A stretch of DNA of 63,690 bases, counting the filler, from Lenisia limosa (lineage: Eukaryota > Protista > Breviatea): the NCBI GenBank assembly GCA_001655205.1. It is 19 parts of 19 records of this genome, joined end to end, with 100 filler letters (N's around TTAATTAATTAA, not from the genome) between each part and the next. Parts side by side here need not be neighbours in the genome. Positions count along the whole stretch, not along the records: positions 4,808 to 8,425 come from LPNZ01006731.1; positions 8,526 to 18,029 come from LPNZ01004919.1; positions 18,130 to 19,370 come from LPNZ01003022.1; positions 19,471 to 25,314 come from LPNZ01005609.1; positions 25,415 to 29,809 come from LPNZ01008024.1; positions 29,910 to 32,487 come from LPNZ01000568.1; positions 32,588 to 36,157 come from LPNZ01011003.1; positions 36,258 to 39,727 come from LPNZ01002002.1; 11 more parts are not named here. One strand, 5' to 3'. The notes beneath the pieces are model-generated. The model was given only the letters and a program-made list of their open reading frames with translations, made no database searches and was not told the DNA's origin. Numbering within the stretch: the stretch's first letter is position 1; each line of letters starts with the position of its first letter. Positions 1-63,690 of this stretch are shown piece by piece. The position numbers and the translations under genes were made by a program.

Positions 1-540
1 TAAGAGTTACTGCTTTCCCCTTCGCAACATTCTTTATTGAATTAGTGTTTTTTTTGAAGACATTAAAAAAAAAGTGGACACAGTCATGTCCCTGGACACG
101 GTCATGTCCCCCCACCTATATGTCTGGGAGTGTGGGGTGGGGGATGAAAAGAATTTTGGCCTGAATTTACTGAATAAGGTGTTTTTGTACCCATTTTAAG
201 AATCAAGAATTTGAAAAATATTGATTTAGCTCTTTCATTTTATATTTGATGAAGGCGTAAAAAATCCTTGATCTGAGTCAACAAAAGATGAACCAATGTT
301 GATCAAAAAGTGTACAAAGTACAAAAACACCTGCTATTGAGGCCGTTAACAAATACAAATTCTTAAAAAATGTGGGAATTGGGGTCAAACACCTGCTGAA
401 TAAACAATTAAAATTGTCAAGAATTCAAAAAATTGAGTAAGTCACCAAGCAAATTTGACCAAGTACAAAAACACCTGCTGGGGTACAAAAACACCCGCTA
501 ATTTGAAACAAAAACACCTGCCAGTTACTTTGTCCCCGAA
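1..540. repeat. Array of ACAAAAACACCTG(CT) motifs in both orientations plus a GTGGACACGGTCATGTCCCC motif; possible DNA-transposon end with subterminal repeats
   Basis: The motif recurs at ~322, ~388, ~465, ~485 and ~508, and inverted at ~175-190. Bases ~68-120 match 25254-25290 in reverse complement. Confidence 0.45.
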
Positions 541-849
541 ACAACAAGAAAACCCTACCGTTGTGGTTGATGGCACTTGCGGGGGCGGCGATATTGAGGG
601 GAGCTATAAAGTGTGAATTTATGTTCTAAATACTGGGTATTACACTGTACACTTGGTATAATAATACATATGGGATATTGTGAAAGCAGAAATTCACCGG
701 ATTGACGGTCCATTGACACGCCAAAAACGGCTTCCCGATCCTTTTTTGTTGGACGTAAATTGCTAAATAATACGTTACTTGGAATGTCAACACGGATAAT
801 AAACCAGGAATGGTAAATTGTGACTCTTCACCAGAGGTTGTAGCAAGTT

Positions 850-1156
850 GTCGGAAACAGGGTGCAGTTAGGGAACAGCCCAACTCCAGTGGATTCCAAC
901 ACCTGAATATTCTTTGGATTTTACGTTCATCCAGGTGGCGTTCTTGGTAAGCAACACTCTTTGCTGTGACCCTTACGTTAAAAGTGTCAATTGAAGGAGT
1001 TGATTTCGGTAAAGAAAAACTCACCGGTATAATAACAAGCGAGGAAGCAGTGGGCTTAGCGCCTGATTGAAGTCGCAACAGATTTCCAGCAACAGTGTGA
1101 CTGATCTGAGAATTGAACCTTGTCTTAAACGGGAGAGGGTGACGGTGTGTACCACT
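850..1156 (-). CDS. Spliced exons of an unknown protein (partial)
   Basis: AG/GT-bounded open segment VHRHPLPFKTRFNSQISHTVAGNLLRLQSGAKPTASSLVIIP followed by GTGAG. No recognisable family. Confidence 0.3.
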
Positions 1157-2660
1157 ATGATAACATTTTATATAGTTTGCCGTAAAAATAAAGCATACCT
1201 TTAAATTGCAGTCATAGTACTGTAGATCGTTAGTTGGGCAAATTTACTCTTGTCATTTCTCTTTGCAAATTGAGACTAGGGCAGCACGCAAACTTCTTTT
1301 CTTCTAAGAGTTCTTTCACTGGAAGAACAAGAGTGCTGGGACCAGCTCATGGGCCTATTACTTGAGCGTGTAAGGCGGCACCATGGTCGCGGAAGCCGGG
1401 ACCATGGGCCCATGGACCCACTTTCGGGCATTTCCAGAAGGGGAGATTTTTTGGGGAAATGAAAGAAATCTCAAACACACAGGATCAGCATGGCGGTCAA
1501 GCACGGCTGATGGAGTTGACGGATAAACGTTGTCGAGATGTTGCTTGTCGTACCCGTACCCCGACCGAACCGCTCTCTTCTTCTGTAAATTTTAAAAAAT
1601 GTTTAAATAAAGCTTGCTGACCTGGAGCGCTGAAGCTGACTTAAGAAGTACTACATGACCCAAGGAAGGAAAAACAACAGCCGGGCGATTGCCATTACGG
1701 AGTGTGCGGATAATAACTTCTTTCAGTGCCAAAGTTATCTAAGAGAGAAAAAAAAAACCTTGAAGGTGCTCACAAATTCATTATATTTCAGGTCAGATTG
1801 AACTTCAGTCATTCTTCTGCTCTGGATTTATGGATAATTCCGCAGGGTAATTTTCCATATGAAACAACTTCGGGTTCATCTTTTTTCAAAATGCTCATTT
1901 CATATTATGACAACGCACAACTAGCACTGCCATATTGTTTATATATTGCATTTTTTTTGCCTCATCGTCTCGGTTAGTCACATTCCTGGCTATTTTGACC
2001 CCCCTTTTTAAGAAATTTCAAGTCTGTACTGTTTTATATCAAAAACTACGCTGCGGAATTATCACAAAAATTTTAATTACTAACACAATTGTTCAATTGT
2101 TTTTGCGAAATACAAAAAGGACTGAACCACCTCAATAATACTGAAACGGTCCGGTGTTGTATCTCTTTGTTTTTAGACATTTAGAAGAAGGGAGAAAAGA
2201 TGAGAGTTCTCATAAGAGGAGCAATTTTCAACCAATTATTCATAGGGTTGTTCAAATAATATCGCCGATTAAGAGAAAATATGATATATCTTATAAATAC
2301 TGACACATATCCACTAGTGATATGATCATTTGACCGACTTACGGGTCGAAATGATAACGAAGATATCACGAAGGTTCATTCCAAGTGTATCAGAGTGTCA
2401 TTGAGACTTGTTCACACAAGTGTAATGAGTTATTCATATCACTGTGTCGAAAATGATAGTGCACACGTGTGCAAATAACCAAAAAGCGATGTTTTTGTTG
2501 ATTATTTGGAAACAAAATATGTAAAACACCAAATATATTTGTATATTTGTGGATTATGCTCTATTTGGAATTTTTGTGATTGAAAGTTAATTCACAAGTT
2601 TTACTACCTGAAGTACCCTTTTGGAAGATGAAGTAAGCAAAAATACTGTTCTACACCCAG

Positions 2661-3956
2661 GACAAGTACGTGCGTAGATATTTTTCCAAGATTATCGAAA
2701 ATACTGAGGAGCTCAAGCCTAACCGCAAGAGACCCTGCAGCGACAACCAAGGAGGTATCCTTGTTCCTACCACCACCGTCATACCAAGCTTAAGAAACCT
2801 CAAAAGAAGAAAAGACGTTCATTTTAGTAAATCAATACATATTCTTTTATTGTTTGTTACGGTTACTTGGCACTTGTTTGCCATTAACTACAGTTAACAA
2901 CAATTTCAAGTTTATTCTCCAAAATTCAAAAGTGACGGGATATCCCAAAACAACGGGGTTTTGGCGTACGAGCATATGATATAGTGTATATATCATATTA
3001 TTATTACCCTTTTATACTAATTTCTTCAGACAATCTCTTCCAGTTCCACCATTGACTGAGTCCTACGCACTTCGCAAGCCAAGGAGGAGTTACACCAGCG
3101 TATTTACATGAGATATAATACTCATTATCTATTATACGGTACACGCTACATCACGACTTATGATGTCAAATATACTGTATATTGATGAAGAAAATCCCAG
3201 CGTAAGCCAAAATTTTATTGACAGCAATGTAATTGAATAATTGAAAGGGGACGAGTTTGTCAACACGGCCGCGGTTGTCATGAGTGTCATCTAGCACGAT
3301 GTGAGAAGAGGGGTACAATGTCTGATAGAGAGTGAAATCTCTGAATATTTTATATAAATATGATGTTGTATTATTAGGACAAAAAAATCTGTTCTGTGAC
3401 AACAAAAACGAGAGAGGGAAGAGAGAGACCACAGAAATACCACAAAAAAGGGGATGGGGGATTTACCCCCTGATTTTCCTCCTAAAACCCTTTCCCCAAA
3501 CCCCCAACATACCTTTAATTTGGGCAACTCTGTCATTGCGTCACGCGCGGCTTCTAGGTGAGCATTGGGAGTTGGAAGGCGGATGGAGTCCCGTTTCCTC
3601 GTTGTGCTTTGAGAGTAAGGTAATCTGAAAGCAATGGCATTTTACGGAGTTATTATCTATACTAATGCGTAAACCCCCCAAAAAAACATAAAATATTATT
3701 ATAGTGTCCCATAAATACTTGAAAATATATATGATATGATATACTATGTATGTTTCATATCAAATCATCATGACATGCATCATTTCGTATTTTGAATGGC
3801 ATTTTTTTATTGTTTAGATTTTCCAACATACACAAGCCTTTTCGAGGAGAAGACACAACCGCTGCGGCTCAAAACGCAAAAAAGGCAAAGGCTGAAGCCA
3901 AAACCAAAAAACAGCGGATCATTGACGACACCCCCACAGCAAATCAGATGTTTGGT
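2661..3956 (+). CDS. Multi-exon hypothetical protein
   Basis: AG/GT-bounded segments DKYVRRYFSKIIENTEELKPNRKRPCSDNQG, SLPVPPLTESYALRKPRRSYTS and PFRGEDTTAAAQNAKKAKAEAKTKKQRIIDDTPTANQMF. Frame linkage is not resolved. Confidence 0.35.
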
Positions 3957-4586
3957 ATGAATTGTGTTCTGTTTTGGCCTTTTGTATTTTTTTTTGAATA
4001 ATATTACTTTCAAATTGCACTGTTATAATGACGTGCTAACTATGTGTTATGGCCATTTAATGAGCGAACTCTAATGATATTGAATGTCTCACATAGGGGC
4101 GTAGTCATATTTATATATCATATATTTTACATATATATACTATATCACACCGTCCAGAAATATGTGAAATTTTCTGATATATGTGAAAAAATTTTAAAAT
4201 CTTGTTTTCATGATTATTTCATGCTTCTGACACTTTTTACATTGCTCTGAGGGCGCCATGTGTTTTTTCTGAATAAAACCTAAAATCACAATAACTATTT
4301 TACAACTTTGTCAAATATTTGAAGAAAAAAACATGTATTATCCCCCAAAAAATTCAAAAACTACACAGTAATAAATTTTACATGATATTGCCACGCGTTC
4401 TTCTTCCCATAGCTATATCATAAAGTTAATGATAAGTGACAAAATACCAATGGGGGGACAAGTACCAAGATCACTTGGACTCTCAGATGCAGAACTCACA
4501 CAATCATCACTTTCTAGAATATGAAAGGGAAAACTAAGCAAAAAAAAAACCTTCATTTTCATCAGGGTGAGCTTCCACACAACCAT

Positions 4587-4678
4587 TTCCTCTTCTCTTC
4601 CTTCCTCTTCCTCTTCCTCTTCCTCTTCCTCTTCCTCTTCCTCTTCTTCCGCCTCTTCCTCTTCCTACGCCTCTGCCA
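4587..4678. repeat. (CTCTTC)n simple repeat; one minus frame reads GRGVGRGRGGRRGRGRG
   Basis: Hexamer tandem repeat read directly. Confidence 0.85.
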
Positions 4679-4751
4679 GCTTAAAAGTGTGAGCATAATA
4701 AGTGAAANNNNNNNNNNNNNNNNNNNNNNNNNNNNNNNNNNNNNNNNNNNN

Positions 4752-4763
4752 TTAATTAATTAA
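4752..4763. other. Artificial contig linker TTAATTAATTAA inside N runs; also at ~8470, 18074, 19415, 25359, 29854, 32532, 36202, 39772, 45235, 46640, 52017, 53447, 55582, 56877, 59260, 60580 and 62270
   Basis: Identical six-frame stop linker flanked by ~50 N on each side, seen 18 times. Confidence 0.97.
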
Positions 4764-5486
4764 NNNNNNNNNNNNNNNNNNNNNNNNNNNNNNNNNNNNN
4801 NNNNNNNGGGGGGGGGGGGGGTTAAAACAGCATTCTTACACGAACTTCAATTGTTGATCAAACAGCATTCTAACACCCAGGGCTTCCCTTCGGTATGAAA
4901 AAAACCAGTGAAATATTGATAATTTTCGAGAACTTATCGAGAAATTCAGTCTTTTTTCGGACCGAAGTGAAGCCCCACAACAGCAGCTCATTAACCTCTC
5001 ACACCATACTTTGTAAGGAACTCCTCACATAAACATTCACAAACAAACAACCCTCCCCACAAAAAATACCAATATAAGAGAATATCCTAAAAAAGCCTCT
5101 CACCCCTCAAACAAGACCAAAAATAATAAAAATATAATATCAAAATAAAGCAATAGAATTTCCAAACAAANNNNNNNNNNNNNNNNNNNNNNNNNNNNNN
5201 NNNNNNNNNNNNNNNNNNNNNNNNNNNNNNNNNNNNNNNNNNNNNNNNNNNNNNNNNNNNNNNNNNNNNNNNNNNNNNNNNNNNNNNNNNNNNNNNNNNN
5301 NNNNNNNNNNNNNNNNNNNNNNNNNNNNNNNNNNNNNNNNNNNNNNNNNNNNNNNNNNNNNNNNNNNNNNNNNNNNNNNNNNNNNNNNNNNNNNNNNNNN
5401 NNNNNNNNNNNNNNNNNNNNNNNNNNNNNNNNNNNNNNNNNNNNNNNNNNNNNNNNNNNNNNNNNNNNNNNNNNNNNNNNNNNNNC

Positions 5487-8338
5487 CAAGCCACAGATGA
5501 CGCATTCGGCTCTGTGTAGAGCGGCTTCTTCGTTTCCAGGTCGTACACAGTGCAATTGTTGTCCTCGTCCACTACCGCCAATTTACGACGACTACGGGCG
5601 TAAGAAAGATGAACTTTTTTTTGTGTAAAGCTAGAGGCTTTAGGTGTATGTGTGAAAAGTGAGTATGGCCCAAGTTTCAATTAGGGCTTCAATTCGGTTC
5701 GAAAAACCCCAGTAAAACATCGATTGTTTTCGAGGATTTATTGAGAAATTCCTTTTTTTTTGAACCGAAGTGAAACCATTGTTTCAATGCAAAGAATCTA
5801 CATCCTCCCTAGGGCTTCACTTCGGTTAAAAAAAAAAGAGACTGAATTTCTCGATAAATCCTCAACTATCGATATTTTCCGAACTGAAGTGAAGCCTTGA
5901 TCCTACCCCCCCCCCCCNNNNNNNNNNNNNNNNNNNNNNNNNNNNNNNNNNNNNNNNNNNNNNNNNNNNNNNNNNNNNNNNNNNNNNNNNNNNNNNNNNN
6001 NAAATGAGGGTGATCGGGAAGGCGTTATCAATGTAGACGGACATGACGTCACCGCTTCGGAGGCCGACAAGCAACCCCTCGCGGCCGGGCGGGCCTAATG
6101 ATCATCATTTGAATGATAAAATTGCCTTTAGAAAAAGGTGCGAAAGAGATAAATATGGCGTGATTCACGTTCAATATGACGCGCAAAACAGACTAGTGTG
6201 CTTCCGATATCCGAGGCAATTTTCCCATTTGAAAACCTGTTTTAGACATTATCCCCCACTCACCACCAACAACCTTGATGTAGCGAATAAGCGATTGTAA
6301 CATCCATTCACGCGCCAATGTCCCATCAAATGTGTAGAGCTGAAGACGTTTTTCCTGGGGGTGGGGGAGGGGAGTTAAATTGGAAAAATGTGAGACAATA
6401 AGCCCTTGTTGGCTGACAACATACGGGACGAAAGCAATAAAACAAACAAAGCTACCCTCACCTGGCACAATATGATGTGTTCGCTAGTGACAACAAGCAG
6501 GTTGCAGTCTAAGGCCTCTTCTACCGCACCGCATTGCACGTATTTGATGTCTGGTCAGAGGGTAAGAAAAAGAAGAAGAAGAGGAAGAAGAAGAGAGCAA
6601 CACCATTAACAAAAAAAAAAGAAGAAGATACTCACCACCAACCATTTGGGTCAGACGAGGTGGCCTCATATAACACCACTCTATCCTGGAGTTGGGCAGC
6701 GAGACGGTTCTTGTAGATGGCGATTTTGCGGACATATGATTGGCACTGAATGGGTGAGCGAAAAAAATAAAAGAGGTTTGATATTTTGTTCGATGGTGGC
6801 CAAATATATCCGGAATAGAATATTTATAGCAATGAGAAATAAATCAACAAAGTTGCATCTGACCGAAGCCATCCACATCATCACGCTTATTCTTGACCGA
6901 TTTGCTGTGCGATTTCTCAAAAAAAATCGGTCAAGACTTAACCTAGTCACTGTATGTATCCCCCCCCCCCNNNNNNNNNNNNNNNNNNNNNNNNNNNNNN
7001 NNNNNNNNNNNNNNNNNNNNNNNNNNNNNNNNNNNNNNNNNNNNNNNNAACGATAATGTCCGTCATGAAGTCCCTGTAGGCATAGCGATCCTGAGGGGAG
7101 GGGGTGAAATTGAAAAATTAATGAAATATAAAACAAAAATCAAATCAACTCTGGGAGGGGTAATACGTAATTTATGAAACAAAAAGTCCAAAATTAACTG
7201 TTAGTTGACACTATTATATTGTATATAATGTGTAAAAAAACACACTCATGAACATTAACATATCGCAATAAACATAAGTATTACATATATTGATAACATA
7301 AGAACATATACCCATGAATATATAAATAAAAAAATCCAAATGTAATCCACCCACTTGGAACAAGCCATGCACGGTTGAGAACATTAGCTGGTAGAGCACA
7401 ATAGAGCCGTCATTACAGCCGACAGCGACATAGTTCGACTTCGGCCTTGCCCGACAAGCCCAAATCCAGTCGTCTCTTTGGGCAATGGTTGTGAGTTCGA
7501 TTCCATCACGTGTCCATAGGGTGCACTGGCAACATTATGATAAATGAATGAAATTTCGCAATCATTCGCCTTACAACTCTGCACACAGCTTTCTGCGTGC
7601 CTCCCCAGCATATTATTTCACAATAATAATTAAAAAAAATGCTTGAAATAGGTTTCATAAAACTAACCCTCCTAACTACAAAACAAAAAAAACCCCGTTA
7701 ATTCAAGATATCAGATCCTGTAGTCTCTCTTTATCACTTTGTCACTTTCAGAAAAGCCCCCACCTTTCTGTCTGACCCTGACATGATCATATATTCGCCA
7801 TTGCTGAAGTGCGACACACAGCATGGGTCGTAGCCAAGGGACTTTTCTTTGCCCTGGGAAGTGTGATTATAATAATAGAGTACAAAGAAAAATAATAGCA
7901 ACAACAATTTGATCAAGAAAGAGACTTTTCTTTGCCTTAAGAAAGTACACAGTTGTGCAATGAGAACTAAAAAACAAGGATGTATCTGGTCAAGAGACTT
8001 TTCTTTGTATTGGGAAGGGTAAACAATATGATATGGTGAATTAGAAAAGAGACTTTTCTTTACCCCCAAAAGATTGAAATCATATGTTAAAATTATTGCT
8101 TTACCCCCCAAAAAAAAAACCAGGGAATGTCAACTATTGAAAGCAGGGCTTATCTTAAAATATCTATTTTCGAGGATTTTTCGAACCGAAGAAGAGATAA
8201 TCCCCCCACGATAGTTCTACCAGAAAGTTGGAAGAAGGCCAGCTTCTGACTCCAATCCGTGACCGCTAAAACGTCTCCATCTTCCCGGTTGGGGTTCCAT
8301 GAGAGCGACCAGACTGGGGCGGTTCGCTTGATTCTGAG
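5487..8338 (-). CDS. IFT122: Intraflagellar transport protein 122 (WD-repeat region, partial, about 9 exons)
   Basis: Exons 8210-8338 ([43 protein letters not shown]), 7764-7853 ([30 protein letters not shown]), 7355-7525 (..[25 protein letters not shown]), then [110 protein letters not shown] and [35 protein letters not shown]. These are colinear with IFT122 as I recall it. Confidence 0.95.
5810..5899. mobile_element. Family A hAT-type MITE
   Basis: TIR TAGGGCTTCACTTCGG..CTGAAGTGAAGCCTTG; flanks atcctccc/atcctacc (7/8 TSD). Confidence 0.8.
6355..6461 (-). repeat. Family D intron (complete 107-nt IFT122 intron made mostly of the shared block)
   Basis: GTGAGGGTAGCTTTGTTTGTTTTATTG..GTTGTCAGCCAACAAGGGCTTATTGTCTCACATTTTTCCAATTTAACTCCCC..CCAG. 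Confidence 0.75.
6888..6954. mobile_element. Family B Tc1/mariner-like hairpin MITE, abutting a family C copy
   Basis: TCTTGACCGATTT..AAATCGGTCAAGACTTA..GTCACTGTA. Confidence 0.7.
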
Positions 8339-8525
8339 CTGGGGGAGTGAGGGAAAAAAGTTCTCGTTTAATTTTTGTTGGAAAGGAAATACGAGTTGAA
8401 TTGAAAACTAAAGAGAAGATTAAATNNNNNNNNNNNNNNNNNNNNNNNNNNNNNNNNNNNNNNNNNNNNTTAATTAATTAANNNNNNNNNNNNNNNNNNN
8501 NNNNNNNNNNNNNNNNNNNNNNNNN

Positions 8526-11500
8526 CAGTCAGCCTAGCCGCCGCATCGAAGGTGCCTGCACTCTCAAGACGGCCCGCTGACTCCCTCACTGCCGATTCGT
8601 ACCTGGGGGAGGATATATAAGGTTATATACTAGTACAATCATATATATAAGATATATAGGGAGAGGGGGTTTAAGGGTGTATTATAGTATTATATGTGCA
8701 TACATATTATGGTTGATTACGGTATATGAGATAACGAATACTTTTTAAACCAAATAACATCGAGAATCAACTCTGTTGGTACAGCATTTATTATCCACAC
8801 AAGGGTTGAAAACAAAAGAAGCAAAGCTCAGATCAGTATTTATGGTTATGAAAGAGATATCAAATTGGGTTTGTTGGGGGAGTACATGAGCATATATTAT
8901 GTTATATGAGCGGATCCCCCCCCCCCCCNNNNNNNNNNNNNNNNNNNNNNNNNNNNNNNNNNNNNNNNNNNNNNNNNNNNNNNNNNNNNNNNNNNNNNNN
9001 NNNNNNNNNNNNNNNNNNNNNNNNCCCCCATTAATTGATACATCTAATATTCCTGTCCTTTAAATAAACTTCCACCAACACTTCCCGTAGTCCAATAAAA
9101 GGACCGAATCCCTCGATAAACCCTCGATAAATATCGATATTTAAAGGGTATTAGGGAAGTCCTAACTGCCACCCCCAACCTAGCAGTTTCAAGCATGGTC
9201 CTGAACATCCATCTGTGGGTGCTGAGGTCCTCTCCTCTGCTGCCCTCAACAATTCGGTTTACAGCAGCTGTGGCGGTAAGGGGATTGGAAAATTTATGTA
9301 TGAAACAAAAAATAAAAAAAAGCCCACGACACACGAGGGTTGAATACAACAAAAAAACAAAGCCCAGCCAGTCGCTTCAGCAGCACCGCATCCCATCACT
9401 CCTCAGCGAATAATTGAAGATTCAAAAACAACAACAACAACAAAGATACCAACTCTGTTGGCATGGCATTTGAGAACCACAGGGGATTAAACACAAAAAC
9501 AAACTAGGACAGTCAAAGGCACGTATCAGTATGCAGTAGGAGATGGAGAAGAAAGAGAGTAATCATATGCATTGTAGAGATGAAAAATAAAACAAGTTTG
9601 TACTGTATCTGAAGCCTTCCACACCATCACGTTTAGATGAGAAACCGGATTATAGTATCTGAGAGTTATTAAGACAGCCCCCCCCCCTCTCACCGGAAAG
9701 TTGTACAGAACCAATCATGCGTCTCAGTACATTGCCTGCCAAGGGGCCTAGTTCGTCCAAAACTCGACGGTAGTACTCTTTTCAAGTTAAATAGTAGGGC
9801 AAATTTCGATAGGAGTGTTACAAAGTGAAGCTTTCCGACCATGAACGCAGATAGCAATAATTAGAGGAACATATTTTGTATTATGGAGGGGGATTGGGGG
9901 GGGGGGGGAANNNNNNNNNNNNNNNNNNNNNNNNNNNNNNNNNNNNNNNNNNNNNNNNNNNNNNNNNNNNNNNNNNNNNNNNNNNNNNNNNNNNNNNTTA
10001 GATTTTGGATCAATAAAGGTGTTGAATTATTTTGTATTGTGTAACCAAGAAAACCTTCTCAAAACCCCAATAATTCCGGACGCGGATGGCCGTCACCCTA
10101 TATGATATCGATAAAGGTCCTGGATACCTATTTTGTATTAGCCTTGGGCTGTAGCTAGGGCTTCAGTTGGGTTCGAAAAAAAGACTGAAAATTTCGATAA
10201 ATACTCAAAAACTATCGATAATTTACCAGTATTTTTCGAACTGAAATGAAGCCCTAGGCGTAGCTGACCAATGAAACCAAAGCCAATAGCCACTCGCATT
10301 ATGATATCAGTAGCCCTCTGTCCCACTTTCGTCTAGTGTGTGCTTGAGCGAAGAGGCCTTGTTAAGCGCCTGGCGAACTGCTCTGCGACTACAGCGTCAA
10401 GGGGGGGGGGGGGNNNNNNNNNNNNNNNNNNNNNNNNNNNNNNNNNNNNNNNNNNNNNNNNNNNNNNNNNNNNNNNNNNNNNNNNNNNNNNNNNNNNNGG
10501 AGGGAGGGGAGTAAGTGCAGAGCTTCCCTTCGGTCCCATAAAAAAAGACTAAATTCTCGATACTCATAACCATAATTAACACCCAATGCACACATCAGAC
10601 TATGATAGCTCTTTTCCCGCCAATAATTTTCCCTTACACCCCAACCTCCAACCTTGCAATAATAAGGTCCAGCACCCGGAACCAAAGGTCTCTATCGTCT
10701 TCGTGTTTCTAATCAAGTCATTCGGAAGGAATCGGAAATGATAGAAATGATCGAAATAAAAAAGAGGTGTCTGCCAAAGCTGTCCATTCCAATCATTTGC
10801 CAGCTGATATTGACAATAATTCACTCAATCACCATAAAAATTCGAAAGCACAGCTAGGATTAGATTCATGAAATGGAATAAATACACGACGGAAAGCTAG
10901 AAAAGGTATGATGATCATGCGATTGTACCACACTGGTATTATGAACTTTTGCAATTATTGGAGTGAAGACATTCTAAACACTTCCAAAATGGGCTAGTAT
11001 TGATGAAGTTGGCCTTAAATCAAGTGATCAATTGTCACGCATATCAACATCAAAATGCCCCATCCCCCCAGCGAACCACGCGTCGATGTGCCAATGAAAT
11101 TGCATGATCGAGCATTGTCTCCAGTGTTTTGAACGCATTCTCAAACTAAACTATTAGGAAGGGGAAAACGTCAAAACTACCAAAGCAACGTAGGCTCTTT
11201 GATGCTTTTTTCAAATGAGCTAATATCACATGCAATATTATATACATGCTATATGCATATACTATAATATTATATTATAAAGAGTATATATCAGAGTATA
11301 TATATCTCATATAGTATACTATGCAGAAATATACGTTGTAAAAAGGTTGTATTATGCTGAAGCCGTCCATACCCGACAGTAAATAGAATGTACAACCTCA
11401 CCTGTTCGTCATTGAGTGCCTCAAATGAATAGTTCTCCTGAAGAGTCACGTCACTGATGCGGTCTTGAATTGCCTAATAAGGTAAGTAAGGTGCCTAATA

Positions 11501-14500
11501 AGGGAAGCCGTTTGCTAATAATGTACAGTGAGGGATAAGTCTTGACCGATTTTCTTTGGGAAATCAAATAACAAATTGGTCAAGACTTATCCTGGTCACG
11601 GTATGTATTTTAATAATATGTCCCTTCGACCCTCTTTTTCTAGAGCTTCTCTGTATTATCTTGCTCATTACCATCGTCACGCTGTAGCCGCGGAGACGCT
11701 TCAACCTGCCCCGATAACTCAGCCATGAGCTGCACCAGCAATATGAGACAGATGTGCTCGGGTTGCCAGCACACTGGCGTTATCCCCACCCATAGCCAGC
11801 CGTGAGAGGGGGATCCATTATTATATCTAGGGCTTGGCTTCGGTTTGAAAAAAGACTGAATTTCCCGAAAAATCTTCGAAAACTATCAATAATTAACCGG
11901 TATTTTTCGAACCGAAGGAAAGCCCTAATTATATCAATTATTTCAATAAGTCATTTACTGCACTTTGGGGGAGTCTTTTGCTGTTATCACTTCCCTATCA
12001 TTGTTTCCATAAGTAGTCTGATATGATAGAAATTGCCTTATTTGGACAAATGATGGTTGAGAAATTGCCTTATTTGGATAATATACCTTGGAGGCATCGG
12101 TGAGATCGGAGCTGCTACCCTTGACAAGAACGGTGCGCTTGCGTCTGAGAAGTCAGCAATGTTGTTTATGGTTTAAGCTGCGGAGTAGGTGGTAATATTT
12201 ATGATGTACTAATATAATAATGGGGTTTCTTGTTCTCAAAACAACTGGTTTGTTTTGTACGATTCCCCCCTGGATCAGAAAATTCGGAAAATAACAACAA
12301 ATTCATCAAATCATTCAATATTATTATCATCCAAATAATAATATACAAAAAAAAAAAAGATTTTCCAAAAATATCTTCAAATAACCAACCGGTCAGTTCT
12401 GCTCTGTGCTGCTTCTTGGGCAAAGACCTGGGAATTGGCTTGGTTAACCGAGGCGAGAAGCTCCTCTTCGGATAGGTCGGAGACAGGGGGTATGTAGCCG
12501 ACAGTGGGGGTGCTCGGAATACGGCCTAAATACCCAGTTCAGTTCAGTCCAGCTCATTTCATTTCAAAATCGCAACCTCTCAAAATTGAAAGCAATTGAA
12601 TACCCCCCTCACCTGAGAGAATGGACGGCGCGTACGGGACGGCAGGGCAAATATCGCCCAACTAAATATGTCAAAAAATGTCGATACCGGAAGTATTTGN
12701 NNNNNNNNNNNNNNNNNNNNNNNNNNNNNNNNNNNNNNNNNNNNNNNNNNNNNNNNNNNNNNNNNNNNNNNNNNNNNNNNNNNNNNNNNNNNNNNNNNNN
12801 NNNNNNNNNNNNNNNNNNNNNNNNNNNNNNNNNNNNNNNNNNNNNNNNNNNNNNNNNNNNNNNNNNNNNNNNNNNNNNNNNNNNNNNNNNNNNNNNNNNN
12901 NNNNNNNNNNNNNNNNNNNNNNNNNNNNNNNNNNNNNNNNNNNNNNNNNNNNNNNNNNNNNNNNNNNNNNNNNGATAACAAATCAAACAAAGCCCAGGTC
13001 AGCCATCACTCCAGGGTATGGAGTGATGGGTTGGGTGATGATGAAAAATAAGATTATGGGGGTATTTTTGGCCACCATTACACAGCAAAAATGCCAAAAA
13101 CACAAAAGCAACATCAAAGGCTTAAACTCAACCCCCAGTAATATACTATGTATATAAAATAAAAAACCCACCCGTACCCCCCTGTTGCCCACCCGGAATG
13201 TTGTGTCCCTCGCAGATGGCAAGGGTTTCGGTAACGGGTGTGTTGACAAGTTTAATGAAGGGAAGAACCTGCGTTGAAGTTATGTCGAAAGAGATTTGTC
13301 GATATAACAAGTATGATAGAAAATATATCTATATATCATATGTAGATACTACTTTATGGTAGCATTTTTTGCAAGGTGGTAAGATTCAAGAGTTTTGATC
13401 GATGAAGATAAATCGAGGGATTTGCCTTGAATTTATTCAAGAGTTTTGCTCAGTGGCTGCTACCTTACCGCTCACTATCATTGCCTAAGTTGAACCCTCC
13501 AACCTAGGCATCCAATGCTTACTCAAATTTATTCCTCCTTGTCATGCATATGCATGCCGATATATAGTACGATATTATATGTATGATATCCTGTATAGGT
13601 AATACCCCCCACGAGTCCAGGCTCATGTACGGCTGCCAGTTCGATGTACTTCATGTGATACTCTTCGGGAAGTTGCTTCTATATATGGTAAAGTGCTTCT
13701 TTTATGGTAATAAGCCTATATGATGATAAATGAAGATATATATTATATCATATGGTAATGGAGGTATTTTCGGTCAACATTTCAGAATTACGTAAATTCA
13801 CACAATATCTTTGAAAAACAAACAAGAGATAGTAAACAAACAAATACATAAGGTAAAAATAAAAAACACGTTAAACATGTAAAAACAAGTAAACAGTTCA
13901 AACGAAGCCTACATTTTCCTCGCCAGTTGATGCGGCGATGTGGCAAGCTTTGAAGAAGGACAGCAGTGTGGTAGGGTGGGCCGTGAGGGAGGATACAACC
14001 TGATGGTGGTGGTGATGATTGTGATGATAATGATGGTGATGATGATGATGTTGTTTCACAAATTTCCAAATCTACCCCCTTCTCCTACCTGATCTAAAGA
14101 CGTGCCCAAAACAGTCCTCACTAAACTGACAGTCTACAGGGTGAGAAAACAGAGGGACATTTTGTTCTAGTAATACTATGGAATGCTGACATATTCACAA
14201 TAACTGATGGATGTGGGTTTCCCAAAAATTACATTACTTTGTGTTTAGGAATTCCTTACGGTCCGAAAAAGATCATTAAAATATCGAATTTATCGAGAAA
14301 AGTCTTGTTAGGGACCGTAGGGAAGCCCTATTTAATCAAATGTTTAACTTGAGCAAACAAATTTCATGGGATTCCCATATGGGAATTCCAACGTTTTCAC
14401 AAGAATCCCAAGTCGATGCGCTGTAGTGTTATGCACGCCTACCTGGCTTGGGTTGATACTAACCAGCTTCTCAAGATGCATAAGAACAGCGCGTGAAATC

Positions 14501-17500
14501 TGAAGAGGTCAGTCAGAGCTCGAAATGGTACATATCAAAACATGTTTCTGATGCCCTAAGTTGTTGGTACCCTCACCTGTGCTCTCATGTTGGATATATC
14601 CTCAGGAGTGGTGGTTTCGGGGGTAAGGTGGGGAGGATGGGGGACCTGAAATAAGTAAGAGGAGGCTGTTATGGCCACATTGAAGCATCTTGCTCTCCAA
14701 AAAGACCAGTAAAATATCAATATTTATTAGGGTTCCGTGCAATTAGTTGAAAAATAAATTGCTGAATTTGATGTAAGACCTATTATCATGGGAACTACAT
14801 TTGACACTTTTAATTTCAACTTTGGTAATTGCTTCAAAACATTAATTGCACGGAGCCCTCCAATTTATCAAGAATTTGAGTGTAGGAAATCCCAAAAATC
14901 CTGATCAAACAAGCCAACATTTGCCAGGGCAGAGATAAAGGTAAACACTCTGTTGTCATTGTTGGATGGGACATTGAGATGAGCGGTCAACGCTGAAGGG
15001 GGANNNNNNNNNNNNNNNNNNNNNNNNNNNNNNNNNNNNNNNNNNNNNNNNNNNNNNNNNNNNNNNNNNNNNNNNNNNNNNNNNNNNNNNNNNNNNNNNN
15101 NNNNNNNNNNNNNNNNNNNNNNNNNNNNTTGATAACAACAAACCAAACAAATCCTAGCCCCTTTTTCTTCCTTTTTTTTTCGAAAAAAAACAAAACAAAA
15201 AATTTATGCTCTACATCTCCGCCCACCTTCAGCATAGTTCCCATTGAGCGAATGGAGGGATTCGAGGGCCTTGAAGAATCCGGCCTTATTTGCCAGGTCT
15301 AAGAGGGTGTCGTTGCTGGCGGGGGGCGGGGGCGGAGTAACATTGGAAAATTTATGAAACAAAATCCCAAAATCAACTCTNNNNNNNNNNNNNNNNNNNN
15401 NNNNNNNNNNNNNNNNNNNNNNNNNNNNNNNNNNNNNNNNNNNNNNNNNNNNNNNNNNNNNNNNNNNNNNNNNNNNNNNNNNNNNNNNNNNNNNNNNNNN
15501 NNNNNNNNNNNNNNNNNNNNNNNNNNNGCCGTTTGACGGGTTCCTCTTTTCCGTTGTTAATGTCTTGGTTGAACTGAAGTGTCAGCGGAGGGGACTAGGT
15601 GGGGGGAGCAAAATTGGAAAAATTATGAAACAAAAAAAAACCCTGTTGACGCTCCCACATTATAGACATAATAGACATTGGAGACAGTATTGACATTATA
15701 ATGTACATTAGAGACATTAGAGACATACGAGACATTATCGACATTATCGACAAATAGACATTATCGACATTATCGACAAATAGACATTATAGACAAATAG
15801 ACATTATAGACAAATAGACAGTATAGACAAATAGACATTATAGACAAAGAGACATTATAGACAAATAGACATTATAGACAAATACATTAGATATATATAT
15901 ATATTATAGCAATGAGAAAATAATAATAAGGATGTATCTGGCAGAAGCCGTCCACACCATCACGCCCCTGCATATAACCCAGGTAGGCCCTCTTAAATCC
16001 GTCGTATGCCACAGATTCAGGAGGCGCCAGTAAAACCATTATTAGGTACGATATATACCCCCCACATTAGCCATCCTATATGCCCCCCCCACATTAGCCA
16101 TCCTAGTGAGAAGGGGAAGAACGTCACCACTCCATGATCCGTCAACATAGTGTTCACTCGTCTGAATGTCCAGAAGGGTGCGCTGGGGGGTGGGGGTGGT
16201 AAAATTGGAAATTTATGAAACAAAAAAAAAACAAAAATCAACTCTGTTCGCTGACAACACAACACACAAAGGTTGATAANNNNNNNNNNNNNNNNNNNNN
16301 NNNNNNNNNNNNNNNNNNNNNNNNNNNNNNNNNNNNNNNNNNNNNNNNNNNNNNNNNNNNNNNNNNNNNNNNNNNNNNNNNNNNNNNNNNNNNNNAAATG
16401 ATAAAAAGAGTCTGAATCGTTTCAGTAGGAAATAGTTGATTTAGTCAATCAAAGTGACGGTACTTTTGAACGTCTGTCTATAAATGGTCCAAATAGAAGG
16501 ATGACGCAATTTACCTGAGAATTACCTACCAATTTTGGCTCAATTTTGATCTCGTCTGCGGTTTGAAGAAGCGCGTCAATGCAGTGCTAATTGGTCAAAG
16601 TTTATTGTTTTGCAGTAAAGTCTCTATTGAAACTTGGATCATAGAGTCCAACAGTTGAACTGAACAAAGAAAAACCCACAGAAAACGAAGTTGACCGATA
16701 CTCCGCAATAATATAGAGTGGCCGCATACCAATATATCCTTAGGTCCCAAAGGGTTGCTTCGCTCCCATGGGCCATTATTTACCAGCAAATAATATGGTG
16801 TTGTGTACGTGCCCACTCTATGTTATTCTCCGAAGCACCATATGTCACATCCTACGGAATATTCACTATGCATGCGTAACTGTTGAATATGTGTTGTTAT
16901 TGATACAGCATAAAAATAAGTCTTTATCCTTTCAGTTTGATGTCCATATTATATTATATAGTACATATAATAATCATATGATAACTATCACATCATTAAT
17001 ATCTCCTTGTACTACAGATGTAATTTTGCACAAGAAGATTCAAAAACACCAATATTCAATTTCAAATTTTTTGAAACGCAAACGGCTTTCCACCATCATT
17101 TGGGTTAACCGTACCCCCAGTGGTTATGAACGATGGTTACCACTATCTCAGGTAAAATTACGACTCCCTGCAATTAATTTTTGAGGAAATTAATTGACAC
17201 AATTTGCAAATAAAGTGTCTGAAATGAAGTTCCCAAGACAATACGTCTCCCGTCAAATTCGGCAATTAATTCAATTAATTGCACGGAGCTCAAAATTATG
17301 TAATATATTCATATCATACCTGGCAGTTCACCTCGGCGTGGTACACAATTGCCGAGTTCAGGCCCCCAATCAGCGCCACTATAGCAGACTCGGGATCACA
17401 GGAGATCTGAGGGGGGGGGGGGNNNNNNNNNNNNNNNNNNNNNNNNNNNNNNNNNNNNNNNNNNNNNNNNNNNNNNNNNNNNNNNNNNNNNATCACAATC

Positions 17501-17811
17501 ACAAACCGAACAATCTATAAAAATGACAATTTTGATAAACAAAAAAGCCCAGTGGGCTAAAAGGTTGAAAACCACACAGAAAAAAAAGGGGGAGAGGGGC
17601 GAAGAATGAAAACTTTATGTAAGACAATGATGAATCAACTCCGTGGGTTAAAAAATCGAAATAAATAGTACACACGTCTAGTAGATTTAGAACTCGACTT
17701 CCTGTGACAACTTTCGGAATCTACTGTCAGGTTTCAAATGAATCTCAAGTTAACAAGCCGCTTACCAGGGCAGCGAGGTGACCGTACGTTGCGTTAGATG
17801 GAGATGGCGGC
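8526..17811 (-). CDS. One or more multi-exon helical (ARM/HEAT-like?) hypothetical proteins, partial
   Basis: Many AG/GT-bounded minus exons, e.g. ISCDPESAIVALIGGLNSAIVYHAEVNCQ (~17330-17416), HCIDALLQTADEIKIEPKL, NDTLLDLANKAGFFKALESLHSLNGNYAE, ISRAVLMHLEKLVSINPSQ, AIQDRISDVTLQENYSFEALNDEQ, AVNRIVEGSRGEDLSTHRWMFRTMLETAR and YESAVRESAGRLESAGTFDAAARLT. Family not recognised. Confidence 0.5.
9268..9520 (-). repeat. Family D block (two tandem copies) at an intron 3' end
   Basis: GGATGCGGTGCTGCTGAAGCGACTGGCTGGGCTTTGTTT..TCAACCCTCGTGTG..TTTGTTTCATACATAAATTTTCCAAT..CACAG. Confidence 0.75.
10156..10256. mobile_element. Family A hAT-type MITE
   Basis: TAGGGCTTCA..TGAAGCCCTA; flanks gctgtagc/ggcgtagc. 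Confidence 0.85.
11524..11603. mobile_element. Family B Tc1/mariner-like hairpin MITE
   Basis: TA-CAGTG..GATAAGTCTTGACCGATTTT..AAATTGGTCAAGACTTATCC..CACGG-TA. Confidence 0.82.
11828..11927. mobile_element. Family A hAT-type MITE (100 bp)
   Basis: TIRs with a perfect 8-bp TSD, ATTATATC. Confidence 0.92.
14728..14860. mobile_element. Family E MITE (TIR TAGGGTTCCGTGCAATTA..TAATTGCACGGAGCCCT) inserted in a family A relic
   Basis: ~20 bp TIR; flanks atatttat/caatttat. Related copies at ~17165-17291, ~33181 and ~63160-63240. Confidence 0.75.
15662..15888. repeat. Intronic minisatellite, ~17-bp unit AGACATTAT(A/C)GACAAAT
   Basis: Tandem repeat read directly. Confidence 0.9.
16183..16278 (-). repeat. 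Family D block at an intron 3' end
   Basis: TCAACCTTTGTGTG..GTTGTCAGCGAACAGAGTTGATTTTTG..TTTGTTTCATAAATTTCCAATTTTACCACCCCC..CCAG. Similar blocks at ~7091, 8740, 12975, 15305, 15595, 35207 and 58901. Confidence 0.8.
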
Positions 17812-17876
17812 TGGGTTGTGAAGGAATATGAAATTTGTCCCTTAGTTAATTGTTACATCTATCATTCTAGTCAGTG

Positions 17877-17968
17877 TTGTAAGGCAAATGATTGGTTCAA
17901 TATCTCTTATAAGCGTGATGGTGTAGACGGCTTCGGCCAGATACATCCTGTTTATTTCGCATTGCTAT
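17877..17968 (+). repeat. Family C structured interspersed repeat (near-complete copy)
   Basis: TTGTAAGGCAAATGATTGG..CAATATCTCTTATAAGCGTGATGGTGTAGACGGCTTCGGCCAGATACATCCTGTTTATTTCGCATTGCTAT. Confidence 0.85.
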
Positions 17969-18129
17969 CCATTACCCCCTGATCATTAGTATGTACCAAC
18001 TAATAAGAAATATCATACAATTGTCATCTNNNNNNNNNNNNNNNNNNNNNNNNNNNNNNNNNNNNNNNNNNNNTTAATTAATTAANNNNNNNNNNNNNNN
18101 NNNNNNNNNNNNNNNNNNNNNNNNNNNNN

Positions 18130-18210
18130 GCACTAAGCCATGCGGACCTGGTGGCAGCTGCACAATCTATTAAACCGTCTGTCTCCAAAGAAGACCTTTA
18201 CGACTATGAG
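18130..18210 (+). CDS. C-terminal exon of an AAA+ ATPase, PEX6-like
   Basis: LSHADLVAAAQSIKPSVSKEDLYDYE followed by GT resembles the ..A...L.PSVS.EEL..Y tail of PEX6/CDC48-family ATPases. Single exon only. Confidence 0.55.
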
Positions 18211-19120
18211 GTGACTGGGTGCTTTAGATTCTAGTACCAGATGTGTGGCCCTATTACCCCATTTTCGATGGATCTCATATTTCAACTGTTCTCACTCGTA
18301 AGGAATTAGCCAAGAAGTGGTGCTGAACTACTTGTGCAGACGGCTTCAGATGTTAAGTCACAGAGATGAATATACCACCTTTGAGACGCTTTAAAAGAAA
18401 TCTAGTTACCACTCCGGTATTTCAGATGGACATGTGCTACAGTCTTCCTGGGGGGGGGGGGTTACAANNNNNNNNNNNNNNNNNNNNNNNNNNNNNNNNN
18501 NNNNNNNNNNNNNNNNNNNNNNNNNNNNNNNNNNNNNNNNNNNNNNNNNNNNNNNNNNNNNNNNNNNNNNNNNNNNNNNNNNNNNNNNNNNNNNNNNNNN
18601 NNNNNNNNNNNNNNNNNNNNNNNNNNNNNNNNNNNNNNNNNNNNNNNNNNNNNNNNNNNNNNNNNNNNNNNATAATATTATGTACACTACTACTATCATA
18701 CGAGACCCCCTCCAACCTGGCCAGGAGAAGAATCACAGGTGGTGCAGTCTGTCACGTCCTTGATTTTCATCTCTTTTACTCTAAAACAGTTAATTGTTTT
18801 AAAGATAAAAAACGGACTCACATTGGCTCTGTAACCTTCATTGTGGTATGGGGCTTGATATTTCGGATACCAAAAGCAGCTGAACCGGCCTGACTATTTC
18901 GCTACAAAGTGAGAAGGATCGTTAAACTCGGATGTTTATAAAAACGAAAACTTCTTTGAGATATAAAGAGTAAAACAAAAGGAGATCAACAATGCAAACC
19001 GGGATTAGCCCATGAGCTGCTTTCCCCTTAAACATCGGGTCATCTCCAAATATCTTATCAAAATCCGGTTCTGATGGTGAGAGTACTAAAAAGAACGAAG
19101 CAGTTGAAGAAAATGTGATG

Positions 19121-19370
19121 TCACATACTTGGTAAGCTGCTTTGTTCTTTTTGCGCCTCCTCTGGTTTCTTTTCGTCAGAATTCTCTTCCTCTTCCACCT
19201 CTTTTTCCACCTCTTCTTCCACATCATACTCAAACACTTCAATCTCTTCTTCAACTTCTTCATACCCAACCTCTTCTTCGACTTCCTCCCACTCTGACTC
19301 AACATCTTCCTCCACCAGTTCTATTGCCTCATAACAGCATTCTTCATCAACGTCCGACACTTCCCTGCCG
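19121..19370 (-). CDS. Glu/Val-rich acidic exon of an unknown protein
   Basis: SDVDEECCYEAIELVEEDVESEWEEVEEEVGYEEVEEEIEVFEYDVEEEVEKEVEEEE, truncated by a gap. Confidence 0.45.
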
Positions 19371-19517
19371 NNNNNNNNNNNNNNNNNNNNNNNNNNNNNN
19401 NNNNNNNNNNNNNNTTAATTAATTAANNNNNNNNNNNNNNNNNNNNNNNNNNNNNNNNNNNNNNNNNNNNGGGGAGGAGGGTGAAACGAAGTAATTTTCG
19501 ATTAATAATATTGGCGT

Positions 19518-20200
19518 AAAGCCATGAAGGAGGCCATTGAGCACCATGTTGACACAGGAAGATGCAGTGCGGGTGTGAGAGCCCAAGCCCTTTATACCCA
19601 CATTTTGACCGGCCCGTGGACTGCGTGGAGAGGGGTATAATATGGTATACTAATGGTGGTATAATTTAGGAAACATGTGGGTGAGCAATATTGTATCATA
19701 TATTTAGAAACCGGAGGGGTTTCTGAAATGCAACTATTATATTTCATCCTATTCTTCCCATTTTCAACTCATTTGTCTCTCAACTGACATTTCAGCCCTG
19801 AAGCGCCAGTAGTGGAGGTGGAAGAAACCGACCAGGGCGATTTTGTAGAGCTGAAGCAAGTTGTATAAAATCAAAATAGTTTTTATGTGTTCTGCGTGAG
19901 ACTTATTTTTTGACTGTTTCTTTCTGTACAGTAATTGATGGACCATTCTTATCATTTTTAAAGGTTCTAATGTACATCAGGAAAATAGAAATACCATATA
20001 AATCCATGCTGTAAGTGAAATGATGATAATGGGACTAGGGTCAAATATATCACATCACCAAATTCAAACTAATGTCCGGGAAAGGTACCATACCGCTTAC
20101 GTTGGAGGAAAAGCTCAGAAGTCCAAGGCGCAGCTATCTTCCAGCCATCGTGTTAATTTACGCTATGGAACTGATAGGATCAGCCTGGGATAGTAATTTT
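19518..20200 (+). CDS. Hypothetical multi-exon protein
   Basis: Segments AMKEAIEHHVDTGRCSAGVRAQALYTHILTGPW and PEAPVVEVEETDQGDFVELKQV. Confidence 0.3.
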
Positions 20201-20318
20201 CAAATTGAAGATGAGTATAACACTGGTACAAGCTGCTGTCCCTGCTCTCCCTCGCTCCCTCTCTTCCTCCTGCTCACTAAAGATCTAAAAAAAGATAATT
20301 ATAAAACCGTCAACTTGT

Positions 20319-22873
20319 GTGCCCAGCATGCTTGTCCCCTTCTCCGCCCTGCAGATGATCCTTCTACTGTTCCTCTCCTACACGGTAGTTTCTGAGAAGG
20401 TGCTTGAGGCGTTCGACGGACTCCATGTCGCTCAGTACGACGAGGCGCTTGGCCTGGGTGATAACCTAGTGTCCAATGGTGACTTTCAACAAGGTTGGTA
20501 TGATGGTGTCGGCATATTGCCTTTATGGAATGTTGGAATTTGGAGTTTAAGTTAAATATCGTGATTATATCGAAATCTAGAAATGCAGTTATTTGACTTA
20601 AATAAGCTCTTTGGGTGTTTTTAAAACTATGCTGGGGAGGCACACAGAAAGCTGTGTACACAGCGTTGTCAAACTAATTTTCTGGGTGTATTACTATTTA
20701 TCGTACTATAATCATTAGAACGATGTGAGGCTTCGCCCTACTACTTCCTATTTTGTTCTCATTCCTACATATTGTTAGAGTAAGGATTTTTATCCCCATG
20801 GGTTTCCATTTGTCCAATTTATTCCCCCTTACTTATCTCCAATGTATTCCCCTATTTCCAATTGAGTCTAGAGACGATGGGTACGGGTACTTTTCCGAAC
20901 ACTATTCAGAATCCGGACGCTTTCTTTTCCCAATAATTCAGTTTTTCACCTCTAATTTACTATTTTTTTATCTCTCTCACTGAAAGTGTAACGGGAATGT
21001 ACCCCACCAGAGACGATGGTGGGCCAAGATAAAAAATGAATATTCTACTATGCATCACCACTATTCACTATAACTATATAGGATTGAGGGGGTAGTGAGT
21101 CTCTGGTTCTACTTTCTCATCATTATGCCATAGTGTGATTGAGGAGGTTGCAAATCTCCATTTTCTACATTGAAGTATCAGCTTATGGTTTTACCTTTGG
21201 ATAAATCTCTTTCAGGAATGGCTATTTCTGAGTTTGTTATCTGTTTCAGGAATGACTAAATGGGATATTCCGAGTTCAAAGGAGTGCAGTGCCTCAATTG
21301 TGTCTGGAGCGAACTGCAAATCAGGTTGGTGTTTGGAATTGAGAGTGTCCTGGCTTCACTTTCGGTTCCAAAAGATATATATAGTATCGATATTTATCGG
21401 ATAGAAATTATAAAGCATACCAGGAAGAGCGGATTTAATGGCACAGCAATTAAAGGTTTTTAGAGTGGAAAGACGAATAATCTCATGGCAGTAAGGGTCA
21501 AAGTAATGGGTGTAAGAGCGGAGTGAACACATAGTATTTTTAGTTTAGTATAATAACGTTTAATCCTTGCAGGAAGTTGTGTCAAAATGTCCTGCCCCAC
21601 CAACACAGGTTATGTAGAGCTCAAACAAGGTTGGAGGGTAGGGTAGTTTTTACTCTAATGATATACCCTCAATCTTTGGTCTTTTTCAAAATATTATTGC
21701 TATCCATCTTCTTTTCATTTCATATCACAAAAACAACTAAGAAAGAAGTGAAGCCCTAATGATAAAATCGATATTGTGCCGGTCTTTTTAGGGTTGAAGT
21801 GAAGGCCAAGTCTCTCTCCTCTCACTCCCCAGTCATCTCTTCGTCTGTTGTCCCCGATGGAGAGTTTATTACATTCTTCGTATCTGCTGACACTCTCGTG
21901 GATGTGATTGATAAGGTGGTCGGGTGTGAAGGGTAGAGCTTCATTTCCGGTTCCAAAAAAGATTGAAATCTCGATAAATTTTCAATAAATATCGATAATT
22001 TATAGATCTTTTGGAACCGAAAGTGAAGCTCTAGTGAAGGGGTGAGTGCTATTCCTCTGTTCAAAGCTTCTGGTCTGGAGACATGGGGAAGCCTAATGGC
22101 GACTATGACAGAGAGATTGTTGGATTTCACCCAGTTTTCTTTTCGAGGTTGCAAGATACGTAGAAGGTTGTATTGTCAGTATTATTAATTTTCTTCAGGG
22201 TTCAGAACAATGATCATCAACCGTACCCTTATCATCATCATCTTAGTATTTTACATTTCCAGTCGCTTGATCCTTACTATCTCCGTGTTCGCCTAGCTAT
22301 TGACTTCGAGGACGGTTCGAGAGATTTGGACACTATGATCAAATTTGATCCTACCAAGTCTGGAATCAACAACTATTACGTAAGCATAGACGTCTCCCAG
22401 ACTATTGTTTCTCTTACTTATTACTAAAGCTCCCCTTATTTATTACTAAATCTTCACAGTCATTCCGTACGATGAAGAAGCCAAGTTCGATCACCGTTTG
22501 GGTCACTCTTGACAAGGCGCTCGGGTCTTACTACATTGACAATATCGTTCTCAGAATCGGTAGGTGAATGCTGCAGATATGGGTAATTATATACTAATAT
22601 AGCTACATATAATATAGGTATTATGAGGGCTGTAGATATAGGTATTATGATGATGAAAATGCTGCTTTTTTGTGTATTATGATGATAATAATGCTGCATT
22701 ATATGATCAAAGGGCAGGTATGGGTATCATGATGATGTAAATGCTATTTTTATGGGTATTATACTGACGTACTGCTTAAGGTTCGGTCAAAAGAGCCGGC
22801 CCATTGCAGGAGCATTACACCGTCAGTCTCCGTGGGCCCGGGTGTTCTTGTGGCTTGCCGTGTTAACTACAAC
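20319..22873 (+). CDS. Putative secreted protein with a CBM4/9-like (galactose-binding fold) domain
   Basis: Hydrophobic N-terminal segment MILLLFLSYTVVS, then GDNLVSNGDFQQG, CPTNTGYVELKQ, YYLRVRLAIDFEDGS and ITVWVTLDKALGSYYIDNIVLRI. NLV.NGDF and YIDNI.L are typical of CBM_4_9-like modules. Confidence 0.5.
21934..22033. mobile_element. Family A subfamily (TAGAGCTTCA..TGAAGCTCTA) hAT-type MITE
   Basis: Perfect 8-bp TSD GTGAAGGG at 21926-21933 and 22034-22041. Confidence 0.92.
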
Positions 22874-23308
22874 ACTTATTCGTTATTGGGCAGATAGTGT
22901 GGATATCATGTGATTGAGGCAAGGATTACGTTCTATAATTAATATAATGTGATGTAATGTTATATCATGTAATTGTATACGTTGTTTGAGATATTTCACG
23001 CCAGCACTACTGTCTTCTCGTAGTAGGCACATAAGTTGTGTAGGGAAAGAGGTAGAACTTACTTCGGTTTTCTATGATATATCGATATTTATTGTGAATT
23101 TATCGGGAATTCAGTCATTTTAAAGAACCAAATCACTATTCACCTCTACCAAGTGAAACACTAGATAGAGGTGGATAGTGAAACACTAGATAGAGGTAAA
23201 TAGTGATTTGGTCTAATAATATATATACTGAGCTTCCATAACTTCATTTGCGACATACACCCTCATTCCTTTCTCATTTATTGCATACTAGCAATAGACG
23301 CCCACTTA

Positions 23309-25128
23309 CCCCTGTAGCCACTGGTGTAGTACCAAATGATGGAGACACCCACTGTGACGTCACTTCTCTTAACAACGAGTTCAAATTGCAGTTTAGCTCT
23401 GGTAGGCCTCCATCCATCATTACGTTTCATCTTATGTACAATATATCATCATCCATCATCATAATTAGCATCATATTAAGTTTGCTGCGGGTCCAAAACA
23501 ACTACTCATAATGCTATCATTTTGACATGATTATCGTTTATATATAATAGCGTGGTAATATCATAGATTTCACATAATTATCTTTTATTCCCAACCATTC
23601 TAATCTTAATTCATATTTATCATCTTAATTCCCAACCATTCTAATCTTAATTCATATTTATCATCTTAATTCCTAACCATACAGAGGGAAGTATTGTAGG
23701 CGTTCGCTCTCTTAATGATGGTGTCAATCTGGCAGAATGTGCTGCTACGTGGGGGGGGGGCATTTTACTTAGGTTTCCGTATGTTTCATTATAGTATGTT
23801 ACTAATCCGCACCTCTCGCAATGATAATAACGAGACTATTGTTTATCATAATAGTATCCATATCCTTGGATCACCATCATACTATATATTTGCGGCCCTT
23901 TGCCCATCTTAAAAGCAGGATACACTCTCATGCAATGGCTCAGATTGTAACTTGAGCCAGTCTTCCAGTAGTAAGAATAGTATAGCATTAGCATTAATGA
24001 ATCAAGACATTGATAAGGAAGCTGTTTGTTTATTATGGTGAATTGGTTCCTATCGCAGTAAGTACCTCAGTGAATTTAGTGAAGCTTAGCCAGGTGGTTG
24101 GATGAATCCGAGTCATTCCATGAAAGTGTATCCTGCTTTAATACCAATATCTGCGGCCCTTTGATCATAATTGTGGTATCTGTGGCCATTTGATCATCTT
24201 AATACCCTTTTGCAATTCACCCTGTTTAGGATGCACTCAGGTTTCCTGGTCATCGATCTCAATGGCGACGGTGGGCTTCTGTTTCATAATTGTTTATGAG
24301 TCTGTTGAAGTTAATTCATGTGTTATTTATCCCTTTGACAACGTATATCATAACATCCCCTAACAAGGCACAATACCATCCCTTAATAAGACATCCCTTT
24401 ATTATCGAGGCTATGTCATTAACAATGTGGTATTTCATATCATCCCTTCAGTCAAAACAAATTATCATCGTATCGGGTCTTCAGCATCACAGGAAGGCGA
24501 AAACGTCCGTGTCACTGGTAAGCCGTCAGTTGAATATCACTTTCGTTTTGCATCAGGTTTCAGTGATTGGTTACATGTCTTATGATATTTTCTTGATTTA
24601 TGTTGTAAACGTGCACTTATTTATCCCATAAATTCTTAGAACTACATGCCACTTGCTTCTTTAGGTACTTATTAGGTAATAAGTGCCTAAAGACGGTGGG
24701 GGTTATAAGAATGATGTAAGAGCAGAGAGTACGTAGTATCATAGCAGTAAGGTTCAAAGGAATGTTTTAGGAGGAGCACTTATTACCTTTCCAGTAGAGG
24801 TCATAAGAGTGAACAGAGAGTACGCGCAAGATCATTATTTTTATCATTACTTTAAGTTAACACGTGATTGAGGATGTAGTTGAGTTTTTGGCTCTCTTGT
24901 CTTCTTATTGAACCATATCCATGCTAAATATATAATATATCATATAATATATCATATGATATAATGTACTAGTTACTTAAATCGCTTTCTTCTTGCACTC
25001 TCCTTAATTGGCACTTACCAGATTTGACGATTACCTTTATAGGCACTTACTTGGATCTGACAATAAACGTTCTCATCACCCCCGCTGAACAAGGCGTCAA
25101 GTGGGTCCCTTTCGTGGTACTGATACTA
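23309..25128 (+). CDS. Hypothetical extracellular-type protein exons
   Basis: Small AG/GT exons ATGVVPNDGDTHCDVTSLNNEFKLQFSS, EGSIVGVRSLNDGVNLAECAAT, DTLSCNGSDCNLSQSS, FLVIDLNGDGGLLFHN, SQEGENVRVT and TINVLITPAEQGVKWVPFV. Confidence 0.45.
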
Positions 25129-25901
25129 TATGATATGATATACATGTACAGATGGTCTTAAATACTAAAATGGTATGATGGATAAAACGTGATTTAATAT
25201 TATGGTCTTAGAGATCAAAAGGTTACAGCTGTAGATATGGGTATTGTAATCCATATAGGTGGGGGGACATGACCGTGTCCACTTTTTAAAAAATTCTGGC
25301 CCGCGGCCCGGGTTNNNNNNNNNNNNNNNNNNNNNNNNNNNNNNNNNNNNNNNNNNNNTTAATTAATTAANNNNNNNNNNNNNNNNNNNNNNNNNNNNNN
25401 NNNNNNNNNNNNNNGAAATGCAATTAAAAACGCACAGTATCATTTGTTAATAAGTGTGAAAAATGCAGCAAGGTCAACAGAATCTGGTGATGTGGCATAA
25501 CCGGCATCAAAACTAACACTCAGGACAAAACAAAAAAAATGAAAAAGTAAACGAGTCAACAGAACGAGATATTGACATCAATAAACTAGATCATATGATG
25601 AATCCTTGAGCCAAAAAGGCACCCAGTCTTCAACACCGGAAATCAAAAAGAGATACACGTGGGGGGGGGGGGTNNNNNNNNNNNNNNNNNNNNNNNNNNN
25701 NNNNNNNNNNNNNNNNNNNNNNNNNNNNNNNNNNNNNNNNNNNNNNNNNNNNNNNNNNNNNNNNNNNNNNNNNNNNNNNNNNNNNNNNNNNNNNNNNNNN
25801 NNNNNNNNNNNNNNNNNNNNNNNNNNNNNNNNNNNNNNNNNNNNNNNNNNNNNNNNNNNNNNNNNNNNNNNNNNNNNNNNNNNNNNNNNNNNNNNNNNNN
25901 N

Positions 25902-26418
25902 AGTCAGCAAAATCCTGTGTGAAGTCCCCAGTGAAGTCTTCTATCTCTGCAATGAAGTGTTCCTTTGTCGTGCCATTCTCCAGGAGAACTGCAGCGTATT
26001 CTACAGCACGGTGAATATTGTATGTTAATATTAGGGCCTCTCTTTTCGCGTGTAGTGTGGAAAGAAAATAAACTCAAGAATAAACAAGATTTTAACTGTA
26101 CAAGATATTTTAAGAACAAAACAATAAGCACAAGCTTGACTCTCAAGGTTGGAACGTTGTATGTAAGTATGGGATGAACATATTGAAACCTGTAAAGCAA
26201 AGTTCTTCAAACAACTAAAGATAAAAACCTTGAAGCAGAACTTCCAAAATAGTTCCATTAGAACTGTCAGCTGAGAACGAGGGAAAGTAACTGTGAGCGC
26301 TAAACTCGCGGCAATGGAAGTAATAAATTGATTTGAACATACCAATTAAGGTTTCATCTTCGATGGGTCCATAGGTTTGAAGACGAGCTTTAATGTCGGC
26401 GTCAACAGAGGCTCTGAG
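25902..26418 (-). CDS. N-terminal PWI-like domain protein (Nab2/ZC3H14-like), partial
   Basis: ASVDADIKARLQTYGPIEDETLI followed by EYAAVLLENGTTKEHFIAEIEDFTGDFTQDFAD fits the PWI-like pattern IK.KL..LG...DE.L.EYI.V.+.N. Confidence 0.5.
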
Positions 26419-26954
26419 CGATCAGTTTCAGCATTTCTGCAATAAATCTATTCAAAAAGGGTCCAGTTTTGTGCACTACGAAGATTTTGAACCCACCTAT
26501 TCTCTGAAACAAATTTTTCCATTGTTCCTGTTTAAAAATATGTATTATATTAACCAATTAAAGCAAAATTGCTGAAAAAGGCTGTAAAAAGGACTGAAAA
26601 AATAAAAACAAACTGTCTTTATAGTCCATCTTATTCCGTAAATAATTTGACTTATTAGATCTATTTTAAATTTCAATGATTAATTTATTACAGTATTAAT
26701 AAAATATATACATAGTTAATAATAATGTTTTTTATTTTGTAACATTAAATAAATACGCCTTCAAAGCAATTTTCAATTTGGTATCATGAAGGTGGGTGAC
26801 CCGCGTTAGCCCGGGCACTAGTATTAATGAAAAATTCACTCAATTTTTTTGTTAGGTGGTATAATGACAATAAGCAGTAGGCTATTAGCTTTAGTCATAC
26901 TCATTGTGAATATTTGGGCTGGGTCAGCTCAAAAATATACTGTCAAACAGGCGC

Positions 26955-29628
26955 CAGTGTCCATTCTTTGGGTTTGCGGGCAATACAGTTCGCCTCTCTT
27001 CCCTTCAGCTTGTTAATTACTCTGATAATGAATGCTCGGATATGATATACCGGATCCGTCCGTTATGAATTACTCCAGTTGTGCATTGACCACCCGTAGG
27101 ATGTTGAAGCTCACGCAACAGATCTCTGGGATACCAATAAAGTAAGAGGCACAAGATGCGGATATAATGGACTTGTTTTTTTGGAGTTAAGCAATGAATG
27201 TAGATGAAATTTTGTTGTATTTTTAACTATTCTGTATTCGATGACACATATGATATGATATAAAAATCATATGTATATCACCGAAATATGCCGAAATATG
27301 TGGCTTGAATAAATATGTATTCGGTTAAGTGCAAAATAAGTATCATGACGCTGAACTATTTCTTCCCTGAGGAATACCACAATAAAAAGGACAACTTCCA
27401 CTCAAGAAAGACGACAATATCCCAAAAAATATTTCAGAACGCCCCTATTTGCCTATTTGACCCGCCACCCCCAGCAAGAAGCAATAGATCAGTGGGTTGA
27501 ATTTGCGCATACAGCTGCAAACTCCACCAAGCGTTTGTGTGGTACTTTAACCTGTAACTTCCTGGGGGTGGTCCTATTCTCTTTCAAATGATTTGTTGGA
27601 AATGATAATGGACCCTATTAACAGACAAGCAGTGAAGTTCCTCATCAGTAGTTGTGGTATTTGGACCGACAATAAATCAGATGATACCATAGTTTTATTT
27701 ATTTTATTAATAATGCAATCTTCCCTCTGACAATTTAGTTGAGTTGGAAATATCTGACCAACACAGATCACGGTATCCGAAACGTTTTGACCGTCCCCTT
27801 CTGGCTGTACAAGCATAACGCCACTTATGACGGAAAAGTCAAGTTGGTTTGGCTACACAAACATCGCTTCACAAAAATATAAATATAACATTTCCAATAT
27901 TTATCGACAGTTCAGACTTTTTCTTGAAACACGTAGGTACGAGCTGACATATCCAAAATATTTGTTTCAATCCTTTACTCAAATAAGGTAGCACCTCACC
28001 CTCCAGGGACATGCTGACGTGGGCTCTTGAGACTTCAGATGAGGTTGGTTGACACTGTGAATAGAGCTTCATTTTTGTTCCAAATATTCAGCTGAATATT
28101 GACTACAATCCAATACCTCTTATAAGCTTGATGGTTTGGACGGATTTGACAAGATACAATCTTGTTTTATTCCTCATCTCTATATCATACGAAAAATGTG
28201 TGGGGTATCCCATTCCCACCTTTAACTCTGTCGCTATCCTTGTTCCCCTTATGATAGTCAATGATTTTCTTCCATTAACGCTCCAGGTTGTTGTAATGTC
28301 GTATAGACCCACGGCCGCGGGTGTTTTGAGTGTGGCAGAGGTGGGAAGGTGATTGGTTGACCTACTGATGTTGTGAAATCTTAGCTCATTAAAATCAGTT
28401 TTATTGCTCCCTTCTACTAAAAAAAAATAGAAAACTCTGGATGCTGCTGATGCTGCTGGTAAACAGGTCTGAATGGGGTTGATATTGATAAGGAGCGGGA
28501 TTGAAGTGAGTAGGTGCCGCACTCCAGTTACAGGCTTTACATGTTCGGCTTGATACAGCCCATGAATCAAGGCTGCAGCTACTATTAATATATGATGAAC
28601 GGAATATTCAAATCTTGAATTCTTTTGACCGGAGTTGCAGTCTCTTTTGAACAACAATACCTTAATTTTGAGATATATTTTCTTTCGTTCAAGTGGGAAG
28701 TAATCGTGTGTTTTGATTCCTGATAGTATGTCGTCAGGCTGGTTACATTTTAGGTCACATTAGCTGTGGAGTCTTCATCTGACGACGCTGCCATCACCAT
28801 TAAAGGTTAGCATTGCAACAAAAATGATTTATTATTTTTACTAGAGGTTTAATGGCGTCCTTTTCACCCAGAATATTCCTAACATACCCAGGCATGGAAG
28901 CAACGGCCGCTAATAAGCTGATCAATGACGTGGCCGTTTGGGGGGGGGGGGATAATACCACTAATATCGCAACATTACTACGTTAATATTATGGTTGGGG
29001 GTTTTTAAGTTTTATCAATCCTCATCTTTGCCCCCCCCTCCCCCAGGCATTCTTCTTTACCTTTTCAGATTGGTGCCGCAACACACAAGAGCTTCAGAGC
29101 AGTGTGTGTTCATGACCTCCGAGGGGCCTACGCTTTATTGGACTCTTTGGAGGCGAGTGTTGATCCTGGATGTGTTTGTGGGATTCTGTTGTGTGTCAAA
29201 AGGGTATGTGCATGCCATTGATTTGGGTTGACATTCGTATTATGATGCATTCATTTCACCTTTTCTTCCTTCTTCTGCACATTTATCTTCTCTCCTTCAT
29301 CACGAACACATTTAGCCAGTTTCCACCTATTCCTGGATGTCTGCTGCTATGATTGACCCTACTGACTCGTGGGTCACCATTATAGCTTCACTTCGGCTCC
29401 AATATAGGCGGAAATATCGATTAATCCTCCAGAAATATCGATAATATGCTAGTATGTCATATCGTATACTACTACTACTATATGTTATATGATAGAGTAT
29501 ATGATATAATTATGAGAATTGTTATACTTGAGAAGGCAACTTTTGAAAGCGTGTACTTCTCAGTTTCACGCCCTCAGGGACCACATTAACTGGATGAAGT
29601 TCATGAAAGTGAGAAGGGTTGTAGTCAT
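26955..29628 (+). CDS. One or two hypothetical multi-exon proteins
   Basis: Exons DVEAHATDLWDTNK, QEAIDQWVEFAHTAANSTKRLC, KYLTNTDHGIRNVLTVPFWLYKHNATYDGKVKL, DMLTWALETSDE, VVVMSYRPTAAGVLSVAE, DWCRNTQELQSSVCVHDLRGAYALLDSLE (possible GC donor) and FHALRDHINWMKFMK. Confidence 0.45.
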
Positions 29629-30104
29629 GATCTCCGAAAATTGGAATATTTTATCCTGTGCTCACACATATTTGCTTCGTGAATTCTGTTTATTTTTTGA
29701 TGCTTTGTTTCGAGTTTTACCTTATGTGACAGTCCCTTTGCAATAAATTCTCTTCATGCCAATTTCCTTCACCCCCACTCACCTCGGGGGTTTGTTTTTG
29801 TGATATTTCNNNNNNNNNNNNNNNNNNNNNNNNNNNNNNNNNNNNNNNNNNNNTTAATTAATTAANNNNNNNNNNNNNNNNNNNNNNNNNNNNNNNNNNN
29901 NNNNNNNNNCAAACAACAAAAAATAAACAAGCAATAACAAACACTAGCAACCAACGCTGGGGGGGGGGGTGATTCAATCATGTCACTTGGAGGAAAATTA
30001 TTATTCATAAGTGTGAAAATGAACCAAAAGTGATTTGTCGCCATGTTATTTGTTTACTATATCCCCATGTATTATTTGGTTCCCTAAATTTTATTGAATT
30101 AATT

Positions 30105-30472
30105 ATTCCTACATCATATTTTGGAGGTCCAATTTGGCTGTCGCTTCCACCTCGGTGAGGAATTCGCGGGAAAATCGGAGTTCGGGGAGTTTATGAGCGA
30201 CAGTCACCGCATGGGTGATCTGACGATCAAGCTGGTCAACCTAAACTTGGGTAAAACAAAGGAAATTTGGACGAATATTGGAGTAAAGGTACTAACCACG
30301 AACTGATCAATCCGAATGAATGTATCACTATATTATATTATATCATATATAGATGGTATGTCTTACATGTATTACCCCCCATACCATTTCCCTGGCCATA
30401 TCGACCTCACCGCGTTCATACAGGTCCAAAATAACGTTGATTGCTGGCAGAAAGTTACAACACCTGGGATGT
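30105..30472 (-). CDS. Two exons of an unknown protein
   Basis: CCNFLPAINVILDLYERGEVDMAREM and VDQLDRQITHAVTVAHKLPELRFSREFLTEVEATAKLDLQNMM with canonical boundaries. Confidence 0.45.
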
Positions 30473-31573
30473 CAGCATTATTCACATGATATGTGTATAA
30501 ACGGCACATGCATGTATATATCAATGAGAAATAAAAAAACAAGGTAATATCTGGCAGGAGCCACATGTAAACTATAGCTAGATATAATATATATAAAGCT
30601 CAAAAGATAAATTGGGTGAATATGTAATGCTCATGTATATGAGCTAAGTATATGTACGTATAGAGACCGTGATTGGTCTTGACAAATTTTCCTTTAGATC
30701 ACTTGGGCTTCCTCAGGTCTCAAAAAGACAATTTCTCCACAAGTCCTCCATAAATATCTATATTTTACTTGTATTTCTCGGACTGTACAGAAGACCCAGG
30801 TAATAGGAAATCGGAAAAAGGCTTACTATAGCTCATAAAAAGCTCATATGTATGTACACATAAAAAGATCATATGTACACCCAAAATATGTACACCTAAA
30901 AAGCTCATGTATTGAACTTGGTACAATCATAAAGCTCATTTGTAGGCATACATAGGGATGAAAAAATAAAAAAAAGTTGTGTCATACTTGTCAGTTGTGC
31001 AATATCCCCAAAAACATCAAAATTTAAACGAACTACGAAAAAGCCCCAAATCTCCTCTCATCATACGACATTTATTCAAAAAGATTCATCGCCCCACAGA
31101 CTCTCTCAACTCCTCCGCTATAGTTTTTTCTGTGACTTCTTGCTGCATTTCAAACCCAAAGGATAAGATGTTCACGAGTTTCCTGCTTTGTCAAACTTCG
31201 ACAATAAAAATTTGTTTGCCTCGTTCTGGCTGTCAAAATACAAAGCCGTTCGTTACGGCGGTTTATAAATGCAAACACACTTATGAGTGAGCAGATCGTT
31301 GTGACTTTGAAGTTCTTTGACGTTTATCGATTATTGAACGTATCTCTCTTACAGAAATTGTTTTAAAAGCGGAAAAGGCTGAGGGATACAAAACACAAAA
31401 CCTGACAAAACTGTAAAGGAAACACTAGAAATCCCGTGCCGTTACCCCGAAGTATATAAGCTGACCTTTTTCTGGAGCAAAATAGTTTGATTTTGCAAAT
31501 TCACATTCTGTACGTCTATATTAAGTATTTAAACTCAAAGTAACCAACTCATTGCCACTGAATCGTTTCGACC

Positions 31574-32007
31574 ATGTCTTCCTACACTCGTACAACCTTC
31601 ATTCCAGTCACTGAGGACCTTCCTCAGTCTCCTTTAGTTGGGCCTTGGGTTCAGGAGTCCGAGAATGATCGGTTTGTTGTTTCTCCAGTTTTAATCTTTT
31701 CAGTCCCCACACTGTTTTCGTTCATGGACCCCAACTGACCTCCACTGAAGTCTTTATTGGTGCCCTCCATCCATCTGGAGCTCTCTTTGAAAAGGGAATC
31801 AATCAGATCGAATCTTGCGAACATCACTTAAACCTTGTTACCTCTCTGGAGAAGGCTGGTGTTGCTGTCCATCGTGTAGGCCAACTTTCAGAGAGTGTAG
31901 GCGTTGTTAACGTATATAGGTGAGAGATGTTCTCGCTAATATTCCCCACAAAGAGCTCTTGAACTTCGCTATGGACTTCCTCACCTACTCTTTCGACGGT
32001 GGAGATG
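31574..32007 (+). CDS. Arginine deiminase, eukaryotic (Giardia-like) type, 5' part
   Basis: Exons 31574-31671, 31704-31875 and 31920-~32007 (introns of 32 and 44 nt) give MSSYTRTTFIPVTEDLPQSPLVGPWVQESENDRPHTVFVHGPQLTSTEVFIGALHPSGALFEKGINQIESCEHHLNLVTSLEKAGVAVHRVRDVLANIPHKELLNFAMDFLTYSF. This parallels the Q..ENER...V.VH.P....L.P.G.L.E...H..F..L...G..V..DVL N-terminus of protist ADIs. Confidence 0.72.
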
Positions 32008-34546
32008 GTGGGCAGGGCATATTTCCTCCGTTCTTCTTCTCGCTATCTTCCCGATATTAGTTATTCCGACGATCGGGTCTTGTTACCTCTTAGCTTGGAT
32101 TCTTCTTTCATGCTGCGGAATTTTTTGCAATTATAAGGATACAGTTTTTTTTTTGGTTTGTGTTTTAACTGGGTATTCTCTTTTACCCTGTGAAATTTCC
32201 AATTCCTTTTGACAGACAACCCCCCCCCCCTCCACTCATTCAGGGAACCACTAGCTGAACTAAATGGCTGTTTACCATAAATGCTTCTTTCACTTACATT
32301 ATTATCCTGTTTGTGCCAACATTAATGTCCTGTTTGGACCAACAGTCCTTTCATGTGATATATGTCTCGATATGCATTCTTGGTTCAGTAGAAACTTTCA
32401 AATAAGATACCCCCCTTTACACCGGTGTAACTCTTTGATATTTTGATAGTAAATCAACCAAGCATGTACCAGATGAAAGTTACGGCTNNNNNNNNNNNNN
32501 NNNNNNNNNNNNNNNNNNNNNNNNNNNNNNNTTAATTAATTAANNNNNNNNNNNNNNNNNNNNNNNNNNNNNNNNNNNNNNNNNNNNAATTCATATTGTA
32601 CATGGCAATCTCATGGAATTTTATGGAAATTTGAGGAAATTTACGTAATTGCCAAATACTAAAAGAGAATCCCAAGTCGATGCGCCGTAGTGAAGAATAG
32701 GTCAAGTATTATCTCGTACTCATCTTATTAGGTCGAGTATTATGTCTGGTCATGAGTATTTAATGGTCCGACAACCTGAAGACTCCTCTCAAAAACAGCT
32801 GCAAAGTGGGGGGATGATTTTTAAGTGGAGCACCAATGGGAGAGAGAATTAACTATAAAATGAGTGCATATATTTGGCTAGAAATGCCAACTCTCATATG
32901 ATATGACATATCCCTTTGGAGTACGCAAGAAACTATTTATTGAAATTTTCCATGATATTAACTTCCTATTGAGTCTTATTACGTGTCTTTAATATGTATA
33001 TGCATATACTATATGATATATGATATATTGTATAACTAATACAGTTTTTGAGAACAAGAATATAAACATTAAAATCTAAGGGGAAAAGGCCGATTCAAAT
33101 ACATGGTAAAGTTACTAATGTACCTAGATGTCATTCCCCAAAAGCCTTCAATAAGAATGTAAGGAAGGTTCAGATTTATTTAGGGTTCCGTGCATATGCT
33201 GTATTTGAAAAATCAACTTCACAATTAGAAGTGGAACATATTTTAACGATTAGGACATATTTTAACGACTAGATCAGACATCTTTTGATTTCTAATTTTA
33301 TGAAAAGTTTCTTCAAAAAATATTTAATTGCAGATGACTATATTTGTTTAGTGAGACCGCATGCAACTTCTTTTAACTCTTCCCATCCAACCAACTTAGT
33401 GAAAATTACAATACGGAGAGAGATAGACCAAGCCCCCAAGAGGCTAGAGCGTAAGCTGGTTCAGTTTTCTTTTTCAGAAATTCATTATCCTCCCATACAT
33501 ACATTTCATCAATTCATTTGTCATTAAATCAATTTGTTTTCATATTGCTCTTTAATTTACTATCATTGTACATTGAAACAATTATTAATCACAAATTAAC
33601 CAAATTTTCATATATTATACCATGACTATAGCATTCCATATTTCATGACAACATCAATATCCATATCACTATTAACACAACGATACACATCTCTCTTAAT
33701 AATCAACATTTCATCAACAAATGGACAAGAAAATTAAAACCATATTAGTTTTCAATTTTTGTATTTGTTAATAAACAGTCCAGAAAAACATCACTAATAA
33801 ATCTGTAATCAGTTGTATCAATTATCATCAAAATTGCAGAAAAAAGCCGCCATCCGGGCAGAAGCAGAAGAGAAGAAGGCACTCCGAGGAGCTCCAGTAA
33901 TCCATTTGAATCCCTCCCTCCACCTCTTCTCCTCGTAAATGTCTGAAGCGGAATTTGTTATTGTTTTATGGTTGAAACTATGTATAATTATTTGTTTTCA
34001 AAGGTTGCGAAGTTGTCATCTAATGGACGATATTGTGAACAAAACAAGGTTAATTAAAAATGGGTTTCCCGTGTCCACCAATACCACGATTCCAATGTGA
34101 ATATGAGGTCCCAACTTTCAGAGTTCCAGTGAATCTCACCTATAGAGTTTTTTTCGACTTTTCCCCGCTCAACCTTCAACTTGCGTGGGCTTGTCTATTA
34201 GTGGGATCCCGCGATTGTACTCTGAAAAGGAATACACGGGCTCATTATTACAACCCACTCTGAAGCAACCAGAGGTTACCTTGGCGCAAACGACCGTAAC
34301 AGTACGACCTGGACAGCTTAGAGAAACCTGCCATGACTCAAGACTTCGCGCGGTCACTGCATTCTATCACAATAGGTTCCATATACCATATTACTTGCTG
34401 TTTTCATAACTCACGAGGATCTCAACACTTCACCATTCCTCGCAAAATTGTAAGCTCCCATTTAGTTCCAAGATCTGTCAAAATTTACATAAAATACATC
34501 AATTAAAAACAATATTAAAAATAGAAACATGGGGGTGCGGCAGACT

Positions 34547-36054
34547 TAGCGCATGGACTTAGCAACGAGGGAGGCCTCTTTCTTGGCCCATTTTCGGTCC
34601 TTCTTGGGACCGATCATTTCGATCATGGAGAGAATATACCACGGTTCAAGACAGGTACTGGGAAATGAGGGAGGAGTAAATGGAAAAAAACATGTTCAAA
34701 ATCAACGCTGTCGAACACAAGGGTTGAGAACAACAAACAAAGCCCAGGCCAGACGCTTGAGGGATGGGGGTAAAGACAGAATTGGAGTGTTATATATGGA
34801 GGGGGGGGGGGGTTAGACGTCATGCTATCAAAATAAAAACACCCCACGATTTATCCTCGCAACTAGGGCTTCCCTTCGGTTCGAAAAAGACCGGTAAACT
34901 ACCGATAGTTATCGAGGATTTATCGAAAAAATTTCAGTCTCGTTTTGAACCGAAGTGAAGCACTACTCCTGATAGAGTGGCCTCATAATTCATTATCCAG
35001 GGTATATTTATACATATCGCTATATTGTTTTTTTTAATATTATACTCATGATATCATATTCAATACAGAGGGACCCACGATTTATCGTCGCCACTCTTGG
35101 AAGCTTCCTGGTAGAGCGGCATTAAATCCTCATAATCCAGGGTGGTGGGATCGTCGTCAGCTGAGTAATCGCTTCCTAGCGCCTGGCGTTCCATTTCCTG
35201 GACTACCTGGAGGAGTAAAATTGGAAAATTTATGACCCCCCCCCCNNNNNNNNNNNNNNNNNNNNNNNNNNNNNNNNNNNNNNNNNNNNNNNNNNNNNNN
35301 NNNNNNNNNNNNNNNNNNNNNNNNNNNNNNNNNNNNNNNNNNNNNTTGCGGAGGGGGGGGGGATTGACAGGTAGAAAATGGTGACGTTCAATGATTCAAG
35401 GAATATTACGTACTCATACCCACTCTGCCCCTCAGGATTATTATGACCTCAGGATTACTATGATGTCAGGATTATTATGATTCAGAATTATTATAACTAA
35501 GAAATCCCTCCCGTGCATACTACGTCGTAATACGTTTTGAGCAACTCGTCAAATACGGGGCTTCTGTTGGTAATGTATGACTTTGGGAGGCCTAGGGGGG
35601 GGGGGGGTAAANNNNNNNNNNNNNNNNNNNNNNNNNNNNNNNNNNNNNNNNNNNNNNNNNNNNNNNNNNNNNNNNNNNNNNNNNNNNNNNNNNNNNNNNN
35701 NNNNNNNNNNNNTGGTGATGTAATACTTTGGGAGGACTTGAAGTTGGCCTGGAATAACATTTTGGATCATTTGCACACGTGTTAACTATCATATCACTTT
35801 TTGGATCCTTTGCCCCTCCTATACAAAAAACAAGAAAAAAAAAACAATACACATAGAAATGAGAAATAAAAGAAGGTTTTATCTGGCTGAAGCCGTTCAC
35901 AGTTATAAGAGATCTTGGGTTAGAGCAATATAATAATTCACCCAATCATTTGCCTTACAGCTAATATGGTACCCTCCACCCACCATCACCATCAGCAACA
36001 AGGAAGTTGGCTATGATGTCTACGGCTTTTTTGAGGGATAGGAACTGTCTCCTG
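34547..36054 (-). CDS. 3' part of a hypothetical multi-exon protein
   Basis: Exons DRRQFLSLKKAVDIIANFLVADGD, LPKSYITNRSPVFDELLKTYYDVVC, VVQEMERQALGSDYSADDDPTTLDYEDLMPLYQEASKSGDDKS and terminal TCLEPWYILSMIEMIGPKKDRKWAKKEASLVAKSMR*. Confidence 0.55.
34658..34770 (-). repeat. Family D block at an intron 3' end
   Basis: CAAGCGTCTGGCCTGGGCTTTGTTTGTTGTTCTCAACCCTTGTGTTCGACAGCGTTGATTTT..TTCCATTTACTCCTCC..CCCAG. Confidence 0.75.
34864..34965. mobile_element. Family A MITE inserted into a decayed exon copy
   Basis: TAGGGCTTCCCTTCGGTTCGAAAAAGAC..TTTTGAACCGAAGTGAAGCACTA. Confidence 0.85.
35853..35959 (-). repeat. Family C copy
   Basis: Reverse complement of the family C consensus. Other minus copies at ~6825, 7549, 9573, 10750, 11335, 15905, 30520, 44797, 50594, 51881 and 62341. 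Confidence 0.8.
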
Positions 36055-36300
36055 TCTAAGGGCTTGGGCGGCTAGGCAAAATATGAGGGAAATTACTTGG
36101 GAAGAGGGTGGGTGGATTACAAGAATATGTTCGTTCTCTTGAAAAGATAACATGCCCNNNNNNNNNNNNNNNNNNNNNNNNNNNNNNNNNNNNNNNNNNN
36201 NTTAATTAATTAANNNNNNNNNNNNNNNNNNNNNNNNNNNNNNNNNNNNNNNNNNNNTAATAATAATAATAAAAAAAGAGATTTTTTGCCCTACAGTTGT

Positions 36301-38968
36301 GTAGCGGTCCGATCGTCTGCGCTGACGAGGGTTCTGGCTCTAATTTGGTAAGCATACTCTGGAATTGTACATTTATGATTTGAAAGGCTTTTAAAAAATT
36401 CATTTTAACACCCACCTGGCCGAGTGCGAGTGAGTCTGGAATAGGGGGGAAGTTGGCAGTGAGGCGTCGAAGGTCGCGTGACCGCACCCGTTGCCGCCGG
36501 ACCATAAGCAAACGGTACGTCACGGAGGCCGGCTGCAGGATAAAATGGAGCAGAAAACGTTATACTAATTGAAAAAAGAAAAAAAAAAGGGGGGGGGGGG
36601 CTAAANNNNNNNNNNNNNNNNNNNNNNNNNNNNNNNNNNNNNNNNNNNNNNNNNNNNNNNNNNNNNNNNNNNNNNNNNNNNNNNNNNNNNNNGAAGAAAA
36701 CCGCCAACAGTGAGTTTCTTTGCCTTCAGGTCCTTTTCGAGAATTGAAATGTCATGACCGAAAGACTGGAGGCGAGACTGCAGGTCCGGCATGATTGTGA
36801 ATGTGCTCTATTGGGAGTCAATACGTGAGTGTTTGGGATATTCTGAGAAGAAAAGGATGTTGGAGGGTAGCAATCATAAAGAAGCAAAAACGGAGCTGCT
36901 CAAACCTCAGCGGGACCATCAAGCACGGACTCTTCATAGCCTTGCATGACCCAAGGGTGTTTACAAATCACATCAATAGTGGCTCTGGATGGTGAAAACA
37001 AGCACACAAAGCTAGTATACAACCCATTATCAATCATCTTGAATTCTCACCTTTTCTTAGGGTTCACCACGAAGATCTTACTGATTAGGTCCACGCAGTC
37101 TAAAATGTTAGACATTGGCTTTTTTTTTTAGGTTCATTTCAATGCATAAAACGACCCCACCTTTGGACATCCAGGGAGGCAGCCTGTACTGGGCAAGGGA
37201 AATCTGGCGTTGGAGCTTCTCCCAGTTCTTCTGGCTGTCGAAGTTGAACGGTAAGCAGCCAGCAACCAGCGCGTACAAAATACAACCGAGTGACCATACG
37301 TCAACCTCGGGTCCCTGGGGAGGAGAGGTGAAAATAAAAAAATAAAAAAAATAAAAAAAATGTGAAAAAATCCGAAACTAAATATATTCAAGATGTAAGC
37401 AAAGAAAATAATCTAACTTCGTATTTGACTTTGTTCATTAGCTCAGGAGCGCAATAAGTAGGACTTCCACAGAAGGTTCGCATGTTTGATCCTACTCAGT
37501 CAAATGACTGCATCATTGTGAAAATGCGCCCGAGTAGTTTAATTACAATGAAAAAGCATAGGATCGTAGAGATCCGGCAGTTGGACTGCACAGAAAAAAT
37601 CTCACATATTCTCTGTGACGTTGAATATCATTTTACGATAAAAATACTCCACCAACCTTTGGAGTAGAAATTGGAAAGACCAAAATCGATAACCTGAGAA
37701 GTCAATATGAAGGGTGAGGGGGGGCTCGCATGGTGAAAAATGGAGTGAATCCAATAAATAAATAAAAAAGGGGGGGGGGGTCGCCTCACCTTAATTCCAC
37801 GATCTTCATCAAGAAGCAGATTTTCAGCCTTAAGATCCCGATGCACCACGTTGTTCTTGTGGCAATGATCAACCGCCTGTGGGGTCAGTCAGTGGTGGCT
37901 CAAAAAAAACCAAAAAAAAACCTTCCCCCTGTATTTTAACACAATACCGATACTAATAGACCCACCTGAATAAGCTGTCTAAACATTCTGCGAGCAACAT
38001 TTTCTTGGAGCTTTCCATGAGCAACAATAAAATCAAAAACCTAATGAGTTTAACGTGAAATTAAAAACATAATAATAAAAAAACAACTTCTAAGAATAAA
38101 TTGAAGCTTAACGCACAACCAACTCATGGTAATATAATGCTTAGAGGCAAATCCACAAACCTCTCCTCCTCGAGCGTACTCCATAAAGACCATTAGATGT
38201 GAGTTGGTCTCAATAACGTCATAAAGCTGAATAATATGGGGATGTTGGAGCGTTTTCTAAAGGTGTAAACATAAAACAACGAACAGCACACTGGAATCAG
38301 TCAAAGGGTAGTTACGGCCGTACCATAATTTCCACTTCCCTGAGAAGCTTTTTGTGATCAGCTTCAGACGAGAGCTTTGTTTTGTCAATTATTTTCATGG
38401 CAACCTGGAATGTAAAGTAATACCAGAGTTGGAGTTGACTGGAAAGAGAGCATCTACAGATGATCCGCAGTACCCAGGTGGGTTCGTAAAATAGTTTACA
38501 AAACTTCATACATTATCACCATCATTTCAGCCCATCATAAAAGTCCAACCTTTTCCCCTGACTCCAAGTGAAGTACAACTTTCACCTTGCCGAACTCTCT
38601 GAACACAGTTAAAAAGATGACAAGAATAGAATACGAAGATACAAGCAAATCAGTTATGGTTTAGAGAATAATTTTTAGACGGCAATAGATCAGCTGGGGA
38701 AAAAATACAGCAAAATGTTCAGAGGAATCTGAATGAGGCCAAGTAATGGATGTTCATGTTGCCAACGAAGATCGCGGTTAAAGGGCACATTGAAGAGAAA
38801 AGGCTAAACACAAAAACCCAATCGAAAAGTAATCCGGATTAGATAAAGAAAACTGCGGAAGAGACAAACATAGAGAGTGAAAGTGTGTATAATGAGGCAA
38901 TAAAGACAATAAAGTACCGCTTACCCTTCTCCAATAGTCTTTACAACTTCATACCGCCCGTCAATCAC
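36301..38968 (-). CDS. Ser/Thr kinase of the CAMKL (MARK/SNF1-AMPK) family with a UBA-like domain
   Basis: Exons [210 protein letters not shown] and [11 protein letters not shown], followed by a UBA-like segment ending in SVTYRLL. Confidence 0.93.
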
Positions 38969-40247
38969 CTAGAAGGGTCAAATGGTTCTTTAGGTAGCTA
39001 GTTGCTACTCTACACTAACCTCTTTCCGTCTGAAGGTGTATTGCGGAGTTGAAGAAGGAGCCATTATTGGTTCTAATCCAGTAATAGAAGGCAGGAAAGA
39101 AAAAAGGAAAAAAGAAATAAAGAGAATTGAAGGAGTTCCGCTAATCTACTATTTTGCAAATAATACCCATGGGAGCGCGGGATCAAAGACCAAAACACCT
39201 ACCAGTAGCAGGAAAAGTGGGCGAACTTCTTCAAGATAACTTTAGGAAAGGTTAAATGTCACTAATTGGTAATTCAAAGTATATTTGACTTCTCGATAGC
39301 TTCAGCTCTTCTTCTACCGCAATAAGAATAGTCACTTCCGTACACCCATTCCAATTCTTTCAAATATGGTGTACAAAAGACGTTTAACTACTAACTCTGA
39401 TAAATAACCTGCAAACAGAAATAATTTTTGTAATTTCTAGCAACAAAAGGAAATTTTCCGAGCCAGACTGACACAGCGGATCTATGATCGAGCTCAGCGG
39501 GGTGAGCCGAGGTTTGTATTGTATTTGTCTATTAGCATGCTCCATTTTTTTGCTGACAAGCTGACAAGTTGCCCCCTTGCCCTCAAAGCTCACAGGACCC
39601 ACAGGAAACCATGAAGCAAGAAGAAACGAAAAAGCCCTGTCACAACAACATTTATAATTTTGCGGACGAATCAAAAGGGTCTCTTGATTCCTTATATAAC
39701 CAATCCCATTAATCACAGGATGTCTACNNNNNNNNNNNNNNNNNNNNNNNNNNNNNNNNNNNNNNNNNNNNTTAATTAATTAANNNNNNNNNNNNNNNNN
39801 NNNNNNNNNNNNNNNNNNNNNNNNNNNACAGCTACAAAAACTTAGGCAAAGTCGGGTATGTGGGGGGTCAAAGACGAAAACGAACGTTGAATATTGGGAT
39901 TCGCCAAAGCTTTAACAGGTGCTATAAGTTCGATTCAGAAAATGGCTGTCTTTTTACAGCTTCTTTTTCAGTCTGGAAAAGACTGTATACTCGATAAATC
40001 CTCGATAAATATCGATATTTTACCGGTGTTTTGGAACCGAAAGTGAAGCTCTACTTCTGTTCATCATGCCAGTACTTATCGCGGTCACTGTTGTCAACAA
40101 ATAAATTCTAAAAATCATATTTTATCGGAGTATAAATTCTTTATTCCAATTATTAAGTTCCTCCAAAACACAAATCTCTCCCGTGATTAGTAGCTTTTCG
40201 CTATTATTCTTAATCATGATTTCCTTCATTTCACCCCCTCCCCCTAG

Positions 40248-42820
40248 TCAACGATCACCCCTAAAAGCCCGCCACAATCCCCTAAATCCCCGGGTACCCT
40301 CGGAAGAATGTCGCAGCAATCCTCAGCGCTTTTGGCATTACAACGGGCCGGGTCAAGACCGCCTCCAATCTCACTCATGGCTAGTGCTTTACTGTGGGTG
40401 TCTTGTATATAATTTCTGATTATTATCATCACTATCATCATCATCATTATTATTATAAGGCAAATGATTGTTATTATTATTATTATTATTATTATCATCA
40501 CCGTCATCATCACCCCGTAGTGTATCAGAAGAGCAAGCTATTGAAGATTCTGCATCACCACCCCTGCCAACCCCTCCAACTGGCTTCTTTTCCACCCAGG
40601 CTCGACCGAAGGCGGCGAGCGCAAATATCCAACAGCGTGGTTTTGAGGTGGGGGGAGTAGTGGACTGTGTGTGGGTGTTAAATTTGAGGGCTTTGGGCCG
40701 CATTTTCTTTTCTTGATTTTCAAAAACTTATCATCGCACGTTATCTTTTATTGATTTTAAAGGTTTCATTACCCCCCACGTTTTCCTTTGCTGGAAGACC
40801 AGCCCCACTCAAGTTTGAGGGATATAACTACCAGGGCTTCCCTGTATTTGCAAAAAAAAAAAAGACAGAATTTCTTGATAAATCCTTGATAAGTATCGAT
40901 ATATTACAGGTCTCTTTCGGCTCTCCAGCATCCCAATTAATCTCAGAATCTTATTATCTTTCGATTTTGACTATAATCCAACATCATATCTCTTATAAGC
41001 TTGATGGTGTGGACGGCTTCCATCAGATACAATCTTGTTTTTTTTTTCTCATTGCTATATAATGTCTTTTCATTTTGATGCACCCTCTATTCCTTTTTAC
41101 TCCTCCGTTTCCCTCATTTCCCTCAGCACCTATGCACGCCATACAGACGCCTCTCCCTCCGCCACAACGCCACAATATGTGGGTTTCTTGGAACAATTTT
41201 TTGCAGTTAAGTCTGGGCTTCGCTTCGGTTCCAAAAAACGATGGGAAAATATGGATAGTTTTGAGGATTTATAAAGAAATTCCGTCTTTTTTCGAACCGA
41301 AGTGAATCCCTAGTTAAGTCTCTATTGAAACTAGGATCATAAAAATAAAGTCTCTATTGAAATTAGGATCACATAGATAAAGTCTCTATTTCCGTGGGCT
41401 TGGAATTAGATTAAATTATGGGGGTGTTGTGTTTTCCCAAGGATTATCTGTCAAGACTTACCCCTGTCACTTTATACATAATCTTATGACTAGGGCTTCA
41501 TTTCGGTTCGAAAAGAAAGACTGATAAATCCTCGAAAACTATCAATATTTTACCGGTATTTTCGAACCAAAGTGAAGCCTAATTTTGTACCACTGGGGTC
41601 ACTGTGATCCTATATTTCAATATTGAGGCTACTGCCTGCAAATAAGATGGCAACCGCACTTATCCTACTTCAGGGTCGTCAGTCGTCATTCAAACAAGGA
41701 AAGGCCCTCCATTCGCAACCGGNNNNNNNNNNNNNNNNNNNNNNNNNNNNNNNNNNNNNNNNNNNNNNNNNNNNNNNNNNNNNNNNNNNNNNNNNNNNNN
41801 NNNNNNNNNNAATCTCTTTATTTACCTCCCCCAGCAAGCTAGTAGCTCTCCGTACGCACGAAAAAACCAAAAAGAGTGCCCTATTTCCCCTCCTCCACCC
41901 ATCCCCACAAATTTTGTCCCCATGCATAGATCTCGAGATCACATTCGCAGCACCATGCCTTCTCAGAATTACGACAGAAGACAGGAAAACCAGTCAAAAA
42001 GCGAAAATAGACCTGGCGTCTTTGGACCAAGAGACTTGCAACCCCAAGCCGCGACAAGGCCTCTGCGGAGTTTCGAACTGTCGGAAGTGAATCGGAAGAG
42101 CCGATCGGTCCAACGCACAACTTCCGACCTAATCCCGGCAACCCAGCCCGGACAACAATACTCGCCGCTGCCGAACCCCTTGCAGCACCCGGCGGTATAC
42201 ATACCAAAATCTTCATTTGGCCCGGGTAATCCCCGGGTCCCAGGTGCCTCACCAACTCATGGTAATCATAGTGTTCAAGGTGATCAAAGCAATCAAGGTA
42301 ATCAGTATAATCACGGCCGCCGAGAAAGTAGGCATTCCGCGCCAATTATTACGTCGTCGCCACTTAGACGAAATCAAGGTATGAACCTCAGCTTTTTTTT
42401 TTGAGTTGCTTTGTTTTTGAGTTGCTTTGTTTTTTTTTTGTTTTTTTTTTTTTGNNNNNNNNNNNNNNNNNNNNNNNNNNNNNNNNNNNNNNNNNNNNNN
42501 NNNNNNNNNNNNNNNNNNNNNNNNNNNNNNNNNNNNNNNNNNTTTTTAATTGAAATGTTACATTTTTTAATTCTCTCTTACCTCTTCTGTCTTTCTTAGT
42601 TTTGCAATTCTCGCTTTTATTTGCCTTTCTTCTTCCTTCTATTTTTTGTTTTTGTTTGTGTATTTCTAGTCTAAAGCGAGAGACCAAGAGTTTTTTTTTT
42701 GACGTTCAATTCAGCACAGCCTTTGTTTTTAGCTTTATCAGCACAGCTCCAACCTGTAAAACTTGTGGATTTAATTTCCAATTGGATGATGATGGTCCTC
42801 AGATCACAGCAATAAGATGA
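40248..42820 (+). CDS. Pro/Ser/Gln-rich low-complexity hypothetical protein
   Basis: Exons VNDHPKSPPQSPKSPGTLGRMSQQ.., VSEEQAIEDSASPPLPTPPTGFFSTQARP.., APMHAIQTPLPPPQRHN and the long open exon at ~41922-42380. Confidence 0.5.
41214..41312. mobile_element. Family A hAT-type MITE
   Basis: Perfect TSD GTTAAGTC. A second copy follows at ~41491-41581. Confidence 0.9.
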
Positions 42821-43063
42821 TGCTGATTAATAGAGGATATTGAGAGTAAGAGTTGGATAATGGATGAGGAAAATGCTTTGAGTAGCAAGATGTGACTGCA
42901 AATGTTCAGAGAGATTTGACTTGTTAAGTCAGCATGTCCTCTTCCACCCAATTACGTATCACATTACCACCGTATCACAGAGAAAGAAGTTAGAATATTG
43001 CGTGCAATAACAAGAACAAGATATTTCAAGAGTTGAAGAGATTATTACTTTCCGCCTTCATAC

Positions 43064-45190
43064 CTCAACGCCGCATTTCCAGCAGTTGGTCGCATCAGGG
43101 ACACCATCTTGAGATCGTAGATGTGGGAACAACTGTGCCAGTTCTCTTAAGTTCTCTGTGAATCTGTATTACACTGTATTTACAATGATACAATTGGAAA
43201 ACACGTCCCTTGAAATAAATCTCTAGATTTAGTCATTATGAGATAAAAAAAAAGGAGATATAAGTAAACAATTGTTAATTAAAAAATACTTTTTTAGAAC
43301 ATTATTTGCAAAAAAAATTTTATTTTATAAAAAAATGCAGTTAGAAAATTAAGTAAAAATAGGTTTTTGCTGCGCTTTTAGTGCCCAAACTAAATACGGA
43401 AAATAAAAAATTGATTCACTGTAGTGAAATTCAAAAAAACGAGGTGTATCAGGTACACAAAATCAAATGAAAACTTTGTCGAATTATTTATTCGGAAGAC
43501 TGTACATTTATCAAAGTCTTAACAAAAAGTGCGTAACAATTACCTGTTCGGAAGTGGCAATTTGGTAAAACTCCTCCGGTTTTTGATCAATAGCGGGGAT
43601 GTCTTTATCAGGTTCAGCCTCCTGGAATAGGTCTTCTTGCTCCAATAATATACCATGATGGCAGCCAGTGAACCGCACTTTGTCCAGTGATCCGCATTTT
43701 GACCCATCACATATATCAGATGTACCGTCATCATAAAACTGCTCCAGTGTTTGGTGAAAGGAAGAGCACTATTTATACTTACTTTTGGTTGCAAAAAGTA
43801 AGGATTTCTCCTGAGTCCCTTCTCGGATGCACAGGGAAGTAACACTGGGTAGTCCATAACATATCCTAGGGGTTATACAACATAAAAATACTAGACAAAA
43901 ACACAACAAGGCGCTTCATTGCCTCATGGGCTTTGCGTCCGGTTTGAAAAAAGAAATTTTATTTCTCGATAAATCCTCGAAAACTATCGATATATTTTTG
44001 GACTTTTTCAAACCGAAGTGAAACCCAAGGCCTCATCCTCTATCAGAAACAACCTTGTTTTTTGTAACTCCTCTTAGAGTCACGACCTGAGAACTCCCCG
44101 GCCGTATTCGCCTTCAAATATAGGGGGCCTTCGTAGAACGATGTTGGAACGTTGTTTCGCTATTTAAGTTATTTAAACGGTTTTGTTAGTAGTAGTTCAA
44201 GAATTGTGATTTGTGGTGATGTCGAAGGTTTGTGATATCAATGTATTTTTATTTTCAGGTGGTCTTTGAATCTTAGAATGATGATCGTAGAATTGTGGTC
44301 AATTAGAGAATTTGGTGGTGGAGTACGGGTGCAAGAGTTTGGTTGATCAAGTAGTTTGAGTATATGTGTTTTGTCAAGAAAATTACAAAGACTCATGTGG
44401 GGACGGTGAAGGTTCGTATGATTTAATGTAGTGATTATCAAGTAGTTTGTGATCTCTGGACTGTACGTTTTGGGTGGCCCCCCTTTCCTACAAATCCACC
44501 AAAGTGTACATTTTCCAAAAAAGACACGAGACGGAAAAGAAATATAAGAGTTACATTTGCTGGATCAACTCTTTCGCTCTGTTGTCTGTAAGTGGTGGAA
44601 GGCAGATGACATAATAATATTAGGTATTATGTGGATTCAATAGGGTTTATGTGGAACAGCATGTGATATTGTACATGTATTTTGAACAGTATACCTATAA
44701 AAATCAACTAGAGTATGAGTATGCACAGAAGGTATTTGAACAAAGTACACCATGCCCCCTAGTTATTAGGCTACCCCGTTGTGAAGCTTTAATAGTATGA
44801 GAAATAAAAAATAAGGTATTATCTGACCAAAGCCGTCAACACCATCACCCTTTTTTTGAGATTGTTCGATTATAGGATAATATGTGAAGCTTTAATAACC
44901 GCCTCACGCTTGATTGGCATAAGCCGTAAGAATAAAAGGGAGATAGAAGGGGACCGCTCCATCTTCAGGAAGAATGTCAAGAATGGCCTTCGGTGGTAGG
45001 ACGGAAGCAAGGTGGTGGAGGACTATGTGGTTAAGGACTGATAATGATGATGGTGACAGACTATTTTGAAAAGGAAACGGTGTTTTCTTACAACAAGCAA
45101 AAGCAGTCTAAGCCAGGGCACGTCCCACCTTTTTTGAGGTGTTCCAGTGCTGACGGATCATCGCTTGATGTTTCGGTCAATTTGTCAAGA
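43064..45190 (-). CDS. C-terminal part of a Vps39/Vam6/TGFBRAP1-like protein (tentative)
   Basis: LDKLTETSSDDPSALEHLKK, VLNHIVLHHLASVLPPKAILDILPEDGA (cf. L.P..VL.LLP.D) and FTENLRELAQLFPHLRSQDGVPDATNCWKCGVE (CxxC start of a zinc ribbon). Confidence 0.4.
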
Positions 45191-45490
45191 NNNNNNNNNN
45201 NNNNNNNNNNNNNNNNNNNNNNNNNNNNNNNNNNTTAATTAATTAANNNNNNNNNNNNNNNNNNNNNNNNNNNNNNNNNNNNNNNNNNNNCAGTCTTAGA
45301 AAATTGAATTAACGACAATAATTCGAATTAACGACATAGTTTAGGACCTCGAGCATGCATTTGATATTTTATCCCCAAGAACAGGAAATGGGTATGCCCC
45401 CATTGATTTATTTTGTGTCTGGGTTTTAAGATTTACAGTATTCCTCAGATTCCATCACCCCAAAAAAGCATCCTATAATACTCTCCCCAG

Positions 45491-46461
45491 GAAGGCATAT
45501 AAGCGGAATGCTGATCCCCCGCGGGGTGACCCTCATCGTTGGCGGTGGCTTCCACGGCAAAAGTACTCTACTGGAGGCTCTGCAGGTGAGCTGTCAGTAT
45601 GGCTTAAATCTACAGCACCATATGCTATTGCCAATTTGCTGTGGTATCCAAAACAATGTGGAGGAGGGGTGTCTTAGTTCAGAGGATTTCCCATATCTAC
45701 GTATTGTGTTCAATTGCGATTATGTTCTTTGATGCATTAGAACCCTATTGTTCTCAGTTGAAGTTATGTCAATTGTCCTTTAATTTTGAAGGAAATCAAA
45801 AACCAAAACTCACAAGGGCACAATACAAAAACACAACAAAGTCAGTGAAGTATTTTGTGGCAAAAACCAGCACACCTCAAAGATATTAGCAAAATTTTGG
45901 CACATTTTGGAGGTTATATAGTATGTATTTTGATACACGTTATTAGAATGGGTCGGTTGCATCTCGCGCATAAACATAGTCTTCACATTTATGTTTGTGC
46001 TTTTGTTTGATTTGTACCTTACACCACTATTTTTTTATCAAGAATTGCTCTCACCCCCCAGGTTGGAGTGTACAACCACATTCCAGGCGACGGAAGGGAG
46101 TTTGTTGTGACTGACCCGACTGCTATGAAAGTGGGCTGAAATAAGGCCGTCTGATGCACCGCCAATATAGACCCGCAATAATGCCATGATGTGCCGCTAA
46201 CAATTACTCTACAGTGACTGGAATAAGTCTTGACCGATTTTCAAGAAAATTGGTCAAGACTTATCCCGGTCACTGTATGCTGGTAACACCCAACCCTCAC
46301 TTAACATTTTGATATCCTATGTTTTATGTTGCTCTATTGGGTGAATCAACTCCACTGCAAGCGTCTTTGAAATTCCCCCATAACGACCCCCTAGATTAGG
46401 GCCGAGGATGGACGGTCGGTCTTTGATGCCAATTTGTCCCCCTTCATCAACAACTTACCGG
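45491..46461 (+). CDS. Predicted ATPase of the ABC class (PF09818-like), three internal exons
   Basis: Exons 45491-45585 (GRHISGMLIPRGVTLIVGGGFHGKSTLLEALQ, Walker A), 46062-46130 (VGVYNHIPGDGREFVVTDPTAMK) and 46395-46461 (IRAEDGRSVFDANLSPFINNLP). GVYNHIPGDGRE and IRAEDGR..ISPFINNLP are hallmark motifs of this family. Confidence 0.9.
46210..46277. mobile_element. Family B Tc1/mariner-like hairpin MITE
   Basis: TA-CAGTGACTGGAATAAGTCTTGACCGATTTTC / GAAAATTGGTCAAGACTTATCCCGGTCACTG-TA, a near-perfect palindrome. Confidence 0.88.
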
Positions 46462-46810
46462 GTTAGTTCCAGCATTCCTGTACAAAATTCTCATCGTGAT
46501 ATGATGATACTTGACTCTCCTCAACGGAGTTGATTTTGTGCTTTTTTTTTTTCCTCATAAACTCTCTCTTGCTCGCTTACGTCTTCTTTTATTCCNNNNN
46601 NNNNNNNNNNNNNNNNNNNNNNNNNNNNNNNNNNNNNNNTTAATTAATTAANNNNNNNNNNNNNNNNNNNNNNNNNNNNNNNNNNNNNNNNNNNNTGATC
46701 GTGTTGATAGGGGATGTGGTCCGTAAGCTGTACATCCGCAGCATCCCACCAGGCTGAACCGCTGCTACCACTGACGCTGAAAGGTTACAATTATGATAAT
46801 GGGTATTTAG

Positions 46811-46906
46811 GAGGGCTTCATTTCAGTTCCAAAATAACTGAATTTTCGATAAATCCTCGATAAATATCGATATTTACGGTGTTTCGGAACCGAAAGTGAA
46901 GCTCTA
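46811..46906. mobile_element. Family A hAT-type MITE
   Basis: Flanks gtatttag/gtatttgg. Confidence 0.85.
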
Positions 46907-47167
46907 GTATTTGGGAGGAATTAAATCTACATTCATGTTGGTATCTAAAATATGTAATCGTAAAATACGAGTAAATATCGATGTTTATCAAGGATTTATC
47001 GAGAAAATCAGGAGGAAGCAGTTTGGTTGCGGGAGGTGGCGATTTACTGTCTGAGATTGAAAAATTGACTGGTAATTACCTTGTTTGTCCAGACATCCGT
47101 TGAACCAAATTGTAGTATTCCTATTGTCTATGAGCTGATGTTACCCTCCTCCGTATGAGAATCAATA

Positions 47168-47990
47168 ATGAAGGCTCATTTTGTTCAGGTTAATAACTAC
47201 ATCGGCGGTATCCTCAATCGTTTGATTTCTGCCAAATCAACCTTGGAGTCTGATGCTCGCCGACTCAAGCTGCACTACACGTGGGATCATGAGGACACCA
47301 AGGACGCTTGTCCCCACCGAGAGGTGATCGAGGTATGTATAACTCTCTCACTGGTTATTTATATCAATATTGGCCGAGGAGATTGTCAGGCTCACTGTGG
47401 TACACGCGTCCCAGGAGCCCCTTCTCCACTTCATCTTTGTCATCGACACTCGTTTAAGAAAAGCGCTCTGCACTGGCGACTTCTCTTGTGTTGGCCCTCA
47501 GGCCCTCAATCCCAAGTTTGAGAAGGTTGGTTGTAGTGAAATGAAGAAATAAAGTCAAGTATTCGAGGGTATTTGCATATATGCCCAACCTCTCAGACTT
47601 CTTTTGTAAGCAAAGCAGGATATTGTTGACTACATGAGTTCAAGGGACCAAGTCTTGTCCATGTCCTGTTTAGGTTTGTTGAAGCACATTTGGTTGCCAT
47701 CACAATCGATTACATCACATGAACCATTTTGCAACAATACAGGAGCTCTTACATTGTCTCTTAGACTCAACTCCATATTTTTTACAATGTAATGTCAATG
47801 ATACGTCTATGTCACCTGTAAAATATGTTCCAGAGCTTTACTTCAATGGCGGTGGCGATGCCATTCAATGATGTCACCAAGGCCTTCCAGTCGCTCACTT
47901 CCGCCGACACCGCCATTCGCTCTCGTTCCACTGCTGTCAACAGTGCTGAAAGCAGGAGAGTAGCCTTCAATATGCTATCATAGACGAATA
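47168..47990 (+). CDS. Hypothetical three-exon protein
   Basis: VQVNNYIGGILNRLISAKSTLESDARRLKLHYTWDHEDTKDACPHREVIE, RLTVVHASQEPLLHFIFVIDTRLRKALCTGDFSCVGPQALNPKFEK and SFTSMAVAMPFNDVTKAFQSLTS..MLS*. Confidence 0.45.
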
Positions 47991-48775
47991 TCAGATCTCT
48001 CGTTTCTTCTTCTTCTTGGGTTGCAGGGCGTAGTCTTAATTTCTTTGATTGTAGATATATAAAAAACAACTGCACAGACTTGCCAGAAATGAGCCGAGAT
48101 TCTGGTTTTCCTTTTGACAAATATAACGATATTTGCTCTGGTTTTGGCCATCTCAAGATGGCCAAAACCAGAGCAAAGGAGATTTTGAAGAAGTATGATA
48201 CTGTTAATGAATAAGACAATTCAAAGCTATAAACTCTTCAATTGGGTTCCTTGTCAACATACATACATGTACATATGAATTACTTCTCCGCATAACTAGG
48301 AAATTTCCTTGCCTACTTTGGCTTTAGTCTTCCTATACTACCCATGCGGTAGCATTGAAACTATTACCGCGCATCTGCACTTCTGGCCAAATTTTTGCCG
48401 GAACCAACATGTAAGAAGTTCTGTGTGAGGTTTAATTGTCAAGGAACCATTATAGCCAGGCAGTACACTCACAACATACCAAATTTTCCAAAGCAGTGTT
48501 TTGCCACAATTTTAATGGTATAAAATTGCAACCCTTAAGCAATTCTCATATTTTTACTTGATCGTTCTTATTCACATTTTGCGTTCTCTGTTTCTCAAAA
48601 ACCAGATTTTCAAAAGTAACATGGGAAAGCTTGGGCATTGAGCTAAAAAAAACAGCTGAGAATAAAAATTATAAAAAAAAAACAAGGTAAATGACAGGTG
48701 AATAATTCGGAAAGATAGTTTAATCGTCAAATGCCAATTCCTGTTGCATATTGTGCGGTATTATTGGGAAACAAA

Positions 48776-48966
48776 CTTTCCCAAAAATAAAAACGACAGA
48801 ATAATAAAATAATAGTCTCAAGGGGGAATGAACGTCAAAAAATAAGAATAATATAGTGAAGCACACTTATGGTGGCAACGCGTTAAACTCCAGGTCCCTT
48901 TTGACGTTTTTCATTCCCCCTTTCGATTATTATTTTATTATTCTGTCAATTTTCTTATTGGGAAAG
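48776..48966. mobile_element. Foldback/MITE-like element with ~65-bp inverted arms
   Basis: CTTTCCCAAAAATAAAAACGACAGAATAATAAAATAAT..AAGGGGGAATGAACGTCAAAA (48776-48840) mirrors TTTTGACGTTTTTCATTCCCCCTT..ATTATTTTATTATTCTGTC..TTGGGAAAG (48899-48966). Confidence 0.75.
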
Positions 48967-49094
48967 GTGATATCATTTTAGTATCAAGCACAAAAGTCAA
49001 AATGTAAAACAGGGCAAGAAATTAAATCAAATTTGATAGAAAAAAATGCCGGATATTAATTTCGAACCCCCCCCCCCAACAAGAAACAAAATCA

Positions 49095-51815
49095 AAGGCC
49101 GTGAAAGGAGCGTTGGAGTGGATCGACCCCACAATATCCATCATATTGACGTCCCAAAGCTAAAGAATAATACAGCACAACTGTAACAGATGTAAGGGCA
49201 TTACAGCACAAATACAAGGGCTACAGCACAAATGTAAGGGTATAAAGTAAATGGTGTAAGGTATACAGGTAAAGGACGATTGTAGGTGTATCAATGTACC
49301 AACAATCTCCCCAACTTTGATAGTGTTGTCGGAACCGCAAGAGACAATAGAGTCGGACCTAAAAACGATAAGTTTGCTAGATCTGGTAATGTGGTGAATG
49401 TCGTAAAAATGTCCCTTTCACATCATCACGCTTAGATATCTATCCGAAGCCTTTCACATCATCACACTTGCAAGAGAGACTGTCAAAACAATTCATCAAC
49501 CTGTTTAACGTCCCTCACTTTGGTAGGTGTTTTACTTGGTGCACAACACGAGCGTGGCCGTTCAAAACTCCCACTGGGCGACCCCTGTGTGATATAACTT
49601 TTTTTTAAAAAAATACTCAAAAAAATGGACAAATAACTAAGACTTTGTGTATTGATTCTGAAGTTCAAATATTGGAATGTGAAGTGTAATGTGGAGGCGA
49701 GAACTAAGGATCCACTTCGGTTCGAAAAAAGGACTGAATTGCTCGATAAATCCTTGAAAACTATCGATATTGTATTTGTATTATTCGAACAGAAGTGCCC
49801 TAGCTAGACACACCAATTCAGACACTGTCATATTAAAAATATCTCTAAAATTGCTTGGAAAATAAAAATTCGCCGGTTCCAAGAAACAACCCAAATTCAG
49901 CAATAGCAGCCACCAACTTTTGAACATCCCAAACACGGACAGTTTTATCCTGTCCGGCTGACGCCAAAATCCGGCTTGATACAAACGATACACTTAATGG
50001 CGTGCGCGTGTGACCCTGGAATTGCGTGAAAAAACTAAAGATATATACTTATACTAATTACTCAGGGGTCCACTGCAATCATTCCCCTATTATAAACAAC
50101 TGTAACATTAGCTGCACTCTCCATACCCCCCTCCCCAACAGTGAAGGATGCGGTGAGGTCTCCAGTTAGAGCATCAGTGACGTTGACAAGCTTATCGTCT
50201 CCTATTTGGGTGAAAAAAAATGTGCACATTAGATATCTAGGGAATAAAGTGTTTACACGCTTATTATCTCATATTTAAGACAAATATTTTGTTAGCAAGC
50301 TGGTGTTCAAGGTGATTATGTGAATAGAGTGATATATAGGGAAATCTACCAGAGAGAAAATATGCGAATATGGTATATTGAGCGAATAAACAAAGAGCAT
50401 AAAAAAGAGCATTTTTTATAAAAGACTAAAGTCATCGTGGAATACAATCAACTCCAACAAAACAGCTTTCAGGACCCTCCACCCTACCACAACTTGCGAT
50501 TAAGGGTCCTGAGGAAGAGTTGACAATATCCAGGCTTCTGATAGCAGCCTGCATTGTAAACACCCAACAATTTTAAAAAAAATCGATATAAAAATATAGC
50601 AATGAGAAACAAAAAAATAAGGTTCTCACCATCACGCTTCTAGAAATATTGAATAATAATAAAAATATTAATTCACCCAATCATTTGCAATATAAATACC
50701 AATATCGCAGATAAATAAACCAATCTTATGGAAATCCATATCAGCAATAAGTTCCCACCTCGTGAGCAGTAACAGAGCAAAGAGTCGTGGAAGGGATTGT
50801 TTCAGGCCCTGTATGGTGCCTTGTTTTGCGGTCAACCTAAGGGGTGAATCCGCTAGCGGTTCTGTTGGGCTGGTGTTATGAGTTGTAATACCCCCAAGTT
50901 ATAACTCTCATTCAAATACATTTAATTGACTAAAGAAGTAAGTTGTTCAAATACTATTTAAAAAAGTAGCATTCAGGTTAGGACCAGACCAGAATCCGAC
51001 ACAATAGAATTCCATTTTTTTTTTTGTTTTTTTTTTTGCAGTAAATCCCCTCGATTGAAAGTAAAAAAACTCCAAATGGCCCAAAAATAGGACTTGTCTG
51101 AAAAGGGGATGGAAGCGTCTGTAGGTAAACAATATAAAGTGGTAAAAATGGTACTTATGAACAAAATTTAAATAAGGTTAATTTTTGCAACTACTGACGT
51201 TTCTTTTAAGAGCCTCCCCATTTTTAAACAAGCCAAAAGTAGGACTTAGGATTCTACCCTGGTCCTAATTCAGAATTATATCACTCAATTGTCCCAGAGA
51301 CTATTCCAGTACTATTAGGGCTTCACTTCTCTTCGAAAAAGGATATTTGATCAATATAGGTGTTTTTCGAAGCGAATAAGCCCTACATACTGTTCCTCAA
51401 ATTATACTCGAATACTATCTCACAAAAAAATCCTCACCTTTCGACCCTCTCCGTCAGTAAATTCGGATCTTTTCCATCCCTTTCTAGAAAAGTTAAGAAA
51501 ACTAACAAACATGATCTTTTCAAAAGCGGCAAGCCGTTAATTATTGTATTGATTTAATCAAGAATTTAGACTTTGTTTGAGGCGGGATTGACAAGAAAAA
51601 ACTTGGGTATGTTGAAAAAACATAAATTGAAAAAACCAGATATTGAAAAAAAACATAATGCATATATCATCTGTTACACTGAGCTATTTTGTTCCAAAAA
51701 TGATTTCTATTTTAACTTGCATACATACATTAACCAGAGTGCATACCTGCTGGTTTTGACAGCAGGGTTGCGATGTATCGTTTCAACTTGGCTATCCGCA
51801 GTTTCAACAAACGCT
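49095..51815 (-). CDS. WD40-repeat protein, ATG16/TipD-like arrangement (partial)
   Basis: TIPSTTLCSVTAHE, AAIRSLDIVNSSSGPLIAS, GDDKLVNVTDALTGDLTASFT, GHTRTPLSVSFVSSRILASAGQDKTVRVWDVQK, GRPVGVLNGHARVVHQVKHLP, SDSIVSCGSDNTIK and LWDVNMMDIVGSI. WD40 is clear; the ATG16 call rests only on the P.T..C...AHE motif. Confidence 0.7.
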
Positions 51816-52288
51816 GGGAGGTGAAGCTGAATTTCGCGAAGCTGAATTTCGCGAAGGGAAAGAAGCTGCGTCTCATAATTTGTAGCAATAAAAAAAATAT
51901 GGTACCTGGCCTAAGCCGTCCACACCATCATGCTTATAAGAGATATTGGATAATAGTATCTGGCCGAAGCCGNNNNNNNNNNNNNNNNNNNNNNNNNNNN
52001 NNNNNNNNNNNNNNNNTTAATTAATTAANNNNNNNNNNNNNNNNNNNNNNNNNNNNNNNNNNNNNNNNNNNNGGGTAGGGATTTATCGAGAAATTCGGTC
52101 TTTTTTCGAACCGAAGTGAAGCCCTGTAGTGTAAGTTTTGAAGAACCCACGACAGACCCCCCCCACATGGAGGTACACTAATATCGTAAATGAAGATCTG
52201 ACCGAAAATGACGTCATCGACTAGTTAATTTTCCACTGTCAGTGATTTACAAAATTGACTATTTATCAGTATTTCACCCCTATTTTGC

Positions 52289-53282
52289 AGGATTTCACCT
52301 CTATGTTTCACCGGACTGGGGTCAACTTCCTCTTAGAACTTATTCGGGCCCATTTTCGGTCATTAACTTTGCCACCTTATATTCCTCCCTCAATATTATA
52401 CAATTATATCCCCCCCCCCCCNNNNNNNNNNNNNNNNNNNNNNNNNNNNNNNNNNNNNNNNNNNNNNNNNNNNNNNNNNNNNNNNNNNNNNNNNNNNNNN
52501 NNNNNNNNNNNTGGTGGCGAAGTTAATGAGGCCAAAAATGGACCCGGATAAGTTCTAAGAAGGTGAAATAATGATAGTTCTAAGAAGGTGAAATAAAATT
52601 AATGATAAGTTCTAAGAAGATGTAATACTGCTAAATAGGTGTGGATGATGCTAAACAGAGTTAAATACTGAGACCCCCAACTACATTTATTCGTTTGTTG
52701 TACTTTTGATCCCAGTCCACAAAGAGGGTTGTTGGCAGAGCGAGAAGCTTGCATATACCCTGCGAAGTAAATGTCAAAATGCATAAAATGTGATCACGAG
52801 GGATCCCCTTTGTTCGAAAAAGACCGTGAAAATATCGATATTTATCGAGGATTTATCAGGAAGTTCAGTCTTTTGGGACTGTAAGGAAGCCCTAGTTATC
52901 ACAGATAGAGGAGAGTCTTGACTAATTTTCTGAAGGGTGATCTGATTCCCTTCGGTTGTAAGGCAAATGATTTGGTGAATTAATACAATATACTATAATC
53001 CAATATCTCTTATAAGCGTGATGATGTGGACGGCTTAGGATTTATCAGCTCAGTATCCATGTCAGGACTTCTCAGCTCAATATCCTAGGGAAGCTGTCAG
53101 TGTATACATCCCACAAATTCCGTGTCATAGAAAATCCAATGGTTCACGTCTTATTTTTTCAAATAAAAAAATGATTCAGCAAAAGACCCTCCTCCTCAGC
53201 AAAAGACCCTCGTCTTACCTCTGTAAATATTCTATTCAAGACGATGAAGAGTATAATCGCTTCAGTAACGCTCGGACCAACA
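52289..53282 (+). CDS. Possible small exons of an unknown gene
   Basis: DFTSMFHRTGVNFLLELIRAHF and other short AG/GT segments. Confidence 0.25.
52798..52894. mobile_element. Family A variant MITE
   Basis: Flanks gtgatcac/gttatcac. Confidence 0.85.
52954..53036 (+). repeat. Family C copy
   Basis: GGTTGTAAGGCAAATGATTTGGTGAATTAATAC..TAATCCAATATCTCTTATAAGCGTGATGATGTGGACGGCTT. Other plus copies at ~28105, 40971, 55909, 57072 and 60299. Confidence 0.85.
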
Positions 53283-53649
53283 GTATACAGTGAAACACTT
53301 CCCACAACCTTGAAGGTCAGTTTGTAATCAACAGTTTTTTTTTACTATTCATATGATACATATACACTGTATAATGATATAGCTATGCATACTATATATT
53401 ACTNNNNNNNNNNNNNNNNNNNNNNNNNNNNNNNNNNNNNNNNNNNNTTAATTAATTAANNNNNNNNNNNNNNNNNNNNNNNNNNNNNNNNNNNNNNNNN
53501 NNNGCGCGGCTTTTATTGCTCTTTTTGCTTGCACTTTTTGTCAATCCCAGTTCTCTTTCTTTGTAAGGAGTTGATTATCATCTCTCAGCGCTGTGTTAAT
53601 AAACACTGCTATTTTAGATCAGCACGGAATCTTGAATTCCATTTCAACA

Positions 53650-55523
53650 ATGTCAAAAACTAGCAAACCTGCCCCTGGAATGGAGCTTGCAGGTAATCAC
53701 CGGGTTTAACGATTGTATACATAGATAAATCATTTTAATTGATCAGCTTCTTTTAATCTGTTACCACTACAGCATACTCATGCTCTTTCGGTTTTTATTT
53801 TTTTGATTTCATGTTTCAGTCTATTCCAAGACTGGAGGGCTGCAATTCATGAAGAAGTTCCCCAACTTAGAATTCGTACCTACGCCTTTGTGGGTGGTTG
53901 TGTTAAGCCTTGTAAATTGTGGACATTTCCCCTTTGTTCCTGCTGTTTTTCCTCATATTGGAGGGATGACTTTGAGAAGCCCGACCGAGGCCTTATGTAT
54001 TCTGCTTGTGGACGGTTGGTTGGGAAGGTGTGGATGAGAGGATGGGGTTTGAGGTTTGGCGGGTGACAGCTTTAAAGGTTAATACTTAGAGTGGATGACA
54101 CAGTAAGTAGGTAGCTCTGACTCTCTAGCATTGCATGTGCCTGCAACCAAACCACCATCAAGATTATGTCCTGTTTCGGCGAGAGGGCTGGCGAAGTCAT
54201 TCAAACCATCACTATCGATAGCATTTCGTGAGTGGGTTTTGATCTCTTTTTTTTGAGCAAATGTCATCGTGGGTCGTATGAAAATTTCATTAACTGATAC
54301 TCAATTAGGTTTTTAATTGCTATTTCATTAACTGATACTCAATTGGGTTTTTTAATGCTATTTTTGGTATTATAATAAAGGATCAGACGGCCTATCGTTT
54401 CACCTTCTCCCCAGATCATTCACTGTGTCCCCCAAGGGCGGGTATGTGGCAACTTTCACCAGGCGGCTTAAGGGAGAAACCGGACNNNNNNNNNNNNNNN
54501 NNNNNNNNNNNNNNNNNNNNNNNNNNNNNNNNNNNNNNNNNNNNNNNNNNNNNNNNNNNNNNNNNNNNNNNNNNNATATAAACTCAATATTATATTTCAA
54601 AACTTAGCAAGCCTTCGTATCTTCAAGGTTGCTGATGGAGAACAGATTGGACAGTTCAACTATAACAACTACCAAGACAGCTGGTATGGTACAAAACTTC
54701 CATTTTCTTCGTGTTTCCTTCAATTGTCTAATGGACAGGGAATGCATGCAGTGGGAGCCTTCAGAGAAATTCCTTTGCCTCCGTACAAATAATGGCATTA
54801 GCGTCTTTGATGGTAAACGGGAAGGGGATGATAGAGGATTTTGGTTGGGGGGGGGGGGNNNNNNNNNNNNNNNNNNNNNNNNNNNNNNNNNNNNNNNNNN
54901 NNNNNNNNNNNNNNNNNNNNNNNNNNNNNNNNNNNNNNNNNNNCTGTATCACGTTTCCCCAGCCGCTTCCCCCCGCAAGATCCTCTGGAAGGTCACCGTG
55001 AAGGATATTAAGAAGTTGGTCCTTGATATGTCACATCCTTCATCCTGCCTTTCTATTACCCCTCTTTTTTTTACTAATCTCAGATTTTCTGTCCATGAAG
55101 ATTGCAATGGCCCCTGTTTTGCAGTTATGATCAAGGGTGGAGGTAAGACGAAGACGTTTCCCCAAGTCCCTGTGGTTTTTGATATTGTATTATATCAAAT
55201 ACTATTACATATTTCTTGTTGCTATCTGTCCTTATCAAATTAGCAAACTGCATGGCTCTCGGCAAAATGTTCAGCTCAGCCTCTTCGAAGATCAGTAACC
55301 CCATTTGCCAGCGCTCTCTCTTCCAAGTACGTTCGGGAGACGCAGTGTAACTGTCAGCAAAGACTGTTTTGACTTGCCTAGTGTGAGCGAGTGAAGTTTG
55401 TTTGGAGCAGTGACGGCTCGGAGTGTCTTGTCCACACGGCCACGGACTTGAAAGATGGCTCTTACTATGGCGACCAGAAGCTCTTCCATATGGCCCCCGG
55501 CGCCGGATGTGTCGTGTACATCG
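53650..55523 (+). CDS. EIF2A: Eukaryotic translation initiation factor 2A (partial)
   Basis: MSKTSKPAPGMELA|VYSKTGGLQFMKKFPNLE, SFTVSPKGGYVATF, ECMQWEPSEKFLCLRTNNGISVFD, ISNPICQRSLFQ and CERVKFVWSSDGSECLVHTATDLKDGSYYGDQKLFHM. The last matches eIF2A KADKV.M.WN....VLV..STDVD.TG.SYYGEQ.L. Confidence 0.85.
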
Positions 55524-55777
55524 GTGAGGAAAATGGGNNNNNNNNNNNNNNNNNNNNNNNNNNNNNNNNNNNNNNNNNNNNTTAATTAATTAANNNNNNN
55601 NNNNNNNNNNNNNNNNNNNNNNNNNNNNNNNNNNNNNCCCCCCCCCCCCCAGGTTTTTTATCGTTTTTATTTCTGTCATCTTTACAGCAAGAGTATAATA
55701 TATTATAATTAAATCGATGGGAAATATAAAATTCAAAACTTCTTTTTTTTGTGTGTGTGTTTTACATTGCCAGATCT

Positions 55778-56595
55778 GACAACCTCGAAACACCCCCAGC
55801 CATCTGATGCGGCATGGACCTCCCGTCCCGCCCCCGGTACAGAGGGATACCAGACAACGTCTGTTGGCGTTGACGTTCTTTTGGCGTCTCGTGCGGCCGC
55901 GTTGAATGGTTGGTAAATGATTGGGTGAATTTATATTATACTGTAATCTAATATCTCTGGTGACGGTGTGGACGGCCTCGGCCAGATACAACCTTGTTTT
56001 AATAAATTATACGATATTATGATATACAGGTAGTATATAGTTGAGGGGTGAGTGGTGAAGGGCATCCTGAGCGCAGTTATTTGTTGTGGGGGAGAAGGTA
56101 ATTTTGTTTTAAAAAAAATGGTTCGTGATAAGTAATTTACACCAATATTCTCCATCGAAATTTCCTTCATTTTGCTCAACGTTTGGGTGATCGAGCGGTG
56201 GTGAGGGGGACTCAAAGGCTGGCTTGGGCTTGTTTCCCCTCCCCTCTCCCCGTTTCAACCCTTCTGTGTTTGGGAACTGCTTCAGCTTGCTGAATTGATT
56301 TTTTTTTATTAATATTATTGTTTTGTTTGTGTCACAATTTTCCAATGTTTATCCCCCCCCCCCAAATCCCCCAAATTCTCGACGTGTTATCAACCGACAG
56401 AATTGATTTGGGCTTTTGTTTCATGAATTTTTCAATTTAACTCCGCCCCTCCCAGGCACAATGACGGACAAGGATATGAGAGACCTCCAAACGAACTTGG
56501 CAAGAATGGGCATTTTGGACCGAATGCGGGAGGAGAAGGACAAAACGAAGATGGCCGAGGATCTACTCGCTGCTACGGCCCCGGAAGGCGGATAT
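55778..56595 (+). CDS. Two exons of an unknown protein
   Basis: DLTTSKHPQPSDAAWTSRPAPGTEGYQTTSVGVDVLLASRAAALN and GTMTDKDMRDLQTNLARMGILDRMREEKDKTKMAEDLLAATAPEGGY. Confidence 0.5.
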
Positions 56596-56625
56596 GTGGG
56601 GAGGGGTGGTGTGGGGGTGATAATA

Positions 56626-56703
56626 GGTGACCTAGATAAGTCTTGACCGATTTTCCTAGAGAAATCACATAACAAATCGGTCAAGACTTATCCCGTCAGT
56701 GTA
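56626..56703. mobile_element. Family B hairpin MITE
   Basis: GATAAGTCTTGACCGATTT..AAATCGGTCAAGACTTATC. Confidence 0.8.
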
Positions 56704-56952
56704 CATGTAAGGCACAAAGGCACGTCCCCTGGTCAAGAACAAAACCTGACCGTGAACATGTAATTTGTAGGTTTTTGTATTTTTGTTTTTGTTTTTTTGT
56801 TAGTTTTGTTTTTGTTAAGAGTTTCAGATAAATCGGTTCGTGATTAATACCCNNNNNNNNNNNNNNNNNNNNNNNNNNNNNNNNNNNNNNNNNNNNTTAA
56901 TTAATTAANNNNNNNNNNNNNNNNNNNNNNNNNNNNNNNNNNNNNNNNNNNN

Positions 56953-57048
56953 CCCCGTCGATTACCCCCATCGATTACCCCCGTCGATTACCCCCGTTGA
57001 TTACCCCTATCGATTACCCCCGTCGATTACCCCCATCGATTACCCCCA
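56953..57048. repeat. Tandem repeat, unit ~CGATTACCCCC(A/G)T
   Basis: About 7-8 units. Confidence 0.9.
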
Positions 57049-57202
57049 TCTAAACCCCCCATACTGGGGAGGTACGAAATGATTGGGCGAATTAATATTA
57101 TTCTGTAATTCAATATCTCTGATAAGCGTGATGGCGTGGACGGCTTCCGCCAGATACAACCTTACTTTTTATTTTTTATTGCCACATCTAAACCTCCCAT
57201 AC

Positions 57203-58900
57203 CTGAGGACACACGGGCTGCGACAGGGAGGAATTCGGTCAGAGCAAGCCGCACGAACTTGTCACTCTTCTCCCTCAAGGCTAGCACTGAGCTGCAGAGG
57301 TCGCTCATATAGGGCTGCACAAATGATCCTGTAAGGGGGGGGGGGTGAAAAACTTTGGACTAATAACTAAGTCTATTGGCTAAACAATTGAAAATTACAA
57401 TAATATGAGGAGGGTTGTTCACATTCAAGAAGAACAACATGGCTGATAGATAGGCCTTCCCTGCAGTCCGAAAAAGACTGTTAGAACATCAATATTTATG
57501 GAGGATTTATCGAGTCTATCTTGAGAACATAGGGAAGCCCTACTGATAGACCTAGGCAGCACTATTAATTATTTGGCAAAATTTAAAATTGAGTCTGAAG
57601 TGGTGACCATGCAATATGCCTAGGGTTTCATCTTGTTTCAAAAAAGACCAGTAAAATGCTTCCATGACATATGGTCCTGATGTGTATTTGTTTCCTTATC
57701 TTGTGTTCAATACATTTTTTTTTAAAAAAAAAAATTATTATAAAGAAAATAATATATATGTACATGTATATATATAGAACACCAAAAAACACTTTCAAGC
57801 CCTTCACACCGCCATTGAGGACAAACGCGTGGACAGCGAGGATACTGCCATGCTGTTGGTCGGTACTAGAGATTTGCAGCATCTACAGGGTAGGGTGACG
57901 GGTGCATGCTGTGAACATGCGAAAAGACACAACCTTCTCTGAAGAGCTAAGAGCCCCCCTCTACTAATATTTGAAGTGCCTCTTAATTTATGATATTACG
58001 TTGTCTTTTTAGGCATACCTCTTAATTTATCATTTTACGTTGTCTTTTTAGGATTTAACAAAAATATACAACATCAAAAAAATGGTATTATTCCCCCCAC
58101 CTCCTGCAGCTGGTTGAGCACGGATTTGAGGAGACCAGCCTGGAGTTGGGGGCCTCTTGTGCTGATGAGACGAAGAGCACACCCAAGGGTCTTGCCGGCC
58201 TTGATGGTGAGTGAAAGTTAAATGTAGCAAGGCGGTTATCATAATGATTAGGTTGTAAGGCGGCTATCATTATGATTAGGTTAATGGTGTTTTAGATAAG
58301 ATAAACGGTGATTAGTTATTTATGTAGAAATTGTTATTTGAACAAGATAAACAACATTTTGTACAGCCACGAACAAGGACAGATATACAGCATCCCATCC
58401 CACCTCAATTCGGAGTCTGAGTTTGGAGTCGTGGAGGCCGCTGAAGGTGGCTCGGAGGAATACCTGATTGTAAAATGAGAAATGTGTACAGCTGGTCATG
58501 GAGAATATTGATTGGTTAATATTAGTGAAATCTACTATTTTTAAGATGAGGGATGCCTGGAAAAAAGTTATATCTGTTCCAAAGTACACATACCCATGAG
58601 CTGTCACCATGCCCCCACCTCCAAATGATCAGTGAACAAGGCGACAGGCGCGTTTCCAGCAAGTGATTGCAGCATTAGGCATGCTGAAATCCTGGAGAGA
58701 GTGACTTGAAGCGGATATAGAAAAACTACTGCTGTATCTTCTTTTCGTTTCAGTAAATTCGGAAAAAGCTGTTCTCTTACACGCTCCACCCACCGTCTGG
58801 AGTCGTTTTTGTCCTGCAGCCATTCGAGGCAATTGCGGATTTCGCGTTCGAGGAAATCCGAAGTTAGAAAGCCGCCCACTCGGGTCAGATCCGCCACAGC
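57203..58900 (-). CDS. TOR: Target of rapamycin kinase, N-terminal HEAT region (partial)
   Basis: AVADLTRVGGFLTSDFLEREIRNCLEWLQDKNDSRR, ISACLMLQSLAGNAPVALF, VFLRATFSGLHDSKLRLRIE, AGKTLGCALRLISTR and QQHGSILAVHAF. These are colinear with TOR EVKRALEWL...EGRRHAAVLVL.ELA..P..F...I..A.WDPK..IRE..A.AL..CL and IHGALL. Confidence 0.82.
57451..57542. mobile_element. Family A variant MITE
   Basis: Perfect TSD CTGATAGA. Confidence 0.9.
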
Positions 58901-58973
58901 CTGGGGTGGAGGGAGTAATATTGGAAAATTTATAAAACAAAAAGCTCAACAACTGGAAGGCCAGGAAAATACT

Positions 58974-59055
58974 TACAGTGACCAGGATAAGTCTTGACCG
59001 ATTTTCTATGTGAATTCCCAAGGAAAATAGGTCAAGACTTTTTCTGGTCACTGTA
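58974..59055. mobile_element. Family B Tc1/mariner-like hairpin MITE
   Basis: TA-CAGTGACCAGGATAAGTCTTGACC..GGTCAAGACTTTTTCTGGTCACTG-TA. Another copy at ~61313-61390. Confidence 0.88.
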
Positions 59056-59619
59056 TACATGTTGCTGTATGATATGATGATGAACATTAAGATCCTTTTG
59101 TTTCGACAATTTAGCATTTTATTTTTGTCACCAAAAAAACTTTTGTTTTAACTGCAGTTTTTAACCCTACATTCATCATAATCCCAAAAAAAGAAAAGTA
59201 CCTCCCCCCCAAGACNNNNNNNNNNNNNNNNNNNNNNNNNNNNNNNNNNNNNNNNNNNNTTAATTAATTAANNNNNNNNNNNNNNNNNNNNNNNNNNNNN
59301 NNNNNNNNNNNNNNNCCGCCGGATCTTTGTGATCCTTGTTTCAATAGAGACTTTGCTGCAATAAGGTGCTTTTGCAGCAAAAGTCATGAAACCAGGATCA
59401 TAAAGATCGGTGGAATGGGAGGAGAGGGGGACTCATTCATAATAACAGAAGAGGGCAGGAAGAGTAGGGGGTCCTTTCTTTTGTAATGCACACTATGGAC
59501 AATTGTAGTGTCAGATGAACTGTATAGTGTTATTTGAGAAACAATTGGGCACTTATGATCCTGTCATTACTTAACCATAACCATCATTAAAATAGTGCTG
59601 TTTTCAAAAATCTTAACCC

Positions 59620-60205
59620 CTGCCTACCAGGCCTGTCCGGACTCCTTCGAAGTCTCAACTGACGACGAAGAGCTAAGCGAGAAAAGTACGGGGAAATGGG
59701 GTGCTTGCTGCAGGGGAAATGAGGTGCTTGCTGCAGGGAAATGGGGTGCTTGCTGCAGGGGAAATGAGGTGCTTGCTGCAGGGGAAATGAGGTGCTTGCT
59801 GCAGGGGAAATGAGGTGGCTGCAGGGGAAATGAGGTGCTTGCTGCAGGGGAAATGGGGGGTACTTCATTAATTTCGTTCGAGTTTGTTCGGGCTTTTGTT
59901 TTTTATTTTCCCATCAAACACGTCACGTCCTAGGCATTCCTCGAGCCATTGCAATCAAAATGCTCATTCCCATGTTGGGCCTTTTCGCTGAGACCAAACA
60001 GGTGAGTCCCCGGTGGTAAATGTATTGGTCGAATGTGAGAAGGGATCTTTTTCCGATTTCAACTCTACTTCTGCTATTATCCTTGTGCAAATATTTTCTC
60101 CAATATTCTTCATACCCTAAATTCAAACGTCGCACTGTTTTCTCATTGATGGTGTAGGCCTCAGCCTTGTTCAGGGGAAGCGAAATCGTGGACATCTCAA
60201 AAAGG
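59620..60205 (+). CDS. Small exons of an unknown protein
   Basis: GIPRAIAIKMLIPMLGLFAETKQ|GTGAGT and ASALFRGSEIVDISK|GT. Confidence 0.35.
59691..59860. repeat. Intronic tandem repeat, ~23-24-bp unit GGGAAATGAGGTGCTTGCTGCAG
   Basis: About 7 units beginning right after a GT donor. Confidence 0.9.
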
Positions 60206-60780
60206 TACTGATTGGATAATTCAACTATTTTCTGACTCTCCCCCCTGTTAACTGATAATCAATATACGTGATGTACGTAAGAGTATTATCTAGTACAGTA
60301 CTATAATCCAATATCTCTTATAAGCGTGATGGTGTTTAAACACACACACATACATATTTATCTACATAGCTATATATATTGTATATACTCAATACCATTC
60401 TCACTTCGGTTGTTATATCTTTTATGACAATTATTATCAGAGCCAACGTCATTCACAACAGAGTTGATTTTGTTGTTTTTTTCCATCAATTTTCCTGCTT
60501 CACCCCTGGATGCGGTGCTGCAGGAGCGTCTGGCCNNNNNNNNNNNNNNNNNNNNNNNNNNNNNNNNNNNNNNNNNNNNTTAATTAATTAANNNNNNNNN
60601 NNNNNNNNNNNNNNNNNNNNNNNNNNNNNNNNNNNACCCCCTCCACTTTTTGTATTCATTTTTTCATTTTCATTTAGTTTAATGTAATTATTTAGCTCTC
60701 CCTCCCCTCCTCATTTTTTGTTTTCATTTTCATTTTATTTATTTTTTTATTTATTTGATTTAATAATGTAGCTCACTCCA

Positions 60781-62050
60781 GTACGGCCTGAGGTTTTAAT
60801 TGTGGCAGCGCAGACCGAGGGCGTTTCGGAACAAAAGCTTGCCGAAGACTGGAACGCCGGGATTTTTAATGTGGGGGGGGGGGTTATGGATAGGGCTTCA
60901 CTTTGGTTCGGTAAAATATGGATAGTTTTTGAGGATTTATCGAGATATTCAGTCTTTTTTTGAACCGAAGTGAAGTCCTGGTGTTTAAACTGATTTATAA
61001 TATTGAGGGGGGAGGGCAATGTGGGTCCACATATTTATTGTAGAGCAATCAAAAGCAGTAATTACCCCTCCCCCAGTTTGTTTGGAGTTTTACATGAGGC
61101 AATTCGTGATTTATGTCAATATTCTTCATCGAAATTTTCTTTGTTTTACTCCCCTCCTAGCGTCCCACAGCCACCCTACGTATTCTACACCGAATGGACG
61201 TCGGCACTCATTCCGCTGTCCCGGACCCCCAGATTATGTATTACGCACAGGACCCGCAAACTGGCGAAATCAAGGGGCCACACCAGGGTGGGGGGTGCAG
61301 ATTAAGATATCATCAACCGGGATAAGTCTTGACCGATTTACTATGTGATTTCACAAGGAGAATAGGTTAAGACTTATTCTGGTAGTGATAGATTTACAAA
61401 TTTATTTTTTTACAGATTTAGGAAATTTATTTAGAGATGGTTTTTTCAGATAATTATATGATATTTATGGAGGGGGCCTCATTTCGGTTTGATAAGTTAC
61501 TAATTTTCTCGATAAATCCCCGAAAACAATAAAACAAAATAATTCTGGTCTTTTTTCGGAACGAAGAAAGCCCTAATAATATGATATTATTAGGAGGTGC
61601 AGATATTGTCTTGATGATCCAACATAGTTGATTTGGGCTTTTTTTATTCTTTTAATTGTCCAATTTTACCCCCCCCCCCCGATCTTTGACCATCCAGGTA
61701 TTGCCCAGGGCTCTGACGTTTTATCATGGGCTTGCTACAACTCCAAGAATGAGACAAAGGAGGTGGGAGTGATATTTTTGGTGTTTATATTAATTTTTCT
61801 GTTATTGTAATAAAATGAGTGGTGAGTCATGATTCCTTGTTTTTCTTAATATTACGCTGGGGGGCTGCAGAAGCAGCTGGCATGGGCTTTGTTTGTTTTA
61901 TTGTTTTTTGTGTGTTACTAGCCAACAGAGTTTTTTTGGGCTCTTTTTGTTTGTTTCATACATTTCAAATTTTACCCCCTTCAGGCGGCAGTAGTGTGGA
62001 AAAAGGCCGGGGTTACCCGGGTACCGAGTAAAAGCCGACTTCCCACCGCT
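60781..62050 (+). CDS. Hypothetical multi-exon protein
   Basis: VRPEVLIVAAQTEGVSEQKLAEDWNAGIFN, RPTATLRILHRMDVGTHSAVPDPQIMYYAQDPQTGEIKGPHQ, GIAQGSDVLSWACYNSKNETKE and AAVVWKKAGVTRVPSKSRLPTA. Confidence 0.5.
61850..61984 (+). repeat. Family D block at an intron 3' end (plus-strand gene)
   Basis: GCTGCAGAAGCAGCTGGCATGGGCTTTGTTTGTTTTATTG..TAGCCAACAGAGTTT..TTTGTTTCATACATTTCAAATTTTACCCCCTTCAG. Other plus copies at ~46524, 56200-56455, 60455, 61620 and 62185. Confidence 0.8.
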
Positions 62051-62477
62051 GTTGTGAGTGGCGGAATTGATGGAATGAGGGTTTCACTTCTGTTTGAAAA
62101 AAAGACTGAATTCGATTAATCCTCGAAAATTTTACTGGTCTTTTTCGAACGAAGTGAAGCCTTGGGGATATCGTAGTTGTACCCTTTCAGCCAACAAAGT
62201 TGTTTTTGGGCTTTTTATTTTCTCANNNNNNNNNNNNNNNNNNNNNNNNNNNNNNNNNNNNNNNNNNNNTTAATTAATTAANNNNNNNNNNNNNNNNNNN
62301 NNNNNNNNNNNNNNNNNNNNNNNNNAAAAAAAAAAAAAAAAAAAAAGGTAGTATCTGGCCGAAGCCGTTAACACCATCACGCTTATAAGATATATTGGAT
62401 AAAAATAATTCACCCAATCACATAAAAATAATACTAATAATAAGATGAAGAAGAAGAAGAAGAAGAAGAACAATAGG

Positions 62478-63353
62478 AGCAGCAAAAACCAACCCACTTG
62501 GACGAAATGACGTTCTTGAACACAAGGGACCACTCCACTGCCGTATGCCCGGGGTTATTGATCTCTATGATCTTGGAAGATGACTCGAACGTAGACACTA
62601 CTCCAAAGTCCACTCTGGGGTGGGGGTGTTGTATGAGATGGGGAACACCGGAGAGGGGTTACATGTAATATGGTACTAGGGCTCCACCTCAGTTTGAAAA
62701 AGACCAGTAAATTCGATAGTTTTCGAGGATTTGAGAAATCCAGTCGTTTTTTAACCGAAGTGAAGCCCTAATGGTATCCCCCCCCCCCCNNNNNNNNNNN
62801 NNNNNNNNNNNNNNNNNNNNNNNNNNNNNNNNNNNNNNNNNNNNNNNNNNNNNNNNNNNNNNNNNNNNNNNNNNNNNNNNNNNNNNNNNNNNNTACCGCT
62901 TATTCGGCGTCTGGAGACTCTGTTGAGCGACAGCCCTTATGGCCATCTGGAAGCGAGGCACGACTGACACTCCCGCGCTTTCGAGATCAGCTAGGGTCTC
63001 TAGTCCTCCAAATTGTCCGTGGGCTGGAGCGAGTGCGGATTTCTGGAAAATGACAGAGAGAGATAAATAGAAAGAAGTATCCCTTTTTTTGAATATCATT
63101 CTACTCTTGCCCTCAGAAAAAAATGTACTTGCAAACCCACACTTTGGTATAATGATTCACGAAATTTGAAATTAAAGTGTCAACACTACAGTATGTTTCA
63201 CTTCAAATTTAGCAACTAATTCTTCAATTAATTGCACGAAGTTCCTCCCGCCCACCATAGAAGGGGACGTTGTGACATCAGTCTCGTCAAAAGGATCTTC
63301 ATATGACTGGGTCTTTGGGGCAGTCATTGTGTGCGAAAGGTCCGCAGAAGTTC
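62478..63353 (-). CDS. Protein with an ASH/PapD-like Ig domain (Hydin/CFAP-type ciliary protein?), partial
   Basis: Exon VDFGVVSTFESSSKIIEINNPGHTAVEWSLVFK fits the ASH pattern lDFG.V......+.i.N.G...+.w. Two upstream minus exons lie at ~62894-63053 and ~63254-63353. Confidence 0.5.
62677..62770. mobile_element. Family A MITE
   Basis: TAGGGCTCCAC..GTGAAGCCCTA. Further copies or relics near 4879, 5682, 9080, 14245, 21350, 21750, 23060, 29385, 39965, 40833, 43928, 49705, 51316, 52080, 57631, 60891, 61470 and 62078. Confidence 0.85.
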
Positions 63354-63545
63354 CTGTTAAGTTAACTGGAAGACTTGGATTCCAATGATACGTTTCTATG
63401 CTAAATAGAGAAGCAGGTTCACTTCCATGAGAGTCCCATGAAGATTTTCGAATTTCCAACATGAGAGTCCCATGAAAACAATATGAATCCAAATTTTTCG
63501 AAATCTCAAGGCAATGCCCGGAGTACAAACCGGAAAGTTGTCTAC

Positions 63546-63645
63546 TAGGGATTCCCTATGGTCCGATAACTACCCGTAAAATATCGATGTTTATCGAGGT
63601 TTTATCGATAAATTCAGTCATTTTTGGAACCAGAGGAAAGCCCTA
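63546..63645. mobile_element. Family A variant MITE
   Basis: Flanks ttgtctac/ttgtctat. Confidence 0.88.
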
Positions 63646-63690
63646 TTGTCTATGGAAGAATTGGCTTTGAAGCGCCCCCCCCCCCCCCCC

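Follow-up and report, generated by a model that had tools for sequence, protein, structure and literature searches.

A dispersed repeat with a C-rich tail at predicted 3' splice sites of Lenisia limosa introns

The window, a stretch of 63,690 nucleotides of joined parts of the Lenisia limosa genome, carries IFT122 (identity confirmed with Pfam) and TOR (confirmed by a PDB match, E 7.5e-5), both as named in the original prediction, together with an ABC-ATPase gene and a gene at 8.5-17.8 kb, for which nine ORF pieces matched no Pfam family. Splice sites throughout are predicted from reading frames and were checked against homologues for IFT122 alone. Inside the predicted introns we found 24 copies or fragments, spread over 59 kb, of an old, dispersed repeat, called here family D, which is about 130 bases long and has a C-rich tail on its 3' side, most of the copies consisting of the 3' half alone, with boundaries placed by hand. 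The repeat occupies the predicted 3' end of about a quarter of the introns, in unrelated genes (11 of the 49 acceptors when acceptor-proximal windows are considered), at acceptors 6355, 7091, 9268, 15316, 15595, 16183, 34658 and 58901 on the minus strand and 56455, 61697 and 61984 on the plus strand. The predicted acceptor loci were all recovered, with coordinate 15305 corrected to 15316.

The homologous block of ~100-150 nt that had been proposed at these loci is real. The 49 acceptor-proximal windows were aligned all versus all after the last 22 nt of each, and with them the C-tract and the AG, had been taken off; results showed 30 of 1176 window pairs with z>=5, and at this threshold a single component, formed even in the absence of C-tract and AG, joined all 11 loci named earlier and 8603, also taking in two windows tied to it solely via a MITE. 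Two core motifs were counted 10 and 9 times, whereas 100 shuffles led to an expectation of 0.28 and 0.17. Within the proposed motif string, the branch-point-like YTNAY, C-tract and YAG are generic, being present in 22 of 28 non-family acceptors. A leave-one-out HMM lacking the C-tract placed 14 of 19 copies above the highest-scoring of 20 shuffled windows, at 7.7 bits, those below it being 6355 (0.1 bits), 58901 (6.9), 61697 (7.3), 12978 (7.6) and 60508 (-0.8). The copies at 6355, 58901 and 61697 are nonetheless tied pairwise to the family at z 6.7-10.6. Pairwise identity within the window was at best 83%, with a median of 70% over 65 alignable pairs. The gapped D motif had 0 matches in metagenome contigs and 0 in viral contigs, and the 28-base head had 0 in prokaryote genomes.

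In IFT122, on the minus strand, a copy at 6355..6452 fills nearly the whole 107-nt intron 6355-6461, leaving 9 nt at the 5' side (z 6.7 to 61984; it fails the leave-one-out HMM). A 3' half at 7091..7153 ends in acceptor 7091 (HMM and all-versus-all alignment), with another 3' half upstream in tandem at 7152..7212, bearing an acceptor-like CCCAG end (HMM). Further along the minus strand, an internal copy without tail (8741..8845, HMM 16.9 bits) lies ~140 nt upstream of acceptor 8603, and a near full-length copy at 9268..9403 ends in acceptor 9268, its head 290 nt inside the intron (HMM and all-versus-all alignment), followed upstream by a decayed tandem copy (9430..9535, HMM 9.1 bits). A head enters an assembly gap at 12975..13013 (HMM 7.6 bits). 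Three copies end in acceptors at 15316..15380 (a 3' half whose 5' part is in a gap), 15595..15656 (with an internal deletion; both by HMM and all-versus-all alignment) and 16183..16279 (5' part in a gap, HMM 34.8 bits), and two weak tandem fragments lie within an intron at 17539..17656 (HMM 6.5 and 1.4 bits, less than the best shuffled window). Also on this strand, the copy at 34658..34762 ends in an acceptor, is preceded by an acceptor-like C-rich stretch and has its head 320 nt inside the intron (HMM 28.1 bits), while tails end in acceptors at 35207..35238 (core motif match, remainder in a gap) and, in TOR, at 58901..58960 (z 7.8).

On the plus strand, an intron of the ABC-ATPase gene holds a fragment cut by the scaffold end (46521..46561, HMM 12.4 bits, not a seed). 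A long internal copy whose C run ends without AG (56203..56363, HMM) stands in tandem with a 3' half ending in acceptor 56455 (56384..56455, HMM and all-versus-all alignment). An internal 3' half with a C run lacking AG (60456..60504, HMM and core motif) is directly followed by a head that the scaffold end cuts (60506..60535, head model). A 3' half at 61612..61697 has a C run and then 17 nt of non-D acceptor (z 10.6), a near full-length copy at 61856..61984 ends in acceptor 61984 (HMM 49 bits), and a last 3' half is cut by the scaffold end (62183..62224, HMM 13.1 bits). The remaining plus-strand copy, at 14049..14088, is the 3' end of an antisense copy, whose C-rich tail serves, on the minus strand, as the G-rich donor of the predicted intron 14000-14088; it aligns with three copies at z 6.7-9.1.

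As predicted, most copies run into the acceptor: 12 of 17 placeable copies end <=25 nt from one, against 0 of 28 for repeat families A, B and C (Fisher p 2e-7, a test that is partly circular because the tail belongs to the copy). The family had also been described as always sense to its host gene, which holds for 23 copies and fails for the one at 14049-14088, whose tail falls exactly on the predicted donor. The sense bias is common to the unrelated family C (15:2; Fisher p 0.56 versus D). Five pairs are stacked in tandem (7153+7091, 9450+9268, the weak 17590+17540, 56230+56455 and 60456+60508), and five of the seven non-terminal tails, read by eye, lack an AG directly behind the C run. At least 6 C were found in the 16 nt upstream of 8 of 21 copies, compared with 7.3% of intron windows (p 0.0002), and four of these eight adjoin the tail of another copy. 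Internal copies such as 8741 and 56203 persist, and nearly all internal copies adjoin another D at the 3' end; no such clustering was seen in families A, B and C. The fit to the model was slightly better for terminal copies (median 0.29 bits per position) than for internal ones (0.20; p 0.11).

The introns have other features. Their sense strand is rich in T, with AATAAA occurring 4 times sense and 18 times antisense, and they often contain local tandem duplications. MITEs occupy the D-bearing introns alongside D, as had been noted, and acceptors are also where the 5 copies of a second small family, E, end. This assembly is interrupted at C/G runs.

The 5' ends of D-bearing introns are unrelated, as only 1 of 78 pairs among the first 60 nt of 13 introns reached z>=4, by an AT-rich match, and similarity to both intron ends was found in one of the 13 family-bearing introns with known donor. 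In six introns the D head is found 95-320 nt inside, and none of the 60 donors tested reached 1 bit in the head model, for which the null maximum was 4.0. Head matches seen by eye at donors 58403 and 61763 had no score in this model; donor 61763 and the head at 9402 have an 8-mer in common, and a resemblance to the head at 61856 was seen for donor 61288 (p 0.005 in one out of 52 tests). Duplicated donors are present at 16040-16110 and at 35098 and 34862. An AG|G duplication signature was rejected, G following AG in 7 of 12 D versus 13 of 28 other acceptors, as was pair-specific base pairing of C-tracts with G-tracts across exons (45 pairs, p 0.42) and across introns (31 pairs, one having been dropped because its coordinate was wrong, p 0.15). 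Compared with the commonly known U12 consensus, the donors are not of U12 type.

As in a non-LTR retroelement or SINE, the copies of D have a common 3' end, are truncated to varying extents at the 5' side and carry a simple tail, here C-rich as is the generic acceptor. The young near-identical copies with TIRs or TSDs that might have been expected did not appear within the window. No TSD stood above the cross-pair null among 17 copies, which are old, and a 6-7 nt repeat at 34658 was within this null; the junctions are blurred because no copy is young. By self-BLAST and among the 25 longest pairs per region listed by an inverted-repeat search, arms were found for families A, B and F and none within D. 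Short TG...CA terminal repeats were rejected, the second "head" 8-mer at 13012 aligning better as a CpG-decayed internal motif. Six copies in a rough alignment gave 0 consensus pairs of a conserved RNA fold, and Rfam had no match on D, its 11 weak microRNA-type matches below the gathering score all being on MITE-like hairpins. No autonomous partner was seen within the window.

We also considered the age of the introns. The position of IFT122 intron 6355-6461 is old, being shared with vertebrate-type and green-alga-type IFT122 as judged from protein fragments only: 9 of the 35 homologue representatives reaching the site break off as CQ|V, which is the reading of a phase-0 GT donor, and P0001, missed by the pattern, breaks likewise. 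These homologues include the sequences closest to PDB 8bbe/8fgw and to 8bda, which we take to be human and Chlamydomonas, respectively. A copy filling this old intron needs deletion of the old interior or parallel gain. The position 7091-7354 matches none of the few homologue fragments breaking nearby and, on this comparison of sequences, may be new. Most IFT122 intron positions of L. limosa matched no homologue break. Nearly all of 80 homologous loci are intronless (5 have introns, none at 6355-6461 or 7091-7354). No close relative was found: the best identity is 47-62% on one exon and 56% over the spliced region, which has a long branch on the tree.

Copies of D are homologous, anchored at the 3' end, variably truncated at the 5' end and stacked in tandem, while the 5' ends of their introns are unrelated, one intron position is old and one inverted copy sits at a donor. 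The explanation that we prefer, giving it about even weight, is that D, a repeat whose tail is C-rich, is a non-autonomous mobile element that lodged at the splice-site C/G tracts of existing introns. It likely took over the 3' splice signals of introns already present and did not create them, and it is probably not a plain intron-making transposon. Of the proposed descent from a mobile intron-generating element, the mobile or copied origin is supported; the intron-generating part partly fails two of the checks set in the original prediction, through the old age of one of the two testable positions and through the antisense copy, and both-end similarity was seen in only 1 of 13 introns. At insertion the tail would pair with a host C/G run, by target-primed reverse transcription or templated break repair, both general mechanisms, and copying would begin at the tail, so that heads would often be lost. 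The YTNAC and C run of the tail would then act as branch point and pyrimidine tract before the host AG, later copies would insert into the tails of earlier ones, and an insertion in inverted orientation would come to lie within a donor's G run. The sense bias would be reinforced by selection acting on antisense strands, which are rich in A and carry AATAAA, to remove them. A bolder form, which we put forward tentatively, is that D homes to splice sites, its tail targeting the acceptor C run or, inverted, the donor G run, and rewrites splice signals genome-wide, ancient introns included, founding or re-founding donor or acceptor by orientation. It could make either because the two splice signals of this organism are near reverse complements; inverted copies number only one.

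A decayed introner, which we hold possible but doubtful, would have given rise to new introns within exons besides entering older introns or fusing with them, MITEs and local duplications upstream having buried the head. In agreement with this, copies are 23:1 sense and all intronic, the tail gives a predicted branch point and C tract, intron 6355-6461 is almost wholly spanned, donors 61763 and 61288 show the likenesses given above to heads at 9402 and 61856, unmatched IFT122 positions would be introns gained in this lineage, and the duplicated donors (16040-16110; 35098 and 34862) suggest that donors can move upstream; Micromonas, too, keeps introner remnants inside conserved introns, and its copies can be nested or merged (PMC3879977). 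On the contrary, the published definition, in the available part of PMC9860276, demands similarity at both ends, found in 1 of 13 introns, the lone whole-intron case sits at the old position, heads are absent from 60 donors, there is no AG|G or TSD signature, and family C shares the sense bias (15:2). We find it improbable that D entered without target, or was propagated between look-alike C-rich intron ends by ectopic gene conversion and local tandem duplication, its sense orientation and closeness to acceptors being due to nothing but selection. The T-rich sense strand with its AATAAA asymmetry, the frequent duplications and the presence of family E at acceptors, as drift among converted ends would give, are consistent with this; yet harmless internal copies such as 8741 and 56203 persist while nearly all adjoin another D at the 3' end, and families A, B and C do not cluster so. 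A long 3' splicing signal particular to this lineage, or an intronic RNA, maintained by selection, the alternative offered in the original prediction, is very improbable, since fixed orientation and register to the AG and the slightly better fit of terminal copies (p 0.11) are outweighed by presence at only 11 of 49 acceptors, by truncated, tandem, internal and inverted copies, by the lack of Rfam matches and consensus pairs on D and by donors that are not of U12 type.

In introner surveys, intron similarity at one end alone is set aside as a secondary insertion; therefore, an element replacing the 3' signals of about a quarter of introns would be missed by design. If lodging in existing introns is confirmed, it would follow that a mobile element can replace splice signals while adding no introns, which could explain the unusual C-rich acceptors and G-rich donors of this lineage, and shared intron sequence would be no proof of intron birth. 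If D is instead a decayed introner, it would join, as one more ordinary case, a class already recorded in about 200 species.

Among known systems, Micromonas keeps 32 remnants of introners in its conserved introns and also shows copies that are nested or merged, as described in the accessible part of Verhelst et al. 2013 (PMC3879977). D is similar in being repeated intron sequence in unrelated genes, with degenerate partial copies in conserved introns and nested or merged copies; it differs in showing no intact end-to-end family and in giving a predicted branch point and C tract in an old intron, whereas Micromonas remnants in older introns lost their splice motifs (PMC3879977, same part). Like introners generally, D is non-autonomous, intron-sized and genic and may co-opt one host splice site (Gozashti et al. 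2022, PMC9860276; 2025, PMC12130899). The available sections of these two papers report many introner families without TIR and TSD, define introners by similarity near both splice boundaries and expressly exclude secondary insertions into existing introns. Unlike introners so defined, D is 3'-anchored only and 17-30% diverged. With fungal introner-like elements and sister stwintrons it shares the lack of TSD and an insertion touching another intron's splice signals (PMC8469720; introner-like elements per PMC3879977); those carry conserved hairpins or long terminal inverted repeats, as far as the accessible part of PMC8469720 goes, whereas D has no consensus fold. The literature searched contained no element with a C-run tail aimed at splice sites. 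Waldo, Koshi, SART/TRAS and the self-nesting Zepp are target-specific non-LTR retroelements or SINEs whose tail matches a simple-repeat target. Unlike these, D showed no reverse transcriptase partner, TSD or head derived from an RNA such as tRNA, 5S, 7SL or snRNA; like them, it has a shared 3' end, 5' truncation, tandem self-insertion and an orientation set by the target.

Family D, a repeat of about 130 nt ending in a C-rich tail, is a real, old, 3'-anchored intronic repeat. We compared 49 acceptor-proximal windows after trimming their last 22 nt, and all 11 loci at which the original prediction had placed a shared block fell into one cluster of 12. D motifs were counted 10 and 9 times, against fewer than 0.3 expected from shuffles, and in a leave-one-out comparison 14 of 19 copies exceeded the best shuffle, while 5 did not. 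The window holds 24 copies or fragments in total, a few of them weak. The generic acceptor of this organism takes up the last ~20 bases (YTNAY, C tract, YAG) and was present in 22/28 non-D acceptors; the family-specific portion of D is the 100 nt upstream. No young, near-identical copies appeared within the window (best pairwise identity 83%, median 70%), and the copies are old. Since 14 of the 22 true assembly gaps adjoin long G or C runs (by eye) and seven D copies run into a gap or a scaffold end, the assembly may lack the youngest copies, a caveat for every reading of D.

The 19 scaffolds (1.2-9.5 kb each, N linkers between them, 59,365 called bases) belong to a eukaryote that is rich in introns and has a cilium gene. 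The identities of IFT122, an ABC-type ATPase and eIF2A were confirmed by Pfam, and that of TOR by PDB comparison. Exons were predicted with a self-trained finder, whose splice models were seeded partly with D acceptors, and 58 intron entries were then hand-curated; all splice sites here are predicted from sequence. Exon-finder score margins settled the host strand of IFT122, of TOR and of five further genes (8.5-17.8, 34.5, 45.3, 55.6 and 60.6 kb), and at 59.6-60.5 kb it was assigned by eye. The spliced IFT122 piece had an open frame and aligned with homologues across 330 residues. We also observed a gene with several introns at 45291-46595 (PF09818, ABC_ATPase P-loop family) and a long gene with 20 or more exons on the minus strand at 8526-17810, nine ORF pieces of which gave no Pfam match.

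As originally noticed, most D copies run into the acceptor: of 17 copies that could be placed, 12 stop no more than 25 nt from it, compared with 0/13 for family A, 0/5 for B and 0/10 for C. Families A (e.g. 10155-10257, 34862-34965; at least 20 copies), B (e.g. 58966-59056, 46210-46279) and F (e.g. 14730-14858, 17161-17291) are MITEs bounded by terminal inverted repeats; TA flanks both A and B, which are presumably Tc1/mariner-like. The claim that D is sense to its host in every case that could be placed held for 23 of 24 copies. The exception is an antisense D 3' end at 14049-14088 (z 6.7-9.1 to three copies), whose C-rich tail serves as a G-rich donor for a predicted intron. The 20 copies of family C, which is non-palindromic and roughly 105-125 nt long (e.g. 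57076-57186, 40965-41060, 35851-35953, 55914-56003), show that family to be also biased (15 sense, 2 antisense, 3 unplaced); it never touches an acceptor, and AATAAA is avoided on the sense strand of these introns (4 sense vs 18 antisense); the sense bias of D is therefore not special. Family C starts with a donor-like GTAAG, one copy begins at the donor itself (55909), and many occupy the 5' portion of their introns, as judged by eye. The short family E block (19476-19519, 30248-30286, 40199-40237, 56137-56180, 61111-61154) runs into acceptors in 3/5 copies, and one precedes a D copy.

The 5' ends of the 13 D-bearing introns are unrelated (z>=4 in 1/78 pairs). In six introns the head of D sits 95-320 nt into the intron, and an internal-head model scored below 1 bit at all 60 donors tested; D is near end-to-end in one intron only, 6355-6461. 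Five pairs of copies stand in tandem, the AG after the C run is missing in 5/7 non-terminal tails, and at 61697 a D tail is followed by a separate 17-nt acceptor. C-rich sequence lies immediately upstream of 8/21 copies, half of these being the tail of another D. Donors are G-rich (GTGGG in 23/45); they and the C-rich acceptors are near reverse complements, and most assembly gaps in the window fall at such runs. Pair-specific complementarity between the two was tested and none was found. An 11-bp perfect hairpin at the 5' junction of one D copy (13003-13029) is as expected from templated fold-back synthesis. Local intron duplications are frequent (16040-16110; 35075-35098 with 34840-34862; 11470-11500; 23590-23680; 54290-54360; 57980-58050); in some of them the copied stretch is the end of an exon together with its donor, or an acceptor together with the start of the exon.

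We asked whether D introns sit at new positions in IFT122. The position of 6355-6461 is shared with homologues: a CQ|V reading at its codon boundary was found in 9 of 35 homologue representatives, plus the homologue P0001. The evidence is indirect, protein rather than DNA, consisting of fragments that gene callers produced in other genomes by reading past the end of the exon; it suggests an old position, and parallel gain at a CAG|G site is a possible alternative. Among these homologues, P0023 lies nearest to PDB 8bbe/8fgw (human) and P0052 to 8bda (Chlamydomonas). For the D-bearing intron 7091-7354, none of a handful of homologue fragments ending nearby showed a matching break, and the D-free positions tested likewise matched none, so the lineage has gained introns. 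Most intron positions of IFT122 (4808-8425) are unmatched in this way, suggesting lineage-specific gain. In this small sample, D is not linked to new introns. Nearly all of 80 homologous loci were intronless and uninformative on position (13 candidates were aligned), and no close relative was found among the IFT122 homologues searched.

We give an even chance to a lodging model, in which D is an old, non-autonomous repeat that inserts itself into the C tracts of acceptors already present. Beyond the observed anatomy and statistics of D, we infer that its tail would pair with C/G runs, that copying would begin at the tail end, and that the inserted D would take over the branch point of the host intron. 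Counted against lodging are the lack of target-site duplications above null, the lack of a partner in the window and the single inverted copy. The main rival, in which D is a decayed introner with some copies nested inside older introns, is a tentative second: it has a precedent in Micromonas, for which Verhelst et al. (PMC3879977) describe 32 introner remnants in conserved introns, plus merged copies, but intron 6355-6461 seems to occupy an old position. Descent of these introns from an intron-generating element, as first proposed, is unproven and is contradicted for at least that one. Untargeted insertion or conversion followed by selection is unlikely, less so than a long splicing signal, which is very improbable as D had no Rfam match and no fold was found; both are less likely than lodging or a decayed introner.

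A narrow-term search of open-licence literature returned no report of repeats homing to acceptor C tracts, and published supplementary lists of introner-bearing species could include this organism. The published working definition of an introner (PMC9860276) demands similarity to both splice boundaries and leaves out secondary insertions; we therefore do not class D as one. D is like introners in part, as mobile DNA supplies a splice signal, but differs from introners so defined in that its similarity reaches both splice boundaries in just 1 of 13 introns.
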